A DNA stretch of 64,000 nucleotides, taken from IMG/VR virus record IMGVR_UViG_2897109615_000002, positions 1-64,000 of that record, one strand, 5' to 3'. The number at the start of each line of letters is the position of its first letter. Position 1 is the stretch's first letter. A program made the position numbers and the translations under genes. The stretch comes from an uncultured virus (IMG/VR IMGVR_UViG_2897109615_000002). Lineage: Duplodnaviria > Heunggongvirae > Uroviricota > Caudoviricetes. The notes below the pieces were generated by a model that worked only from the letters and a program-made list of their open reading frames with translations, had not been told where the DNA came from and did not search any database. Shown here in pieces: positions 1 through 64,000 of this stretch.

Positions 1-165
1 TTAATGGCTCTTTTCTTTTGCTAATAAATTAGACATTACTTCATTCACTTTTAGATTCACTTTCTTAATTGCATCAGCCGATGGTTGATTCATGCTTTCA
101 ATCGTTATACGATATTTTTCTATTTCAAACGATTGCTTTGACGATGATTTAACGAATTCACTCAT
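1..165 (-). CDS. 54-aa protein, candidate recombination directionality factor (sprB position)
   Basis: Hand-translated MSEFVKSSSKQSFEIEKYRITIESMNQPSADAIKKVNLKVNEVMSNLLAKEKSH; ATGA overlap with the RecU-like stop; sprB/yotN lies here in SPbeta. Confidence 0.5.
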   Translation of the reverse strand: MSEFVKSSSKQSFEIEKYRITIESMNQPSADAIKKVNLKVNEVMSNLLAKEKSH

Positions 166-716
166 ACAGCGCTCACACTCTGCTGTTCTTTTTTAATCAA
201 ATCATCGCAAAGCTTGTTCAAGTAATATGTATAGTTAACTTTTTTCTTCATCGAACGGACTTCTGTGCCGATCTCTTCACAAATTGCAATTGGAATGCTG
301 GCTTTGTTTACTTTATTCTTATATGTATGTTTCAATTGTTTTTCAGCTATGTTCTTATATGTAAGGAAATCATTGATATGTACGAAATAAACTTTATTTT
401 CTGGCTCTCTAAATTGAAACAGAAACCCAGGGATTACGTTTGGATATTGAGTGGCCTCTTTTAAGTGTTTAATCTGTTGTGGCTTGATGATCTTTTCACT
501 GAAGGATACAGACTTATCCTTTGTTGATTTAAGCTCAAAGGGGAACAAGTATCCCTTAAAGAACAGAAAGCAATCATATTTGTTTTTTGATACTGCAGCT
601 CCCCTTTTTAAAAACACGGGATTTACATCTTTAATTCTGTAAAAGAACAGCTTTTGATCTGCTGCTGATTTTTCTATATTTGCTTCAAAAACCTTGCCCT
701 GATTTGTACCTGCCAA
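162..716 (-). CDS. yotM: RecU-like Holliday junction resolvase
   Basis: G..FE, KYD..FELKST PD-(D/E)XK motifs and IKPQQ, typical of RecU. Confidence 0.85.
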   Translation of the reverse strand: MAGTNQGKVFEANIEKSAADQKLFFYRIKDVNPVFLKRGAAVSKNKYDCFLFFKGYLFPFELKSTKDKSVSFSEKIIKPQQIKHLKEATQYPNVIPGFLFQFREPENKVYFVHINDFLTYKNIAEKQLKHTYKNKVNKASIPIAICEEIGTEVRSMKKKVNYTYYLNKLCDDLIKKEQQSVSAV

Positions 717-841
717 TCAATCACTCTCCTAAAATATTGAAACCAAAATTAATTGATATCAAAATAAACCTTTGCTACACTGTTTTATGTTAATTAATAT
801 TGAAGAGCTATGCGAATGGAACCACGAAGAAAGAAGAAAAG

Positions 842-1027
842 TTAAATCTTAATCCCTTTCCGAGCCCATCTGATTTCCTGCATCAATTCTTCATTATTAT
901 CCGAAAGGTTGATTAGGTTACGGTGAGCTCTTTCGTATTCTTTGTTCTTGATAGCTTCCTTAGCCGTGACCATTTGCCTTTCCATTTTGTTGTACAGTGT
1001 TTCAATTGTATTATTTACTTCAGCTAT
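842..1027 (-). CDS. 61-aa hypothetical protein (YotK-like), probable ATA start
   Basis: Open frame (I)AEVNNTIETLYNKMERQ...KGIKI* behind a GAGGTGGAGG Shine-Dalgarno sequence. Confidence 0.5.
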   Translation of the reverse strand: MAEVNNTIETLYNKMERQMVTAKEAIKNKEYERAHRNLINLSDNNEELMQEIRWARKGIKI

Positions 1028-1082
1028 TATCCTCCACCTCTAATCATCTAATTTTATTTTTACTCTAAATAAAAGACCGATT

Positions 1083-1514
1083 TTATTTAATCCTTAATTG
1101 CTTAACTTCATTTTCCAGCCATTCAACATACGACATCTCTTGAGTGTTTTTTGCATATTCATTTAATAAAGAATCCTCTTCTACAAAATCAAATGCGATT
1201 TCTGTTTTTTCATCAATAGGCAAGTAAATAGCTACAATTCCGTTTTTCGGATAGAAAGAAGTCTCAAACCATGATAAAACATTATTCCCTTCATCATCTC
1301 TCCAATCATGCCGCGCAACGCTTCGATTGTATGCTTCAAAAGGATTCAAATCTAATAAAAATTTAATCTCATCATACTCAATTGAAACCCCAATTATTTT
1401 CCCCATCATCATGGGATCGACTGATTCTTCAATCCATTCATACACATTGTCATTAAATTTAATAATTGGTTTTTTACCTTGTGATACAAGTTCATATAAT
1501 TTAATCGTCTTCAT
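1083..1514 (-). CDS. hypothetical phage protein
   Basis: 143-aa ORF in operon orientation with RBS. Confidence 0.7.
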   Translation of the reverse strand: MKTIKLYELVSQGKKPIIKFNDNVYEWIEESVDPMMMGKIIGVSIEYDEIKFLLDLNPFEAYNRSVARHDWRDDEGNNVLSWFETSFYPKNGIVAIYLPIDEKTEIAFDFVEEDSLLNEYAKNTQEMSYVEWLENEVKQLRIK

Positions 1515-1776
1515 TGAAATAATCCTCCCTAAACCCTTTCACTGCTGGTTCATAATTTGTCACTTCATAAAATTCTTCTTTCTGATTAAATTTGATCGAC
1601 TTATCCAATGTTTTAGCATTCCGTTCCAACCACTCTACTGTATTTTTTACTTTGTTATCATATTTTTCATAGTTATCCGACCAATCATAATAACTGTCTC
1701 TGGTCTTTATTAACCCCAATAGTTCTTTGACATGCTTTAGCTTCACATATTTATCTTCAATATCGGTGATATCGCT
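1501..1776 (-). CDS. hypothetical phage protein (start approximate)
   Basis: ORF coupled to its neighbours; likely start MSDITD. Confidence 0.6.
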   Translation of the reverse strand, partial: SDITDIEDKYVKLKHVKELLGLIKTRDSYYDWSDNYEKYDNKVKNTVEWLERNAKTLDKSIKFNQKEEFYEVTNYEPAVKGFREDYFNEDD

Positions 1777-1967
1777 CATTGAAATAACCCTCCCCAAATC
1801 ACTCCTGCTGCAATGGCAACAATGAAAACTGAAACAAATTTCATAAGTACGAAGAATTTTATGTGCTTTGTTTCGTCCTCAGTTAGATCAAAATCTGATA
1901 AAGCAAAAAAACCAAACACAATTAATAATATCCAAGCTGTAACAATCAGGTCGTTTCCTCCAATCAT
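1776..1967 (-). CDS. small membrane protein
   Basis: Two hydrophobic segments. Confidence 0.6.
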
Positions 1968-2377
1968 GTTTTATTGTGGCACATATTAATATATTCCTGC
2001 AGGCTATTAACTGTTGAAATAATACACCCTCGAACCTCTTCTGGATCTACAAAGTCCATTTCATTTTGTAGAACAAATTCATCAAACTCAATCATGACAA
2101 GAAAGCGATCGTCATTGGGCAGCTTATTAAAGTTAATATTCCTTAATCTTGGAATGCCCTTTTCCTTAATCCATTCAAGGAAGGGATAATCAGCATCGTT
2201 CTTTGACGCTGCGATTTTTAAAAACTCATGAATATCAGAAGAGTTTTCAATATTGAAATAAATGTGGAGACTCTCCTTCATGAGATCAAATAATCGCAAT
2301 AGAGCTTCATCAATTTTATTGTCTGTTTTAGTCTTGAAGTCTATATCAAACCACTTTGAAGAGTTTTCATTATTCAT
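1964..2377 (-). CDS. hypothetical protein
   Basis: 137-aa ORF abutting its neighbours. Confidence 0.65.
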
Positions 2378-2812
2378 TTAATCCCTCCAAGAATCATATT
2401 TTTCAATAACAGTCAGTCCATCCCTATTTCTCTTAGTGTTTTGTTTTGCTAATTTTAATAGTGCATTGCTAGACTGTTTGTCATTAAAGACCTCTTCAAG
2501 GTTTAATAAACGCGTCCTTTGTTCCTTTGTCATTGCTTGAGTATGTAAGTCAGTAACCTTCTTGTTGTTAGCTACTTTTCTAAATTCGTAGTATTTGGGT
2601 GGATTATAAGACTTAAACCATTTTTCAACTTTAAACGGTGACAATTGTCCAAAGCCAAACTTGATTAGTGCTACCTTTTTGCTTTCCGGATGATTCATTA
2701 TTTGTTCATATATAGTCGAAGGTTCGGTTAGTTCACTAGACACTTTGAAACCCTCAATTAGAGAACCGTTATTAAAATGAATATTTACCTTTGTACCTGA
2801 TCCATTTTCCAT
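2378..2812 (-). CDS. hypothetical protein
   Basis: 144-aa ORF abutting the next gene. Confidence 0.65.
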   Translation of the reverse strand: MENGSGTKVNIHFNNGSLIEGFKVSSELTEPSTIYEQIMNHPESKKVALIKFGFGQLSPFKVEKWFKSYNPPKYYEFRKVANNKKVTDLHTQAMTKEQRTRLLNLEEVFNDKQSSNALLKLAKQNTKRNRDGLTVIEKYDSWRD

Positions 2813-2957
2813 GACTGGTTAACCCCCTTAAGCGTTCGACTTCAGCGACCAACCATTCTGCATAACTTATGTGAATTTTCATCACCTTGGTCGATCCAGC
2901 TTGCCGAGACATCACTTCAACGAATTGCTTAATTTCTTCAAATTCAATTTCTTTCAT
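2772..2957 (-). CDS. hypothetical protein
   Basis: 61-aa ORF with GAAGGG RBS. Confidence 0.55.
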   Translation of the reverse strand: MKEIEFEEIKQFVEVMSRQAGSTKVMKIHISYAEWLVAEVERLRGLTSHGKWIRYKGKYSF

Positions 2958-3338
2958 TGAGATTTATCCCTTCTAAATGAAATCAACATTTTTTTCATTT
3001 ACAGCAGAAGTCCAATTTTTACATCATCGACGTAATCAAGATCAAGTGTTAGTGTTTTACCTATTCTCAAACCCAACGAGTTTTCATTGTCGTTTTTAAT
3101 TATGATATGCCCTGTGTCAAAGTTGATATTTGCTACTTCAAACCATGAATTATTGTATAATGCTTTTCCAATCATAATAGCAATCTCCCCTGTGAAAATT
3201 TGAGGTCTTTTACTGCTCTTTTAAATGCTGTTGTCTATTTCTTCAAGATGATTCCCTTCGTATTTAGGACAATCAAAATCAGTTTCATCACCAGTCGAAC
3301 CATAGTCAAATTCATTGCTTTGTCCATATGACATGGTT

Positions 3339-3578
3339 TCACTTTTCAAAGTCATCAAGGTTGATTCCATAAATGCTCTTAATCCAATCTTTAATTATGG
3401 GATCCCATCCTCCAAGTAGACCATTCCATGCGAGGACATCTCTAAACACTTCTGAGCTCGTCATTTCTAAAATTTCTTTATCCATGGAGCCGTCTTTCTT
3501 ATCTAAACCCTCTCTCTGTCTTACATACTGAATAATGCTAATTGGGTACTTTTCTTCTAACAGTTTTGTGTAATCCAT
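3339..3578 (-). CDS. hypothetical protein
   Basis: Likely start MDYTKLLEE after GAGGGG RBS. Confidence 0.6.
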   Translation of the reverse strand: MDYTKLLEEKYPISIIQYVRQREGLDKKDGSMDKEILEMTSSEVFRDVLAWNGLLGGWDPIIKDWIKSIYGINLDDFEK

Positions 3579-3619
3579 TATTATTTCCCCTCTCTGGATA
3601 AAATGAGAAAATAAATATT

Positions 3620-3979
3620 TTATTTTGAGACGTATTCGCAACACCCATCCGATACTTTTTTCAATAAATATCTCTGTCCCCAAATACCCCACGTATCTCT
3701 ATCTCCTGTGTGCCAGCAGCCGCACTCTGTAGGATGATGATCAAAGAACAACATGTTTTCTTCTTCTTTTGTCAACTCAACCAAAGGAAAGTAAAATCCT
3801 TTAGGGAATGAATTTAAGACCTCTCCTAATGTTTCATATTCAGGATGCAAAGGGCGTGCATGGGAGGGTACTTCTCCAAATTTGTTTACACCCAATGAAT
3901 TATATGACCCATTAGGATTCTTATAAATAATCCATGATTCAACTCTATTTCGAATCTTCTTCTTTACTCTCTTATTCAA
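3620..3979 (-). CDS. hypothetical protein
   Basis: 119-aa ORF, TTG start with GGGGAG RBS. Confidence 0.65.
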   Translation of the reverse strand: MNKRVKKKIRNRVESWIIYKNPNGSYNSLGVNKFGEVPSHARPLHPEYETLGEVLNSFPKGFYFPLVELTKEEENMLFFDHHPTECGCWHTGDRDTWGIWGQRYLLKKVSDGCCEYVSK

Positions 3980-4014
3980 TTTAATCTCCCCTTTTCAATA
4001 AAATTAGAATTTCA

Positions 4015-4383
4015 TCAATAAATTTTCCCTACATATTTACAATCCATTGATTGCTCAATGTAATATATAGCTGTATCAGTAAACATTATTTCAGTGCCAA
4101 TGCCGATTGAATGGAATATCCTTTTATTTTGAGTTGAGTTTAACCAAATTACGGATTCATCTTTAAATTTTCCTTTTACCCATTTAGCTTCACTATTGTA
4201 TTTGTAAATAGGAAAATCTTTTTCAAATGTTAATTGATCAAACCTTTTACTTGGCATACCACTATACTCCAACCAATCATGAGTATGACTAAATCCATTC
4301 TTACAAAATTCATTAATCTTAACGTTTACTTCTTCAATATTTTCCTCACTTAACACATAAGATTCTTTAATGTTTGTTATCAC
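4015..4383 (-). CDS. hypothetical protein
   Basis: 122-aa ORF. Confidence 0.65.
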   Translation of the reverse strand: MITNIKESYVLSEENIEEVNVKINEFCKNGFSHTHDWLEYSGMPSKRFDQLTFEKDFPIYKYNSEAKWVKGKFKDESVIWLNSTQNKRIFHSIGIGTEIMFTDTAIYYIEQSMDCKYVGKIY

Positions 4384-4404
4384 CTTACATTCCCCTTTCT
4401 ATAG

Positions 4405-4623
4405 TCAGTTTTTAATTAACCTCCCTTGTATTAAATAGACCCAGTCTAAATGAATATGCCCAACGACTTCTTCCTTTTCATTGACTAACTTAGTACCATT
4501 TGATTTTTCAATTGTCAGTTTTGCAGTCTCCGCATCTGTTTTGGAATAGTATGAAAAGGCCATAGGTTCTTCATCATGATCTTTATATACAACTGTCCAC
4601 ACATCATCTAATTTTTTCTTCAC
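4405..4623 (-). CDS. hypothetical protein
   Basis: 72-aa ORF, GAGGTG RBS. Confidence 0.6.
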   Translation of the reverse strand: MKKKLDDVWTVVYKDHDEEPMAFSYYSKTDAETAKLTIEKSNGTKLVNEKEEVVGHIHLDWVYLIQGRLIKN

Positions 4624-4632
4624 GAATTCACC

Positions 4633-5472
4633 TCATATTTCAAATGTCTTCAACTCAAACGTTTTATATGTATCAACTTGCTTATCTGGTATCACATTGA
4701 CACTCGGGTAATTATCATAGTCATACGGATATCCGATACAATTCATGTGAAATCTCGTTCCATCTTTGTCAAACTCAGCTTGTAAATGATCATGGCCACA
4801 AACCCAATGTTTTGCGTTAATGAACGGGACATCAACCATGTAGCATGTATTAGGTTCAAATGGAGAATAAGGATTGTGAACAGGTGGGACATGTGAGACA
4901 AATACATCAATTTCAGAGTTTTCAAGAGTGTCATACCATCCCATTGATTCTTTCCACATTGCTCTTACCCCATCTTCTTTGCTGTATCCATTGAGGCTGA
5001 TATAGTTTGAATCATTAGAGACACCTTTGAAGAAATCCCATCCTTCATTTCCTTTTGGAAGATACCACATGACATCACCAGCAAATACTATTCCTTTGTA
5101 AGTATCTAAAGACTTTATTAATGGAGTGACGTTATTGATGTTTACAGCCTTCTGAATTAGATCATTTATCCTTCCTAATGAATCGGAATATTTTCTTTGT
5201 TGATTCTTACTGAGTAAATAAAGATCATGATTACCATATGTGAAGTAAACCTTTTCATACTGCTTTGCTACTTCATCAAGTACCCACAGTGTCTGTTGAT
5301 TCCACTCAGTAAAGTCACCGGCAATGATTAATACCTCACCATTTCCATTCGATATTAACCTTCTAACAATCTCCCTTGTTCGCCTTTCCCATTTTATCTG
5401 GTTATTGTTCCAAGGTATCCAGTGATTAATATGAAGATCTGAAACATAATCGATTTTCATTTTATCCCCCAT
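4633..5472 (-). CDS. yotB: calcineurin-like metallophosphoesterase
   Basis: SDLH, AGD, GNHD, SHVPP and GHDH motifs. Confidence 0.85.
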
Positions 5473-5549
5473 TTCTTTACGATTAAGTGGGTTTTAATTC
5501 ATCTCCACGACCGATAGTCATTTAAATCACCTCTTTTTCAAATTAAAAT

Positions 5550-5578
5550 GAATAAAGTTAGAAAACCTCTCCATAATA
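5550..5578 (+). promoter_or_regulatory. sigma-G type promoter for sspC
   Basis: GAATA-17bp-CATAATA upstream of the SASP gene. Confidence 0.65.
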
Positions 5579-5622
5579 TGATCGAACAAGCTTGTTTACA
5601 TATTACTTTAGGAGATGATCAT

Positions 5623-5832
5623 ATGGCTCAAAACAGATCAAACAATAATAATGAGTTAGTTGTACCACAAGCTGCTTCAGCAATTGAACAAATGAAATAT
5701 GAGATTGCTTCTGAATTTGGTGTTCAATTGGGCGCTGAGACAACTAGCCGAGCAAACGGTTCAGTAGGTGGAGAAATTACAAAACGTTTGGTTCGCTTAG
5801 CCCAACAAAGCATGAATGGCCAATTTCATTAA
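5623..5832 (+). CDS. sspC: alpha/beta-type small acid-soluble spore protein
   Basis: MAQNRS...[13 protein letters not shown]...[15 protein letters not shown] signature; GGAG RBS. Confidence 0.95.
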
Positions 5833-5837
5833 TGTAC

Positions 5838-5862
5838 GAGGGGATTACTCCCCTCTCTTTTT
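5838..5862 (+). terminator. rho-independent terminator
   Basis: gagggga-ttac-tcccctc hairpin followed by a T tract. Confidence 0.75.
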
Positions 5863-5913
5863 ATGCTCCTCTTCCAAATCCATAAAGTACTACTGGCATT
5901 GTATTCACCTCCT

Positions 5914-6102
5914 TTAGTGAACAAATGTACTTCGTCTAACCAGCTCGTCTAAAACGATTTGAAGTTTTCTTCTTTGGTCTTTTATGTATGCATTGCTATC
6001 GGTACGCAATCCATCATTAATTCTATTTTGTATGTCTGTTTTCAGTCTCTCTAAGCTTTCAATTGATAATTTTTCTAGACTAACTTTATATGATTGATTC
6101 AT
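5914..6102 (-). CDS. hypothetical protein
   Basis: ORF, likely start MNQSYK. Confidence 0.55.
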   Translation of the reverse strand: MNQSYKVSLEKLSIESLERLKTDIQNRINDGLRTDSNAYIKDQRRKLQIVLDELVRRSTFVH

Positions 6103-6379
6103 TTTAATAGCCCCCAGCAAAAACGAGTGAAATTATCAATAACCAAAAGACTGCTCCAGAAACAGCAAGAAAGCTTTTTGCAATACTCATAAACTCTTGA
6201 AAATCATTCTTCAACGTCTCTTTCACTGCATCACCTTCTCTTTAAAATACAGATTTCATTTAGAATAAAGTCTAAAATACCTCTGCAGATCGACTTTAGT
6301 CATGCACAGTTACCTCTGTCGCCATCTCCGGACGCTGACGGAGACAGATGTAACTTCAGATAATATGGCTCTTTGATGA

Positions 6380-7045
6380 TCAATTATGTAGGTTCCTTGG
6401 CGACGACTTTACTGCCTTCTCTGGCTGCCATAAACGTTCCTCTAGTGTCGTACAAACCGGAGTCGTTACCGTATTCTCATCTCCAGATATAACAACAACG
6501 TCTTGATTCGTTTTTGCATATTGAACTACGAATCTATAAGAATATACTCCGCCAATAACGATATCTCCAAAACGAGATTTATAACCGAAATATTTATCGT
6601 CCTTCTTTTCAAATACCGTATTCGCATTATTGATTACCGTTTGATTTACGTTTTCCATTCCGTCAGCCTCCTCGTTTTTAACTTCGCTATTGACGATGAC
6701 TTCGTATTCCTTTGCTATTACAAAATTAGAGTGTTCTTTCACGGTAATCGTACCGCAGATGTCTACTACTCTTCGTACCGTGCAGATATCGCCAGTCTTA
6801 TAGTCGCCTGATGACGATATTCCTTCTGTGATTAACACTCGCTCGTCGGTTTTGGGGCGACGATTTTCAGTGATGATAAGCTCAGCGTCCTCTTTTCGAA
6901 TATACAACGCCCCGTCCGGACTATCGACCTTATATGCATTCTCCCACGTCCCCAACGAAGGAAATATGCTCCCGATCTTATCTGCATACCATATCGATCT
7001 AAAGGTCGCCTTCTTAATCCATACATACTCTTTCGTTTCAGCCAT
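6380..7045 (-). CDS. hypothetical phage protein (higher GC than surroundings)
   Basis: Start MAETKEY after GGGAGG RBS. Confidence 0.65.
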   Translation of the reverse strand: MAETKEYVWIKKATFRSIWYADKIGSIFPSLGTWENAYKVDSPDGALYIRKEDAELIITENRRPKTDERVLITEGISSSGDYKTGDICTVRRVVDICGTITVKEHSNFVIAKEYEVIVNSEVKNEEADGMENVNQTVINNANTVFEKKDDKYFGYKSRFGDIVIGGVYSYRFVVQYAKTNQDVVVISGDENTVTTPVCTTLEERLWQPEKAVKSSPRNLHN

Positions 7046-7139
7046 TCCGCAATCCCTCCCTAAATTTTTATAAAAACAGAACACACATTCGCATTTATGC
7101 GGTACAATATACCTGAGTTACCGAAAGGAGGTTCGGTTC

Positions 7140-7235
7140 ATGAAAATATCAACCGAAGATAAAGTAGTTATCGCTCTTACAGCGGCATTTGTTTTCGCAT
7201 TCAGAAAACCTATTTTCGCTCTTCTTGGACGCTAA
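7140..7235 (+). CDS. 31-aa hydrophobic peptide, type I toxin-like
   Basis: MKISTEDKVVIALTAAFVFAFRKPIFALLGR; AAAGGAGG RBS; TACAAT -10 element upstream. Confidence 0.6.
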   Translation: MKISTEDKVVIALTAAFVFAFRKPIFALLGR

Positions 7236-7311
7236 TTCTTGGCGTCCAGCCGCCGGGCGCACTAGAACCACGCATCATCCTCGACGCTCTTCTCATCTCC
7301 TCCACTTTCAA

Positions 7312-7632
7312 TTAAATTAATTTGATTCTCAATTTCCTCAATAACTCCTCTAAAGCTTCTTCATCGACCATTACTTGTCCCTCATGGACTTTGATGATTT
7401 CTTTCATTCGGCCATCCATATCTCTAAATGATTCTGCTTCCTCAACAGTTAATGCTTCTCTGTATTTTTTTATGTAAAGAAGAATATTTTTAAGGGATCC
7501 AATCTCCCCAATTTTTTGGAGATTGAAATCTATTTGTTCCACTTCTAGCCGGAGTAAAGCTGCTTCCTTTTCTAAAACATCAATTTCAAGCTGTTCTTTC
7601 TTTGACAACAATTCTTGCTCTTTTTGTTGCAA
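7312..7632 (-). CDS. coiled-coil hypothetical protein
   Basis: 106-aa ORF, AAGGAGGTGA RBS. Confidence 0.65.
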   Translation of the reverse strand: MQQKEQELLSKKEQLEIDVLEKEAALLRLEVEQIDFNLQKIGEIGSLKNILLYIKKYREALTVEEAESFRDMDGRMKEIIKVHEGQVMVDEEALEELLRKLRIKLI

Positions 7633-7691
7633 CCTATCACCTCCTTATAAGGATTAACTATGTATTCACAATGTGAATGTGGATCATGTCT

Positions 7692-8057
7692 TTAAACTGA
7701 TTCATACTGTAAATGCTTGTTTTTCTTTTTGATAATTTTATACTCTGCAATTTTTAGTGATTCAAGAGTCCATCCGTTATTGTTCAAACTCCCAAAAAGT
7801 GTGTTCATTAATTGGAGCTCTTGTTTTAATTTTCTTCTCTTTCTCAATATCTTTTGACCTTTTAACGAAAGATGATATCCCTCTGAAACATTAAATTTGT
7901 CCTCTTCCAACTTGTGATAAAATTCATTGAGCTCTTTATCAACTTTCCCCAGCTCTTTATAAAGGTTATCAATTTCATTTTGAAGTCGTTGTTTAGTCTC
8001 CTCAATTGCAACAAGAGGTTTGAAAATGGAAACAAGATAATCTTTTGCAGTTTTCAT
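7692..8057 (-). CDS. coiled-coil hypothetical protein
   Basis: 121-aa ORF with RBS and upstream promoter. Confidence 0.65.
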   Translation of the reverse strand: MKTAKDYLVSIFKPLVAIEETKQRLQNEIDNLYKELGKVDKELNEFYHKLEEDKFNVSEGYHLSLKGQKILRKRRKLKQELQLMNTLFGSLNNNGWTLESLKIAEYKIIKKKNKHLQYESV

Positions 8058-8184
8058 AACGCCACTCCTATTTATTATTTTATTTTTATTCTAAAAGTAT
8101 GTAAAAAAAGACAAGCTTTTAACTTGTCTTTATCTTATCATTCAGCCTCTCAAAAGTCTATAACTATTTTATTTTTATTCTTAA

Positions 8185-8691
8185 TTATTTTGAGTAAGTC
8201 ACAAATGAATAATTAAATGTAGTATTGTTTTCTGCTTTTCTGTGATCCTTTTCAATTACTCTCCAGTCATCATTTAACCTTGGAAAATATGAATCTGCCT
8301 TCGCAACGACTGAATCAACAATCGTTAAATAAACCTTATCTGCATGGGGTAAGAATGCCTCGTATATAGCACCTCCTCCAATGACCATTACCTCTTCATC
8401 TTTATCCATTTGTCCTCGTATAAGCTTTAATACATCGTTAACCGAATGATAAACAAATGAAGAGTGATCAGGCTTGAAATCCTTGTTTTTGGTTAATATT
8501 ATATTCCTTCGGTTTTGAAGTGGCTTACCTGTAATGTTTACGATCGATTCGTATGTAAGCCTTCCCTGAATACACAACTTTCCTGTAGTGAGTTCTTTAA
8601 AACGTTTCAAGTCTTCAGGAATATGGTAAAGCAAATTATTTTCATATCCAATGGCCATTGATTTATCGCAGCAAGCAATAAGAGATAGCAT
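8185..8691 (-). CDS. dfrA: dihydrofolate reductase
   Basis: IG..N.L, GRLTYESI, PLQNRRNIIL, IGGGAIY and DSYFP motifs. Confidence 0.95.
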   Translation of the reverse strand: MLSLIACCDKSMAIGYENNLLYHIPEDLKRFKELTTGKLCIQGRLTYESIVNITGKPLQNRRNIILTKNKDFKPDHSSFVYHSVNDVLKLIRGQMDKDEEVMVIGGGAIYEAFLPHADKVYLTIVDSVVAKADSYFPRLNDDWRVIEKDHRKAENNTTFNYSFVTYSK

Positions 8692-8987
8692 TATACTGCT
8701 ACCTCAAAGTAAAGCTTGTCTCCATGCTTATAATTAATCAGCTTGAAATCGTCAATTGTGAAATCATAAAAGTCTTTTACATCCGGATTAATCCATAACT
8801 CAGGTGCTCCATATTGCTCTCTGTCCATTTGAATTTTCAAATTGTCTATATGACGAGTGTACACGTGACAGTCTCCGATATTGAAGATGAATTCACCAAG
8901 CTCATAGCCAGTAACTTGAGCAATCATACGTTGCAATACATTGTACTGAAACACATTAAACGGATTCCCGAGCGCGAGATCATTACT
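8691..8987 (-). CDS. thyA: thymidylate synthase, exon 2
   Basis: SNDLALGNPFN...GDCHVY...FEVAV; joins exon 1 to give a 279-aa protein. Confidence 0.95.
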   Translation of the reverse strand, partial: SNDLALGNPFNVFQYNVLQRMIAQVTGYELGEFIFNIGDCHVYTRHIDNLKIQMDREQYGAPELWINPDVKDFYDFTIDDFKLINYKHGDKLYFEVAV

Positions 8988-10107
8988 CACTTATGTTCAG
9001 TAGAAGTCGCTACTTTCTACCCGCTTTCGCAGCTTTATGTTTCCATAAAGGTCAGACTATATCATTATCCTATTTGTAAAAGTATCCACTGTATTTGTCA
9101 TTTTTGCTTTTGATTCTATGGAGGATAGTAGCAGGAACTACATTTAACTGCCTTGAAGCTTCTGTAGCACTTTCATATTCTGTTCCATCTATGATAACTG
9201 GTCTTGAATTTTTCGGCTTTCTGCCTTTAAACTTTTTAGACATATAAGTCTTAAATTCATCACTGTGTGTTTTTCCATAGAACGGATTTTTTTCACCCAC
9301 TCTTTGAGAAGCATATTCTGACAACTTGGCCTTACTCTCCTCACTATGTTTTTTACCTTTAAAAGGGTTATCGTGAGTTGAGTAATAAAGCTTATTATGA
9401 TTTGATATCTTAAGCTTTGTCGTTTCAGTATGCTTTCTTCCAAACATCGGATTATTTTCTCCTTGAACATATTGCCATCGCTTAGCCTTTTCTTCAGGCG
9501 ACATCTTCAAATAGACTTTCTTCAAACTGTCGGCTCTTTTTAGGATGATATTTGTTTTATCTGGGTGATAGCTTGTTAGGTCACCGCCATGGTAAGCTGA
9601 TTTACTTATGTTGTATATTTCTTCATAAAAATTATCAATATACCATTGCTCCTTGGCCATAGCCTCTTCTTTGGGTAAAATATGTACTACCTCTCCAATA
9701 AATACCTGCTCTCCATGTTTATTAAACGAGTTATTTAAATATCTATTAATATGTCTATTGTTTTTTAGATTTCTAAAATGTACTTTTAGCCTCTTTTCAC
9801 AGTCTTCTGAACTGCCAATATAAAACTTTCCTGTATTTTTATTTGTTATTTTATAAACGCCTGATTTTATTTAATCACCCTCTACTTTAAATTATAATAC
9901 AGGATCAAATAGGATACTCTGCTTTTCCATCACCAATAGCTTGTGATGTACTCTACTCCCTCCAACAGATGGGGTTTCGATAGTCGTTGAACCTTCACCC
10001 TTTTAGGTGCTTGGCTGCTGATTACCCTCGGCTACATTCACGTTAGGGCTTCCCAGCAATTAACAGAGTTAACAATGCGTATTACTACGCAAAGCCGCTA
10101 GTAATTA
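8988..10107 (-). mobile_element. group I intron in thyA (~1120 nt)
   Basis: Exon ends ...GCCCGU; intron ends CUGAACAUAAGUG; P (AAUUGCUGGGAA), Q (AAUCAGCAG), R (UCAACGACUA) and S (AUGAUAUAGUC) elements present. Confidence 0.93.
9070..9870 (-). CDS. GIY-YIG homing endonuclease, I-BmoI/I-TevI-like (266 aa, ATA start)
   Basis: Frame is open upstream of the listed ORF: IKSGVYKITNKNTGKFYIGSS...R...E; NUMOD3 repeats and C-terminal HTH. Confidence 0.9.
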   Translation of the reverse strand: MKSGVYKITNKNTGKFYIGSSEDCEKRLKVHFRNLKNNRHINRYLNNSFNKHGEQVFIGEVVHILPKEEAMAKEQWYIDNFYEEIYNISKSAYHGGDLTSYHPDKTNIILKRADSLKKVYLKMSPEEKAKRWQYVQGENNPMFGRKHTETTKLKISNHNKLYYSTHDNPFKGKKHSEESKAKLSEYASQRVGEKNPFYGKTHSDEFKTYMSKKFKGRKPKNSRPVIIDGTEYESATEASRQLNVVPATILHRIKSKNDKYSGYFYK

Positions 10108-10650
10108 ACGGGCTCTTACCTCTAAATGAAGCTTACCTTGTTTTACGTACCATTGCGTCTCATATACACAAGGTGTTAAGGACATTGAGTCTAATTCATC
10201 AGGATTCCAAAGCGTTGTAATATGTCTGCGTGATGATGGATTATTTTTCAACTGATGAAGAAGATAATCAACCTGGTCAACCTTTTCACCGTTTAGCATT
10301 CTGTTCTTCTTACCAAGCTGATAGCCATATGCATTGCCGATTGTACCATCATCTTGTTTCCATTGATCCCAGATATGTACACCCATCTTGTTTAATTCGT
10401 TAACATCATTTGATTTAAGCTGCCATATCCAAAGCAATTCTCTGATTGACGTTTTCCAGGCAACTTTTTTAGTCGTTAAAATCGGTACTTCTGAATTATC
10501 AAAACGCATTTGCTTGCTGATTACACTCAATGTATGTGCTGGTGTTCCATCAGTATCCCATTTGGTTCTGACATCGAATTCTTCGTCTGATACCCCATTA
10601 TTAATAATGTCATTTATGATTGTGTTGTACTGCATATCAAATTGACTCAT
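10108..10650 (-). CDS. thyA: thymidylate synthase, exon 1
   Basis: PILTTKKV, ELLW, YGYQ, PSSRR and LTPC motifs. Confidence 0.95.
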
Positions 10651-10664
10651 ATTTGTATTCTCCT

Positions 10665-11083
10665 TTATCTAAACCAACTGATAATAAAGTTAATCACGAA
10701 GACAATATTACCGCAAACAAACAACATGTACACGAACTTGTTTTGTTTATTGTTTGAGTCACCGTCCAAAACATCAAGAATTTTAAACATTGTTAAACCG
10801 GTATAAATTAAAGCAAAAGCTGTCCAAGCTAACATTAGCAAGTTACCGTGCGTGATCAGTCCAATAGTAGCCAAGGGGATAATGAACGAAATCCCCTTGA
10901 ACAATGTAATGGCATATACTAAGTTCTTATTTTTCTTCAGTTCTTTATACGGTGAATTTGAAAGAAAATGCGCAACTTTAGCGTATACGTTCTGTTCTCC
11001 TCGTGTAATTAATCTAATTTCATTAATGTTTAATGCAAATAAGTATGCTGCAAGTAATAACGTAAAGTATGTAATTCTAATAC
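10665..11083 (-). CDS. membrane protein (start approximate)
   Basis: Hydrophobic ORF; an AGGAG-ATG upstream near 11083 suggests a longer or broken gene. Confidence 0.4.
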
Positions 11084-11121
11084 ATCTCCTTATTTTATTT
11101 TTATCCTATAAATAACTAAAA

Positions 11122-11421
11122 CTAATCAAACAACTCTCCAGCTCTCTTCATCTCTTTGATGTCTTCATTAACACTTTCTTTGATTGTGTGAGGCAACTGA
11201 TCAATTCCCCGTTGAATTCTTTTCTGACCTGTATTTCTTATTTGTAATGTTAGTTCTTTAAAGACCTCCATTGCTTCGTCGGATATAAAATAAAACTGCT
11301 CCTGAATCTTAGCTAATAAGCTTATATGTTCCTCTTCATCCTCGCTGAATAATTGGAGGCCTTGTTTAAGATTTTCTATTTCTTTTAGATGGGCTTTTAT
11401 TTTCTCTATGTGTTTATCCAT
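11122..11421 (-). CDS. coiled-coil hypothetical protein
   Basis: ORF, likely start MDKHIE. Confidence 0.55.
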   Translation of the reverse strand: MDKHIEKIKAHLKEIENLKQGLQLFSEDEEEHISLLAKIQEQFYFISDEAMEVFKELTLQIRNTGQKRIQRGIDQLPHTIKESVNEDIKEMKRAGELFD

Positions 11422-11680
11422 GATTGCTAAACCTTTCAACAATTTCTAAAACTTCAGCGAGCTTATCTGTTAGCTGTCTTCCCAGGTCTGTTTTTTGTTT
11501 CTGATCGAGTTTGTTCATTTTTCCTTTGCCATTAAGAAGCTCTCTTTTTTCCTCCAAAATTCCAATTTCAATTTTAATCAGTTCTCTATAAGCTTCGCTT
11601 TCTTTAGGAAAGAGCCCAGAGACAACTTTCATAGCCTGTAGTCCTTTGTTTAATTTATAATAACGATAAATATTTTCCAT
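11414..11680 (-). CDS. hypothetical protein
   Basis: 88-aa ORF, AAGGGG RBS. Confidence 0.6.
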   Translation of the reverse strand: MENIYRYYKLNKGLQAMKVVSGLFPKESEAYRELIKIEIGILEEKRELLNGKGKMNKLDQKQKTDLGRQLTDKLAEVLEIVERFSNHG

Positions 11681-11737
11681 ATCTTTGCCCCTTTTTGTTT
11701 AATTTGATTCTGTCTCATATAATCAATGGAATTTTTT

Positions 11738-12136
11738 CTAAAACACATAGTTGCACACAACTGGGATTGAGACTGCTGTTTTCTGCTTAGCTCTATAAAA
11801 ATCATTCACCACCTCAATGTCACCAACTACATAGCTAATGTCTTTAAGTTCTTCGATTTCTTTATCAACTGGAAAAGTGTTTGGACAATATGTTTTTCGA
11901 TTTATCAATTTAATTAGAGCTTCTTCAATGGTTTGAATTTCAAATAACAGAGTCCCATCATGTGTGCTATTTGCAGTCAGTTTATAATCAAATTCTTCGT
12001 TAACACTTTTATCATAAGACACATGCCCAAGCTTAAGATTCTTTAAGTCTCCATGATAATCATCTAAATAACCGCTTCTTTTAAAAAAGAAGGCAATCTG
12101 TTCATTTGGATTTAAGTATTCAGTTCTTTTGCTCAT
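11738..12136 (-). CDS. hypothetical protein
   Basis: 132-aa ORF with RBS. Confidence 0.65.
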   Translation of the reverse strand: MSKRTEYLNPNEQIAFFFKRSGYLDDYHGDLKNLKLGHVSYDKSVNEEFDYKLTANSTHDGTLLFEIQTIEEALIKLINRKTYCPNTFPVDKEIEELKDISYVVGDIEVVNDFYRAKQKTAVSIPVVCNYVF

Positions 12137-12346
12137 GGCTTCCCCTTCCTAAATTTTAGATAAAAGTCTTCTTTTATAGAGATGTACATTCCATCAACAT
12201 CCCTGTTATCAACGTCTTATTTTAAAACCTTTTCATGAAACAACCGCCTTGTTGGGCATAATTGTCGAGCTTTTTGAGTATTTTAAGTTGTACCCTGGCT
12301 GAGACTCTCCACTGGACAAACATTATGATCAAAGCCAGGGCCTGTA

Positions 12347-12775
12347 TTACTTAGTTCCAGTCGATCCGTGACCACCTCGATCGTCATTGCCTAGATGATC
12401 TACCTCAATCAATTCAACTGCAGGCATCTTCTTCATGATTCTGAACTGACAGATACGTTCCCCTTTTTTAATTACTGTATCCCGTAATGCATAAGCCGGA
12501 AAGAACCATAAATCATTGTCTCCCTTGTACGACTCATCAATAACACCCATTGAGTTTGTTTCAATGATGCCAAAGTTTTTAAATGTACTTGAACGCGGAA
12601 CAACATGAGCCTCATATCCTTCCGGTAGCTCCATTGCTACTCCTAAAGGGATAAGTTTAAATTCGTCCTTTTTGATTGCTACATCTTCAGCTGCTCGAAG
12701 ATCAATCCAATCCCCTTGCTCAATTTTGTTGATTCTTGTTTGTGTCTCATCTAAGTATTTGATTCTAATTTGCAT
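12347..12775 (-). CDS. yosS: trimeric dUTPase
   Basis: [17 protein letters not shown] and RGGHGSTG motifs. Confidence 0.95.
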
Positions 12776-12826
12776 TATGTGTTAGCTCCTTTAATTTTAG
12801 TTTGTTTAAACTTACCCGTTTATTGA

Positions 12827-13333
12827 CTATTCAAGGTCAACTTTATATTCCTGGGTAACCGTATGCTCCGGTAAAAAGAAATCGTATGAGCTATCCTTAA
12901 AAGGCGGAGATTCCCCAAACATGAACCTTACAAATTTATTCGTATATTCATAACGATACTTTTTCACATATGGAGTTTTATAGTTTCCTTCTTTTACTCT
13001 AGAAGTTTCTGCTTTAACTTTATGTACTGACTTAAACCCTTCTTTTTCTATTACGAAATACAAATATTGTGTATCGTCGATGATCCCTGAACCCAGTACA
13101 AATTTTCCACTGACATTAATGTTGTCTTTGATTGAATAAACACTTACCTTTTCTTCTAATACTGCGTGGTTATCAAAGGGGAAAAACACTGCAATAAGTC
13201 CAGCAACAATTAGTACAACAACTGCAGCAACGAATCCACAGATTACAGATAAAATCAATTCCCCGTATGTATCTATTAAAACGGCTATTGCTGTTATAAC
13301 AAACACAATTCCAGCCAATATCAATAATCCCAT
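12827..13333 (-). CDS. membrane protein
   Basis: Two N-terminal TM segments; GKFVLGSG motif. Confidence 0.7.
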   Translation of the reverse strand: MGLLILAGIVFVITAIAVLIDTYGELILSVICGFVAAVVVLIVAGLIAVFFPFDNHAVLEEKVSVYSIKDNINVSGKFVLGSGIIDDTQYLYFVIEKEGFKSVHKVKAETSRVKEGNYKTPYVKKYRYEYTNKFVRFMFGESPPFKDSSYDFFLPEHTVTQEYKVDLE

Positions 13334-13581
13334 TATTGCCCCCTTAAATCATTTATCAAGGCGTCTAATTCATCAGGTTTAAAACCAATACTTCGGTTTA
13401 CTTCCTCCTCTTGTTCATTAAGCAAGATAGTTACCGGCACACCCATTACCTCAAATTGCGCCGCCACTTCTGGTTCCTGTGTAACGTCAACTGTCTCATA
13501 TTCAACTCCTACTTCATTTAAATAATTGGATACCATTTTGCAGGGATTACAATTGGGTTGCTCTAATTTAATAATCTTCAT
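13333..13581 (-). CDS. yosR: thioredoxin/NrdH-like redoxin
   Basis: CNPC active site, GVP, GF.PDEL; directly after nrdF. Confidence 0.9.
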
Positions 13582-13986
13582 GAAATTGCTCCTTTGTTAT
13601 CAAAAATGAAATCAGAATCCTTTAATGGTTCAACGGTTGCTTTTTTATAACCATTCCCCTTTTGGCTAAAGAAGTCATGTGACTTGGTCTTTGTGCTCAA
13701 TCCATTAATAACAATTGGATTAACATCCTCTTCTTCAAACCAATGATCAAAGCCCAGATTGTTTAATGCTTTATTTGCGTTGTATCTGATGAATTTCTTT
13801 ACATCTGGAGCTAAACCAACCTGATCATAAACATCTTCTGTATACTCCAATTCATTTTCATAAAGCTCTTGTAGCAAGCTTAAAGCCCATTCATACATTT
13901 CTTTTTGCTTCTGAGGCGTTTGTTTCTTATATATCTCTTGAGCTAATAAACCGATGTATACGCCGTGTAGCGCCTCGTCTCTAATA
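13578..13986 (-). CDS. nrdF: ribonucleotide reductase beta subunit, exon 2
   Basis: T-ATT-AGA-GAC-GAG restores [20 protein letters not shown] tail. Confidence 0.93.
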
Positions 13987-14793
13987 CCTTTAGTTCAACC
14001 GAGTTCGCTACTCTCGGCTCGTTGCCCTGTCGCAACCGCCTTACGTTACCGTAAGGAGCAGACTATATCATCATCCCTGTAGGATGCCTCCCGTTTCGAT
14101 TTAAGGGGCTCTCACCCACGCCAATAGCTTGCGCCCTACTCGTTTTGCGGAATTTCGCCGCCTATGCGATAGTCGTTGAACGTTCTATGCGATCCCATAA
14201 AGTCTTCCATCTTCTTTTATGTCGAATCAGACTAACGTAACGGGGATGAAGGCTGTATTTTTCACCAGCTTCAACATTGTTCATTCCAGCAAGCAAATCA
14301 TAGATTAAATTTGTTGCCTCTGAGTCTGTGAGTTTTGACATTGAATTACTTTCTCCAGGTTGTCCTGACATTAATCCAATTTTCATTGCATGTAGAGTAT
14401 TTTCTTTAGGTGTAACTATCTCTAAGTTCCGAACGTGATTGTTTAGTTTATTTCCATCTATGTGGTTTACAAACATTCCTTTTGGTATTTCATGAATAAA
14501 ATATTTTGCGACTAACCTATGTACTAAAAAGTTCTGTGTTCCTTTATTCGGATGCGTGTATCCTATCATTTCATAGCCATGTGGAGTAATAAATGTCTTT
14601 CTTGGTTTCTTTAATTTTTTTGATATGATAACTCCCGTTTCCGTTATCCACCAAGGTGCTTCTTCGACTTCTTTCCTTATCATTTTCACCTCCTTTGGGT
14701 TCGCATAGCTTCGCTGCTGATTGTCCTAAAAGGATTTTCCAGCAATTAGAGAGGTTCACATTTGCCGTTGCCGACAAAAGGGACTATTAAATA
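13987..14793 (-). mobile_element. group I intron in nrdF (~807 nt) carrying an HNH endonuclease
   Basis: 5' exon ends in U and intron ends in G; AAUUGCUGGAAA, AAUCAGCAG, UCAACGACUA and AUGAUAUAGUC elements. Confidence 0.92.
14162..14683 (-). CDS. yosQ: intron-encoded HNH homing endonuclease
   Basis: [18 protein letters not shown]...NLE...EN..H. Confidence 0.9.
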
Positions 14794-15371
14794 ATCAGGT
14801 TAATAATCTCTCCACTCTGCATGAGCTTCCCTTGTCCATAAAAGTAAAGTGGATAATAAAACCCTGAGTAAAACAAGAAGCTCTCCAGAAACACAGATGC
14901 AACCATTGCTTTGAATAAGGAAATATCATCGTTTTTCTGAACCGCTTCATAAATCGAAACAATTGTTTTTGCTTTCTTTTGAAGAAACCTATTGTTTTTC
15001 ACCCATTCGAAGACTTCATTGATCTTCTCGGTTGGAGCCAAAGTTAGAAAGATGTTGCTGTAAGATTTTGCGTGCACCGCGTTTTCCATCATCGCCATGA
15101 AATTAAGAACCGCTTTTCGCTGATGGCCTTCTACGTGCTCGGCCACAATCGGCATTCCCGTGTTCCCCTGCTCTGTATCAAGCAGTGTCAGGCCGGCGAG
15201 AACCTTCATGTACGTATCCTGTTCGTTTTTACCCAAATACTTCCAAGTGAGGAGATCGCCGTTTAATGCGATCTCTTCCGGAAGCCAAAACTGCTTTACG
15301 TTTTGGTTGTAAAACATTTGGGTGAAATCATCTTCATGCTTTGACCAGTTTGCTGCTGTGTAATTTGTCAA
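14794..15371 (-). CDS. nrdF: ribonucleotide reductase beta subunit, exon 1
   Basis: [24 protein letters not shown] and [10 protein letters not shown] motifs; TTG start after AGGAGG. Confidence 0.95.
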
Positions 15372-15382
15372 TTTTGTTCCTC

Positions 15383-15898
15383 CTAAATAATCCAATACTT
15401 CTCCTCTGCTTCTTTTCTTACTCTGGCAGCATCGGATTTATTGCTGAAATAACCTAAGTATATCGTTTTTCGATTTGCGTCTATCCTCGCTTCCCACATT
15501 TGCCTATTGCTATTCCAATAGACACCCCTATGTCCACTAGTGTTGTTTGAAGGAACTCTTCTGTTTTGGCTATTTTCAGATGCTGATACAATACGTAAAG
15601 CCCATCGACAATTATCTAAAGTATCTCGTAACATATGGTCAACTTGCGTTTTTGGATCAGTCACTCCCATCAACCATCTGTGAAGTCTAACCTTTTTCCA
15701 AACACCATCTTTCACTTTTTTGTTTCCTCTCACATAAAAGTTTTTAATGCAAGAATCCCAACTAACGCACCACCAACCTTCAATTTCTTGGGCTTTTGGT
15801 AAATCTTCTGTAGCAATTATTGTTTCTATCAATCCAAATTTTTCACTCTCAATAAATATGGCTGTAGTGTCGCCTCTGATTTCATATTTGTTTTTTAT
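15383..15898 (-). CDS. free-standing HNH-AP2 homing endonuclease (171 aa, ATA start)
   Basis: RLHR...VDH...LDN...LR...EN plus AP2 (TSGHRGVYW...LGYF); frame open to ATA 8 nt after AGGAGGT. Confidence 0.85.
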
Positions 15899-15911
15899 AG
15901 AATCTGACCTC

Positions 15912-16868
15912 CTACACTACACAACTAAGGCAACCCTCTTGTGTTGTATCCTTCGTTCGAGCATAATACAGCGTCTTAATTCCTTTGTAATGCGCATATA
16001 AGTCAATCCGGTTTAAATCTCTTGTCGTCATCGTATCCTTCAAGAACAGCGTAAACGAAATGCCTTGATCGACGTGCTGCTGAATAGTTGCGATCATATC
16101 GACGACTTTAAACATATCCATGTCGTATGCTTCCTTATAAAAGAACCAATTCTGAGCCGATAAACCTGGCATTGGATAATATGTCTTACTGTTTCCGTAT
16201 GTACGTTCCTCGATTCTCTCCATAATAGGCATTACACCGGCCGTAGATGATTGAACATATGAGATGCTTCCAGTAGGTGCAACAGCTTGCCTGTATGAAT
16301 GATACAAGCCATATTTCATAACATTCTCTTTAAGCTTCATCCAATCTTCAATGTTAGGAATATGTTGATCTCCAAACAGGTTTTTAACCTTTTCATATTT
16401 AGGGCTATAATCATTTGTTACGTACTTATCAAAATACGCGCCTGATTTGTAGGTTGATCCATCAAACTTGTAGTACGTCTCCCCTGTTTCTCTTGCAATT
16501 TCCATTGAACGCTGCAGGGAGTAAAAGTTAACCATCATAAAGTATGTATTTGCAAAGTCTTTTGCTTCTTCACTTTCATAAGCAATTTTATTTTGAGCTA
16601 GAAAACCGTGCAGGTTCATCTGCCCTAGACCAATTGATCGCATTAGTGTATTTGCTCTCGCAACGGCTGGGGCATTTACAATGTTTGTTTTCCTTGTGAC
16701 AGTTGTCAGTGAGTCAATTGCTATTCTGACCGTTGAAGCAATTGATTGGTTACTCATTACATTTACAATGTTCATGGATCCAAGATTACATGAGATATCT
16801 AATCCAATTTCATCTTCCTGATCGTAATCTGTATAAACTGACACTTGTGATGCTTGGAGTACTTCTGA
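15912..16868 (-). CDS. nrdE: ribonucleotide reductase alpha subunit, exon 3
   Basis: SEVLQ..., SCNLGS, APTGSIS, TLYY and C-terminal CLSC. Confidence 0.95.
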   Translation of the reverse strand, partial: SEVLQASQVSVYTDYDQEDEIGLDISCNLGSMNIVNVMSNQSIASTVRIAIDSLTTVTRKTNIVNAPAVARANTLMRSIGLGQMNLHGFLAQNKIAYESEEAKDFANTYFMMVNFYSLQRSMEIARETGETYYKFDGSTYKSGAYFDKYVTNDYSPKYEKVKNLFGDQHIPNIEDWMKLKENVMKYGLYHSYRQAVAPTGSISYVQSSTAGVMPIMERIEERTYGNSKTYYPMPGLSAQNWFFYKEAYDMDMFKVVDMIATIQQHVDQGISFTLFLKDTMTTRDLNRIDLYAHYKGIKTLYYARTKDTTQEGCLSCVV

Positions 16869-17148
16869 CTTTAATATTCAACGAAAGGCGCAACACTCTC
16901 GTCCGTTCTCTTATGAACTGCTTACGATCACTCGTAAGAATAGACTATATCATCGACCTATAAGGCCGCCCGCCGTTTCCATCGCCATATGCTTGCGATG
17001 TACTCTACTCCCTTACGCGTATGCGTGGTTTCGATAGTCGTTCGGCATTTCCGCAAGGTGCGGTTTAGCACGGTATTGTCTATTGAATAGAGTTTCACCG
17101 TTTAGGCGGGTTTGCTACGGCCATTGCTGACCGAAGGTGCTACAGTTA
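16869..17148 (-). mobile_element. ORF-less group I intron 2 in nrdE (~280 nt)
   Basis: Splits SNLC|SEVLQ; exon ends in U and intron ends in G; AAACGGUGAAA, AAUACCGUG, CCGAACGACUA and AUGAUAUAGUC elements. Confidence 0.9.
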
Positions 17149-17571
17149 ACACAAATTAGAAAACTTCACTTTTGAAATATGTTCATTCGGATGCACTTTA
17201 TTTACATTGTCAGCAAACATGATATAAGGATAACCAGATTCGCTTCTTAGAATGGCCAATTGCTCTAACAGCTTTCGAGCATTGCCCTTTGTTTTCCTAA
17301 CTTTAGGGTTTTCAACAAGCTCATCATACATTTTATTGATGTCCATCTCATCAAGATACTGCCCATATTCTTTGTAAACTGAATGAGGATAGAACATGTA
17401 AAAATCCTTATCTTCCCTTGCCAATTCAATGAATTTATCAGGAAGTACTACACCAATGGAGAGTGTTTTAACCCGGACATCTTCATCTGCTGAGATTTTT
17501 TTGGTATCCAGGAAGTCTGTAATGTCTGGGTGGAATACACTTAGATAAGCTGCTCCTGATCCTTGTCTTTG
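17149..17571 (-). CDS. nrdE: ribonucleotide reductase alpha subunit, exon 2
   Basis: QRQGSGAAYLSVFHPDI...ESGYPY...FSNLC. Confidence 0.95.
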
Positions 17572-17824
17572 CAGACCATTCAGACGTGTTCGCTAAGCAC
17601 GTCCCGCCATATGGCTGCTTCATGTTACCATGAAGGTTAGACTATATCTTCACCCACTAAGGGTGCCTCCTGTTTCGACTGCCAATAGCTTGCAGCCTAC
17701 GCCTTTCGGCTAGTCGTTGCACGTTCAAGACTTTAGTCTAGCTTCGCTCATGATTGTCCTTGTAGGAGTTCCCATGAATTAAAGAGGTTTTCGATCGCCA
17801 TTTCTGACGAAAGGGGCCAAATCA
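17572..17824 (-). mobile_element. ORF-less group I intron 1 in nrdE (~253 nt)
   Basis: Splits DQMG|QRQG; U/G splice rule holds; AAUUCAUGGGAA, AAUCAUGAG, GCAACGACUA and AAGAUAUAGUC elements. Confidence 0.9.
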
Positions 17825-18544
17825 ACCCATTTGATCGGCATATCTAAAAGCATTATCCAATAGCTTCATAACACCTACGACGCCTTTTGTGGCGTTTTCC
17901 ACATCTTTAATCGCTTCACCTTTGGCTCTTAATTTGTTTAGATTAAGCGCTACGCCACCGCCCACTTTAGACAGCTGCATGGAAATATCAATCGCTCTTG
18001 AAATGTCATTTAAACTGTCTCCCACTTCAAGCAAGAAACAGCTCACCATTTCGCCTCTTCGCTTACGCCCTGCATTTAGGAAAGTAGGTGTTGCCGGCTG
18101 ATACTCTTGTTTCAACATGGCGTGTACTTCCTCAATAGCCTTTTCATAATCACCTTCTGCACAATACAAAGCTACAATTGACACACGATCCTCATATCTC
18201 TCCAGGATCTTTGTTTTGTCGTTTGTCTTCAATGCATAGTCATTGTAGAACTTAAAGGCACTCATGAAAGAAGGGAATCTGAATTTGTAACTGTAAGCAA
18301 TTTTATAAATTGATTTAATCTGTTCAAATGTGTATTTACTTAAGAATTCTTCTTCGTAATAATCGTTTTTAATCAGGTAATCCAGTTTTTCTTTTAAGTC
18401 ATGGAAAAAGACTGTGTTTTGATTAATGTAATCAACAAAGTAACTGTGTACGGCCTCCTTATCCTTCTCAAATTGAAACTTCCCGTCTTTCTGAATCATG
18501 ATCTCATTATTGAGCTTGATCCACTTTGGTATGGTGTTTGTCAA
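17825..18544 (-). CDS. nrdE: ribonucleotide reductase alpha subunit, exon 1
   Basis: PATPTFLNAG, VSCFLL and GGGVA motifs; TTG start after AGGAGG; spliced product 699 aa. Confidence 0.95.
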
Positions 18545-18902
18545 TAAGTTGTACCTCCTGATTAATCTTCTGCAAATCTTGTTTTGTTCCACTTAGTTCA
18601 AACTTTAATAACAATGGTACGTGAAACATTGCTGAGAGTTTGTCACCAGCTAAACCATAGTTATCACCCCAAACCTTGTTACCACTCACAGCAACTCCTT
18701 TTATTTTATTTTTATTCTTAATAATAAAATTCAAAGTCCTTTCAGGCACTTCCCCAAAGCCTATCGTATATGTAATATGTATAAATTCTTCTTCAATGAT
18801 TAAGTCATCTGTAATTTCAATGACATCGAAGTTTAACTCCCTTTGTAAAGCTTGAGCAAACCTTTTCACGTTACCTGTCTTGCTTTCATATGTAATAATC
18901 AA
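18507..18902 (-). CDS. nrdI: class Ib RNR flavodoxin
   Basis: SKTGNVKRF, TYTIGFG, SGNKVWG and KFELSGT motifs. Confidence 0.93.
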   Translation of the reverse strand: MIITYESKTGNVKRFAQALQRELNFDVIEITDDLIIEEEFIHITYTIGFGEVPERTLNFIIKNKNKIKGVAVSGNKVWGDNYGLAGDKLSAMFHVPLLLKFELSGTKQDLQKINQEVQLIDKHHTKVDQAQ

Positions 18903-19249
18903 TACTCTTTATATTCCCCGTTAACTAAGCTGTTCGTGGTTGTTTCTGCTTCATTTTCAGCATGATGGAATGCTTCAGACATTTCTAAATTGATCTCGGC
19001 CATTTCAGCATAGCCTTTGGCCATTTGAGCTTCATAATCTGATAGCTTTGTCATTGGTACTGGAATGTAGTTATCCTTCTGCTCTTGTGTGATAACCATT
19101 TGATCCCCTTCAAGATTGGTCGCAATCAGCTCTCCTTTTAAAGCAGTGTATGAACCACCATTCTTCATATGTACTTGCGTATTTTCTTTTGCTTCATCCA
19201 TGGTTACAAAGTGACTGCGCTTAACGTATAACTGTTTAGCAGCTCCCAT
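18899..19249 (-). CDS. yosL: YosL, MazE-mimicking antitoxin
   Basis: C-terminal MAKGYAEMAEINLEMSE...AENEAETT resembles the B. subtilis MazE tail; position before nrdI. Confidence 0.8.
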   Translation of the reverse strand: MGAAKQLYVKRSHFVTMDEAKENTQVHMKNGGSYTALKGELIATNLEGDQMVITQEQKDNYIPVPMTKLSDYEAQMAKGYAEMAEINLEMSEAFHHAENEAETTTNSLVNGEYKEY

Positions 19250-19447
19250 TCCACAACTCCCTTTTCTCTATTTTTTGTTTTTATCTTTTTCGTGTCTTAC
19301 GTCCAACTCATCCATATCATTGAGAATATGGTTAATAACAACATCACTGAACTTACCGAATGCCTTATATCCAATTAACTTGCTTCTCAAATCTCTCCAC
19401 TTTCTTGCTGCACTCATTTTGCTTCCCCTTCCTTTGAAACTGTGATT

Positions 19448-19915
19448 TTATAGTAAATCTCCATCAGTAAGCAATACCATTTCTTCATCGCTTGTGATAT
19501 CTTTTAATACCTCTTTAAGTGGAACTAAATTTTTGTCTTCTCCAGGTGCTCTTCCATATCTCATAGCAGCATAAATCTCCCCAACTTCAGTCAATTCATT
19601 AGCTAAATCCCCTTCGTCATCAGCAGAATCCTTTGTATACAGTTCCATTGCCTTTTCTTTGGTATAAGCCTTAATTAACGCATAATAGGGGTCAAACACT
19701 TCATAATACTTCATAGTGGGTTTTTCAACTTCCAATTCCTCAACGTAATCACCTTTAATTTTTACGTCATCAACACCGTTTTCGAGCAAATGATCTACGA
19801 TGTCCTTGCCTAGCTGCTCTAACGCTGCCCCTTGAACAGATGGACTTTCATCATTAAATCCTTCATGAGAGTAACAAGTTGCTTTAATTTCAAATACAGC
19901 TGCTTTAATTTCCAT
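19448..19915 (-). CDS. hypothetical phage protein
   Basis: 155-aa ORF with RBS. Confidence 0.7.
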   Translation of the reverse strand: MEIKAAVFEIKATCYSHEGFNDESPSVQGAALEQLGKDIVDHLLENGVDDVKIKGDYVEELEVEKPTMKYYEVFDPYYALIKAYTKEKAMELYTKDSADDEGDLANELTEVGEIYAAMRYGRAPGEDKNLVPLKEVLKDITSDEEMVLLTDGDLL

Positions 19916-19928
19916 AATCTATTCTCCT

Positions 19929-20120
19929 CTAATCTATTTTTGTGAACCTGTCTATCTCTTTTCCATCAACAACAACTTTTCCGAAAAACATTTCTTTAGG
20001 TCTTGCCCACACAACACCATCCATATCATAGTAAACTGCAAGTTCCTCTTCTGTTTCTGTATGAATGGCTTCTCCAACGAGTTTATAGGTACCACCCTTA
20101 TAATGCTTGAAGTCGCACAT
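19929..20120 (-). CDS. DUF1653-like protein
   Basis: FKHYKGG.Y...HTET.E...WARP..MF...RF. Confidence 0.75.
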   Translation of the reverse strand: MCDFKHYKGGTYKLVGEAIHTETEEELAVYYDMDGVVWARPKEMFFGKVVVDGKEIDRFTKID

Positions 20121-20154
20121 GAGATGATCAAATATTTCTATTGAATTCTCCTCC

Positions 20155-20346
20155 TTAAGCTTCCTCTATATTTAACACAAGAACATTTTTAAATGGATCT
20201 AGTTGAATTTCATCGCTTGTTTCTTCGCCATTAATCCGAAATTCAACTCGTGTATCTCCGTTAAAATCAAGTTGATCTTGTAATGCTTTGATTACATCAC
20301 TTACTTTTGGTTTACTTAACTTTCCTTTAAACTCATCATATGCCAT
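20155..20346 (-). CDS. hypothetical protein
   Basis: 63-aa ORF, AGGAGG RBS. Confidence 0.65.
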   Translation of the reverse strand: MAYDEFKGKLSKPKVSDVIKALQDQLDFNGDTRVEFRINGEETSDEIQLDPFKNVLVLNIEEA

Positions 20347-20367
20347 TTAAAATTTCCTCCTTTATGT

Positions 20368-20730
20368 TTACATCTTCTTATCAAGAATATCTTTAATACT
20401 TTTTAAAGTTTCTTTATACTCACTATCTAAGCCACTTACATCAAGATTTGTTGAGATTCGATAACTTCCTGAGTTGTCATACATTATGATGAAAGCCTCA
20501 GTGTCGTCATCTTTAGCACTAAAAGTGATATCGTGAAGTTCAACCTGCTCTGCATCGTTCTCTTGTTTTAGTTGTTCAATATAATCAGGCTGCATCATGT
20601 TGAATAGCTCGTTAACTGTGGTGAATTTTACTTGTTCCAATATGCTATCCTCTTTATAATCAAATGAATGAAAATAAAGATTAAATGTTATGTAACCTTC
20701 TACTGAATTTCCATGCTTAGTGTATTGCAT
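20368..20730 (-). CDS. hypothetical protein
   Basis: 120-aa ORF, GAGGAGG RBS. Confidence 0.65.
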   Translation of the reverse strand: MQYTKHGNSVEGYITFNLYFHSFDYKEDSILEQVKFTTVNELFNMMQPDYIEQLKQENDAEQVELHDITFSAKDDDTEAFIIMYDNSGSYRISTNLDVSGLDSEYKETLKSIKDILDKKM

Positions 20731-20781
20731 CCTATCCTCCTCTTCTGATTTCTCTTTGAAATCATCCTTTTATTTTTATTC

Positions 20782-20967
20782 TTAAAGTAACTGCAAGTAA
20801 TCCAATGTCTTTTCTAATTTCATGTCTTCACACTTCTCAATGCATTCTTTCTTGATTGCTTCTCCGCATTCTTTATGTACCGGGAATTCCTTGTATTCTT
20901 TGTTGTCAGTTATTCTTATATAGTAAACGATGTCGCCAATGTGATCCTTGCATTTAACACACTCCAA
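20782..20967 (-). CDS. small Cys/His zinc-binding protein (YosB-like)
   Basis: CxxC...HxxC; first gene after a sigma-A promoter. Confidence 0.6.
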   Translation of the reverse strand: MECVKCKDHIGDIVYYIRITDNKEYKEFPVHKECGEAIKKECIEKCEDMKLEKTLDYLQLL

Positions 20968-21060
20968 TGCATCACCTCGCTTCCTATATTTCTAATATAC
21001 TCGCATCTCATCAATTAATCAATAACTATTTTATTTTTATTCTAAATATTTTTTTTAAAG

Positions 21061-21080
21061 TAGGAGAGTTTCCTCTCCTA
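21061..21080 (-). terminator. rho-independent terminator
   Basis: taggagag-tttc-ctctccta hairpin closing the Cys-rich cassette. Confidence 0.65.
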
Positions 21081-21096
21081 CAGTACAATAAGGCTG

Positions 21097-21261
21097 CTAA
21101 TGGTTTTGAGTTCGTTTATGAAATACACGAACAATTATTGCTGCTATGAAGAATAAGGCAAACAACCCAAAAGCCATTGATCCATCCTTTAAAATTATCC
21201 CAAAGATCAACAATGCGCAACCAGACAAAATAAATAGTATTTTACTTAAGATATTGATCAT
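21097..21261 (-). CDS. 54-aa two-TM membrane protein, candidate immunity protein
   Basis: MINILSKILFILSGCALLIFGIILKDGSMAFGLFALFFIAAIIVRVFHKRTQNH; ATGA-coupled to the upstream gene. Confidence 0.7.
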   Translation of the reverse strand: MINILSKILFILSGCALLIFGIILKDGSMAFGLFALFFIAAIIVRVFHKRTQNH

Positions 21262-22016
21262 TTACACTTCTCCATACAATCAAAGAATGCATTTACACCA
21301 ATAATACCAGCAGAATTTACACAAGCATAGCAAGCAGTCCCCGCTGTTGCTGGAACACCAGCTGTGCATGCAGCTCCACATAAAATAGCTAAACCGGTAA
21401 TTGCCCATTGGCTAATATTCTTATCACCTAAGCAATCTGATACGCATCCAGTCCAACTCTTCTGAGCACTCATCATGTTAGATGAACTTACTTTGTCCTC
21501 TGAAGTTTGTTTTGTTTCAAAGACCCCTGACTTGTCCTCATCCTTAACACCATTAACCCAATAATTCATTTCGTTTTGAGTGCTGCTGATTTTCTTCATG
21601 TCAACTTCATAGTACTCTTCAATATTCATATCGCTATCAAACGAAACATTAAATGAGCTAACTCTGTCTACTTTTTCAGTGTCCACGTATAAATAAGAAA
21701 CCGAATAAGTTACTGTGCCATCATCATACTTGATCCCTCTAACTGATGCATTATCAAATACCTTTTCGTTTGATTTATGATATTTAATGTCTCCATCTTC
21801 AATTGCTTTTTCTGCCTTAGATAGAAGTTTTTCCTTAGTCTTTTTACTCACATCAATAGTGTGATCTGCAATAAATTCTGCCTCTGATTTTACTTTATCC
21901 TTGTCGACATTATCTGTTGAGATTGTGCTCTTTGCATCACTGTTCGAAGGAAATGTTGAAAAGGCCAGGACAAATACGGCAACTATTGCTAAGATCGTTC
22001 GATAAAAATTGTTCAT
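21258..22016 (-). CDS. secreted protein with C-terminal 8-Cys halocin-C8-like bacteriocin domain
   Basis: Sec signal peptide; acidic pro-region; CVSDC, CGAAC, CYAC and CMEKC in a hydrophobic tail. Confidence 0.7.
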   Translation of the reverse strand: MNNFYRTILAIVAVFVLAFSTFPSNSDAKSTISTDNVDKDKVKSEAEFIADHTIDVSKKTKEKLLSKAEKAIEDGDIKYHKSNEKVFDNASVRGIKYDDGTVTYSVSYLYVDTEKVDRVSSFNVSFDSDMNIEEYYEVDMKKISSTQNEMNYWVNGVKDEDKSGVFETKQTSEDKVSSSNMMSAQKSWTGCVSDCLGDKNISQWAITGLAILCGAACTAGVPATAGTACYACVNSAGIIGVNAFFDCMEKCK

Positions 22017-22203
22017 TAAAATATCCCCTTTGTAAAAATATAATTCTCATCTGGCACCAATACTTATCAAACAAACAATCTCATAAATCACCTTCTTTCT
22101 TTAATAAATGCTACCAATCATATAAATAATTGTTAAGAAATACTGATGATTTTGAATATTAAGTAACACAGATGTCCTTATATCAAGAGGATATTGCTCA
22201 CCT

Positions 22204-22401
22204 TTATAAACAACTTATGTAATTTTGTAATTCCTTAGATTTAGTAAAAATCTCACCGAATTTTTTGTCTATAGTTTTCCATTGTCTTTCAGATGTTGAA
22301 GGCAACTCATTTTCAAGGTAAATGAACAACTCATCAACTCTGCTGCTAAGTTGATCCATATTTTGCACAAGCGTTTCTTTTATTGGATCAGATATGTACA
22401 C
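22204..22401 (-). CDS. hypothetical protein (YorZ-like)
   Basis: 65-aa ORF with RBS; synteny. Confidence 0.6.
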   Translation of the reverse strand: MYISDPIKETLVQNMDQLSSRVDELFIYLENELPSTSERQWKTIDKKFGEIFTKSKELQNYISCL

Positions 22402-22415
22402 GGATCCGTCCTCCC

Positions 22416-22643
22416 TTATGAAAAGATAATTACTGCCTTGCTGTTGTTATTTTTTATGTATGGAGAATATTTTCGTTCAAGATAATTCCTTGACGTTCCT
22501 TCACCAATGCTCACGTTATAAACGATCTTTACTTTATGTATGTCTAATGCCTTTCGTTTTGCCTGTTCAGGTGATAGTGCCTCAATTATCAAAGACGTAT
22601 TTTCGTCCTTGTGATCTTTACATCTAACATAGTACCTTTTCAA
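22416..22643 (-). CDS. hypothetical protein (YorX-like)
   Basis: 75-aa ORF; synteny. Confidence 0.6.
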   Translation of the reverse strand: MKRYYVRCKDHKDENTSLIIEALSPEQAKRKALDIHKVKIVYNVSIGEGTSRNYLERKYSPYIKNNNSKAVIIFS

Positions 22644-22680
22644 TAAACATCCCTTTATCCTTTCTTTTTATCCTGTTGTA

Positions 22681-22899
22681 TTAATCCTCTTTTAGGTAAG
22701 TCTTAAAAAACTCTTCTAGGTTTGCAGCAATTGCACCGACAACTTCTGCATAATGTGTATGGCTCTTCTCTTCGGATCTTAAAAGTTCAACTGCAGACTT
22801 AGCAATCGCTTTTATTTTCTCCTCGTCTAATTTTCCGCTTCTTACTTCGTCTTTAATCTTTTCGGCTTTCTCTTTTAAGCTTTCTGGATAGTTAACCAT
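22681..22899 (-). CDS. hypothetical protein (YorV-like)
   Basis: 72-aa ORF; synteny. Confidence 0.6.
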   Translation of the reverse strand: MVNYPESLKEKAEKIKDEVRSGKLDEEKIKAIAKSAVELLRSEEKSHTHYAEVVGAIAANLEEFFKTYLKED

Positions 22900-22958
22900 A
22901 GGATCGATTCACCTCTTGTATTTTATTTTTTCTCTTTAAAAGAGATATTTCAAACACT

Positions 22959-23002
22959 TTCACAAACACTTCACACATTTCAAATATTTAACATGCTAGA
23001 CT
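22959..23002 (+). promoter_or_regulatory. candidate PhoP boxes and extended -10
   Basis: TTCACA at 22959 and 22970 (11-bp period), TTAACA at 22988, then TG-N-TAGACT. Confidence 0.45.
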
Positions 23003-23041
23003 GGAGATGTAATCACAATCAAAACCTAGGAGGTAATTCTT

Positions 23042-23389
23042 ATGAAAAAGTTTTACAAAGGATTGATTGTTTCTGCTCTATCGCTTACAGCACTAGCACT
23101 CCCTGCATTCACATCACAGGCTTCTGCTTTAACCCCTGTCAAATCAGTTGATCAAGTTAAGCAGCTAGGTGATCCGCTTGGTACAGTTGATTTTCACATG
23201 CTGAGGAATTCTAACGTATCTCTATTAAAAGGCTACACCCGTTGGGAAATCGTATCTGGAAGCAACCTTATAAGCATTAGTTCCAGTGGTGTCGTATCCT
23301 CTCATTCAACTTTGGGCACTGCATTGGTTTACGCGTATGACATTAACGACAATTATGTGATTTATAAAATTACAGTAGAAGCACGTTAG
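23042..23389 (+). CDS. secreted YjdB-like protein with Ig-like beta domain
   Basis: Signal peptide ending ASA; ISISSSGVVS...GTA...ITV Ig-like pattern; own RBS and terminator. Confidence 0.7.
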   Translation: MKKFYKGLIVSALSLTALALPAFTSQASALTPVKSVDQVKQLGDPLGTVDFHMLRNSNVSLLKGYTRWEIVSGSNLISISSSGVVSSHSTLGTALVYAYDINDNYVIYKITVEAR

Positions 23390-23396
23390 TTTACGA

Positions 23397-23419
23397 AGGA
23401 GTGTTAATTCACTCCTTTT
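23397..23419. terminator. bidirectional terminator
   Basis: aaggagtg-ttaatt-cactcctt between convergent genes. Confidence 0.7.
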
Positions 23420-23428
23420 AACTTTGTA

Positions 23429-23926
23429 TTACTCAAATAAATGAATCAAACCCTCTACAATATCATCGCTAGACCACTGCTCTGTATCCCATGAATATGT
23501 ATGTAATCCTGCATCGTTCATTACTTCTCTATATAACTCTAAGACCGGTTCAATGTCTCGATCATTTATGTATTCGTCACCGCGTTCACTTAAACGCTGC
23601 TTAATAACTTTCGGATCAGCATGTAAGTAGATCACTTTTGCTTTATATCTAATCTTCTCCTCGATTACCCTTTGCTGCTCTTCCGTTAAAATTGAATAAT
23701 CCTTGAACTTTCTCGCATAAACCAAATTTGAATATATGTATCGATCAATAATTACATTGTCCTCATCGGCAAGCTTGTTGAAGTGTTCGAACAGCTTCTT
23801 ATTTCCGCTCTTGGCCAATTCAAAGCTGGATCCCTTTATTACCGGATATCCGAGTTCTTTGCTTAGCTTATCTGCTACTGTTGATTTGTAGCAGCAGTCA
23901 GTGCCTTCTAAGATAATCATCGTCAT
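23429..23926 (-). CDS. yorR: deoxynucleoside monophosphate kinase
   Basis: ILEGTDCCYKST P-loop and IIDRY motif. Confidence 0.85.
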   Translation of the reverse strand: MTMIILEGTDCCYKSTVADKLSKELGYPVIKGSSFELAKSGNKKLFEHFNKLADEDNVIIDRYIYSNLVYARKFKDYSILTEEQQRVIEEKIRYKAKVIYLHADPKVIKQRLSERGDEYINDRDIEPVLELYREVMNDAGLHTYSWDTEQWSSDDIVEGLIHLFE

Positions 23927-24081
23927 TTATTTTCCACCCTTCTTACATTGCTGAAACCAATCACTTTATATGAGCCGTCTGGATACTCAACTTCTAATTG
24001 CTCATGTCCTTTATCAACTTGTACAACAACACCAATCTCTCCTGTGAAACCTACAATCACCTTCTCTCCCTTTTTAAACAT
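23923..24081 (-). CDS. yorQ: small SH3-like protein
   Basis: MFKKGEKVIVGFTGEIGVV...; 52 aa; synteny. Confidence 0.65.
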   Translation of the reverse strand: MFKKGEKVIVGFTGEIGVVVQVDKGHEQLEVEYPDGSYKVIGFSNVRRVENK

Positions 24082-24085
24082 TCAA

Positions 24086-24289
24086 TTAACCTCCTTTAGC
24101 TGGATTTATTTCATGCTCCTTGAAGAATGTAATATCACCTGTTTCATCACTGACCGCGTAATCATATGTGGCAGAGTGCATCAACTCAACAATCTTCCCT
24201 TCTCTTCCAACATGATGTGGGCAAGCGTTCTTTGCATTCTCATTTATGATGACTTTTAACCCTTCTGGATATGACCAAAACTTCGGCAA
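24086..24289 (-). CDS. yorP: YorP family protein
   Basis: MPKFWSYPEGLKV...CPHHVGREG. Confidence 0.8.
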   Translation of the reverse strand: MPKFWSYPEGLKVIINENAKNACPHHVGREGKIVELMHSATYDYAVSDETGDITFFKEHEINPAKGG

Positions 24290-24300
24290 TTAACCGCCTC

Positions 24301-25008
24301 CTAACTAATAATCGAGATTGTTCCACTTTGCTTACCAAAATTAATTGCGTCACGCTCGGTTGCTACAAGCAAGTCCACTTTATTTCCAACGATTGCGCCT
24401 CCAGTATCAATTGCAATTGCTTTGAACGTTTCCCCACCAATTCTTACTTCAACAATTGAATTCAAAGGAATAACGCTTGGATCGCTTGCAATAACACGAT
24501 ACCCTTTATAATAGATTGATTGAGTAACATCAACACCTGTTCTAGTTGTTCCTGTGCATCCTTCTTGGCAGTGTGCAATATAAGCACTCAGCTTAACCTG
24601 GACGGTTTTCTTTGCGGCCGGTGGCTTGTTTTCTTTTTCTTTAATAATAATTTTATTTTTATTCTTAATAACTCTATGCTTTGCCTTCTCACCTCCTCTC
24701 ATGTGCCTTTTCTTACTTTGCTTAGGTTTAATGAGTTTTGCTGAGATAATCTTCTCTGTATGCCTTTTTAATTGTTGTTCTTTGTTCGTTTGAGCTTTTT
24801 TAAATAGCCGTAAGACAATATTCTCACTTGATGGTATCCTAATCTGTCCAGACTTCTTATAAAATGATTCTTTTATTAAGTCTTCATTTCCCTCTGTTTT
24901 ATGTAAATGCTGTTCATAACTTATGTAAGAAAAAGTGGTTAAGGGAATTAAAATCATCATACCATAAACGGACTTGAAAATGTTCATTTTTATTTTATTT
25001 TTATTCAT
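24301..25008 (-). CDS. yorM: membrane-anchored 3D-domain protein
   Basis: SAY...GCTG.T.TG, IASDPSVIPL and AIDTGGAI.GNKVD motifs. Confidence 0.85.
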   Translation of the reverse strand: MNKNKIKMNIFKSVYGMMILIPLTTFSYISYEQHLHKTEGNEDLIKESFYKKSGQIRIPSSENIVLRLFKKAQTNKEQQLKRHTEKIISAKLIKPKQSKKRHMRGGEKAKHRVIKNKNKIIIKEKENKPPAAKKTVQVKLSAYIAHCQEGCTGTTRTGVDVTQSIYYKGYRVIASDPSVIPLNSIVEVRIGGETFKAIAIDTGGAIVGNKVDLLVATERDAINFGKQSGTISIIS

Positions 25009-25034
25009 AAAATTTTTATTGATAATCCTGCCTC

Positions 25035-28000
25035 CTATGCCTCAGCTCTTTTGGTTGTTAGGCTGATATTCCCTTTCCTGTCTACATGATCAATTCTACA
25101 GACCGTGTGGCTATAGATGCTGTTCTTATATACTTTAGGAATAAAGTTGTTGCCTCTTCTGAAACCAGTGAACATGAGCAAAGTTCCTCTGGTATACCAA
25201 GACTTCTCAACAACCTCTTTCTTGCCGCCGGCAACAGGTCGAGAAATCTGTTTATTATAATGTCCAAAGCTGCCAGCCCACTGTTTAACTGTAACCACTC
25301 CTGTAGGTGTAAGGAGTGTGATGGTGTGCTTGTTTTTATCCCTGTCTAATACGGTTCCTATAATTCGAGTCGTTTCATATTCATACAGAGTTTTTCCTCG
25401 CCATTGATATGGTTTCCCTTTGATCGGCTCTTCTGGCAACTCATAGAAATCAGCAATATCATACTTAGCAAAGTTAACACCAGCAAGTTCATGATCGTTA
25501 TAATAATAACTCAATGAATCCATCTCCCATTTACCAAGAGATCCATCGGCATACTTAGACCACTCTTTCTTAAGCAAGCAATTGTTAAGTCCACTTAAGG
25601 CTTCTTCAGTCGATATCCAGTTTTTGATTTTGGACATTTTACTGTCATATTCTTTTTTAAACAATCTTTCTGATACAACAAGTTGACCATTAATCATATC
25701 AACGATTCCGCTTTCACTGAAATGTTGATTGTAAAAGTCGGAAGACATATCATCTAATAAGAAAAGCCTGTCTTTTGGAGATTTCATTGTCTTGTAAACC
25801 TTTTTGCTGATGTATTCTTTGAAACGGAAGAATCTAATTTCTAAAGCATATTCCTGGGGAACAATATTGTTTTCGATTAGCATTTTTAAATTCGATAAAG
25901 TCAGTTTGGTTTTAGGCTCAGATATCAAACTAATAAAGGATTTCATTATTTTTTGTCTATCACCAAAAGAATCAAAACAACCACCTTTTATTAGTTGGAT
26001 CATCTGTCCTTTTTTAAGGATGCTACTTTTGAACATTCTTTCGATGAAGTCGTCAAAGTCACTGTATGGCCTATTTACAATTATTTGATGAACAACATCG
26101 TCACCAATTCCATTCATTCCTTTTAATCCAAATATAATAGAGTTACTTTCCGTATCTGCTTTAAAACCAAAATTTGCGCTATTGATATCAGGTAAATCAA
26201 CTTTAATTCCTCTTTTTCTGATATTCCCTATAGCTGCAGCCACTTTCCCATAGTTTGTGGCGGCTGATTTTTTGGTGGCCTGATCTTCTTCGCTCTCAAT
26301 TCCACCACTGTTGACCGTTAAACAAGCTGTGCTCCAATACAATGGGTTGTACTTATAGTTAAGGTTCAATTCTTGAAGAGCAATAATAGAATATGCAAGA
26401 GTATGCAGGCTGCTGAACGAGTATCCGAATTGTCTTTTAAATTGTACTTCCCAGACATATTTTAAAAGGTTTTCAGATGTTCCCAAGCTTCGCCCTTTCT
26501 CAAAAAACATTGTCTTTATTGCATCAATCATTTTTTTGATTTTTTTGGCTATCCCTTTTCTTAGCTTATTAGATTCTTCAATGGTAAACCCAGCAATTTC
26601 TTTGTCCATGGATAGCATCATAACTGATTCCTGTGTATCTGCGATCCCGTATAGACCTTCTTCTGGTTTATATAGATGTTTTTTAAGTACATCCATTTCT
26701 TCTGAACTTAAATTGTAATTTCTCATTTCTTGATACCAGTGGTCGATGTCTTTTTTAAATCTTACATATGTATCTACAGGCTGTTCTTCCCCTTCTGACA
26801 TCAGTCTCATTAAAGAATTTGTTACGGCTGTTTCCAATAAGTTTTTCGGCTTAACTTTAACAACGGATTGGTTGCCCACTTCTGTATCAAACTGAAACAA
26901 ATCCATTATTTCTCCTTCGCCAGCCATTTCCCATATTCTCTTAGAGTTATACTCCAAAGTATCTGGATGCAAATACTTAGTATAAGTTCTTTTTAAAGTT
27001 CCTTGGGACTCTATTTGATTGTCTTCGATAAGCTGGTCTAAGGCTACTCGAATTTTATCTAATCCCTCAATAGTCAACAGATCATACTTAACTGAACCCA
27101 TTGCTTCACTGTCGCCCATATTGAACTGTGTGATATATGCTCCTTTTGGTGTCCTCATCATTGCGTTTGATTTGGTGTATTCATCATTGAATATTAGGAC
27201 GCCGGCTGCATGAGAAGATCGTTTGTTAGTTAAACCTTCAATTTTCAGACAGGTTTCTTTCAGATTGGGATATCCCTCGACCTCTCTAATAAATTCCTTA
27301 ATAGGCTTTCTACCTAATTTTTCATTGCCAAAGAAGCAATCGGAGAGAGTCCAGTTTGCTCCCCTTTCAAATGGAATCATTCCACTTAAATATTGAGAGA
27401 TATCATTATCAATTCCTAAGCCTCTGCAAGCAGTTTGAAGTGCGGATTTAGATTTCTCAGTTCCAAAAGTGCAAATCTGCAGTACTCTTTTTTCTCCAAA
27501 CTTGTCCCTTAATGCTTTTAAGATTCTTGGACGCTTAGATCCTTCAGTATCAATATCGATATCCGGCAAATCTGGTCTCGATTTATGTATGTGACGCCAA
27601 TGAGGAAGATTGTACTGCATTGGGTTAATTTGCGTAATGTCTAACAAGTAATTTACTAAAAAACCTGCTGCGCTCCCCCTTGCTGCTCCAACTAAGCTGT
27701 CTCCTCCACATTCATCATCCCAAATTGTATTGATGATTTCCCGGACGGTAACATAATAAGATGACATGGCCTGTTTTAGCTTCTCACTAATTTCCCATAG
27801 CTCACCCAATTCTAGATCAATCCGTTTTAAAATTGAGTGCAACTCTTTTCTAGACATATCCTTTTTCATTAGCTTTGCCTTAAAACCATCTTCAATTAGC
27901 TTTAACAAATACCTGTCCTGTTCTTCATCAGATTCAGCCATTAATTTTATATATTTATATTTCTCATAAGCCGGCTTGAACAAATGGGATAATTCAAACT

Positions 28001-28964
28001 CAGGTAAAGCCATTTTTGGAATAATTGGTTCGTGCTCAATAGTATAGTCTTCAATCATCTCTCCAATTAGCAATGTGTTTTCAATGGCCTCTTTGATTAT
28101 CTCTTTGTCCATGTAGTCCATTCTCTCATGAATTTCATCAACATTCTGAACAAAACATGCCTCATAAAAAGAGTCGACTTCTCTCTCTCCATCCTTTGCG
28201 TTTAAAAAGGCTTGATGAATTGCCCTGTCTTCCGGTCTAAGAAAGTGTGCATCGGTTGTGACAATCACTTTCAATCCATAGCCGTTAGCTATATCAACAA
28301 GTTTCTTATTACAATAAATCTGTTCTTCACTTAAAGCTGGCTGAAGCTCAATAAAGAACTTATCTTTCCCAAAGACTTTTACACACCATGTTATAAACTC
28401 ATGAATTTTTAATTTGTTCTGCTTGATTGACTGAATGTCTCCGCTTTCTTCGCATTCTTTGATTCTGAGTAAATTGATATTCACCTCAGAGCCAAGACAA
28501 GCTGTTGTAGCGATAATATGACCTGGATCTTTGCTAAGCAGTTCTTCTACATCCTTTTTAACTGTTGGCACTCTTTCCATTGTTCCTGTGTAAAATGAAT
28601 TTTCCCAGGCTTGTGAAGATAGTATTCTTAGCTGCTCGTGTCCTTTAGGGTCAATTGCCAACATTAGAAAGTGCGGAAACTTTGTCTGTCCTGACTTATA
28701 GTTATCGCGGACTTCTTCCAGTGAATCGACTAAATATGCTTCATTCCCCAATATGAGTTTAAAATCTGCAGGCATATCTCCCTTCTTCTTCATTTCTCTG
28801 ACAGTCTTAATCGCTTCCAAATGTGCTGAAAGAACCTCATGGTCAGTAATAGCCAATCCTTTATAATTCATCTGAACAGCTGTCTTAAGCAATTCTCCAA
28901 CTGAGTTTGTTGAATCGAGTAGTCTTATGTTACTTTTATCAGTGTGGCAGTGACATCCAATCAA
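25035..28964 (-). CDS. yorL: DNA polymerase III alpha subunit (DnaE-like)
   Basis: PHP domain (HCHT, AITDH); RGSAAG, PDIDID, HAAG and YSFS..H motifs. Confidence 0.95.
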   Translation of the reverse strand: MIGCHCHTDKSNIRLLDSTNSVGELLKTAVQMNYKGLAITDHEVLSAHLEAIKTVREMKKKGDMPADFKLILGNEAYLVDSLEEVRDNYKSGQTKFPHFLMLAIDPKGHEQLRILSSQAWENSFYTGTMERVPTVKKDVEELLSKDPGHIIATTACLGSEVNINLLRIKECEESGDIQSIKQNKLKIHEFITWCVKVFGKDKFFIELQPALSEEQIYCNKKLVDIANGYGLKVIVTTDAHFLRPEDRAIHQAFLNAKDGEREVDSFYEACFVQNVDEIHERMDYMDKEIIKEAIENTLLIGEMIEDYTIEHEPIIPKMALPEFELSHLFKPAYEKYKYIKLMAESDEEQDRYLLKLIEDGFKAKLMKKDMSRKELHSILKRIDLELGELWEISEKLKQAMSSYYVTVREIINTIWDDECGGDSLVGAARGSAAGFLVNYLLDITQINPMQYNLPHWRHIHKSRPDLPDIDIDTEGSKRPRILKALRDKFGEKRVLQICTFGTEKSKSALQTACRGLGIDNDISQYLSGMIPFERGANWTLSDCFFGNEKLGRKPIKEFIREVEGYPNLKETCLKIEGLTNKRSSHAAGVLIFNDEYTKSNAMMRTPKGAYITQFNMGDSEAMGSVKYDLLTIEGLDKIRVALDQLIEDNQIESQGTLKRTYTKYLHPDTLEYNSKRIWEMAGEGEIMDLFQFDTEVGNQSVVKVKPKNLLETAVTNSLMRLMSEGEEQPVDTYVRFKKDIDHWYQEMRNYNLSSEEMDVLKKHLYKPEEGLYGIADTQESVMMLSMDKEIAGFTIEESNKLRKGIAKKIKKMIDAIKTMFFEKGRSLGTSENLLKYVWEVQFKRQFGYSFSSLHTLAYSIIALQELNLNYKYNPLYWSTACLTVNSGGIESEEDQATKKSAATNYGKVAAAIGNIRKRGIKVDLPDINSANFGFKADTESNSIIFGLKGMNGIGDDVVHQIIVNRPYSDFDDFIERMFKSSILKKGQMIQLIKGGCFDSFGDRQKIMKSFISLISEPKTKLTLSNLKMLIENNIVPQEYALEIRFFRFKEYISKKVYKTMKSPKDRLFLLDDMSSDFYNQHFSESGIVDMINGQLVVSERLFKKEYDSKMSKIKNWISTEEALSGLNNCLLKKEWSKYADGSLGKWEMDSLSYYYNDHELAGVNFAKYDIADFYELPEEPIKGKPYQWRGKTLYEYETTRIIGTVLDRDKNKHTITLLTPTGVVTVKQWAGSFGHYNKQISRPVAGGKKEVVEKSWYTRGTLLMFTGFRRGNNFIPKVYKNSIYSHTVCRIDHVDRKGNISLTTKRAEA

Positions 28965-28976
28965 TTTTCATCCCCC

Positions 28977-30707
28977 TTAAAACACAAGCTCTTTTTTCTT
29001 TGTACGAACCACCTCCAAGTCATAAATTTCAATTTGAGGTGTTTGTCTACCCTTATATTCATTTACCCTTGCCTTACCAACAACATTAAGTATTAAAGTT
29101 CCATTTGATTGAGTAAGTTTCTCAAAGTATTCTGTATCGCTTTTAAAGCGTATGTATTCAATATCTCCATGTTTAAACTTGACTGTTGTCTTGTTCTTTT
29201 TCCCGATGTGTTCAATTTGATCAACATCAACTTCTAGTTCTGTTATTGCTACTAATGGTTCTTCGACCTTATAGCCCCAATAATCTTTATAGCTATACAG
29301 CTTAATTAAAAATTCCTTTCTAAGTTGATTAGCTGGTATCTCAAAATCAACATTTTGAACATATTCTTCAATATCTATGTCTTTAAATTTTTCATTCAGC
29401 ACTTTGTTCACCAGTATTAAGTTCTGTCGTTTAATTGCAAAACCAGCTGCATTTGGGTGACCTTCAACAAACTCAAACAATCCAGTATCTATAAGCACTT
29501 TCTTAAAATCCTTTATAAACCCTTTGTCATACCCTCGTATAGAGCCACTCAAGATATCTTTACCTTTTTCGGGATCGTTTCTGGCTAACAAGACCGGCTT
29601 TTTATATTCTTCTGCAAGCTGATTGGCCACCAGACCAGTTAGACTCTTATCTAGAATTCCTTCAATGTAAATAATGAGTACTTTATTCGCTGTTAAACTT
29701 TTCTCCTCTATTCTATTTTTAATTTCCACTCCAGCTGCATCTGCAATCCGTTTCTGCTTTGCTTTTAGATTTCCTAGAATTCTAACTGTGTCATCATGTA
29801 TTGACACAAGCTCTGTTTCACTTTGCCCACGTTTTTTGTAGGGAACCTTTTCTTTAGAAAGAAGGAATGCTCTCATCATTTGATCTTTTTCTTCACTGCT
29901 TCCAACCCTAATGGCTGCGTTAATTAAAGGGTTAATAAAGAACTGTGTATTCTGTATGTTCTTGTCACCTCTGGTTGAAAAATCTTGCTTCTTAAACAGC
30001 TTCTTTAATAATGGATGCTTAATTTTCTTCAAGCCTTCATTCATAAAATACCTGGTTTCAAGGTTTCTTGAATCAGCCGAATCAGCAATGTTACCAATAG
30101 ATACAAGGTCTAAGAATTGTTCGGCTTCATTTTTATTTAGCTTTTCATCAACTGCCTGGCAAAATTTATAGGCCATTCCTGCACCGGTTAGAGTTTTATT
30201 CGAATAATTAGGCGAAAGTTGATTATTTACTACGATCGCATGTTCAGACTCTCGTTCACATTCATGGTGATCAATAACAATTATTTCTGTGCCTCTCTTA
30301 TTAAGAGCCTCATGTTCCTCAAATTGACTTGAACCTGCGTCTGGGATTATGACTAAGTCAACATCATCAGGAATTGTATCAATAAATATCCCATGTTCCT
30401 TCCCATCTTGAATTCTGTAATGTATATTTGCTTTCGGACAAATCTTCTTTATATAATTGATAATAATTGAACTTGATGTGTACCCATCTACATCGCTATC
30501 CACTTGAACAAATATTTTATTTTTATTCTCCAAATGCTTTATTAAACAATCAGATGCTTTATCAATGTTATCGAGTTTTGAAAAATGAATGACTGAGCTC
30601 TGGTTCACATCAATAAAGCTCTTCGGATTTTCAATCCCTCTGTTTATTAAAATTGTCGATAATGGATTGAAATTATAATCATTGTTTCCAATGAGCTTAT
30701 AAGCCAC
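28977..30707 (-). CDS. yorK: RecJ-like ssDNA exonuclease
   Basis: DSDVDG, DHH and GHPNAAG motifs. Confidence 0.93.
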   Translation of the reverse strand: MAYKLIGNNDYNFNPLSTILINRGIENPKSFIDVNQSSVIHFSKLDNIDKASDCLIKHLENKNKIFVQVDSDVDGYTSSSIIINYIKKICPKANIHYRIQDGKEHGIFIDTIPDDVDLVIIPDAGSSQFEEHEALNKRGTEIIVIDHHECERESEHAIVVNNQLSPNYSNKTLTGAGMAYKFCQAVDEKLNKNEAEQFLDLVSIGNIADSADSRNLETRYFMNEGLKKIKHPLLKKLFKKQDFSTRGDKNIQNTQFFINPLINAAIRVGSSEEKDQMMRAFLLSKEKVPYKKRGQSETELVSIHDDTVRILGNLKAKQKRIADAAGVEIKNRIEEKSLTANKVLIIYIEGILDKSLTGLVANQLAEEYKKPVLLARNDPEKGKDILSGSIRGYDKGFIKDFKKVLIDTGLFEFVEGHPNAAGFAIKRQNLILVNKVLNEKFKDIDIEEYVQNVDFEIPANQLRKEFLIKLYSYKDYWGYKVEEPLVAITELEVDVDQIEHIGKKNKTTVKFKHGDIEYIRFKSDTEYFEKLTQSNGTLILNVVGKARVNEYKGRQTPQIEIYDLEVVRTKKKELVF

Positions 30708-31843
30708 TAAATTCCTCCTTCATTCGTATTGATTTCAATTTTTCTTCTCATCAACTCCTCTAAAACGTCTTTTCCCTTATCAGCTGGACTGTCTTTATAA
30801 TCCAACATGTTTTCAAAATCCCACAAAACATACACACGAACATACGGCGTAAATTTTCCTGCAAGCTTCAAGATTTTTTTCTGATACTCTAGCAGTTTAC
30901 GTTGATACATCTCCTCTGTCTCATGCTCTTTCGGTGGTCTATATTTATCTAAAGCAATAAACACTTCTTCCACTCCAAGAGAAAGTAAGATATCACGGTG
31001 AAAATTTGAAATGTTGTTTGAACAGACTGCACATGTGAAATTTGCTTCACCATAAAAGTCCTGGCATTTTAAAACAGACTTTTCTGATTCGAAAATTAAG
31101 GCTTTTTTAAACCTTTCAATTGAATCTTTTGTTTTATGTAATCCATATAAATTCATCATGGTCTGATGATTATACAGGGTGTTCCCAACTTTTAAAGGCA
31201 TATATTTATAGCCGGCATCAACTTCCTCTTTAATAAGAGATCGTCTACGTATGCCAATCAATCTATTATTTAAGTCCCGATGTGGAATAGATATCCCTTC
31301 TGTGTGAGTTCTAAAATAGTAGCCAATTTCAAAGTCATTTAATGTTTGCATGCTTATCCCCTCGTCCAACCACATTTGATGAGGATAAGGCATAAATACA
31401 TCTAAAACAGTCTCATTGAAGCTGGGAAGTTCAATATCTATCTTTTTCCTCTTTTTGAACTTCCCCATCCATTCCCAGTCATCAATTAAATCATTGTTCG
31501 TGAATGTCTCTCTATTACCAAAACCAAATGTTCTCCCAGCTAGTCTTGCAACATACTCAATGGCTTGATTGAAAGGTATATTGATCCCTTTTTGTCTTTT
31601 TGCTCGTATTACAAGCTCAAAGACATCGAATGTGTCTCCACATTCTGTATAGCAATGAAATTGCTTTGCTTCGTGGTAATAATACAGTTTGTAGCTTCCA
31701 CCAGAAGCGTTATGGCAAACGGTTCTGTATATTGGGTTTCCTTGTTGATCCCATTGATTATTTTCGCTACCCAATTCTTTTAATATTTTATGTATATCCT
31801 CAAGCGTAAGACTTTCTTTTATTCTGTCCTTGTCATATTTCAA
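30707..31843 (-). CDS. yorJ: DNA primase
   Basis: Zn-binding CH...CYTEC; TOPRIM (FESEK, ALD, DSPAD). Confidence 0.85.
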   Translation of the reverse strand: MKYDKDRIKESLTLEDIHKILKELGSENNQWDQQGNPIYRTVCHNASGGSYKLYYYHEAKQFHCYTECGDTFDVFELVIRAKRQKGINIPFNQAIEYVARLAGRTFGFGNRETFTNNDLIDDWEWMGKFKKRKKIDIELPSFNETVLDVFMPYPHQMWLDEGISMQTLNDFEIGYYFRTHTEGISIPHRDLNNRLIGIRRRSLIKEEVDAGYKYMPLKVGNTLYNHQTMMNLYGLHKTKDSIERFKKALIFESEKSVLKCQDFYGEANFTCAVCSNNISNFHRDILLSLGVEEVFIALDKYRPPKEHETEEMYQRKLLEYQKKILKLAGKFTPYVRVYVLWDFENMLDYKDSPADKGKDVLEELMRRKIEINTNEGGI

Positions 31844-31858
31844 AGGGTGCTACACCCC

Positions 31859-33376
31859 TTATCCTGCTTTAATATTCAATTTTTCAACTGTAATTAATTC
31901 GTTATCAATATTTGTTGTGAAACAATCTTCCGTTCTCATGATATCCATGTTTATGTATGTAAAAATCTTCAGCTTATCATGCTTATTCCCACGATTCTTA
32001 AATACATGGACAACAAAGTTAGGTGTCTTGTGCCCAAAGCCATTTTTCATTATGTCTGCAGCAGCTTCCTTCTCTTTTTTGCTTAATGGAAGAATGATCA
32101 TCGCTACGTCAGTTTTATCTGCAATAGCCTTACTTCCTCTTAAATAATTAGCATCAATTTGCAGACCTTTTAGCCAAGCGTCCTTCCATTCACCGTTCAG
32201 CTGCGTTGCACTCATCATAAAAACATCATATTTATTACATAAGGCCTTTAACTTATCGGCCATGAGCAGTAAAATTTGGTCTTCTCTTAAGCTTATTCCA
32301 CTGTTTCTACTCATTTCTGAAAAAATGGTTACAGAGGAATGGATATAATCAAAATAAATATACCCGACATTGTGTTTTCTAACGTTCTTCTCAATAGTCT
32401 CTTCTATTTCTTTGATATTGAAATCCGGCAAATGTTCAAACCAAATAGGTGATTCCTCTAATATATCTGCCGCCTTTCTAATTCTTTCTTCTTCAGACTT
32501 TGTAGCGGAATTTCGAAGTATTTTCTCTTCTGGTACACCTGAGATATATGCTATTGCTATACTTTGCAGTTCCTCAGGTACCATTTCCGTTGAAATTACA
32601 GATGCGTTCTCTCTAAAAAGGTTATCTTCCCATTGTTTTTCTTTGATATTGTAAATTTGGGTAGCGCCTAAGAAGCAGGCATCTGCAACCATGTTTCTTG
32701 TCTTGCCTCCTCCAGTGGTACCCGATCTCAAATAGAACTTTTTCCTTCGAGATCCCCTAAAAATCGAAGTTTGAATTTCACTGTTCAAAGGTACTCCAAT
32801 ATCTGGTGAGAGCTTTAACCTATCTAAAAACTGATGAACACCCTCTCCAGCCTGAATACCCTTGCTTTGACTGTTTGTTTTGAATTTATCTTTTACTTCA
32901 ATAATCTTCATTTCGTAATGTGAAAGTATTTCTTCTATTGACTTCTTATCAAAACGTTCCTGCATAGCCTCTTGCTCTCTAGGATCAATTATTGTATGAT
33001 CGTATATCTCTCTAACGTCAAACCCTAGTCCATGCATTTCCCTGATTAAACTAAACTTTTTTAAACGGTTATAATAAAACTCAAAGTTTTCGACTTCGGC
33101 CAAATTCTGTATTGTATGAATATAATTTATACCGTCATTGTCATTGAAAACTTTATACTGAATTCCATAGTTTTTTAGATATCCATCAATCTCCACTTCA
33201 TTTATAACCTCTGTGCCTTGATTAAATAAGTTACACATTGCAGCAAAGAGAATTGAATGAAATCTTTCGGGAAAGTCGGCCTTTGATAGGTTGTATCCGT
33301 TACTTTCAGATAAGAGCGAGGGTTCCTTTAATATGCTCCCCAACACTTGTATAATTGCTTTTTTGTCTTGTAGCAA
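31859..33376 (-). CDS. yorI: DnaB-like replicative helicase
   Basis: GTTGGGKT, STEM, FDYI, ATQLN and KNR motifs. Confidence 0.92.
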   Translation of the reverse strand: MLQDKKAIIQVLGSILKEPSLLSESNGYNLSKADFPERFHSILFAAMCNLFNQGTEVINEVEIDGYLKNYGIQYKVFNDNDGINYIHTIQNLAEVENFEFYYNRLKKFSLIREMHGLGFDVREIYDHTIIDPREQEAMQERFDKKSIEEILSHYEMKIIEVKDKFKTNSQSKGIQAGEGVHQFLDRLKLSPDIGVPLNSEIQTSIFRGSRRKKFYLRSGTTGGGKTRNMVADACFLGATQIYNIKEKQWEDNLFRENASVISTEMVPEELQSIAIAYISGVPEEKILRNSATKSEEERIRKAADILEESPIWFEHLPDFNIKEIEETIEKNVRKHNVGYIYFDYIHSSVTIFSEMSRNSGISLREDQILLLMADKLKALCNKYDVFMMSATQLNGEWKDAWLKGLQIDANYLRGSKAIADKTDVAMIILPLSKKEKEAAADIMKNGFGHKTPNFVVHVFKNRGNKHDKLKIFTYINMDIMRTEDCFTTNIDNELITVEKLNIKAG

Positions 33377-33390
33377 ATGGACTCTCCTTC

Positions 33391-33861
33391 CTATAATGTT
33401 GAGATGTCAAGAAGTCCCCTTTTCTCTGGCAATCCCTTTTTTATAATTAACGTGATTTCTTCTCTTTTGTGATTTTTAGGGTCTTCAGCTGATTTTTGGA
33501 TTGCCTTTTGTTTAATGTAATGTCGCTTGGCCTCGTCATATACAAAAGGGACGATTCCAATGCCGTCACCTTCTCTTGGATGATTCTCCAGTGTTTCATA
33601 AAAGTACTTAAGCGCAAGCTCAATTCCTTTTAGCTTATAACCATAATCTTCTTGAAACTCTTTGATTTGTTTTAACATCATACCGGTCGGAGATGAAAGA
33701 CCATATAAATTGCATATATATTGAAGTAATTCTTTTCGATGGTCTGCCTCTTGTCTCCACGTGTTGAAGCACTGTTCATGGTAGTATCTTTTTTTATAAG
33801 GAATCGCTAAATCTTTATCAAATTTAGTCTCGCAATATGGACATTTGACTTGTCTTCCCAA
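33391..33861 (-). CDS. yorH: zinc-finger replication protein
   Basis: CPYC...HEQC; upstream of the helicase. Confidence 0.75.
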   Translation of the reverse strand: MGRQVKCPYCETKFDKDLAIPYKKRYYHEQCFNTWRQEADHRKELLQYICNLYGLSSPTGMMLKQIKEFQEDYGYKLKGIELALKYFYETLENHPREGDGIGIVPFVYDEAKRHYIKQKAIQKSAEDPKNHKREEITLIIKKGLPEKRGLLDISTL

Positions 33862-33900
33862 ATAATCACCCCTAATCAGGAGGAGGGAAAACCCCCCTGT

Positions 33901-34872
33901 TTATTTACTTAGAAGATCTTTTAGGTCATCCAAGATTACAGACATAACGTTTACTTGTTTGCGGCTGCATTCAGTCACTTTGACTCCCTTGCCTAAATGC
34001 TTCTCTGTAATCTCATTAACCTCTTCCAATCGTCCCTCTCCATTGAGCTTAATTCCAACTTCTTTGATTTGCTCCATCAAAGCGTCATAATCAAGCTCCT
34101 CTGAAGCATTGTTTTGTTTTTGCTCTTCATATGTAACAGCAACAATACCTTCTGCTTCTTCCTGTCTTTCAACTGCCTCGATAATGGCCTTCTCCAGGTT
34201 CTCTGCAGTGAATTCAGGAAGGTATGTGTCAATGTAATCGAATCGGCTCCGTGCAAAGTGCTCATCTGTTTCAGCCAACCAAGCGCTTGATTTGATAACC
34301 TTTCTGTCTTCATCAACACCATTGGAACTTAGATAAAGTACAATATCACTGTTATCAATAACAGGGGCCAATACACGCTTATCACCTTTAGGATAAACTT
34401 TTCCTTTTTTGTCCTCTGCAGCATGAGCGATAAAGATAACGGTAAATCCTACACCAATCAGTTTATTAATTTCTTCCCATACTTCTGTTTCATACTCTTT
34501 CCAAAGACCAAACCCATCATTTCCATCTTTAATCCGTTCTACATCATATTGCTCGCAAACATATCTAGTTGCATATTTAGCAAATGCATCTACTTCATCA
34601 ACAATAATTGTCTGATACATTTCTTTTGCCTTTTCTGCATTTTTGGTTAACTGTTTATTAACCTTCTTAAAATCCGCCCAGCTATTAATAGCCATAAATT
34701 GAACACCTGCGATGGCATTCAAACCTTTTTCAAATGGCAAGTATAAAGGTTTCTTCATTCGTGTGCTTTGTTTTGTCTTACCCAAGTTGTTAGAACCATA
34801 GATAGTAATAACTTTTCCTTCTAAACCTTTTGCGACTACTGAAACTTGAGGATTGAAAATATCGATTGCCAT
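33901..34872 (-). CDS. yorG: AAA ATPase (Sak4-like annealing protein)
   Basis: GSNNLGKT, FEKG, IIVDE and FIAH motifs. Confidence 0.85.
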   Translation of the reverse strand: MAIDIFNPQVSVVAKGLEGKVITIYGSNNLGKTKQSTRMKKPLYLPFEKGLNAIAGVQFMAINSWADFKKVNKQLTKNAEKAKEMYQTIIVDEVDAFAKYATRYVCEQYDVERIKDGNDGFGLWKEYETEVWEEINKLIGVGFTVIFIAHAAEDKKGKVYPKGDKRVLAPVIDNSDIVLYLSSNGVDEDRKVIKSSAWLAETDEHFARSRFDYIDTYLPEFTAENLEKAIIEAVERQEEAEGIVAVTYEEQKQNNASEELDYDALMEQIKEVGIKLNGEGRLEEVNEITEKHLGKGVKVTECSRKQVNVMSVILDDLKDLLSK

Positions 34873-34960
34873 TTAAACTCTCCTTTAATGATGATTTGAT
34901 GGGTGAGTCAAAGCCCACCCCAGTTATATATTTTCCTTTAAACTATTTTATTTTTATCTA

Positions 34961-35875
34961 TTAAAAAGGTAGGTCATCATCTGAAATTTCAACCGGCTTT
35001 GAAGGCTTGTTATTAGGAGCGCTTCCGCCAAACCCAGACTTTTTATTATTCTCATTGCCACCTTCATTCTTAAGCTCATCTAGGTAAATCTCTCTTTCAG
35101 TCAGCGCTTTTTTAATTGCATCTGCCTTAAAAGCATTTTTGCTATCCTCGTCATATGGATCATTGCCACCTGTAATTAGGTACTCTCTTTTCGAATTAGT
35201 AGTGATTTCTTTCTTGTCTTCGCCAAATGCTGCTGCTTTGGTCGTTACTTTTTGCTCTTTAAAGTTAATAATCTTTCCAAAAACGTTAACCGTAGACCCT
35301 TTTTCATAATTATTTTCAACGTATTGAGACCCTTCTTTTGTGACTACAAATTCGAAAGGAATTACTTTCCCACCATATAAAGGAATATAACCATTTAAAT
35401 TAACTCTGCCCGTTTCTTCACCTTTTACTTTCTCTTCGGTTACATTCTTTACAAACAGCTCAACATCAAATTCAGCTCTTGGATTGAATTCTTCATTGGC
35501 ATCTAGCCTGTTTACAAAATTAGTTGTTAATTGTGGGTATGATTTGAAAATCCCTTGGGCGTAATATTCGTTCAATCCAATCTTTCCTTGGGTAATTCTC
35601 ACTTTGTCAGCTTCATCTCTCCCATGTTCTGCAATGGACTTATATTCACTGATAATGGTTTGATAACCTTTTGCAATAGCATTGTCGGTGCCGTCGTCTT
35701 TCTTATACTTTGAAAAGCCTTTTACTGTATGCACTTCATTTGGTGCAACCTCAATATCTAGTTCAATATTTAGCCCTTTACCACTTTTCCACTCAGTGTG
35801 TTTTACCTCAGCAAGTGTCCCCTCAATAGTTACAACATTTAATGCTTCACGTAATACTGTTTTATTTTCTGCCAT
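34961..35875 (-). CDS. yorF: single-stranded DNA-binding-like protein
   Basis: Acidic DDDLPF tail; start MAENKTV. Confidence 0.75.
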
Positions 35876-35897
35876 GTAAATAATCAACCTCTTTCTT

Positions 35898-36278
35898 TTA
35901 ATTATTAATTTTATTTTTATTCTTAAAATGCCTATAATGAGACTTGCTACTAAACTTACAATCCTTGATGCCAAGTAGCTTATTTAATTCTATGTATCTC
36001 TTTTTTGGAAAGTCCCAAGGTTCAGGATCACCTTTTACATTTTCAATCCTTATTACTGTTCCATGCCGGATTGTGATCTTTAAGTTTCCATATGAGTATG
36101 TTTTAGAAAAAAGACCTCTTTTAATTCCTCTTGGTTTAAATTCCTTTACCAACATCACATTCCTGGTTAACTTTCTTCTTGCTTGGTCTTCGTCAATGTC
36201 GTAATTCCTTTTGACATCATTTTTGTAGGTATGTAAGGCTTCGGCAGATACTTTCAGTATCTTTAATTCCTTTTTCAT
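35898..36278 (-). CDS. yorE: hypothetical protein
   Basis: First gene of the replication operon; synteny. Confidence 0.65.
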
Positions 36279-36316
36279 CTCTTTCCTCCTTTCTCTCTTT
36301 GGGATAACTTAATCTT

Positions 36317-36361
36317 ACATCACCAAAACGGATTGGTCAATAACTATTTTATTTTTATTCT
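36317..36361 (-). promoter_or_regulatory. sigma-A promoter with upstream repeated operator element
   Basis: AGAATAAAAATAAAA-TAGTTA-TTGACC-17bp-(TG)TAAGAT on the - strand. Confidence 0.7.
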
Positions 36362-36416
36362 CAAAAGTTTTAAAAAGAGTTGAGCTACTATCTGCAGCTC
36401 GACAAAGTGCTTTTAT

Positions 36417-36800
36417 TTAGCTGGAAAAGTTGCTAATCCTTTTAAGGTTGTTATCAATATGTTTTAATAAATGAAGTTTTTCATTAAAATTCGTATATTC
36501 CTCTTTAGTGATTTTCTTTGCTAATTGGTATTGACTTGAATCTAATTGAACTTTATGACCGAGTTTATCTTTAATGATTACATGCTTAACATTAAATATC
36601 CTGTATACTTCATAAAAAGAGTTGATATCTAGATCATCATATTTATTTGCGCTATTGCCACTTTCTTTAATTCTATTGCCATCAATGTCTACAGGTCGTG
36701 TATCGATTGGTTTCACAAAATCACCCAATCGAGGTCTTCTATTAAGAGTTTTAAAGTAAACCGTTTCACCGTACTCGTTTTTTGCTGTTAAGAAATTCAT
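36417..36800 (-). CDS. hypothetical protein
   Basis: 127-aa ORF, AAGGAG RBS. Confidence 0.65.
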   Translation of the reverse strand: MNFLTAKNEYGETVYFKTLNRRPRLGDFVKPIDTRPVDIDGNRIKESGNSANKYDDLDINSFYEVYRIFNVKHVIIKDKLGHKVQLDSSQYQLAKKITKEEYTNFNEKLHLLKHIDNNLKRISNFSS

Positions 36801-36991
36801 CAGTTTCTCCTTTATCGACGATATTTTTTAGAATACCTCATAAAAGAAGAGCCGCTTAAATAGCAACTCAAAATGTTTATCTTATTAGCCTCCCACTCTA
36901 ACTCCCATGACTCAGCCTCCAATAGAATTGATGGACATAATACCACTCCTTTATTAATTCAATTATACCATTTACAAAGGAGTTTGAATAA

Positions 36992-37369
36992 TCAAATAAC
37001 CTCACTCCAAGACCACATGTTCATTGTTTGCAGCGTAAACCCATCAGGAAGCTTTTTCATTTTAACATTCACATTGTATCTCTTCCCAGTAGTCTTATGG
37101 ATCACAGCAAGTTCTTCACCATCATAGAACCGCACAATTGCTTCATTAAATTCAATTGGCTGATCAACCACATAACCTTCTTTAAGCGCTCTGATATACA
37201 GATAAGGGTCTGTCTTATAAAGCTCATATAGTCTATTACCAAAGTCTTCGTGTTTATCTCTAAGTAGATTAAAATTAATCAGGGATATGTATAGTTTTTC
37301 AGATATGTTCAGCTTGTTCTTGAAATACCGGATTGCTTCATCTTGTTCTTTGGTTAAAATGTTGATCAT
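36992..37369 (-). CDS. hypothetical protein (YorC-like)
   Basis: 125-aa ORF; synteny. Confidence 0.65.
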   Translation of the reverse strand: MINILTKEQDEAIRYFKNKLNISEKLYISLINFNLLRDKHEDFGNRLYELYKTDPYLYIRALKEGYVVDQPIEFNEAIVRFYDGEELAVIHKTTGKRYNVNVKMKKLPDGFTLQTMNMWSWSEVI

Positions 37370-37426
37370 TTAATCAAGCTCCTTTAAGTATAATGTTTAA
37401 GTGTTTTTATATGGGGGAATACGTGA

Positions 37427-37678
37427 ATGGAGGTGGTTCATTTGGAAAATAATCAGAAAATAACGCTAAACTCTTCTTTCGCGTTATCCACTCTTATTGT
37501 CTTACTTATTGCATTGTTCCCGGCCTATTCCTTTTGGTTTGTCACGATATTCTTTTTAGGATTTGCACTAATATACACATTTCAAAAAAATAAGAGTAAA
37601 TCCTCAAAATTAATTGCCATTATCTCTTATCCATTGTTTGTTGTAGCATTAGTTTACAGCATAATAAACAGCATATAA
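37427..37678 (+). CDS. small three-TM membrane protein
   Basis: Hydrophobic segments; convergent with the secreted protein at a shared hairpin (37681-37702). Confidence 0.7.
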   Translation: MEVVHLENNQKITLNSSFALSTLIVLLIALFPAYSFWFVTIFFLGFALIYTFQKNKSKSSKLIAIISYPLFVVALVYSIINSI

Positions 37679-37709
37679 GAATCCTCCCTTAGGTGGGAGG
37701 ATCATTTTT

Positions 37710-38234
37710 TTACATCACAGCAACTTTTGGGCCGCCTTTGTCCGTTATGATAAAGCTGTCACTTCCGATTTTTTTCTTTCGATCCTTATCTTCATAAATC
37801 GTTACATGGTGCTTTGTCATTAGAGTTGCCCCTGCCATCTTAAATTCCTGCTTATCCTTAAAGTAAACAATTTTATATTCGCCTAGAATAATCATGTTAG
37901 CTAGTCCAGCTAAATAAGAAGACCATCCCCCTGTAGGCAAATTTAATGCAAATCCTAATGTTTGAACGACTGCAGCAGTTGAATACTTGTCAAACTTGGT
38001 ATCGCCGTATGTAGTTCCGGCATCTTGCCAATCATCTGCAGTTGTCGAAAAATCTGGGCTCTTAATATTTGAGGCGGTCTTAAGTACATTGATTGGTTGG
38101 TGGTAATTATTGCTTTCAGTATCTTTCCTACTTTGATTTAGCTCTTTTGCATTTACTCCTGCCCCAAAATCACAAAGCAAACCACTTACGAGTAAAGTTC
38201 CAACAACTCCAATTTTACCAATGTTGTTTTTCAC
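37710..38234 (-). CDS. secreted protein
   Basis: GTG start after GAGGAGG; signal peptide ending VNA; Gly/Ala-rich hydrophobic hairpin. Confidence 0.7.
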   Translation of the reverse strand: MKNNIGKIGVVGTLLVSGLLCDFGAGVNAKELNQSRKDTESNNYHQPINVLKTASNIKSPDFSTTADDWQDAGTTYGDTKFDKYSTAAVVQTLGFALNLPTGGWSSYLAGLANMIILGEYKIVYFKDKQEFKMAGATLMTKHHVTIYEDKDRKKKIGSDSFIITDKGGPKVAVM

Positions 38235-38346
38235 ACCTAATTCCTCCTCTGAGTGTTTTATTATATTACACTCAGACATTACCCCAAAAATATCCATATA
38301 AACCACTTTCTATTTAATTTGTTTTCTTTTAAAACTACAGTTTTAT

Positions 38347-40089
38347 TTAGACCACAATATCTCCTTCTGCAGTCTTCAGCGTTCCACTGTCATATGTGTT
38401 ATAAATTAAGGTTGTATTCTTTGCTTTATCTGTGCAATATGGATGGGATAATAACTTTCCACCAATTCCGCGCACATCGTTTCTTACGAGACGTACCTTG
38501 TTTGTATTCTCCAAATAAACGCCATATCCTTGATCTGCTGAACGATTAAACATAATCTCATTATCCTTTAACATGTGTTCTGAACCCCCAGTTAGTTGGA
38601 TAGCGATCAATGATTTACAGAAATAAATCTGATTCTCACTAATCTGGCAACTGTATTTCTCAGGAGTGCCTTTAATTGCAACATTCCTAGGCTCATGAAT
38701 TTCATTTCGATGTAGTGAGACAGAAGAGTCTTTATCCCAAAAGATGCCGTATCCACTCCCACTTAACAACAAGTCATTTCCCTTTAAGCGAACTGACTGA
38801 GACCTTTCGCAATAAATTCCACCATATACATTAGCAAACTCATTATTAACGAGACTGACTCGGCTAGAGTCCATTATCTTTGCAGCATATGATGAGCTCG
38901 TTCCTTTTCCTTTGGTATTCACAACCTTAATATCATTTGAGTTCCTAACCTGGACTTGAACACAATCACTGTTTTCTATCCTGTTGTCCGAAATTAAAAA
39001 GTCCTCTGCTTGATGTGTTGCAATAGGGCATGCTTTTATTTTTTCAAAAGTATTATTTGATACTGTGCCACCCTTTCCTCTTACACAAATGCCCACTTCA
39101 AAGCCACTAATCGTATTACCATCAATTTGAACTCTGTTACTCGACTCCGTACTTGAAACACCTACCGAGTCAATCCCATAGGTTTTAATTTCATTCTCAT
39201 TGATGATCTTGTTATTTTTGATACTGACATCCGTGCTGTAACCATAAGAAATAACATGGTCACTGTAGTTTCCTTCAATAATTACCTTGCCGCTTGTGTG
39301 CGCTGTAACGGATCCACGTCCATTGTTTTTAAACCTGCAGTTTCGCACAGTTAATTTATACGGGTGATCGTATTTAATTCCGTTTTCTCCAAAGCCCTCT
39401 AAATCAATTCCTAATTGTGGCCCAATTGTATCTCCTCCAGCTTCCTCTATATCACAGTCATCGACAAGAAGACCTTCACAACCATTGGTAGCCATATTAT
39501 TTCTTCTTCCTCTTAAAAGCGTACACTTTTGTACAGTTGCACTGCTTGAAGGCGTATATACTCCCGAAGTGTTCATCATTCCATCGGCTGCTATCCAAAT
39601 GTTATCTCCAATACAGTCAGAGACATGCACGCCGTCAATTAATATATTGTTGCTACCATGAATATGGATACCATATCCCCATTCATGCGTTTTTTGAATT
39701 GCATTGATTTTAGAGTAATCATGTTCATATCGATCGCCAATAATTTGACCGCCACGAATCGTAACATTGCTTGCTTGGCCGATATAAAAACAGGAGTAAC
39801 CTTGAGAATCATTTGGCTGCACTTTAAATATAGCCTCTGGATGCAGTATCAACTCAATATTTGACGGTACATTAATACCTCCGCCAAATTCAGGTAACCG
39901 CTTTGCTGTATTAACAGCATCAATTAGATAGACACCTTTTGGAATATGTACTTTATAGAATGATTTTGAGCTTGCGTACTCTAAAGCTCGGTTCAATCCT
40001 TCTGTTGTTTCAATTGCATTAGACCCTTTATCATCAATTCCCCAATCCAGAGCATCAACAAAATAGTATAAGGGCTGCTGCATGTTCAT
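38347..40089 (-). CDS. yorA: right-handed beta-helix (pectate lyase-like) protein
   Basis: VHIPKGVYLI, HEWGYGI and GIDLE motifs; Asn-rich parallel beta-helix repeats. Confidence 0.85.
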   Translation of the reverse strand: MNMQQPLYYFVDALDWGIDDKGSNAIETTEGLNRALEYASSKSFYKVHIPKGVYLIDAVNTAKRLPEFGGGINVPSNIELILHPEAIFKVQPNDSQGYSCFYIGQASNVTIRGGQIIGDRYEHDYSKINAIQKTHEWGYGIHIHGSNNILIDGVHVSDCIGDNIWIAADGMMNTSGVYTPSSSATVQKCTLLRGRRNNMATNGCEGLLVDDCDIEEAGGDTIGPQLGIDLEGFGENGIKYDHPYKLTVRNCRFKNNGRGSVTAHTSGKVIIEGNYSDHVISYGYSTDVSIKNNKIINENEIKTYGIDSVGVSSTESSNRVQIDGNTISGFEVGICVRGKGGTVSNNTFEKIKACPIATHQAEDFLISDNRIENSDCVQVQVRNSNDIKVVNTKGKGTSSSYAAKIMDSSRVSLVNNEFANVYGGIYCERSQSVRLKGNDLLLSGSGYGIFWDKDSSVSLHRNEIHEPRNVAIKGTPEKYSCQISENQIYFCKSLIAIQLTGGSEHMLKDNEIMFNRSADQGYGVYLENTNKVRLVRNDVRGIGGKLLSHPYCTDKAKNTTLIYNTYDSGTLKTAEGDIVV

Positions 40090-40907
40090 GTTGTCAAACC
40101 CTTCCCTTCTACATTTTCATTGAGAAACCCTGATAGAGTGTTAATGAAGTTATAAAAGGTCTCATTTCTTGTACCAGAGCGTCCTTTCAGAGAAAAGGTG
40201 TTGAACATTGATTTGCGTAGTCCAGTGCTCAATTCCAGTTGAATGCTCTTTCCTGTTTTATTCTTATTGGTCACATTATTTGGACTGCTACCGGATAGCC
40301 TCGTCCCTTCATCAAGAAGCTCTGCAGAGTAGCCGGCATTATTTAATGTGCTTGTTATCGCTTTAGCTTTGTCTCGATCTGTGCCACCAACTAAAACATG
40401 TTCTTCATTACTTGCATAACCGTGAAGTGACAGTGTGAACTCATGTTCCTTCAACATTTCAAGTGCTTGTGGTTCATCAAAATTCGTACTGGTTAAGTGT
40501 AAATCAAATGCTCCTGGTGTCTTTAAAGCTTCAAAAAGATATGTAGAGTATGCTTCGCTTAATTCCTTTGCAAGCTCACTTGTTCCCCCTTCTATGCCAC
40601 CTCCATGGGGAGCAAGAATTAATACATCGGTGTCTTTCTCTTTTGAGAATACACTGAAATTGAACGGGGATTCATTAGCTTTAAGCTCTTCAAAGTTCCG
40701 ATACTTGTCCGCTGCTAAAATACTTACTGGATTCAGGAACGAAATCAAAGCTGTCACCAATACTGGAAAAGACTTCTTGTCTGTGATATACTTATATAGC
40801 TTCGTAACCTTGCGAAGTGTCAGGTGGAGAAGGTTAGGCCCGCCAAAGCTCGCCTTCTCTGCCCCCTTAACCTCTTTTTCTTCTATTTTGTTTTTAATCC
40901 TTAACAA
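40086..40907 (-). CDS. yoqZ: poly-gamma-glutamate hydrolase (PghP family)
   Basis: APHGGGIEGGTSE, HLTSTNFDEP, SLHG and QLELS motifs. Confidence 0.9.
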   Translation of the reverse strand: MLRIKNKIEEKEVKGAEKASFGGPNLLHLTLRKVTKLYKYITDKKSFPVLVTALISFLNPVSILAADKYRNFEELKANESPFNFSVFSKEKDTDVLILAPHGGGIEGGTSELAKELSEAYSTYLFEALKTPGAFDLHLTSTNFDEPQALEMLKEHEFTLSLHGYASNEEHVLVGGTDRDKAKAITSTLNNAGYSAELLDEGTRLSGSSPNNVTNKNKTGKSIQLELSTGLRKSMFNTFSLKGRSGTRNETFYNFINTLSGFLNENVEGKGLTT

Positions 40908-40990
40908 TTAATAACCACTCCTTTTTATTTTGTTTTATTCTTATAACTCAAATCACATAGGTAACTCACATTGTTACCACCCCCTTACTT

Positions 40991-41386
40991 TTATGCAGAC
41001 TCAATACTGACTCCTGAATCCTTTAACAATTCAATTTGTTCCGTTGGAATATCTGTTTTCACTATTCTCCACCCAACTAAGGTTTTTCCATAATAAAGAT
41101 CGGTTAGTTCTACTTCATCATTCAACTCACCTTTTAATCGAATCATTCGATCTTTATACTTTTCATGACCGATAATTTCATAGTCTTTATTATAAATTGC
41201 ATATGTTTCGTCGTCGGCTTCATTGTCTTCATATGGGGTACAAACCCACCTGCCGTCTGACAGGCTTGGGTCAGCTTTCAACCATTCATAAACCTCTTCG
41301 TCAGATTCAGCAAGCAAGTATGTAAAGATACCCCGCTCACTTCCCTTGGGTGCAAAATGCTTCAGTATAATTTCATAAAGATTCAT
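40991..41386 (-). CDS. hypothetical protein (YoqY-like)
   Basis: Start MNLYEII after GGAGG; 131 aa. Confidence 0.7.
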   Translation of the reverse strand: MNLYEIILKHFAPKGSERGIFTYLLAESDEEVYEWLKADPSLSDGRWVCTPYEDNEADDETYAIYNKDYEIIGHEKYKDRMIRLKGELNDEVELTDLYYGKTLVGWRIVKTDIPTEQIELLKDSGVSIESA

Positions 41387-41423
41387 TTTATTACCTCCCT
41401 GGATACTGGTTAAAATATCGTTT

Positions 41424-41816
41424 TTATTTAGACTCCAAAAGCTCTGGATTTTGATAGACTGTTCCGAGAAATTCAGAATCTGCCCCGCAATCGCCAAGAG
41501 ACTCATAATGACCGTTAGTATATTCTCCGTAAAATGCGGCTAAATCATTGTCGTAAACAACCTTAAATATTCTCCCCAAAGCGTCTTTTCGAATGTCCCC
41601 CTCCCAAATCTCCTGCCCGGCCTCACTTTTGTCGTTCAGCCCGGTATATTGCAAATAAATTAGATGGTGCAACGTTTTAAAATTAGGTTCGTCTTCTGTA
41701 ATGTCTGTAGCAACAATACCGCTTCCACCAAAATCAAAAACAATGTCATCTTCTTCGCCTAAATAAAGCATTCTGTCTTTGACATCGTCCCAAGCCCGAA
41801 GCTTAATCTCTCTCAT
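41424..41816 (-). CDS. YopX family protein
   Basis: MREIKLRAWD...QYTGL.DK...EIWEGDI...G..YQNPELL. Confidence 0.9.
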   Translation of the reverse strand: MREIKLRAWDDVKDRMLYLGEEDDIVFDFGGSGIVATDITEDEPNFKTLHHLIYLQYTGLNDKSEAGQEIWEGDIRKDALGRIFKVVYDNDLAAFYGEYTNGHYESLGDCGADSEFLGTVYQNPELLESK

Positions 41817-42103
41817 TCTTCCGCCTCCTGAAGCTTATTCTTTTGTTCTGCAATCTCCATTTCGGTCATGCCGCAGTCAGAACAACATTCATAGTCAGGT
41901 ATTTGTAAATGATCTTCTCCCGGCATAGTGCAATAACTCATTTCCATGTGCTTATGTTCACAGGATTCCTGACGTTTTTCCTGTTCTTCCTCTCTGACAA
42001 CCGAGCAATATACTCTTTCGTGCAGCCTTGCTCCGTGCTTTGTCATTAGTCGTTTTCCACAAAGCTCACACTGATAAAGCGTCTGATTCTCTAACACTTT
42101 CAT
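41813..42103 (-). CDS. zinc-binding hypothetical protein
   Basis: CxxC, HExxC, CxH and CxxCG motifs. Confidence 0.7.
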   Translation of the reverse strand: MKVLENQTLYQCELCGKRLMTKHGARLHERVYCSVVREEEQEKRQESCEHKHMEMSYCTMPGEDHLQIPDYECCSDCGMTEMEIAEQKNKLQEAEE

Positions 42104-42290
42104 TCTCCTTACCTCCCGTCCATTGGTCTAACATTTTCAAAATCCTCTACTTGATCAACATATTCAACATATTCTATTTCGATATTTTATCCGCGGCATC
42201 TTCATGCACCCATACTTCCATTTCGGCTACCGCTTTCACTTTCGCTTTGTATCTCATTCTGCTACCCCCATATTCAGTTTGCTTTTATCT

Positions 42291-42620
42291 TTATAAAATC
42301 TCTGTTTTATCAAATTTCTTTCTTAGAAATTCATATTTCTTGAGTGTACGTTCATTCTGATCTTCTTCCTTTAACTCTTCCATTTCCTTACGGATTAACG
42401 GTCTCCAAATGATCAAGTACTTTAGAATAAAAGAACATGGTATTCCAATACTTACAACAAACATTCCAATTCTTCGTGTTATCATCCTCTGATTGTCTAT
42501 GGCTGTTAAACCACCGAATAGAAAATATACAAACAAGTTCATACTTACTAACGCTAAAGCTCCAAGAAGAAGTTCTCTTCTTAATATCCGCACATCTCTC
42601 AATAAATTCAGAAATATCAC
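42291..42620 (-). CDS. membrane protein
   Basis: Two TM segments. Confidence 0.55.
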
Positions 42621-42838
42621 CCTAAACTAATTTTATTTTTATCCAATAAATCAATTATGTAAGTCTCATACATGTCATCCCAATAGGGTTCTGTTCTTGC
42701 TATGTATTTTGTTGCTTTTCCATTCTCCACAATCTTAAAGGTTTGCCCCTTTTGGATATCCGTGAACTTCTTCTTTGTCCATATCCCTCTGATCAACACT
42801 TCAACTTCTTTAACCTCAACTGTTTGCTGTTGCATCAC
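42617..42838 (-). CDS. hypothetical protein (YoqX-like)
   Basis: 73 aa; synteny. Confidence 0.65.
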
Positions 42839-42895
42839 ATTCCTCCTTTTGATTTTCGTGCATTAAGCCTGTACAATATTCAAAAACCCTAAAGG

Positions 42896-43579
42896 ATGAT
42901 GAACATGTGTGGCAGGTTCACTTTATTCTCTGAGTTTGACGACATCATCGAACAGTTCAATATAGATCAATTTTTGCCTGAAGACGAGTACTATCCAAGC
43001 TATAACGTTGCCCCTTCACAAAACATCCTGACAATCATTAATGATGGATCAAACAACCGTATGGGTAAGCTAAGATGGGGTCTTATCCCTCCTTGGGCTA
43101 AGGATGAAAAGATCGGCTATAAAATGATAAATGCTCGAGCTGAAACATTGGCCGAGAAAGCAAGCTTTAGAAAGCCGCTTGTCAGCAAACGCTGTATTAT
43201 CCCTGCAGACAGTTTTTATGAATGGAAACGTCTTGATCCGAAGACTAAGATTCCCATGCGGATTAAGCTTAAATCATCCAATCTCTTTGCATTTGCCGGC
43301 TTATATGAAAAGTGGAATACGCTAGAAGGCAATCCGCTATACACCTGCACAATCATTACTACAAAGCCCAATGAGCTTATGGAGGACATACATGATCGTA
43401 TGCCGGTTATCCTTACTGATGAGAACGAAAAGGAATGGCTAAACCCCAAAAACACGGATCCTGATTATCTTCAAAGCTTACTGATGCCCTATGACGCTGA
43501 TGACATGGAGGCTTATCAAGTTTCATCTTTAGTGAATTCACCTAAAAACAATTCACCTGAGCTCATTGAATCCCATTAA
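42896..43579 (+). CDS. yoqW: SRAP/HMCES abasic-site protein
   Basis: MCGRF, YNVAP, INARAET and IHDRMPVIL motifs. Confidence 0.93.
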   Translation: MMNMCGRFTLFSEFDDIIEQFNIDQFLPEDEYYPSYNVAPSQNILTIINDGSNNRMGKLRWGLIPPWAKDEKIGYKMINARAETLAEKASFRKPLVSKRCIIPADSFYEWKRLDPKTKIPMRIKLKSSNLFAFAGLYEKWNTLEGNPLYTCTIITTKPNELMEDIHDRMPVILTDENEKEWLNPKNTDPDYLQSLLMPYDADDMEAYQVSSLVNSPKNNSPELIESH

Positions 43580-43648
43580 GTACCACAGTCATTTTGCTTT
43601 ATATATCACCTTCGCTTAGCTATTATGTTCTAAGTAGGAGGTGATATT

Positions 43649-44417
43649 TTGTTTGTATCGCCAATGTTATTGCATTCAATCAAAGAACCATTTGATGACG
43701 ATAGCTATATTACCGAGCTGAAGTTTGATGGAATTAGACTGATCCTCTCCAAGTTTAATGATCAGATAAAGCTTTACACTCGTCACAACAATGAGGTAAC
43801 AAGCAAGTTCCCAGAACTGTTGGATCTCGATATACCCAATGGAACTGTTTTAGACGGTGAAATCATTGTAGCTGCCCCAGGCGGTGCCCCTGATTTCGAA
43901 GCAGTCATGGAACGCTTTATGTCTAAGAAATCAGCTCATAAGGTGGTTTACTGTGTCTTTGATGTAATTTATATCGAAGGGCATTCAATCGCTAATAAGC
44001 CACTCATTGAACGTAAAAATATATTTTTAGATCTTAACCTTGACCATGATAATGTTAAGCTGGCCAAAGAAAAGCATCTTGAAGGAATCGTACTAAAGAA
44101 AGCTAACTCCCCTTATGAAATCAATAAACGTTCCCATAGCTGGCTGAAAGTAATTAATTATGATTACACAGATGTGCTTATCACCGGTTACACTAGAGGA
44201 TATAAAGTTTCTTCTATCTTACCCCGATGGAACTGCAGCTGGGTTTATGGAATTCATGCCGAACGCGGAACGAAGTAAGTTCCACTCTATGAAACAAGTA
44301 AAGTCTGAACCTGATGAATATGTATTTGTAGAGCCGATCTTATGTAAGGTTAAGCACAGATTTAAGACTAAGCAAGGTAAACTCCGCATATCTTCCTTTG
44401 AATCCTGGAGAGATTAA
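43649..44417 (+). pseudogene. ligB: ATP-dependent DNA ligase, frameshifted
   Basis: ELKFDG, LDGE, FD, EGIV and WLK motifs; C-terminus continues in another frame from ~44195. Confidence 0.85.
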
Positions 44418-44462
44418 TGCTCTCCGTTACATAATTCAAAATCACTTTTATGGTTCATTAAG

Positions 44463-44933
44463 TTAAACAAAATATTTGTAGTATAAATATTTACTATTGG
44501 ATATCTTATTTTTATTTAGAAACAACTCTGGGCTCTCTACTTTTCTTTCTTTGCCAAACGCATCAACATATTTTATTGTTAGCGTCCCTCGGATTACTGC
44601 TTTAGAAGAATTTTGCACCTTAACCTTTATATATTGAACGATATGTGGTTTAGTCTCTGAATTTTGAGTGTTCATTATTTCTAATCTGTCTTGGTATTGA
44701 TCAGTTATCACCTTATGATTATCTTTACTAATCCATTCAACTTCGTTTATATAGAAGGGTGCGTTTCCTTCTATGTTTAAAGCAAATGTATAGGTGTCTG
44801 GTATTCCATTAGTGGGATCATACATTCTAAAAATTTTGAATCTTGGCTGGTTAATTACACTAATATTCTTTTTGTTCAAAAGCCAAACTTTTGTTGAGAT
44901 AAAAAGAGCCCCTATAGAAACTACAATAGGCAC
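44463..44933 (-). CDS. hypothetical protein, low GC, possibly 5'-truncated
   Basis: 156-aa ORF with N-terminal hydrophobic stretch. Confidence 0.5.
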   Translation of the reverse strand: MPIVVSIGALFISTKVWLLNKKNISVINQPRFKIFRMYDPTNGIPDTYTFALNIEGNAPFYINEVEWISKDNHKVITDQYQDRLEIMNTQNSETKPHIVQYIKVKVQNSSKAVIRGTLTIKYVDAFGKERKVESPELFLNKNKISNSKYLYYKYFV

Positions 44934-45947
44934 ACCTTTATATTCATTTTAGTCGATTTTGTTTATTCTTGCCTTCAGTTTATAAATAACTATTTCATAT
45001 AGTTTTGATTTTCACTTACACCTGATAATATTTACTCATGAGGAAAACTATGGTATATTAACCTTTCAAACATTGAAGGCGGTATCTCCGCAGTTGCGAC
45101 GCCAAGAAGGAAACTTTTCACGTTTATTGTCCCTCTTCTTGTGACATTTTTCTTGATGGGAGTTGGTGGAATGGATAATCAATTCATTAACACAATAAGC
45201 ACCTTTACAACATTAGTCGATTTTCATGAAATCTTAGCGCCTTTAGGTGTCGCCTTGAATGTTTGAGCTCCCTTAATTATTTCCCTCTTTTAATTCCACA
45301 TTAATTTTCAATACGTTCGCAATTCGTTTACCTACCTCATCGGAAACTGAAAATTGTGACACCCTTTCTTTAAATCCATACAGCAGCTGACCACCATTTT
45401 CAAAACCTTTTTCAATAAGTGACTCAATCTTTGCTCTCGCAATTCTATCCAGTTTTCCTGACTCAGACATCTTCTGAACTTCATTAGAAACTGTAACACT
45501 AATCATATCTTGTATGTCTTGTCTGAAATACCCAATTCATTATGTATGTAATTTTTGACGTCTTGGTATACACTATTTTTATTTTCAAAATGTCTTCTCA
45601 AGCTTACTTAATGGGATGGCTACGAAATTGTTGATCGCAAGGCGGTAGTGGGCGAGAAGGTTATGTATGTTGACGAGTCGGGCGAATTACAAGGAATCGT
45701 CACTGAGGGGCTCCGGCGTGGTGGATGTTGCTGAATACGAAGAATCTGACCGCGTCCTCCCCTTTTATTTGCATCAAATAATTTTGATCAATAAACTGTG
45801 ATTTTAATACTGAGAATCTGTAAAACTTAAGATTCTGTATGTACTGCCGCCCAGTAAGTGATTACATTCATTTCGTCCCTCCTATCCGTTTAAAATCACG
45901 ATTTTAATTTACTTTAATGTGTATCAACTTGAGGAAATACCCTTTAA

Positions 45948-46364
45948 TTGGTAAACTCATACTTAACTTACATAAGAGTGGGTGATTCTTTGAATAAAAT
46001 AATCGGTATTACTGGATTAATCATTAGCCTAGCAGTGCAATCATTTTCGGCTGATGAATCGCTATCCTACAAGATTGCTACGGCTTTGTTATTTGTATCA
46101 ATAATGATTTATAACTTTGAACATGCTAAAGATTATTCCAAAAAGTCACTTATAATTTTAGGAGTTACCTTTATTCTTTTTATGCTAGGAATGTATCAAC
46201 TTCTCTCTTTTACCAGCGATTACTTTGAAAAGCTTAATGTGAATTTTAGATATACCCTCTTATTTGAAATAGCATTAATTATTGCATTAGTGTCGATTGC
46301 GGTAAACGTAATGAAGTACATTGCGAACCGGTTAAGGAAAACACCTGATGGTAAAGAGCTTTGA
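45948..46364 (+). CDS. four-TM membrane protein (YoqO-like)
   Basis: Hydrophobic; opposite strand with its own terminator; synteny. Confidence 0.7.
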   Translation: MVNSYLTYIRVGDSLNKIIGITGLIISLAVQSFSADESLSYKIATALLFVSIMIYNFEHAKDYSKKSLIILGVTFILFMLGMYQLLSFTSDYFEKLNVNFRYTLLFEIALIIALVSIAVNVMKYIANRLRKTPDGKEL

Positions 46365-46377
46365 CTCTTTGCCTTTT

Positions 46378-46608
46378 TTAAGTTAAATATTTCTTCTTAT
46401 GTGGTCTTCTATGTACAAAATCAAATGCGATATCAACTTTTGCCGGCTCCTTCTCCTCTGCTACTCGCTCCGTAACAACAATCAGTTGTCCATTTTCCTG
46501 GCGTTCAATGCTATGGACTGAATATCCTTTAGCAGCGTAATATTCACCAATAATCTCATCAACGTGGTTGCTAAGCAGATTTCTCTTTATCACTCGAATA
46601 ACCTCCAC
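46378..46608 (-). CDS. hypothetical protein (YoqN-like)
   Basis: 76-aa ORF; synteny. Confidence 0.6.
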   Translation of the reverse strand: MEVIRVIKRNLLSNHVDEIIGEYYAAKGYSVHSIERQENGQLIVVTERVAEEKEPAKVDIAFDFVHRRPHKKKYLT

Positions 46609-46789
46609 TAATTTTATTTTTACTCTTTAAACATTTATATGTATTCCATCCGCAGCCATCAAATACGCTTATGTCCGCTCCAAGATGCCATCTAAACCAA
46701 ACTAAGTTAAACCAGGCTGTATCAATTATGTACTTTAAATAACCTATATGCCTTCCTCCTTACAATGAAATAATCGTTTTATTTTGTTT

Positions 46790-47035
46790 TCATGCCCAAC
46801 TGCCCATTTCGACTTCAACAATTCCTTTAAATACGTCCTTTGCCTTAACAGATTTATTGGTTTTTGAACGTCCATCATAAGTGGTAAAACTAAAAGATTC
46901 TCCTTTATTATTGTGAACAAAACCTAGTTCTGGTTCTGACCAATTTCCATTTGGAAACCGCTGTCTAACTCTGACAGGTGTTGAACGTTTTACGATGTCT
47001 GGATCAAAAACCAATGTCTTAACTTCTTTTAACAT
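46790..47035 (-). CDS. hypothetical protein
   Basis: Start MLKEVK after AGGAGG. Confidence 0.6.
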   Translation of the reverse strand: MLKEVKTLVFDPDIVKRSTPVRVRQRFPNGNWSEPELGFVHNNKGESFSFTTYDGRSKTNKSVKAKDVFKGIVEVEMGSWA

Positions 47036-47046
47036 TGCATGCCCTC

Positions 47047-47289
47047 CTATAAACAAATCTTTTTAAGCTGATCATCTAGCTTTCTGAACAATAGCTGAAC
47101 TTTATCAAACTTTTCATCTTCAAAAACAATAGCATCTTCTTTAAGAACTGCAGCTTTTGAAAAAGCTGTGTTTGAATCATGTTGTACGCTGTGGGCGATC
47201 CCACCTTTATTTAATACATCATAATACATGCCTATCTTATCTCTGTACCAGTAGCTTGTATCTGAACATTTCATTATCCTCAATTTCAT
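47047..47289 (-). CDS. hypothetical protein
   Basis: 80 aa; YWYRDKIG motif similar to WYADKIG in 6380-7045. Confidence 0.6.
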   Translation of the reverse strand: MKLRIMKCSDTSYWYRDKIGMYYDVLNKGGIAHSVQHDSNTAFSKAAVLKEDAIVFEDEKFDKVQLLFRKLDDQLKKICL

Positions 47290-47404
47290 TAACTTTTCAC
47301 CTTTCTTTCAGTTAAAACAGTCTTTTTATTGTGATTCTGTAGGCTCAATTAAAAATCTCTTTCCTTCTTGTTTACAATTGAAACAGCCAAGTCAAGATTC
47401 ACTA

Positions 47405-47743
47405 TTACTTTCTTTCATACATTTGTATAACTTGATGTGCTTCATGCTCTGAAAGCAAACCTCCACCGTTAAACCGCCTAACTATTTTTCGTTTTGCTTT
47501 ACTAAGTGGAGACAAACCATGTTTTTTGAACAGAATAGCGATATATTGTTTTTGTTTTGGTGTAATGAAATGAGGGCTATATACACGGTCATCTTGTCGC
47601 AAATAAGCTTGTAGGTTAGCCTTTAACTGTTCGCCCTGTCTTACTGCCATATGAAGATACATATTTTCTTTATAGACCTCTTTCATATGATCGACTTGCC
47701 TTTTTAAATTTTCATTCTCTTCCCTTAATTGCGATTCCGTCAT
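47405..47743 (-). CDS. hypothetical protein
   Basis: 112-aa ORF with RBS. Confidence 0.65.
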   Translation of the reverse strand: MTESQLREENENLKRQVDHMKEVYKENMYLHMAVRQGEQLKANLQAYLRQDDRVYSPHFITPKQKQYIAILFKKHGLSPLSKAKRKIVRRFNGGGLLSEHEAHQVIQMYERK

Positions 47744-47791
47744 CTTTATTTCCCCTCCGTTATATCATTCAAAGAGCTTTTTACTTCTTAT

Positions 47792-48028
47792 TCAGTGTAA
47801 GAATGCTTGACAGACCCACTTGTCTACACCATCATAAATTTTGACTTCGCAGAGTTGTCCATTTTCATATTTCCAAATTCCTTGATATTCATCATTAAGT
47901 ACGTCGAATTCTTTAGTTTCTTCATCAATTAATTGCGATTCTACTAGCTCACACATATAGTCTCCAAACTGGACAACGACCGCTTCTAAAGTTTTGTTTC
48001 TGTCATAAATAACTCGGATATCTTTCAC
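47792..48028 (-). CDS. hypothetical protein
   Basis: 78-aa ORF. Confidence 0.55.
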   Translation of the reverse strand: MKDIRVIYDRNKTLEAVVVQFGDYMCELVESQLIDEETKEFDVLNDEYQGIWKYENGQLCEVKIYDGVDKWVCQAFLH

Positions 48029-48061
48029 TTTATAACAGCTCTTTTTCTTAAAACTTCAACT

Positions 48062-48364
48062 TCATTCAATTTCTTCAGAAAAACGCTCTTCTTGAATTAC
48101 AGATTCTCCCTTAGTGTTCACTATTCCAATTTGTAAAAGAGAAGGTAAGTTTGCCCAAGACTCTCTTTCCATCTCAAGCAACGAAGATAATTTTTCAATT
48201 TTCGCATTTGCCTTTGCTTCAATTTCTTTCTCCATCCTCATGAGAACATAATCTCTTTGTTTTGCATGGTACTCGATTCTTTCTTCACATAATCTAAGCT
48301 CTTCTTTGGCCTCTGAAAGCAAGAAGTTTAATGCAACTTGTTCCTGTGTTTGATATCTTCTCAT
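48062..48364 (-). CDS. hypothetical protein
   Basis: 100-aa ORF with RBS. Confidence 0.6.
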   Translation of the reverse strand: MRRYQTQEQVALNFLLSEAKEELRLCEERIEYHAKQRDYVLMRMEKEIEAKANAKIEKLSSLLEMERESWANLPSLLQIGIVNTKGESVIQEERFSEEIE

Positions 48365-48395
48365 ATAGCTCCTCTTTCCATTAAAATTTTCAATT

Positions 48396-48719
48396 TTACA
48401 AATCTCCTAAAATGGTTTTACACCACTCGTTTATATCTGTTGAAATCTGATCAATTTCAAACAACTTATCCTTTAAGATTTCTTCACCGTCCTCCGCATT
48501 AAAACTTGCCAATCGTTCAAGTTGCTTTGAATAGTGCTTAATCTTTTCAATGCTTAATTCTAAATCCAAGGAACCCTTTTTAAGTTCAACCTCACCCATG
48601 TACTCCATTGTTGAACGAGTCCCGCATATTCCACAAAACGCTCTCTGTCTCTTATAAAATTTATCAATAATAGTGGTATGGCCGCAGCCAGTTCTGCAAA
48701 TGTACTTGTAATGTATCAA
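48396..48719 (-). CDS. zinc-ribbon hypothetical protein
   Basis: C..GCGH...CGICG. Confidence 0.6.
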   Translation of the reverse strand: MIHYKYICRTGCGHTTIIDKFYKRQRAFCGICGTRSTMEYMGEVELKKGSLDLELSIEKIKHYSKQLERLASFNAEDGEEILKDKLFEIDQISTDINEWCKTILGDL

Positions 48720-48768
48720 AAAATCTCTTCCTTTCTTATTCCAATGAAATTTTACTTTTATCTAGAAT

Positions 48769-50967
48769 TCATTTGGCTTCCAATACCACAGTTTCTTTTT
48801 CAAAATCATTTCTCAATTTGATAATGGAAGTTGATTTTAGATACCCTCTGTCCTTTGTCTTAGCCCATGCAAAAAATCTATTATGCAAAGGAGTGTAAAG
48901 GCTTCCTGTGTTAACCATATGCTCATGTTTGTTGCTGATCTTATGCTTTACTCCCCTCATTTGTTTCCAAAAGTTATAGTAAGGGAGCTTAAGTTTTGTC
49001 ATGAAGCCAGCAGCATCTTCAATTACATAACCCTCTTCCTCAATTGAAAAATCTTGTGACACGTCCAGATACCATCTATAGAAATCTGTCCAGTTACTAA
49101 ACTCCGCAACTTGTTTTTTGCACTCAATGGATAAACACTCTGCAGTAGCTTTCACTTCACTGTAAGGGAGTTTTTCATATGACATCTGTCTTTTTACTAT
49201 GTCTAAGAGGACTAGTTTGTCTTGATTGTATTCAATGATATGTGGATCTTTTTCTGGAAGTATTACTTCAAAAACGAATGAAACATTATTTAGCTTCAGA
49301 TAATATTTAATGGCATTTACCGTAAATTCATCAAAGGTCTTCAAGAACAGCTCCTCTACCCATTTCGCATGGTCATTTGATAATTGAGATGTAAAGGATT
49401 TAGAAGTGAATACCAACTGATCTGACAAAGAGTCATACCCCACAGTCCCTAAATATCCATTTGCCTTATCGAACACTGTTACAGGAAACTTCATTGTATC
49501 TACGAGATGATGCATTCTTGTTTCAGATCGTTCTCCAATGTTAAAAAATTTATCATAGCTTCTACTTACAATTTCATTATTCTGGGTGTTAATAAACAAA
49601 CCCCTTGCCTTAATATTTGTTTCATCCCACTTTTTCTTTCTAAATGCTTGCTTTGTAAAATTAAATGATGAGATATTGTTTGGCATCTTGTTCTCTTGGA
49701 CATATTCATGATCACGTAAGTGGGAAACCAAATCATCAATTGTTCCAACAGTTACACTATTACTCTGCACATCACTTGAACTTTGTTTAAAAACTTTATT
49801 CTTCACTTCATGTGTTTCAATTCCGTTCTCAGACAGTGTAACGACTCTAAGATGACCTCCTCTTTCCACTTGCCCTTCCAGGTTATAAGATCTTTCTGCT
49901 GCTAACACAGGTAAACGGTACATGTTTCTATGTCCATGAATCTGTACAACATTTTGGTCAGCCGTATTTTTTGCAAATTCATAATCAATATCGTCTGAAT
50001 AATCTCCAACTCCATTGATAAATTGTGTTGTTGCGGTCATCAAGAGATTTTCAGGTACGGTTGAAACTCCTCCATGAGTTACAATGTATGTAGTGTTTTT
50101 ATATGTAAAGTAAGCTAACTGATGAAACTTCCTGGCCAACTGTCTAATGTCTTTTTTATCAATGTTGGATTGTTCGATTTCTGGCTTAGTTTTGTTGTTA
50201 AATGTGTTGCTAGGTGTTTCTTCATCATTCCCATACATATTGATATATCTATCATGATTTCCTTCGAGAATAATCACATTTTTATAATCTTTAATTTTGA
50301 TCATGAATTCTAACAGCTGTGCATTTTCAATACCTCTGTCGATAAGATCTCCTACAAAAATGTATAGTTCATTTTCATTCAAATCACCGTTTAAGTACTC
50401 TTGAAGCACAGTATTACACCCATGAACATCTCCGAAAATATGTATCTTTTTATAATCGTCAAAACATCTCGGCTTATAAGTCATCGTGTTTTCAAACTCA
50501 TCTGGTTTTAGAACAGTTACCCAAGATGGCACTTTTTCTGTTGTCATTCTTTCATAAATATTTAGAATACTGCTTTCAGGAACATGTTTATGTTCAGCCC
50601 TCATTTTATTTCTTTTTAAGATTCTCCGAACATCCACATCAGAAAAATCAACTACATATACACGGTATCTATATTTTTGAGCTAGTGGCTTATATCTTGA
50701 AATCATGCTTTGCTTTGAATGAGTTGCATCGATAATTGTGAATTCACCGCGATCCATCCTATCTTCAAGCAACTTTAGTAATAAATCCCACACCTTGTTG
50801 TCGTGTTTTGGAGAGATTTCATATTTTCCACTTTTGTTTAATACAGGTGACTGAAACAGCAGTCTAATGTTGTCTGCAGAAAGAGTGTATTGCTCAAGTC
50901 CATTTTCCTTAATCCAAGTTGATTTCCCCACTCCTGGGCAGCCTCTTAATAACACTAATGTTCTCAA
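48769..50967 (-). CDS. polynucleotide kinase-phosphatase-RNA ligase fusion (RNA repair)
   Basis: GCPGVGKST and DNIR kinase; GDVHG, GDLIDRG, GNHD and HGH phosphoesterase; KANG, FE, EGYV and KLK ligase motifs. Confidence 0.88.
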   Translation of the reverse strand: MRTLVLLRGCPGVGKSTWIKENGLEQYTLSADNIRLLFQSPVLNKSGKYEISPKHDNKVWDLLLKLLEDRMDRGEFTIIDATHSKQSMISRYKPLAQKYRYRVYVVDFSDVDVRRILKRNKMRAEHKHVPESSILNIYERMTTEKVPSWVTVLKPDEFENTMTYKPRCFDDYKKIHIFGDVHGCNTVLQEYLNGDLNENELYIFVGDLIDRGIENAQLLEFMIKIKDYKNVIILEGNHDRYINMYGNDEETPSNTFNNKTKPEIEQSNIDKKDIRQLARKFHQLAYFTYKNTTYIVTHGGVSTVPENLLMTATTQFINGVGDYSDDIDYEFAKNTADQNVVQIHGHRNMYRLPVLAAERSYNLEGQVERGGHLRVVTLSENGIETHEVKNKVFKQSSSDVQSNSVTVGTIDDLVSHLRDHEYVQENKMPNNISSFNFTKQAFRKKKWDETNIKARGLFINTQNNEIVSRSYDKFFNIGERSETRMHHLVDTMKFPVTVFDKANGYLGTVGYDSLSDQLVFTSKSFTSQLSNDHAKWVEELFLKTFDEFTVNAIKYYLKLNNVSFVFEVILPEKDPHIIEYNQDKLVLLDIVKRQMSYEKLPYSEVKATAECLSIECKKQVAEFSNWTDFYRWYLDVSQDFSIEEEGYVIEDAAGFMTKLKLPYYNFWKQMRGVKHKISNKHEHMVNTGSLYTPLHNRFFAWAKTKDRGYLKSTSIIKLRNDFEKETVVLEAK

Positions 50968-51049
50968 ATTCTATCAACCTTTCTGATTTTTATTTGTTTA
51001 AAATGCATCTTTTATTTAGTTACATTAATATTATGATACAGCTCAATAA

Positions 51050-51253
51050 TCACTTTTCATCCTCCACCTTTTTAGAAGTGAAATGAAATGTAGTGTTAAA
51101 ATCCACATGGAAAGGCTTGCGGCACTTCTCACAATTCATTTCAAATTCACCGGACATATCGCCTCCCTCAATGTAATCGTAAAATTCCGTTAAATACTCG
51201 CAATGCGGGCATTTGATTGCGTCAATAACTGAAACTGATTCATTTTTCTTCAT
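51050..51253 (-). CDS. zinc-ribbon protein (YopZ-like)
   Basis: CPHC...CEKC. Confidence 0.65.
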   Translation of the reverse strand: MKKNESVSVIDAIKCPHCEYLTEFYDYIEGGDMSGEFEMNCEKCRKPFHVDFNTTFHFTSKKVEDEK

Positions 51254-51624
51254 TTTGTTTCCTCCAATCCAAGAATCTCCTTCATTTTTTTGACCGAATT
51301 CCTGCTATTGAACCAGTCGCCGTTCTTCAATTCTAGCCGAGAGCCACCGGAAATTTCTTTAATGTCCGCTATATCCTCTCTGTCAAATGCCCATATTATT
51401 TCCGAGCCGCGCCAGATTTTAATGTCTTTGCTTATTTTTCTTTCATATTCCCTCTGAGCTATTGGGTCGGCAAATATTTCAAGTTTCGCTTCAGGTTCTA
51501 TTTCCACAAATACTTGATCCATTGATTTAAAAAGAACAGCAGCCGTCAAATGTTCATCATTCAGCTTTTTGGCTGTTATACCCCTCGCGGAGCTGTACGG
51601 CTCAGGGAATAATGTAGTATTCAT
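51250..51624 (-). CDS. hypothetical protein
   Basis: 124 aa, coupled; C-terminus resembles 52111-52338. Confidence 0.6.
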   Translation of the reverse strand: MNTTLFPEPYSSARGITAKKLNDEHLTAAVLFKSMDQVFVEIEPEAKLEIFADPIAQREYERKISKDIKIWRGSEIIWAFDREDIADIKEISGGSRLELKNGDWFNSRNSVKKMKEILGLEETK

Positions 51625-51926
51625 TCCGCACCCTCCTTCACTATATAACCTTTTAAAATCGCCTGATTCAGATCATCAGCATACATACTATTCAGTGGTT
51701 CAAACAATCCAGTCCACGGTTCGACGTCACCATTATTGATGACAAATTGTTTCCCTACAAATTGAAGGCGCGCAAATTCTTTTTTGTCCCCATTTGTTAA
51801 GTCGTTCACTCTCTGAGGGTCATTATCAGCCATTCTTAAATAAAATTTCTTCCCTTCCTCAATTGCTCGTGCCTGTGCTTTTGTGACTTCAACCTTATCG
51901 CTTGTTTTAATTGTGATTTTGTTCAC
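51621..51926 (-). CDS. hypothetical protein
   Basis: 101 aa, coupled. Confidence 0.6.
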   Translation of the reverse strand: MNKITIKTSDKVEVTKAQARAIEEGKKFYLRMADNDPQRVNDLTNGDKKEFARLQFVGKQFVINNGDVEPWTGLFEPLNSMYADDLNQAILKGYIVKEGAE

Positions 51927-52114
51927 TCCATAACCTCCTTAATAACCCGATTACTCCTTCTATCTGCAAAAATGTTTGTTTGGTATTCCTGCAACTGATT
52001 TTCAATAGCTTCCACAGAAGCTAAAGGGAAAGCAGTTTTTTCCCATAATATAAAATCACACTGCTTATCATTGGCATCGGGAAAATACTTCCTTACTAAA
52101 TCTATCCACGTCAT
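51923..52114 (-). CDS. hypothetical protein
   Basis: 63 aa, coupled. Confidence 0.6.
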   Translation of the reverse strand: MTWIDLVRKYFPDANDKQCDFILWEKTAFPLASVEAIENQLQEYQTNIFADRRSNRVIKEVME

Positions 52115-52338
52115 TCTAAACCCTTCTTTGCTTTCATAAGATTTTTATCACTCCATTGAAAAATTTCTTTCAACTCGTTTACAGGGTTACTGAATACCAT
52201 TCGATCCCCGTTACTAAGCGTAATACGCGCTTGACCACCAGGTTGCTCTTCAATAGCTACTATATCCTCATTGGTAAACTCGAGTTCAATCCCGCCTCTA
52301 AATCCAACTTTGAATTTTTTAAATCCATTTTGCATCAT
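52111..52338 (-). CDS. hypothetical protein
   Basis: 75 aa with RBS. Confidence 0.6.
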   Translation of the reverse strand: MMQNGFKKFKVGFRGGIELEFTNEDIVAIEEQPGGQARITLSNGDRMVFSNPVNELKEIFQWSDKNLMKAKKGLE

Positions 52339-52372
52339 TATTCCTCCCTCGTTTCCAACAACTCAATAAAAC

Positions 52373-52597
52373 TTATATTTTATTTTTATTCTTAAAATAA
52401 CCGTGCTGATTTACAACATCTCGAAGTATGTATTGTATTTCCTCTAAATTGTCTTTAACGAAATCTAGATCTCCAATTGCCATTCTGATTTCATTATTCT
52501 CTATGCTGCGTAAAGACCTTTCACATGATACTAAGAGCTTTGTATATTTCCTTAAAACCATAGTTCTTATTTGATCGTTAATTGGTTCATTAATCAA
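52373..52597 (-). CDS. hypothetical protein
   Basis: 74 aa; first gene after a promoter. Confidence 0.6.
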   Translation of the reverse strand: MINEPINDQIRTMVLRKYTKLLVSCERSLRSIENNEIRMAIGDLDFVKDNLEEIQYILRDVVNQHGYFKNKNKI

Positions 52598-52705
52598 TAA
52601 TTAAAGCTATCTCCTTTCCTGATTCTAATTTGATTATATAACCTCAACCATATGTTGTAAATACTTATTTTATTTTTACTCTAAATAATTTTAAAAAGAT
52701 CAGCT

Positions 52706-52951
52706 TTACTCATACTGTAAAGCTGCTGTCTTCATAAACGTCTTCATGCCGTCCAGTTTCCAAAGAGTTTCATTTATTTTATCTCTAAATTCTAAAACTG
52801 AAGCATGATCCATTCTAATCCTCAAACAATCCCCATTGTTTTTAAAGATAATGTCTATGTAGTACTCTCCACTTTGTATGTTCTTAGAACCAACACTCAT
52901 GGAAACTGATCTCATAATGTCTTTCAAGTCAATTTCAAGATTAAAATCCAT
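52706..52951 (-). CDS. hypothetical protein
   Basis: 81 aa with RBS. Confidence 0.6.
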   Translation of the reverse strand: MDFNLEIDLKDIMRSVSMSVGSKNIQSGEYYIDIIFKNNGDCLRIRMDHASVLEFRDKINETLWKLDGMKTFMKTAALQYE

Positions 52952-53025
52952 TGTATGCTCCAGTCTGACTAAAAAGTCACCAATTTTTTATGTCTCATGA
53001 TGACTGACAAGATGTGTATGTGAGT

Positions 53026-53325
53026 TTATTTTATTGATAACAGTTGAGAAGATTTATAGCCTTCATTTTCAAACGAATCGTCTATTTCTTCGGCATAAGA
53101 GGTTGTTATTTCAGCATCCTCTGTACACATGATGTCTACATCAAATAGTGCCTCATATTTTTCTTGATCTTTTTGAAGAAACCCCATTTTCCCTGTTTTA
53201 TTTCTTAATTTCTTTTTAATTGATTGATATGCGAACAAAAGTGCTTCCTCTTCATTCTTGGCTTTTATTCTGCCGAAAAAAGGAATGCACAGCTCCCCTT
53301 GAATGAAATAATCCTTTTCTGACAT
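53026..53325 (-). CDS. hypothetical protein
   Basis: 99 aa with RBS. Confidence 0.6.
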   Translation of the reverse strand: MSEKDYFIQGELCIPFFGRIKAKNEEEALLFAYQSIKKKLRNKTGKMGFLQKDQEKYEALFDVDIMCTEDAEITTSYAEEIDDSFENEGYKSSQLLSIK

Positions 53326-53354
53326 ACGTTTCCCTCTCTCTGGTAGTAATTAAC

Positions 53355-53368
53355 CGAACTTACGTTCC
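53355..53368. promoter_or_regulatory. LexA (SOS) box
   Basis: CGAACTTACGTTCC matches GAAC-N4-GTTC in a divergent intergenic region. Confidence 0.65.
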
Positions 53369-53489
53369 CTTTTTGTTAACTTAATTATAACCTTTTACCT
53401 AGTTAGTGGCAAATCTTTTTTCTTTCATTTAAAAACTTGGAAAGAATTGATATAGTATGATAAGCAATACTATAACAGGAGGTTGTCCG

Positions 53490-53711
53490 ATGCTTGAGGT
53501 TGAAATCGGACAATGTTTGTTATCCATTCTCCTTGAAAGTAAAGGAATGTCTTTAGGAGAACTTTCAAGGCGAACAGGCATCAGTAAGCAAAGATTAAGT
53601 GACTACGCAAACGGCGTTAGACCTTCTATGAATGTAAAAACAGCAAAAATCATTGCTATTGCCCTTAACTGTTCGATTGAAGAGCTCTATGAATGGAAAA
53701 TCAAACATTGA
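53490..53711 (+). CDS. yopS: XRE-family HTH regulator
   Basis: MSLGELSRRTGISKQRLSDY HTH; GGAGG RBS. Confidence 0.85.
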   Translation: MLEVEIGQCLLSILLESKGMSLGELSRRTGISKQRLSDYANGVRPSMNVKTAKIIAIALNCSIEELYEWKIKH

Positions 53712-53931
53712 CTTAATCGCTAGGGAGTTTGGCCTAGCGAATCTCCTTGTACCCTTTTCAGGGTATAGAACTATTTTACTGCATATGTATGAATTTGTCT
53801 CTGTCTAACTTTGTCGAATTCTGAAAAATATGAATAAAATCCTGATATTTGTTTAAAAATACCACGAGTTAATTCACATTGTTTTTATTTTTACTCTAAA
53901 AGTTATGTAAAGTTAATCCCTATAACAGGGA

Positions 53932-54915
53932 TTAAGAATTAGTCTCAATTACTTCAGACTTGATACAATATTTTTCTAAGTTCTCCATATTCACCACTTT
54001 CCTCAGTGATTGTGAATTAAACTCCGCCTCTTCATTCAGGAACCCATATTGTCGAGTTATTTTTTTATAATCAGGTACTTTTAATTCACCCTTCTCTTTG
54101 TATATCTCGTACGCCATGTTGAGCTTTCCTGAGTTGATAAGATTCTTAGGTGAAAAGAAAGGTTCTTCTAAAAATTTTTGAAACTGACTAAAAGAACGGT
54201 GAACTAAAAATTTGTCTGCTTTCATACTCTGATTAGAACTCTTATATTTTAGCCTAAAAATATTGTCGCTTTTAACTAATGTAGCAAATTTGTTTTTAAG
54301 TCCACTCTCTGGCGAACCATTGCTAAGATGATATGTTGTTTGATCATTAGCACGCTTAAGCAACTCATAACATTTATCGCTTACAGTAATTATTCTTACA
54401 CCATGTTTATCATCTACCAGCTTTACCTTGTTATCATCAAGTAAATCGTCACCTGTTAAATTCAGTAACTCTGAATGCTGATAACCATCTATGCCTTCAT
54501 AAATAGCCTGTATCATGGCCTTATCCTGATAATTAACCATAAAATCAACATACTCTTCTACTTCTTTATTAGTGAATAGTGTTTTTTTGTTTTTGTCTAT
54601 AAACTGCTTTAAGTCACCATCCTGTATCTGATACACTTTGTTAATATTACTGTTTGCCAAGCCATTTTCCATTGCCCAGGTTGTGTATTGTCCAATTACA
54701 GCTCTTACTCCTCTTAGTGAATCTATAGATTTGCTATCTAAATCTAAAAATAATGTACGCAGCTCTTCCAAAGAAAAATTAAATATGTCTTTTTTAAGTA
54801 TGTTTTCTGTAGCTGAAAAATCTTTTAGCCTCAGACGATAAAGGTTTCTTGTTACTTCACTTTCGTATTTCTCTAAAAACTTTTCCTTTAATTCAGCATT
54901 ATACATTTCACTCAT
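53932..54915 (-). CDS. mrpR: master repressor MrpR, catalytically degenerate tyrosine-recombinase fold
   Basis: YopR-like sequence lacking the R and HxxR catalytic motifs; last gene of the operon. Confidence 0.85.
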
Positions 54916-54935
54916 ATTAAATTCTCCTTTAAGCT

Positions 54936-56285
54936 TTAAACAACAGCAATTTCATCATAGAATATTCTCTTTAGTTTCTTCTTCATAGCAGTCTTCAATT
55001 GATTTTCATTATTTCGTCTTCCTAATTCTTCAAACACTCTTCCGCTCTTACTAAAGTCAATTGTATTAAGGATACTTTCAAGCTTGTTTAGTTCCACATT
55101 GTTTTCCTTCATCTTCTTGGCCAAGTAAACATAACCGTAAAACATTACGTTATGATTAATGTATGATTGCTTTCTAATGGACGATAAATCATCTTCAAGA
55201 AATTCATCTGGGAAGGCATAAAAAAGGTTATCAAAAAAGTCGACCAGGTATTTCGCAATTTTCAACGCATCTTTTCGAGATTTCAACTCAAATGCATCGT
55301 CTATAGCTTCGGATAAAGTATAATATGTCACAAGAAAATTGCTTTCAATACCAATTTCACTTTGTGGGCTTATTTTATTTTTAAGTTCACTTTTAAACTT
55401 CAGCTGCTCAACAATGGTTGAAGAATGCCGTTTTTGTCCCAATTCTTCAATTCTGGATTTTTCAACTGGGTTAATTGTATTCATTTGAGCAAAGTGAACC
55501 TTAGCCTTTTCTTCATCGTAATTGAGCACATTTAAAATAAATGGTTGATCTAATTCAGGGACTTCAGCAATGGCCTTAACAATACCTGAAATTCGATGAT
55601 ATCCATCAAGAGCATCTAATAAGGTTCCTCGTGTTACAGTGAGGGATTGGTCGCTTGGATCATATTCAACTTCTTCATCACCATCAGATGTTCCAAGACG
55701 AGCGTTAAAAGTTAACATTGATACAATTAAATCGCCTTTAATAAACAATTCCTTGATCTCATCAACTGATTTAGGGTTTGTTTTAGGTACAGGAATAAGG
55801 CTGCCCTTAATGTATTTTCCTTCACGCTGAGTGTTGTAATTGTACTGCAGGATGGAGCTATTATATAACTCACTCAGTTCTTTGGCAGTAATGGAAGTGA
55901 CATAGTTATCCTCTTTAATTTTAATCACATTTTTAAACTTGTATGGAAGCTTAACTACTTCTTCACCGGCGAATACTCTCCCACCTTCAAGCTCTTTTGC
56001 CAATCTGGTTGGAAAATAATTTGACGGATCTAAAGCTTGCGCCCCAAGAATTGAATACATCTCTTTTGAAACAATGTACACTTCTTTTTCGTTTAAACGT
56101 TGTACGTTGTTATCATTATTATTTAAAATTTCTTGGATATAACCAGGGAGTGCCTTGTATTTGTCCGCCATTGTGGCTTTTAATTCCTTCACCATATTGG
56201 GATCATTTTTAATATCAATAAGATTTTCCTCTATTTCAGTTTTTAACTTATAAAGTTTATCCGTTGTCAACAAAACTTCAGACAC
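54936..56285 (-). CDS. yopQ: DndB/ParB-like protein of the repression operon
   Basis: YN.NTQR and LDGYHR motifs. Confidence 0.8.
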
Positions 56286-56361
56286 ATTATCACCTCACAT
56301 AATCATATTAAATTTATCATTATTTTCATAAGCAAGTAAAGCTTTTATATGATTATTTGTA

Positions 56362-57420
56362 TCACTTGTTCAAAAACATTTTAAGTTTATTCTGTATATA
56401 CATGTCTGACTTTAAAAAGAATTCTTTATATTGCTCTAAGGTAACATCATCTAAAAAGGGCATGTCTTCTTTTTGATCAACCAAAACCCCTGGATCTTGA
56501 GAATAATCCCTTTCATTGACTAAATAATGGTCATTTAAAGTATTGATATTGCTGTGGCCAGAGAACGCTGCCACTTTTTTAATATCACCATTAACGCTGT
56601 AAGAAAAGTTTGTTGCAGTATTGCGTAAACTATGCGGAGTTATCTTTCTTTCTTTTGGAATGCCCATAACTCTACATACACGATTCCACATATCCTGTAT
56701 TGAATCAACTGTTAACTTATGAAATAACAGCTCATGTTCCCCATACTCTTGCTTTAACAGCAACAACTCTTCATAGAAAGCCGTGGAAATTCCAACTGGC
56801 CTAGCCTTTTTCTGCTTAGTCTTTTTAAAGTTGACGAGATAACATTGGTGCTTTTCTGAATAAGTAATATCATCCCACCCAACTCTAAGCACCTCTGATT
56901 TACGCCCTCCAGTGCGTGCACTAAACAAAATAAACATCTTTTTCATTAATCTATTCTGACGCTCAGTAACATACGCTGCCTCAGCAAATTCATCAGCTTC
57001 AGATATTCCTTCAAAAGAGCCTGCTGGATTCTTTTCTGTTGGAAGAGGTCTAAAATTAAATACAGATGAATCACACTCATGTTCAGATTCAAGATACTTA
57101 ATCATGCTTTTCAGTGCGGCAATCTTATTGTTAATTGTTGAATTGGAGTTACTTTTATTTTTAGCCAAATGGGTTCGATAATCATACAGGTCGCTTTTCT
57201 TGATCGCCAGGTCACTCTCAGTTAAATATTCAATATCCTTGGCAGCATAATGGTTGAAAAACTCTCTTATATGCCTTTCATACGTGGCTCTAGTATTAGA
57301 CTTTTCAATTTCTCCAGTTTCTCGATCCCTGTTTCTTAAATCTAATTCATCAAACCACCTATTTATGTTATTGTATATTGAATAATCCCTTAGTGTTGAC
57401 GCTTTCTTTTGAGCTCCCAT
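56362..57420 (-). CDS. yopP: tyrosine recombinase-family protein
   Basis: TGGRKSE, KTKQK, HSLR, GH and DHY catalytic set. Confidence 0.88.
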   Translation of the reverse strand: MGAQKKASTLRDYSIYNNINRWFDELDLRNRDRETGEIEKSNTRATYERHIREFFNHYAAKDIEYLTESDLAIKKSDLYDYRTHLAKNKSNSNSTINNKIAALKSMIKYLESEHECDSSVFNFRPLPTEKNPAGSFEGISEADEFAEAAYVTERQNRLMKKMFILFSARTGGRKSEVLRVGWDDITYSEKHQCYLVNFKKTKQKKARPVGISTAFYEELLLLKQEYGEHELLFHKLTVDSIQDMWNRVCRVMGIPKERKITPHSLRNTATNFSYSVNGDIKKVAAFSGHSNINTLNDHYLVNERDYSQDPGVLVDQKEDMPFLDDVTLEQYKEFFLKSDMYIQNKLKMFLNK

Positions 57421-57429
57421 AATGACACC

Positions 57430-57594
57430 TCATATCATTTTTTTCATTAAGTATTGATCAAATTCTTGCCATGCAACAATCCATTCATTTTCACCTTGAA
57501 TATTACTCAGTAGCATTATATTGGCGTTACAGATTTCCATTTGCTTTAGCATGTCGTATTCTTTAAGAGCGTTAATTAAGATGTCTGTATTCAT
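57430..57594 (-). CDS. 54-aa hypothetical protein of the repression operon
   Basis: MNTDILINALKEYDMLKQ...; AGGTG RBS. Confidence 0.6.
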   Translation of the reverse strand: MNTDILINALKEYDMLKQMEICNANIMLLSNIQGENEWIVAWQEFDQYLMKKMI

Positions 57595-57632
57595 TTTATC
57601 ACACCTAATTTATTTTTATTCTATAATAAAAT

Positions 57633-57863
57633 TTAGTTTAGGACATTTACCCTTTCGTCCTTACAGACGTTTATAATTGGCATCCCCGTTAATTCCTCAT
57701 AAAGCTCCTCTTCGAATCCAACCCATTCATCACTTGTCGCTTCTCTTCGTAGGAACTCATTATAAGCTACTGCTATCTCAGGCTGCTCTAAAAACTTTAA
57801 AACGATCATATGCTTTTTCCAAACTTTAGCCTTGTTTTCTTCTGTATAATATTTATTATTCAT
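57633..57863 (-). CDS. phi3T_93-like lysogeny factor (MazE/AimX binder)
   Basis: MNNKYYTEENKAKVWKKHMIVLKFLEQP resembles the recalled phi3T_93 sequence; position matches. Confidence 0.7.
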   Translation of the reverse strand: MNNKYYTEENKAKVWKKHMIVLKFLEQPEIAVAYNEFLRREATSDEWVGFEEELYEELTGMPIINVCKDERVNVLN

Positions 57864-57877
57864 TTTATTTTTACTCC

Positions 57878-58090
57878 TTAAATACATTTTATTGAATTCT
57901 TTTGTTCTTTAATGAGGTTATATTCTTTATGATTTTTTCTCATTGTAGTTACATTATTAGGTGTAAACACATCTGGATCCTCTAGGTGGAGATTGACTCG
58001 TGTGAAGTTCTTTAGTTGTTTTATGTATTGATATTGTCTTAATGATGTAATCTTCAACTCTTCCTTTTGAGTGGCACTGGTTGTTTCCAT
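57878..58090 (-). CDS. first gene of the repression operon
   Basis: Start METTSAT after GGGAG; promoter with the repeated element upstream. Confidence 0.6.
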   Translation of the reverse strand: METTSATQKEELKITSLRQYQYIKQLKNFTRVNLHLEDPDVFTPNNVTTMRKNHKEYNLIKEQKNSIKCI

Positions 58091-58239
58091 TGTTTCATCT
58101 CCCAACAACGTTCATCTTGTAACTTCATTATATATGTTGCTAGAATAATATGCAACAATTTATTTTATTTTTATTCAAGACAAATAACACATCCCCTATG
58201 TATGTGTTAAAATGTCTGCTGATTTGTCTTTAATCCTCA

Positions 58240-58395
58240 TTAGGATACCTTTGCTTTATATTTTGATCTAATCATTTCTGCTTCATTTTCAAGATGATTA
58301 TCTTCCTGGGAAATTTCTAAATTAATATCTCCCATTTCCATGTATCCCTTAGCCATTTCCTCATAAGAAAGTGCTTGTCCGAAATGTTTTTTCAT
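58240..58395 (-). CDS. aimX: arbitrium effector AimX (51 aa)
   Basis: MKKHFGQALSYEEMAKGYMEMGDINLEISQEDNHLENEAEMIRSKYKAKVS; downstream of aimP. Confidence 0.88.
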   Translation of the reverse strand: MKKHFGQALSYEEMAKGYMEMGDINLEISQEDNHLENEAEMIRSKYKAKVS

Positions 58396-58455
58396 TTTAA
58401 TTCCCCCATGTTCTTGTTTTTTATATTATGAATTTCTGGAACATTCTCTTAAAAT

Positions 58456-58490
58456 TAGAAAAGACGCCTGATCCAGTGGATCAAACGTCT
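58456..58490 (-). terminator. terminator between aimP and aimX
   Basis: agacgtttgatcca-c-tggatcaggcgtct followed by a U tract on the - strand. Confidence 0.75.
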
Positions 58491-58516
58491 AGCCAAGTTA
58501 TGTATTATCTTTGAAG

Positions 58517-58657
58517 TTAAGCCCCACGGCTTGGTGATGCAACTTTTACAGGCTGGTCTACATGGTCTACCGATGCTGTCTCAATTGATTGCTGTCCGGC
58601 AACAAAACCAACAGCCATTGCTAACAAGATTACTATTCCAAGAATAATATTTTTCAA
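58517..58657 (-). CDS. aimP: arbitrium pro-peptide AimP, mature hexapeptide SPSRGA
   Basis: MKNIILGIVILLAMAVGFVAGQQSIETASVDHVDQPVKVASPSRGA; signal peptide and RGA C-terminus. Confidence 0.93.
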   Translation of the reverse strand: MKNIILGIVILLAMAVGFVAGQQSIETASVDHVDQPVKVASPSRGA

Positions 58658-58678
58658 TTAATTCACCCCCCTTCAATT

Positions 58679-59827
58679 TTAGACCATGATTAATTCAAGT
58701 AGTTTTTCGTCACAGCCCATTTTCCTTAGCTCCGCTAATGGAAGATTGATAAATAATTTATCACCAGATTTTTTCAACTTTGCAGTGCTTTCATAAAAAT
58801 AATTCTTATTTTGGTATAGAATCCCCTTAATGTAATCTAGAATCCCAGAATCATATTCGTACAATTCCATATTCTCAAGCTCATTTATTACTTTCTCTGC
58901 TTTATTAAATTCCTTATTATTAGTATAGTAATATGCTACCTCAATCTTATCAGGGATATTATCAGTGTCGAAGTCAAGCCATTTATTATCCTTATTCCAT
59001 AGGTTGCTTAAAAAGCAAAGAGCTAATCGCAGCTTATATTTATGATGTTCATTATCACGAGCAAATTCCAATCCTTTAAGATACTGCTCTTTGGCTTTAG
59101 AGTAGCTTTCAAAAATTAATGTGTTCCCATATGTTAAATGCCCAAATACTTTTAGGCGATTTATATTTGAATTTTGAATAACTTGTTCTGAATAATACCT
59201 AGATTTTTCAATTTCATTATCATTTAAATAAATATTTGCATTTAATAATGAAATTCTATTCATATAGGAATCTTTCACAAAGCCTTCGGGTAAGTCGTTG
59301 AAATTGAGAAGTGATAATGTGCTTTTCATCAATCCAAATTCGCCTACCTTCAAATACTCATACATCAGCATAGCATTTGAGAAAAATAACATTTCATCTG
59401 TTTTGCACTTTCCTGTTGCTCTTATTGCATCAGTTAAACTTATCTTACTTTCGCTCAATCTTCTATGTATACTGTATGTAATGCCCCATTCTTGACTTGC
59501 TAGGTTTTTTGAGCTAGATAACCTCGACACTATCTTGTCTGTTAACGTATCCCATTGATTAATATCTGAGTATTCAACAGATTGTCTGGCACATTTTTTG
59601 TTGGGATCCAGTGATAAGAAGTAATCACTTAGAAGTTGCTCCTCATTATCAGGAAACAAGCTTTTAACAATATTAATTAAACCGCCTAAGTTGTCCATTT
59701 CTTTCTCTGGGGTGTTGATGAATTTGTAAAAACCATTAACCTTTTCGTACCCTGCTATTTTTGAGAGTTTCGCTGCGAGCTGGTTGTCTTTTTCACATTC
59801 ATTCTTAATCATCTGCTTAAGATTCAT
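58679..59827 (-). CDS. aimR: arbitrium receptor AimR
   Basis: MNLKQMIKNECEKDNQLAAKLSKIAGY N-terminus; TPR-like body; SGDKLFINLP; upstream of aimP. Confidence 0.95.
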   Translation of the reverse strand: MNLKQMIKNECEKDNQLAAKLSKIAGYEKVNGFYKFINTPEKEMDNLGGLINIVKSLFPDNEEQLLSDYFLSLDPNKKCARQSVEYSDINQWDTLTDKIVSRLSSSKNLASQEWGITYSIHRRLSESKISLTDAIRATGKCKTDEMLFFSNAMLMYEYLKVGEFGLMKSTLSLLNFNDLPEGFVKDSYMNRISLLNANIYLNDNEIEKSRYYSEQVIQNSNINRLKVFGHLTYGNTLIFESYSKAKEQYLKGLEFARDNEHHKYKLRLALCFLSNLWNKDNKWLDFDTDNIPDKIEVAYYYTNNKEFNKAEKVINELENMELYEYDSGILDYIKGILYQNKNYFYESTAKLKKSGDKLFINLPLAELRKMGCDEKLLELIMV

Positions 59828-59993
59828 TGGTTACTCCACCCCTTCCCAACTAATGTTCCCTTGTTTATAATATACATTAGAGTTGTCAGAATTACAAGTA
59901 TTTATTTTATTTTTATCCTAATTATTTTTTAAGGAATGCTTATCTGTTTAAAATTCGTATTTTATTTAAAAAAAGGGGGATCGCCCCCGACTT

Positions 59994-61391
59994 TTATTTG
60001 TCCAGAATAATTTTTGCTTGTGAAAATTTTTGGTTTAAATTCCTGTTTTCTTTCATACTATTTAAAATGATTTCTTCATCCAATCCTATCTTTTTCAGGA
60101 TTAAAAATGTTAATAGTCCATTCATTCTTAAGGAGGCGTAATATTTCTCAACTGCTCGATGGAAAACCTTAGTTTTGTTTGTTAGATCATAGTGAGTAAG
60201 ATAGTTTCTAGTCTCAACAAGTCCAAAAATAAAACTGTCCCTTTTTTTATTATTACCCGAAAGGAAGTTTTTTGTATCTGTTGATTGTTGATTAAATAAC
60301 TCCTTTAGTCGCTTCATAAGATTAACTTCATTAATATGCTTTAACTTATTTAAGAAAAATTGCTTATGGTCAACTGAAACATTAGAATTAATAAACTCTC
60401 TTACTTTTTCAGTTTCAAATGTTAGTTCTTGGTTAAATTCTAAGCTGGAGCAATATCTTCTGTGAAATATCTCTAAACACTGAATATTTTTAATGAATTT
60501 GGTTTCCACGAACTCTTTCTGATCTTTACTGTTCATAAATAAACTAACTATTGTACTCAGCTTTTCTCTTTCTTGAAACCAGTTATTTAACAAAGTTTCA
60601 TAATTGTGTCTTACCTTATTATAATCAAACAAGAAATTTGTATTCTTCTGTTTAAGGGCTTCTCTGTGATGTTGAAAGTATTTATATTTCAATTGTTTTT
60701 TATCTTCTGTCACGTTTAATGTGATATTTATATCGTAGTTAATGTTGTTCATTAGAATGTTTATAAGTCTAACCTGATGATTTACATTCTCATGAAACCA
60801 TTTCAAATCTTTCCTTTCTGATGGGATTATATTAAATCCACTAACATGCTCCATAGATACACACTGTCCAGATTTTTGATTCTTAATCTTTACCTCACTA
60901 GTTTCTTGTACTACAAAATCTTTGACTGTAACCTTGTTTATGTTTATTCTCTCATAATGTATTTCATGTTTTTCACCATTAGAGTCAAATATTTGAGTGA
61001 AGGCGCTCAAACCCATCCATTCTGTTAAATTCCCAGTTGAAAACTCAGCAGAGTCAAATTTTTCTGGAAATGCCTCTGTGTAATCTCCTACTAAAAAGCT
61101 CCTAATTTCATAAACTGAAGTGGGTATTCCAGGTGATCTAAAGTTTGATTTTCCTATTGCAAGAACATCAAGTTTATACAATTCGCCATCTACTGATATT
61201 CCATTGATAACTTTTGGAGTGTCACCAATATCAATAAAGTCATTAACTAATGTACCCATTATCTCTAATGTGATTTCTTCTGGTTTATATATTAACGTAC
61301 CTGGAACTTGATTTTCTTTATCTTTATCAATCCACCAATACCCTTGTACAGAAAAAACATCAAAAATATCTTTATTTACTATGTTTTTCAT
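59994..61391 (-). CDS. ApeA-like HEPN protein (candidate anti-phage RNase)
   Basis: N-terminal GYWW...VPGTL; Q.LE.FHR; RNYLTH (RxxxxH) motif; low GC; own terminator at 59975-59988. Confidence 0.8.
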   Translation of the reverse strand: MKNIVNKDIFDVFSVQGYWWIDKDKENQVPGTLIYKPEEITLEIMGTLVNDFIDIGDTPKVINGISVDGELYKLDVLAIGKSNFRSPGIPTSVYEIRSFLVGDYTEAFPEKFDSAEFSTGNLTEWMGLSAFTQIFDSNGEKHEIHYERININKVTVKDFVVQETSEVKIKNQKSGQCVSMEHVSGFNIIPSERKDLKWFHENVNHQVRLINILMNNINYDINITLNVTEDKKQLKYKYFQHHREALKQKNTNFLFDYNKVRHNYETLLNNWFQEREKLSTIVSLFMNSKDQKEFVETKFIKNIQCLEIFHRRYCSSLEFNQELTFETEKVREFINSNVSVDHKQFFLNKLKHINEVNLMKRLKELFNQQSTDTKNFLSGNNKKRDSFIFGLVETRNYLTHYDLTNKTKVFHRAVEKYYASLRMNGLLTFLILKKIGLDEEIILNSMKENRNLNQKFSQAKIILDK

Positions 61392-61557
61392 AACTAAACT
61401 CCTTTTGCAATTAATGATTTTAATAAGGGTTAATACTCAGAAGGGAGCTTGTTTGTTCCTTTTAATCACTCACTTAAGTCGTAAATACAACTTTAATTGT
61501 TTCTCTCTTTCAATTTATTTCTCTTTAACATGATTATTTCATGGCCTTACTCTACAT

Positions 61558-61689
61558 TTAAAGCCGCTTCCATTCAACATACTCAAATCGCTGCTGATAA
61601 AGTTCTTCAAGGATTGCGGCCCATTCAACCCAGCCGTCCGCAACAATGCTTTTCTTCTCTCCATCCTCAATCCATTCAATCCAGTACAC
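61558..61689 (-). CDS. yopG: 43-aa Trp-rich protein
   Basis: MYWIEWIEDGEKKSIVADGWVEWAAILEELYQQRFEYVEWKRL. Confidence 0.7.
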   Translation of the reverse strand: MYWIEWIEDGEKKSIVADGWVEWAAILEELYQQRFEYVEWKRL

Positions 61690-61700
61690 CTGAACACCCC

Positions 61701-61916
61701 TTACCGAGTAATAACTTCAATCTGTCTTATAGCAGAAGTGACTTTAAACTCTGTATGTAGCTCGTTTGAGATCACTAAAGCTTCTGACATTGTAGTAAAC
61801 TTAGAAGCGCCATGAAGCCCCTTAGATGACTTATAACCACTACCATCCAACTTAAATGACCTGAAGTAATCATTATTTTCAAATTGAATGACAAAAAAGT
61901 TATCGATTACCGGCAT
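61701..61916 (-). CDS. yopF: hypothetical protein
   Basis: 71 aa; synteny. Confidence 0.65.
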   Translation of the reverse strand: MPVIDNFFVIQFENNDYFRSFKLDGSGYKSSKGLHGASKFTTMSEALVISNELHTEFKVTSAIRQIEVITR

Positions 61917-61918
61917 GA

Positions 61919-62170
61919 TTATCCCCTCTTCAGCAGCCCAACAATTTTTATCCCTAATGGCAGAAATCCAATTAGTATATAAAACACCATGATATTTATT
62001 TTATTCTTAAAGAACAATTCAATCATGTTTTGCTCCATTCCTGGTGAAAAGGAATTAATAAGCTCCTGTTTAAAATCCTCATCGTAAACTTGATCAACGA
62101 ATAAGGCTTTAAATCCCGTCAGGAAGCCAACACCAAGCCAGAGTATTAAGAAATACGAAAATCCAATCAT
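61919..62170 (-). CDS. yopE: two-TM membrane protein
   Basis: Start MIGFSYF after AGGAGG; 83 aa. Confidence 0.65.
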   Translation of the reverse strand: MIGFSYFLILWLGVGFLTGFKALFVDQVYDEDFKQELINSFSPGMEQNMIELFFKNKINIMVFYILIGFLPLGIKIVGLLKRG

Positions 62171-62240
62171 AAAACCCTCCTCCTTATATACATCGTCTGG
62201 TATTATAGTAGAGTTAAATATCCTATGTAGGTGAATTTGT

Positions 62241-62423
62241 ATGGAAGAGAAAAATTTTGAGACAAATGGGTATGATGTTTCTGTCATTTACGATTATAAG
62301 GAGTACCCTGATGTTAAGTATGGTCGCTGTGACAACTGTGATTACACTCTGTTTAAGAGTTCAGTGAAAAGTGGCGTGTTTTTACGCGAGTGTCGTAGAT
62401 GTGGGATGAAGAAGAGTATCTAA
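62241..62423 (+). CDS. zinc-ribbon protein
   Basis: CDNC...CRRCG; AGGTGA RBS; own terminator. Confidence 0.7.
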   Translation: MEEKNFETNGYDVSVIYDYKEYPDVKYGRCDNCDYTLFKSSVKSGVFLRECRRCGMKKSI

Positions 62424-62433
62424 ACACTCTTCT

Positions 62434-62766
62434 TCATTTATTTTTAGGCTTGATTTCAATTTCAAGATCTAAGCCGTCTAGAATTTTGAGTAAAGTGTCC
62501 ACATTGTAGTTCTTACCGTTAGTAACTCTAATAATTTGTGGATGTTTTAAATTAACCTTTTCAGCTAATTTCCTGACTGAGAGCTTATTTTTATCTAGTC
62601 CATCTTTAATTGCATTAATGATCTTAAGTTTAGGTACAGAGATAGAATAATATTCTTCAGGAACTTCCATAATGTCTTCAATATTCATTTCAATAATATC
62701 GTCTTTATTTGATACCATAAATCCATCAATCCTTTCTAGATAGAATGGTACCATATGAGTTACCAC
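62434..62766 (-). CDS. XRE-family HTH protein
   Basis: LSVRKLAEKVNLKHPQIIRV..G.NY.VDTLLKI. Confidence 0.75.
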   Translation of the reverse strand: MVTHMVPFYLERIDGFMVSNKDDIIEMNIEDIMEVPEEYYSISVPKLKIINAIKDGLDKNKLSVRKLAEKVNLKHPQIIRVTNGKNYNVDTLLKILDGLDLEIEIKPKNK

Positions 62767-62995
62767 TTTGCAATCTTTTATTTCACTGGAATCATGTAGC
62801 TTACATATACTTCAATTCCATCTTCAGTTCTATATTTTGCAATCTTGTCTGGATCAGATTCAATCTTTTCAATAAGTCGCTTTGCGCCTTTATTTCCCTT
62901 TTCACTATTGGTTACAGCAATCCAAGACCAATAATATTAAAAAATAGATGCAGCTTTTTAGTATTAAAGCAAGTTCCCTGTCTTAATTTTTTCCA

Positions 62996-63478
62996 TTAAC
63001 TATGTCGTTGATCAATAAACTCGCTTGCATATCGGTATAGCTCTTTATATTCCGTTTCATCAACTGGAGACTCTATTAATTCAACCCCGTTCTTTACGGC
63101 AGTGTAGGTTCTTCCATCATGGGGATACGTTTCCCAGACAACTGGGATTGTAATATTTTTGAAGTTTGAAAGTTTTTTAGATTTTTTAAATTCTTCTCTT
63201 TCAGTTATCCTAGAAGCTGCGATGTCTATTATCTCGCCATGCAGTAATACCCACATATGAAATTCGAACGGAGGATTCCACTTGTATTGAACTGGTAATG
63301 ATGGAAATATAACTGATCCTGCTTTTAATTTTGCATTTTTATTGTATTTCTCTTTCAATAAATCTTTTGTTAGATAAGATGTATAAACACACGCGTCGCC
63401 TATTCTTATCCCAGATTTATCAAAAGCAAAGAAAATACTTTCCACAATATTTTTTTGAATAAGCTCTTTATTGTTCAT
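62996..63478 (-). CDS. hypothetical protein (possible Cys-His-Asp papain/transglutaminase-like triad)
   Basis: DACV...HMWV...IIDI. Confidence 0.55.
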   Translation of the reverse strand: MNNKELIQKNIVESIFFAFDKSGIRIGDACVYTSYLTKDLLKEKYNKNAKLKAGSVIFPSLPVQYKWNPPFEFHMWVLLHGEIIDIAASRITEREEFKKSKKLSNFKNITIPVVWETYPHDGRTYTAVKNGVELIESPVDETEYKELYRYASEFIDQRHS

Positions 63479-63524
63479 TTTGCCCCTCCGTAGTCGTTAA
63501 AAGAATGATTTTAACTTAATTGTT

Positions 63525-63800
63525 TTAATCGTTTAAGTATTCTTTTTCCGTTTCGGATCTTATTCCACCCCACTCAGATGACCACAATGTAAATGTTTTA
63601 CCGTTTGTTAATTTAACGAAAATCGGGTAGGAATCAACTGGCTCTATTCTTGCCTTTTGTCCAAACATCTCTGAGTAAACTCCTTCAAAATCTTGCTTAC
63701 TTGACCAGGAAGGCTTTTTTATGTATGCATATTCCACCATATCACCTAAAATATCTTTCATTTCTTTAGTTAGAATAATTGTGTCATTGATTAGTTGCAT
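63525..63800 (-). CDS. hypothetical protein
   Basis: 91 aa with RBS. Confidence 0.6.
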   Translation of the reverse strand: MQLINDTIILTKEMKDILGDMVEYAYIKKPSWSSKQDFEGVYSEMFGQKARIEPVDSYPIFVKLTNGKTFTLWSSEWGGIRSETEKEYLND

Positions 63801-64000
63801 ATTGCACCCCTATCTAGTTCAAAATTTTTATTCAGTAACACCATTTTCATATTCAAGGTTGTATGTTGCTATTTCGTGTACTCCAATATCCCCTACAAAG
63901 TTTCCATCCTCATGCTCCTGTTGTAAATAAACCTCTTTATCTTTTCCGAAGATTTTTCTTGCTTCACCTAATTCAGTTACAGCTTGTGATCCCATTCATC

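Follow-up and report, generated by a model that had tools for sequence, protein, structure and literature searches.

What is a 16-bp palindrome, TRAAA-N6-TTTYA, doing between so many accessory genes of this Bacillus phage, a relative of SPbeta? The first-pass annotation had noticed the palindrome and proposed that it delimits exchangeable gene cassettes. We analysed the window (the whole stretch of 64,000 nt) and, for some counts, the whole phage genome of 127,161 bp.

A strict dyad between genes

The window has 22 exact copies of the palindrome, against a mean of 2.65 in 100 dinucleotide shuffles (sd 1.64, largest 8), none of which reaches 22. If the spacing between the TRAAA and TTTYA arms is varied from 0 to 15, then 6 gives these 22 copies and each other spacing gives 1–10. 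The whole genome has 35 copies. By our own ORF calls, 27 copies are intergenic, in 20,986 nt where 0.93 would be expected (sd 0.96, largest 4, 500 shuffles), and the 7 in coding DNA are on par with other spacings (1–6). SPbeta, five other relatives, and this phage have 34–42 copies each, versus 0–11 for other spacings. So the enrichment over a dinucleotide-shuffled background sits in intergenic DNA, and the dyad is real, strict in sequence, and located between genes, as had been supposed.

All 18 of the exact copies in the first-pass annotation were found at their coordinates. The others are at 7573, 24860, 44014, and 52157; all of these but 24860, plus the previously listed copy at 42294, lie inside ORFs. 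Four near copies had also been named, and these are unsupported as a class: there are 56 matches with at most one mismatch (34 of them with exactly one), 49.2 were expected, and 56 or more occur in 16 of 100 shuffles. Only the near copy at 2978 is within one mismatch. Those at 44982 and 45791 have two mismatches each, and the one at 48382 is a 7-nt-spacer form.

The core palindrome is embedded in a weaker 28-bp dyad arranged 11-6-11 (TYTnnw-TRAAA-N6-TTTYA-wnnARA). Across 100 distinct cores, positions -6, -5, and -4 (T, Y, T) mirror +21, +20, and +19 (A, R, A). The strict part is 5 bp per arm, and the centre is asymmetric. We found no prior description of the palindrome in the literature that we searched.

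A joint lies between one unit's stop codon and the next unit's ribosome-binding site, and its own TAA is often the stop. By our crude gene calls, the stop codon of the upstream ORF lies at -14 to +16 of the site start for 11 of the 22 copies in the window (three supply it by their own TAA), and a start codon lies 16–37 nt downstream of 12 of the 22. Two copies stand directly after terminator hairpins. As the first-pass annotation had it, the core operons are free of palindromes (none at 25035–38234, the yorL–yorE homologues, or at 12177–19434, the nrd region), and the RNA-repair gene (48769–50967) is flanked on both sides, by the copies at 48745 and 50999.

The sites in the window are as follows. 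All are exact matches except 61526; counts out of 7 refer to the compared genomes, and counts out of 28 to loci in close relatives.

1070–1085, minus strand: junction palindrome, centre TCGGTC (gene strand); its first TAA is the stop of ORF 1083–1514; identical 16-mer in 7/7 genomes; 4 upstream and 4 downstream flank families
3999–4014, minus strand: junction palindrome, centre TTCTAA, left arm TGAAA; upstream ORF stop 3 nt before, start codon 19 nt after; centre in 7/7 genomes; flank families 4 x 4
6243–6258, minus strand: junction palindrome, centre TCTGTA, in 6/7 genomes; HSP ends of 4 relatives at +19 to +24
7573–7588, no strand assigned: within ORF 7312–7632; centre in this genome only, of 7; probably a chance copy, as coding copies are no commoner than other spacings
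12161–12176, minus strand: junction palindrome, centre GAAGAC, one base off the GAATAC slot of 4 relatives; start codon 24 nt downstream
19435–19450, minus strand: junction palindrome, centre TCACAG, right arm TTTCA; its own TAA is the stop of ORF 19448–19915; start codon 17 nt downstream
20757–20772, minus strand: junction palindrome, centre GGATGA, in 6/7 genomes; right arm TTTCA; flank families 5 x 5
22937–22952, minus strand: junction palindrome, centre TATCTC, in 3/7 genomes; same 16-mer also in the distant phage G003; adjoins plus-strand ORF 23042–23389
24860–24875, minus strand: palindrome, centre GAATCA, in the yorM-like region; intergenic by our ORF calls (in SPbeta, a copy lies within annotated yorM)
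38330–38345, minus strand: junction palindrome, centre CTGTAG; 1 nt past the stop of the beta-helix (YorA-like) gene 38347–40089
41411–41426, minus strand: junction palindrome, centre ACGATA, in 3/7 genomes; its own TAA is the stop of ORF 41424–41816; start codon 24 nt downstream; 4 upstream flank families
42294–42309, minus strand: palindrome, centre CAGAGA; spans the last codons of ORF 42291–42602, stop immediately after; centre shared with BUCT083, where the flanks are unrelated
44014–44029, no strand assigned: within the plus-strand DNA-ligase ORF (43649–44278); self-complementary centre ATATAT; probably a chance copy
45891–45906, minus strand: junction palindrome, centre TCGTGA; beside plus-strand ORF 45948–46364; 13 instances, flank families 6 x 5; HSP starts at 45890–45906 in most of 28 loci
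46766–46781, minus strand: junction palindrome, centre CGATTA, right arm TTTCA; HSP ends at 46780–46790 in 16/28 loci
47313–47328, minus strand: junction palindrome, centre AGACTG, in 7/7 genomes; 31 instances, 10 upstream x 6 downstream flank families, 23 combinations
48745–48760, minus strand: junction palindrome, centre GTAAAA; downstream border of the RNA-repair cassette; 23 instances, flank families 8 x 10
50999–51014, minus strand: junction palindrome, centre GATGCA; upstream border of the RNA-repair cassette; 34 instances, flank families 11 x 11, 25 combinations
52157–52172, no strand assigned: within ORF 52111–52338; 4 instances, one flank family each side; uncertain, probably not a joint
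52367–52382, minus strand: junction palindrome, centre TATAAG; borders the conserved lysogeny block (aimR to mrpR) on its downstream side; HSP starts at 52362–52367 in 21/28 loci
59949–59964, minus strand: junction palindrome, centre TACGAA; right after a terminator-like hairpin, between the ApeA gene and aimR; 23 instances, 7 upstream families x 1 downstream family; HSP ends at 59965–59971 in 22/28 loci
61526–61541, minus strand: one mismatch, right arm TGTTA; borders the ApeA cassette on its other side; HSP starts cluster at 61522–61568 in most of 28 loci; may be a decayed joint
63498–63513, minus strand: junction palindrome, centre TCATTC; start codon 19 nt downstream; 22 instances, flank families 8 x 10; right-arm C variant with one downstream family only

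Exchange of flanks at the copies

It had been suggested that breakpoints between relatives would fall at the motif, and in alignments, the ends of homology do pile up at the palindrome's edges. Against six relatives, 24 of 234 unique HSP ends are in the site-adjoining 1.1% of the genome. Against 28 close relatives, the zone from -6 to +21 around 14 sites takes in 104 of 370 HSP ends. It makes up 287 of 4,994 intergenic nucleotides, yet it accounts for 104 of the 232 HSP ends that were called intergenic, so the sites show an about 8-fold concentration of breakpoints even with other intergenic DNA as the reference. Contig pieces from three public runs span exactly 48747–51014/51015, from site to site (the RNA-repair cassette); two of these contigs measure 2,281–2,282 nt. 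And in a contig from run X5, 1,928 other letters replace 59965–61533, beginning at the edge of the site at 59949.

The flanks also reassort. Pairs of sites with the same centre in different genomes comprise 130 with both flanks homologous, 58 with the upstream flank only, 120 with the downstream flank only, and 146 with neither; because the genomes are related, these are not independent events. By chance, we would expect about 6 same-centre pairs with unrelated flanks (scaled from the 4-of-6 class). In such pairs, identity drops to background at -2 upstream and around +22 downstream. In 36 related sequences, there are 37 slots with at least 4 distinct instances. At least two unrelated flank families occur on both sides in 31 of them, flank combinations outnumber families in 23, and the four-gamete test is passed by 10.

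Variants within the arms locate the exchange. Of 73 instances, 71 have a left-arm variant that matches the upstream family, which none of 2000 permutations equals (permutation mean 65.1), and the left arm does not track the downstream family (64 versus a permutation mean of 63.9). Conversely, 185 of 194 instances have a right-arm variant that matches the downstream family (mean 171.3; 0 of 2000), and the right arm tracks the upstream family only weakly (174 versus 169.6; 86 of 2000). Since the variants of each arm go with the flank on their own side (left with upstream, right with downstream), crossovers fall inside the palindrome, and these comparisons place the exchange point between arm positions 1 and 14.

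The 6-bp spacer was thought to be variable. It does differ between slots of one genome, but it is kept slot by slot between phages, and more so than the flanks. If both flanks are homologous, then the centre is identical in 130 of 144 pairs, while 33 flanking 6-nt windows have a mean of 74% (largest 85%). Among diverged pairs (49 pairs, 17 slots), the centre is identical in 90%, versus 46% for flanking windows (largest 71%). Of the 156 scored pairs that are homologous downstream only, just 5 match at less than 4 of the 6 centre bases. Across the 36 related sequences, the centre of each copy stays the same, and so does its rank along the genome, with unrelated DNA on either side. For example, phage G003 aligns to this genome over 1,959 nt only, at 71% identity, yet its TGCATA and CAACAA joints are still neighbours, with order and orientation unchanged, around DNA that is unrelated. 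Within genomes, no centre is duplicated (3.9 pairs would be expected), except for one pair at the two ends of the G003 contig, and there are no inverted centre pairs (3.6 expected). Only one centre is self-complementary (8.0 expected), and that copy is within a coding region. Because unrelated genes are swapped exactly at copies that keep their own centres, the copies resemble joints for gene exchange, each with a fixed place and a label of its own.

What might act at the proposed joints

We suggest that the palindromes are fixed crossover joints for gene-cassette exchange among SPbeta-like phages, used by a putative site-specific recombinase; from the sequence comparisons, we would give this an even chance of being right. 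A dimeric protein would read the arms on double-stranded DNA, and strands would be exchanged conservatively across the centre, in the fashion of tyrosine recombinases. The likeness to a tyrosine-recombinase core site that was proposed earlier does hold for the architecture (the 11-6-11 dyad and the asymmetric centre). The likeness to integron arrays does not: unlike integrons, the palindromes have neither an attC-type folded site nor an attI with an adjacent integrase, and the phage cassettes stay in fixed slots. On the other side, five strict base pairs are short for a recombinase arm, and the constant placing ahead of a ribosome-binding site would also suit a role in gene expression.

One candidate enzyme is encoded in the window:

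56362–57420, minus strand: YopP-like tyrosine recombinase gene; Pfam Phage_integrase match at 1.9e-14

The YopP-like protein aligns weakly to XerD and to a XerC-like chain, with R, HxxR, and H kept. It also has a C-terminal Tyr, which is one residue off the aligned catalytic Tyr. In SPbeta YopP and one other homologue, Lys replaces the second catalytic Arg. Every related phage that we examined has a YopP homologue, including three that lack the motif. All five distant relatives found via the capsid gene have YopP-family genes, while only two have the motif (14 copies versus 1 for the control in G007, 24 versus 1 in G009); it is absent from G005 (7 versus 8), G006 (2 versus 4), and G008 (0 versus 2). 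When we compared two motif-bearing genomes with two others, none of the recombinases or DNA-binding proteins of G000 was confined to the motif-bearing genomes, and the only proteins with such a distribution were a YorM-like protein and a DNA ligase. So the conserved, Xer-like YopP and the host's Xer recombinases are candidates only.

Alternatively, the palindrome might owe its conservation to something else (protein binding, for instance), and cassettes might be exchanged around it by general or phage-encoded homologous recombination, without a dedicated site-specific recombinase and with its 16–28 bp of identity serving as a short homology patch for the Sak4-like YorG, the RecJ-like YorK, or the host's RecA. 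We consider this rather unlikely, but it fits the breakpoints, the reassortment, and the slot fidelity as well: different slots share only 5+5 bp, so exchange that depends on homology would also stay within a slot. Annealing and exonuclease proteins are phage encoded (they are so named in the SPbeta annotation), and our comparisons turned up no motif-specific enzyme. Also, laboratory hybrids of phi3Ts and SPbeta arise by ordinary homologous recombination, according to the preprint that describes them, where 15 of the 16 junctions are assigned to regions of homology. In these hybrids, not one of the 9 switches between parents can be assigned to a site, and one switch is in a 40-nt interval without a site, which weighs against the crossover joints. 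On the other hand, the island of identity is just 16–23 bp or so, which is below what efficient RecA-type exchange needs, and there is reassortment in 23 of the 37 slots nevertheless. Nor would homologous recombination explain why the centre is more constant than the flanks where both flanks are homologous, why self-complementary centres are nearly absent, or why one-mismatch copies are not tolerated.

It is improbable, in our view, that the dyads are regulatory operators. A dimeric phage or host protein might bind them, for instance to keep transcription in the lysogen from reading through, much as the stoperators of mycobacteriophages do, and mosaic borders would coincide with them only because both are intergenic. 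Symmetric half-sites about one helical turn apart, the constant place upstream of start codons, the terminator hairpins before two copies, and the several helix-turn-helix proteins and the ParB/DndB-like protein encoded in the lysogeny operon would all suit an operator. But the breakpoints are concentrated at the sites beyond other intergenic DNA, arm variants segregate with their own flank (which implies crossovers within the site), and a centre that is free to differ between slots should not be kept within a slot. MrpR, which had been put forward as a binding protein, binds a different element, SPBRE, and the palindrome is not that operator; all ten peaks reported from ChAP-seq of MrpR are at SPBRE promoters.

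A signal in the polycistronic mRNA (a small hairpin or protein-binding site for processing, or for termination and re-initiation of translation) would suit an element between stop codon and ribosome-binding site whose TAA or TGA is often the stop, but we find it barely credible: as 28-nt RNAs, 6 of 8 sites fold with a minimum free energy of 0 to -0.3 kcal/mol, which rules out a hairpin, 4 of 9 arm variants (gene strand) give an A.C mismatch instead of a pair, and the outer dyad and the breakpoints are features of DNA.

If the palindromes are site-specific crossover joints, then recombination would be limited to copies with the same centre, which is to say to the matching slot of a phage that co-infects the cell or of a prophage that resides in it. 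Exchange of this kind would swap cassettes between phages and leave the gene order unscrambled.

The palindrome and its place between genes

The window comes from a phage genome of 127,161 bp, of which it is the first 64 kb, and it aligns patchily, at 83-91% identity, to SPbeta, phi3T, SPR, the Goe phages, the SPbetaL phages and BUCT082/083. Nearly all of its genes lie on the minus strand. Its Pfam homologues include:

10105-10650, 14162-15395, 17822-18544: thymidylate synthase and the nrd genes nrdF and nrdE, as partial ORFs
a beta-helix YorA-like protein
a poly-gamma-glutamate hydrolase
SRAP
DNA ligase
an RNA-repair enzyme with kinase, phosphoesterase and RNA ligase domains
MrpR
a DndB/ParB-like YopQ
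a YopP-like tyrosine recombinase
AimR
ApeA

The thymidylate synthase, nrdF and nrdE ORFs cover their Pfam models only in part, and an HNH endonuclease ORF lies between these partial ORFs; the splits fit the intron and intein interruptions that are annotated in SPbeta. Used as a query, the phage's DNA polymerase matched one genome_contigs locus. A contig titled Streptomyces whole-genome shotgun (L078) encodes a polymerase that is 98% identical to it and carries 8 junction palindromes in 24 kb, and is probably foreign DNA in a Streptomyces assembly.

The palindrome, TRAAA-N6-TTTYA, occurs 22 times in the window, against 2.65 expected, and none of 100 shuffles reaches 22. The 18 copies listed in the first-pass annotation are all among these exact matches. 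When the spacing between the arms was varied from 0 to 15, other spacings gave 1-10 copies, so that 6 alone stands out. The whole genome has 35 copies, with 28 of them in the first 71 kb. The check that the annotation had proposed, a shuffled background split into intergenic and coding positions, came out in its favor: by our own ORF calls, about 21 kb of intergenic DNA holds 27 copies (0.93 expected; at most 4 in 500 shuffles), while the 7 coding copies equal the yield of other spacings. Copies with one mismatch are not in excess as a class (56 matches in all versus 49.2 expected), so the palindrome is all-or-none, and the near copies that had been listed beside the exact ones are not supported as a class. 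SPbeta itself has 36 copies versus 3 for the control, and across seven genomes (this phage, SPbeta and five other relatives) there are 34-42 copies each at spacing 6 versus 0-11 at other spacings.

On the gene strand, the site follows the stop codon of the upstream gene, and the next start codon comes 16-37 nt downstream. In the 84-134 kb arm of SPbeta, the first TAA of the site is the annotated stop codon in 9 of 22 copies. Across 100 distinct cores, the consensus is TYTnnwTRAAA-N6-TTTYAwnnARA, in which positions -6, -5 and -4 (T, Y and T) mirror +21, +20 and +19 (A, R and A); this gives a 28-bp dyad (11-6-11) whose outer part is partly conserved. The half-site profile is the same for left and right halves, and the 6-bp center has no consensus between sites. 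Six of eight sites were left unfolded as RNA, with minimum free energies of 0 to -0.3 kcal/mol, and the arms lack the compensating changes that base pairing would bring. The symmetry is therefore a property of double-stranded DNA, and an RNA hairpin is out. We will call each copy a joint, the DNA between joints a cassette, and a joint that is recognized across phages by its center and its place in the order a slot.

The motif extends beyond close relatives. Four distant records that we found via their YopP-like proteins have 19, 14, 22 and 8 strict copies versus 1-2 in the controls. Of five distant relatives found via the capsid gene, two have the motif and all five have a YopP homologue. In the relative G001 there are 42 copies, none of whose 16-mers occurs in the SPbeta group. 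Another, G003, aligns to the window's genome over just 1,959 nt, yet has five 16-mers in common with it, among them the TGCATA and CAACAA joints, which are adjacent and in the same order and enclose unrelated DNA. In the window's genome, the cassette between these two joints (70231-70937; L045:6231-6937) has two small genes separated by a one-mismatch copy with the right arm TTAAA, possibly a decayed joint.

Two distant relatives have other palindromes. G006 has no junction motif; it has (L260-L268) four copies of an 18-bp palindrome, ATGTTTCACGTGRAACAT, near the contig ends at 8, 1412, 2665 and 169045. We take this palindrome to resemble the Bacillus parS site, which is worth noting beside the ParB/DndB-like YopQ homologue. 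G008 likewise lacks the junction motif; between 24000 and 57824, TCAACA-N3-TGTTGA occurs in it 12 times, versus 0.46 expected (L269-L277). These overlap -35 boxes, with the right half running into TTGAC, which suggests that they serve as a repressor operator of early promoters.

Breakpoints, centers and flanks

The first-pass annotation had also proposed to compare breakpoints between relatives with the motif, and the ends of alignment segments (HSPs) are indeed concentrated at the sites. In comparison with six relatives, there are 234 unique HSP ends, and 24 of them fall within -12 to +27 of a site, a zone that makes up 1.1% of the genome. In the comparison with 28 IMG/VR loci found via YopP (97-99% identity, plus one group at 77%), we took the zone from -6 to +21 of each of the 14 sites that lie in 44-70 kb, and 104 of 370 HSP ends fall there. 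This zone is 287 of 4,994 intergenic nucleotides, yet it takes 104 of the 232 ends that were called intergenic; if ends are counted as unique clusters, it takes 20 of 124.

We also considered 24 public runs, as contigs only. Contigs of three runs span the RNA-repair cassette between its two sites, at 48747-51014/51015, and one run has 1,928 other letters in place of the ApeA cassette, starting at 59965. The RNA-repair gene, with its three domains, makes up a single joint-to-joint cassette (48745-51014), and in two of the three runs this cassette is a contig of its own, of 2,281-2,282 nt, as if the assembly had branched at both joints. A separate observation is that contigs of two public runs skip 53903-57852, the mrpR-yopQ-yopP block, and have 34 other letters instead, so the flanks of this module occur without it in some relatives or other elements.

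It had been noted that the 6-bp spacer differs every time. It does vary between slots, but it is conserved per slot across phages, and the centers are colinear in order among the seven genomes. Where both flanks are homologous, the center is identical in 130 of 144 pairs, versus a mean of 74% in 33 windows of 6 nt from the flanks (largest 85%). For diverged pairs, of which there are 49 from 17 slots, the figures are 90% for the center and 46% for the flanking windows (largest 71%).

Centers are often shared where the flanking DNA is not. We scored flank homology by local alignment of 100 nt beyond the 6 nt on each side of the core. Among pairs with identical centers from different genomes, 130 are homologous on both flanks, 58 upstream only, 120 downstream only, and 146 on neither; about 6 such pairs are expected by chance. 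On the upstream side identity is down to background at -2, and on the downstream side at about +22. Adding the 28 loci and L078 gave a set of 533 sites in which flanks are reassorted. For example, the 34 instances of slot GATGCA show 25 combinations of 11 upstream with 11 downstream flank families, and for slot AGACTG, 10 by 6 families form 23 combinations. With identical contexts removed, 31 of 37 slots have at least two families on both sides; combinations outnumber families in 23 of the 37, and 10 pass the four-gamete test.

The variable bases in the arms show where within the site the flanks are joined. The left-arm base agrees with the upstream family in 71 of 73 instances, which none of 2000 permutations reaches, and it does not track the downstream family (64 versus 63.9). 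The right-arm base agrees with the downstream family in 185 of 194 instances (again 0 of 2000 permutations) and tracks the upstream family weakly (86 of 2000 permutations). Because arm variants travel with the flank on their own side, exchange must occur between positions 1 and 14 of the site.

Within nine genomes, no center is duplicated (3.9 expected) except for a single pair in G003, one member at either end of the contig, no two centers are inverted copies of each other (3.6 expected), and the one self-complementary center (8.0 expected) belongs to a coding chance copy. This scarcity is weak evidence because seven of the nine genomes are related.

How the joints might work

There is good support for exchange at the joints and within them, and the joints themselves are real. 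A dedicated recombinase that would match centers is the most economical explanation, and an inferred one. In the main rival, the site is conserved for some other reason and recombination there works by short homology. Exchange between identical centers only would fit the data: flanks stay with one center (5 exceptions in 156 pairs) and reassort across it, and centers are conserved. But this is natural variation, and homology-dependent exchange predicts the same. In laboratory hybrids of phi3Ts and SPbeta (Hyb1-3, PP526179), 8 of 9 parental switches lie where the parents are identical over 1.4-18 kb, sites included, so their exact position cannot be given. The ninth lies in a 40-nt interval without a site.

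If there is a dedicated recombinase, YopP is a candidate. The YopP-like protein, encoded in the lysogeny operon, is the sole clear match to Phage_integrase among the ORFs that we scanned; a YomM-like ORF matches the N-terminal SAM-like domain only. YopP has no match in PDB at the default threshold. In a weak alignment of the YopP-like protein to XerD and an XerC-like chain, the R, HxxR and H are kept and the Tyr is one residue off the aligned catalytic Tyr. This C-terminal Tyr is invariant among eight homologues. The second catalytic Arg (of HxxR) is Arg in six of the eight and Lys in SPbeta YopP (L002:44275-45351) and in a metagenomic homologue (P0006). Published papers count yopP among the core genes, describe it as active in lysogeny and assign it no function.

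The distribution of proteins does not single out an enzyme. YopP-family genes are present in 9 of 9 distant records, including three without the motif, so co-occurrence gives no verdict on YopP either way. Among the sequence-specific DNA-binding proteins of the window's phage (G000), none was found to be confined to the motif-bearing G001 and G003 as compared to G006 and G008. G001, with its 42 sites, has no YomM-like protein. The protein queries P0008 and P0005 matched no viral loci.

Among known systems, we considered the Xer/dif sites and the pdif modules of Acinetobacter plasmids, which have a 28-bp site (11-6-11) in many copies; these flank small accessory modules that vary between related replicons, and they need no adjacent recombinase gene. 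The first-pass proposal of a tyrosine-recombinase or pdif-like site stands as to architecture, with two 11-bp arms around a 6-bp center and a partly conserved outer part. It falls short as to the arms: Xer/dif sites have unlike arms for XerC and XerD, while both halves of the SPbeta site have the same profile, which makes it a true palindrome. Unlike pdif, it also has just 5 strict base pairs per arm, a conserved center of its own for each copy, a fixed order of slots, and a phage setting. Engineered heterospecific lox and FRT sites, which serve recombinase-mediated cassette exchange, are similar in having the same arms, different spacers and a genome order that is kept; a limit of exchange to copies with the same spacer would be one more likeness. 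The SPbeta system differs in that it is natural, has about 30 addresses per genome and far shorter arms, and in that its recombination is putative.

The PeSLs (promoter-early stem-loops) of T4-type phages each combine a sigma70-like promoter with a terminator stem-loop; they undergo homologous recombination among themselves and can even give mini-circles (Arbiol et al. 2010, PMC2839356). They too are short repeated intergenic elements in accessory regions of large phages, where relatives differ by insertions, deletions and replacements. The SPbeta element has neither a promoter nor a stable hairpin: the start codon is 16-37 nt away and there is no conserved -35 or -10 box in the aligned flanks. 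Also, its centers differ and pairing appears to be within the same slot only.

In integrons, cassettes with long imperfect attC sites queue at one insertion point, attI, which has the IntI integrase and a promoter next to it. Integron cassettes resemble ours in being promoterless units of RBS and ORF that are bounded by recombination-type inverted repeats, but SPbeta cassettes occupy fixed slots with no single entry point. Instead of a folding attC that is tens of bases long, there is a perfect-arm dyad of 16 bp (28 bp at most) that was unfolded in 6 of 8 cases, and instead of IntI beside attI and a cassette promoter, there are joints across the genome in a fixed order. With no attC-type site and no attI with an adjacent integrase, we abandoned the integron-like cassette array that had been suggested.

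Stoperators of mycobacteriophage L5-type phages also occur as about 30 short sites in small intergenic gaps across the genome. The immunity repressor binds them, and they are asymmetric, with an orientation that follows transcription; in contrast, the core of the joint is palindromic and is common to phages with different SPBRE-type operators.

SPBRE, the operator of MrpR, is a 15-bp motif from ten ChAP-seq peaks, according to the MrpR paper (Kohm et al. 2023, PMC10516654). It is, like the palindrome, a repeated intergenic element of the same phage family, and its reader has a tyrosine-recombinase fold, but it has a different sequence, about ten copies, and is absent from the window's genome. 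In SPbeta, we found that the ten published target promoters share about 14 bases, which are not palindromic and lie between the -35 and -10 boxes, and no good copy of an SPBRE-type element turned up in the window's genome. Because this element differs in sequence and place, the palindrome is not SPBRE, and MrpR, which had been proposed as a candidate protein, loses its standing. A promoter for YonO was dropped as well, as the literature has YonO starting at a single promoter upstream of yonK.

The window has a second, oriented repeat, RTAAAAATAAAAT on the gene strand, usually after TTWAGA, and in several copies a TTGA-type -35 box follows closely downstream. Positions 1051-59916 hold 19 copies (for example at 8077, 21028, 36346 and 52667), versus 0.10 expected. 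The whole genome has 24 + 4 copies, phi3T has 21 + 2, and SPbeta has only 6. This repeat may be an operator or UP-type element of this immunity group, and the counterpart of SPBRE.

A possible cassette-exchange system in SPbeta-like phages

Returning to a dedicated recombinase, we think it quite possible, if a little short of an even bet, that the joints serve natural recombinase-mediated cassette exchange. Each genome would have about 30 core sites with common arms, and the private 6-bp overlap of each would be its address. An Xer-like phage recombinase (YopP or another) or the host's Xer proteins would swap accessory genes between co-resident relatives, slot by slot, so the joints would outlive all of the surrounding DNA. 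Our literature search on SPbeta phages, yopP and gene exchange found no earlier description of the palindrome.

SPbeta has been a model phage for 50 years, and its relatives carry many anti-defense and host-benefit genes in exactly these variable slots. If our proposal is true, then joints with addresses would explain how large temperate phages can exchange genes one at a time and still keep gene order, a question that the mosaic-genome model has left open. Conserved and unexplained genes of the lysogeny operon would also gain a function, and the joints would be a natural toolkit for multi-site cassette exchange.
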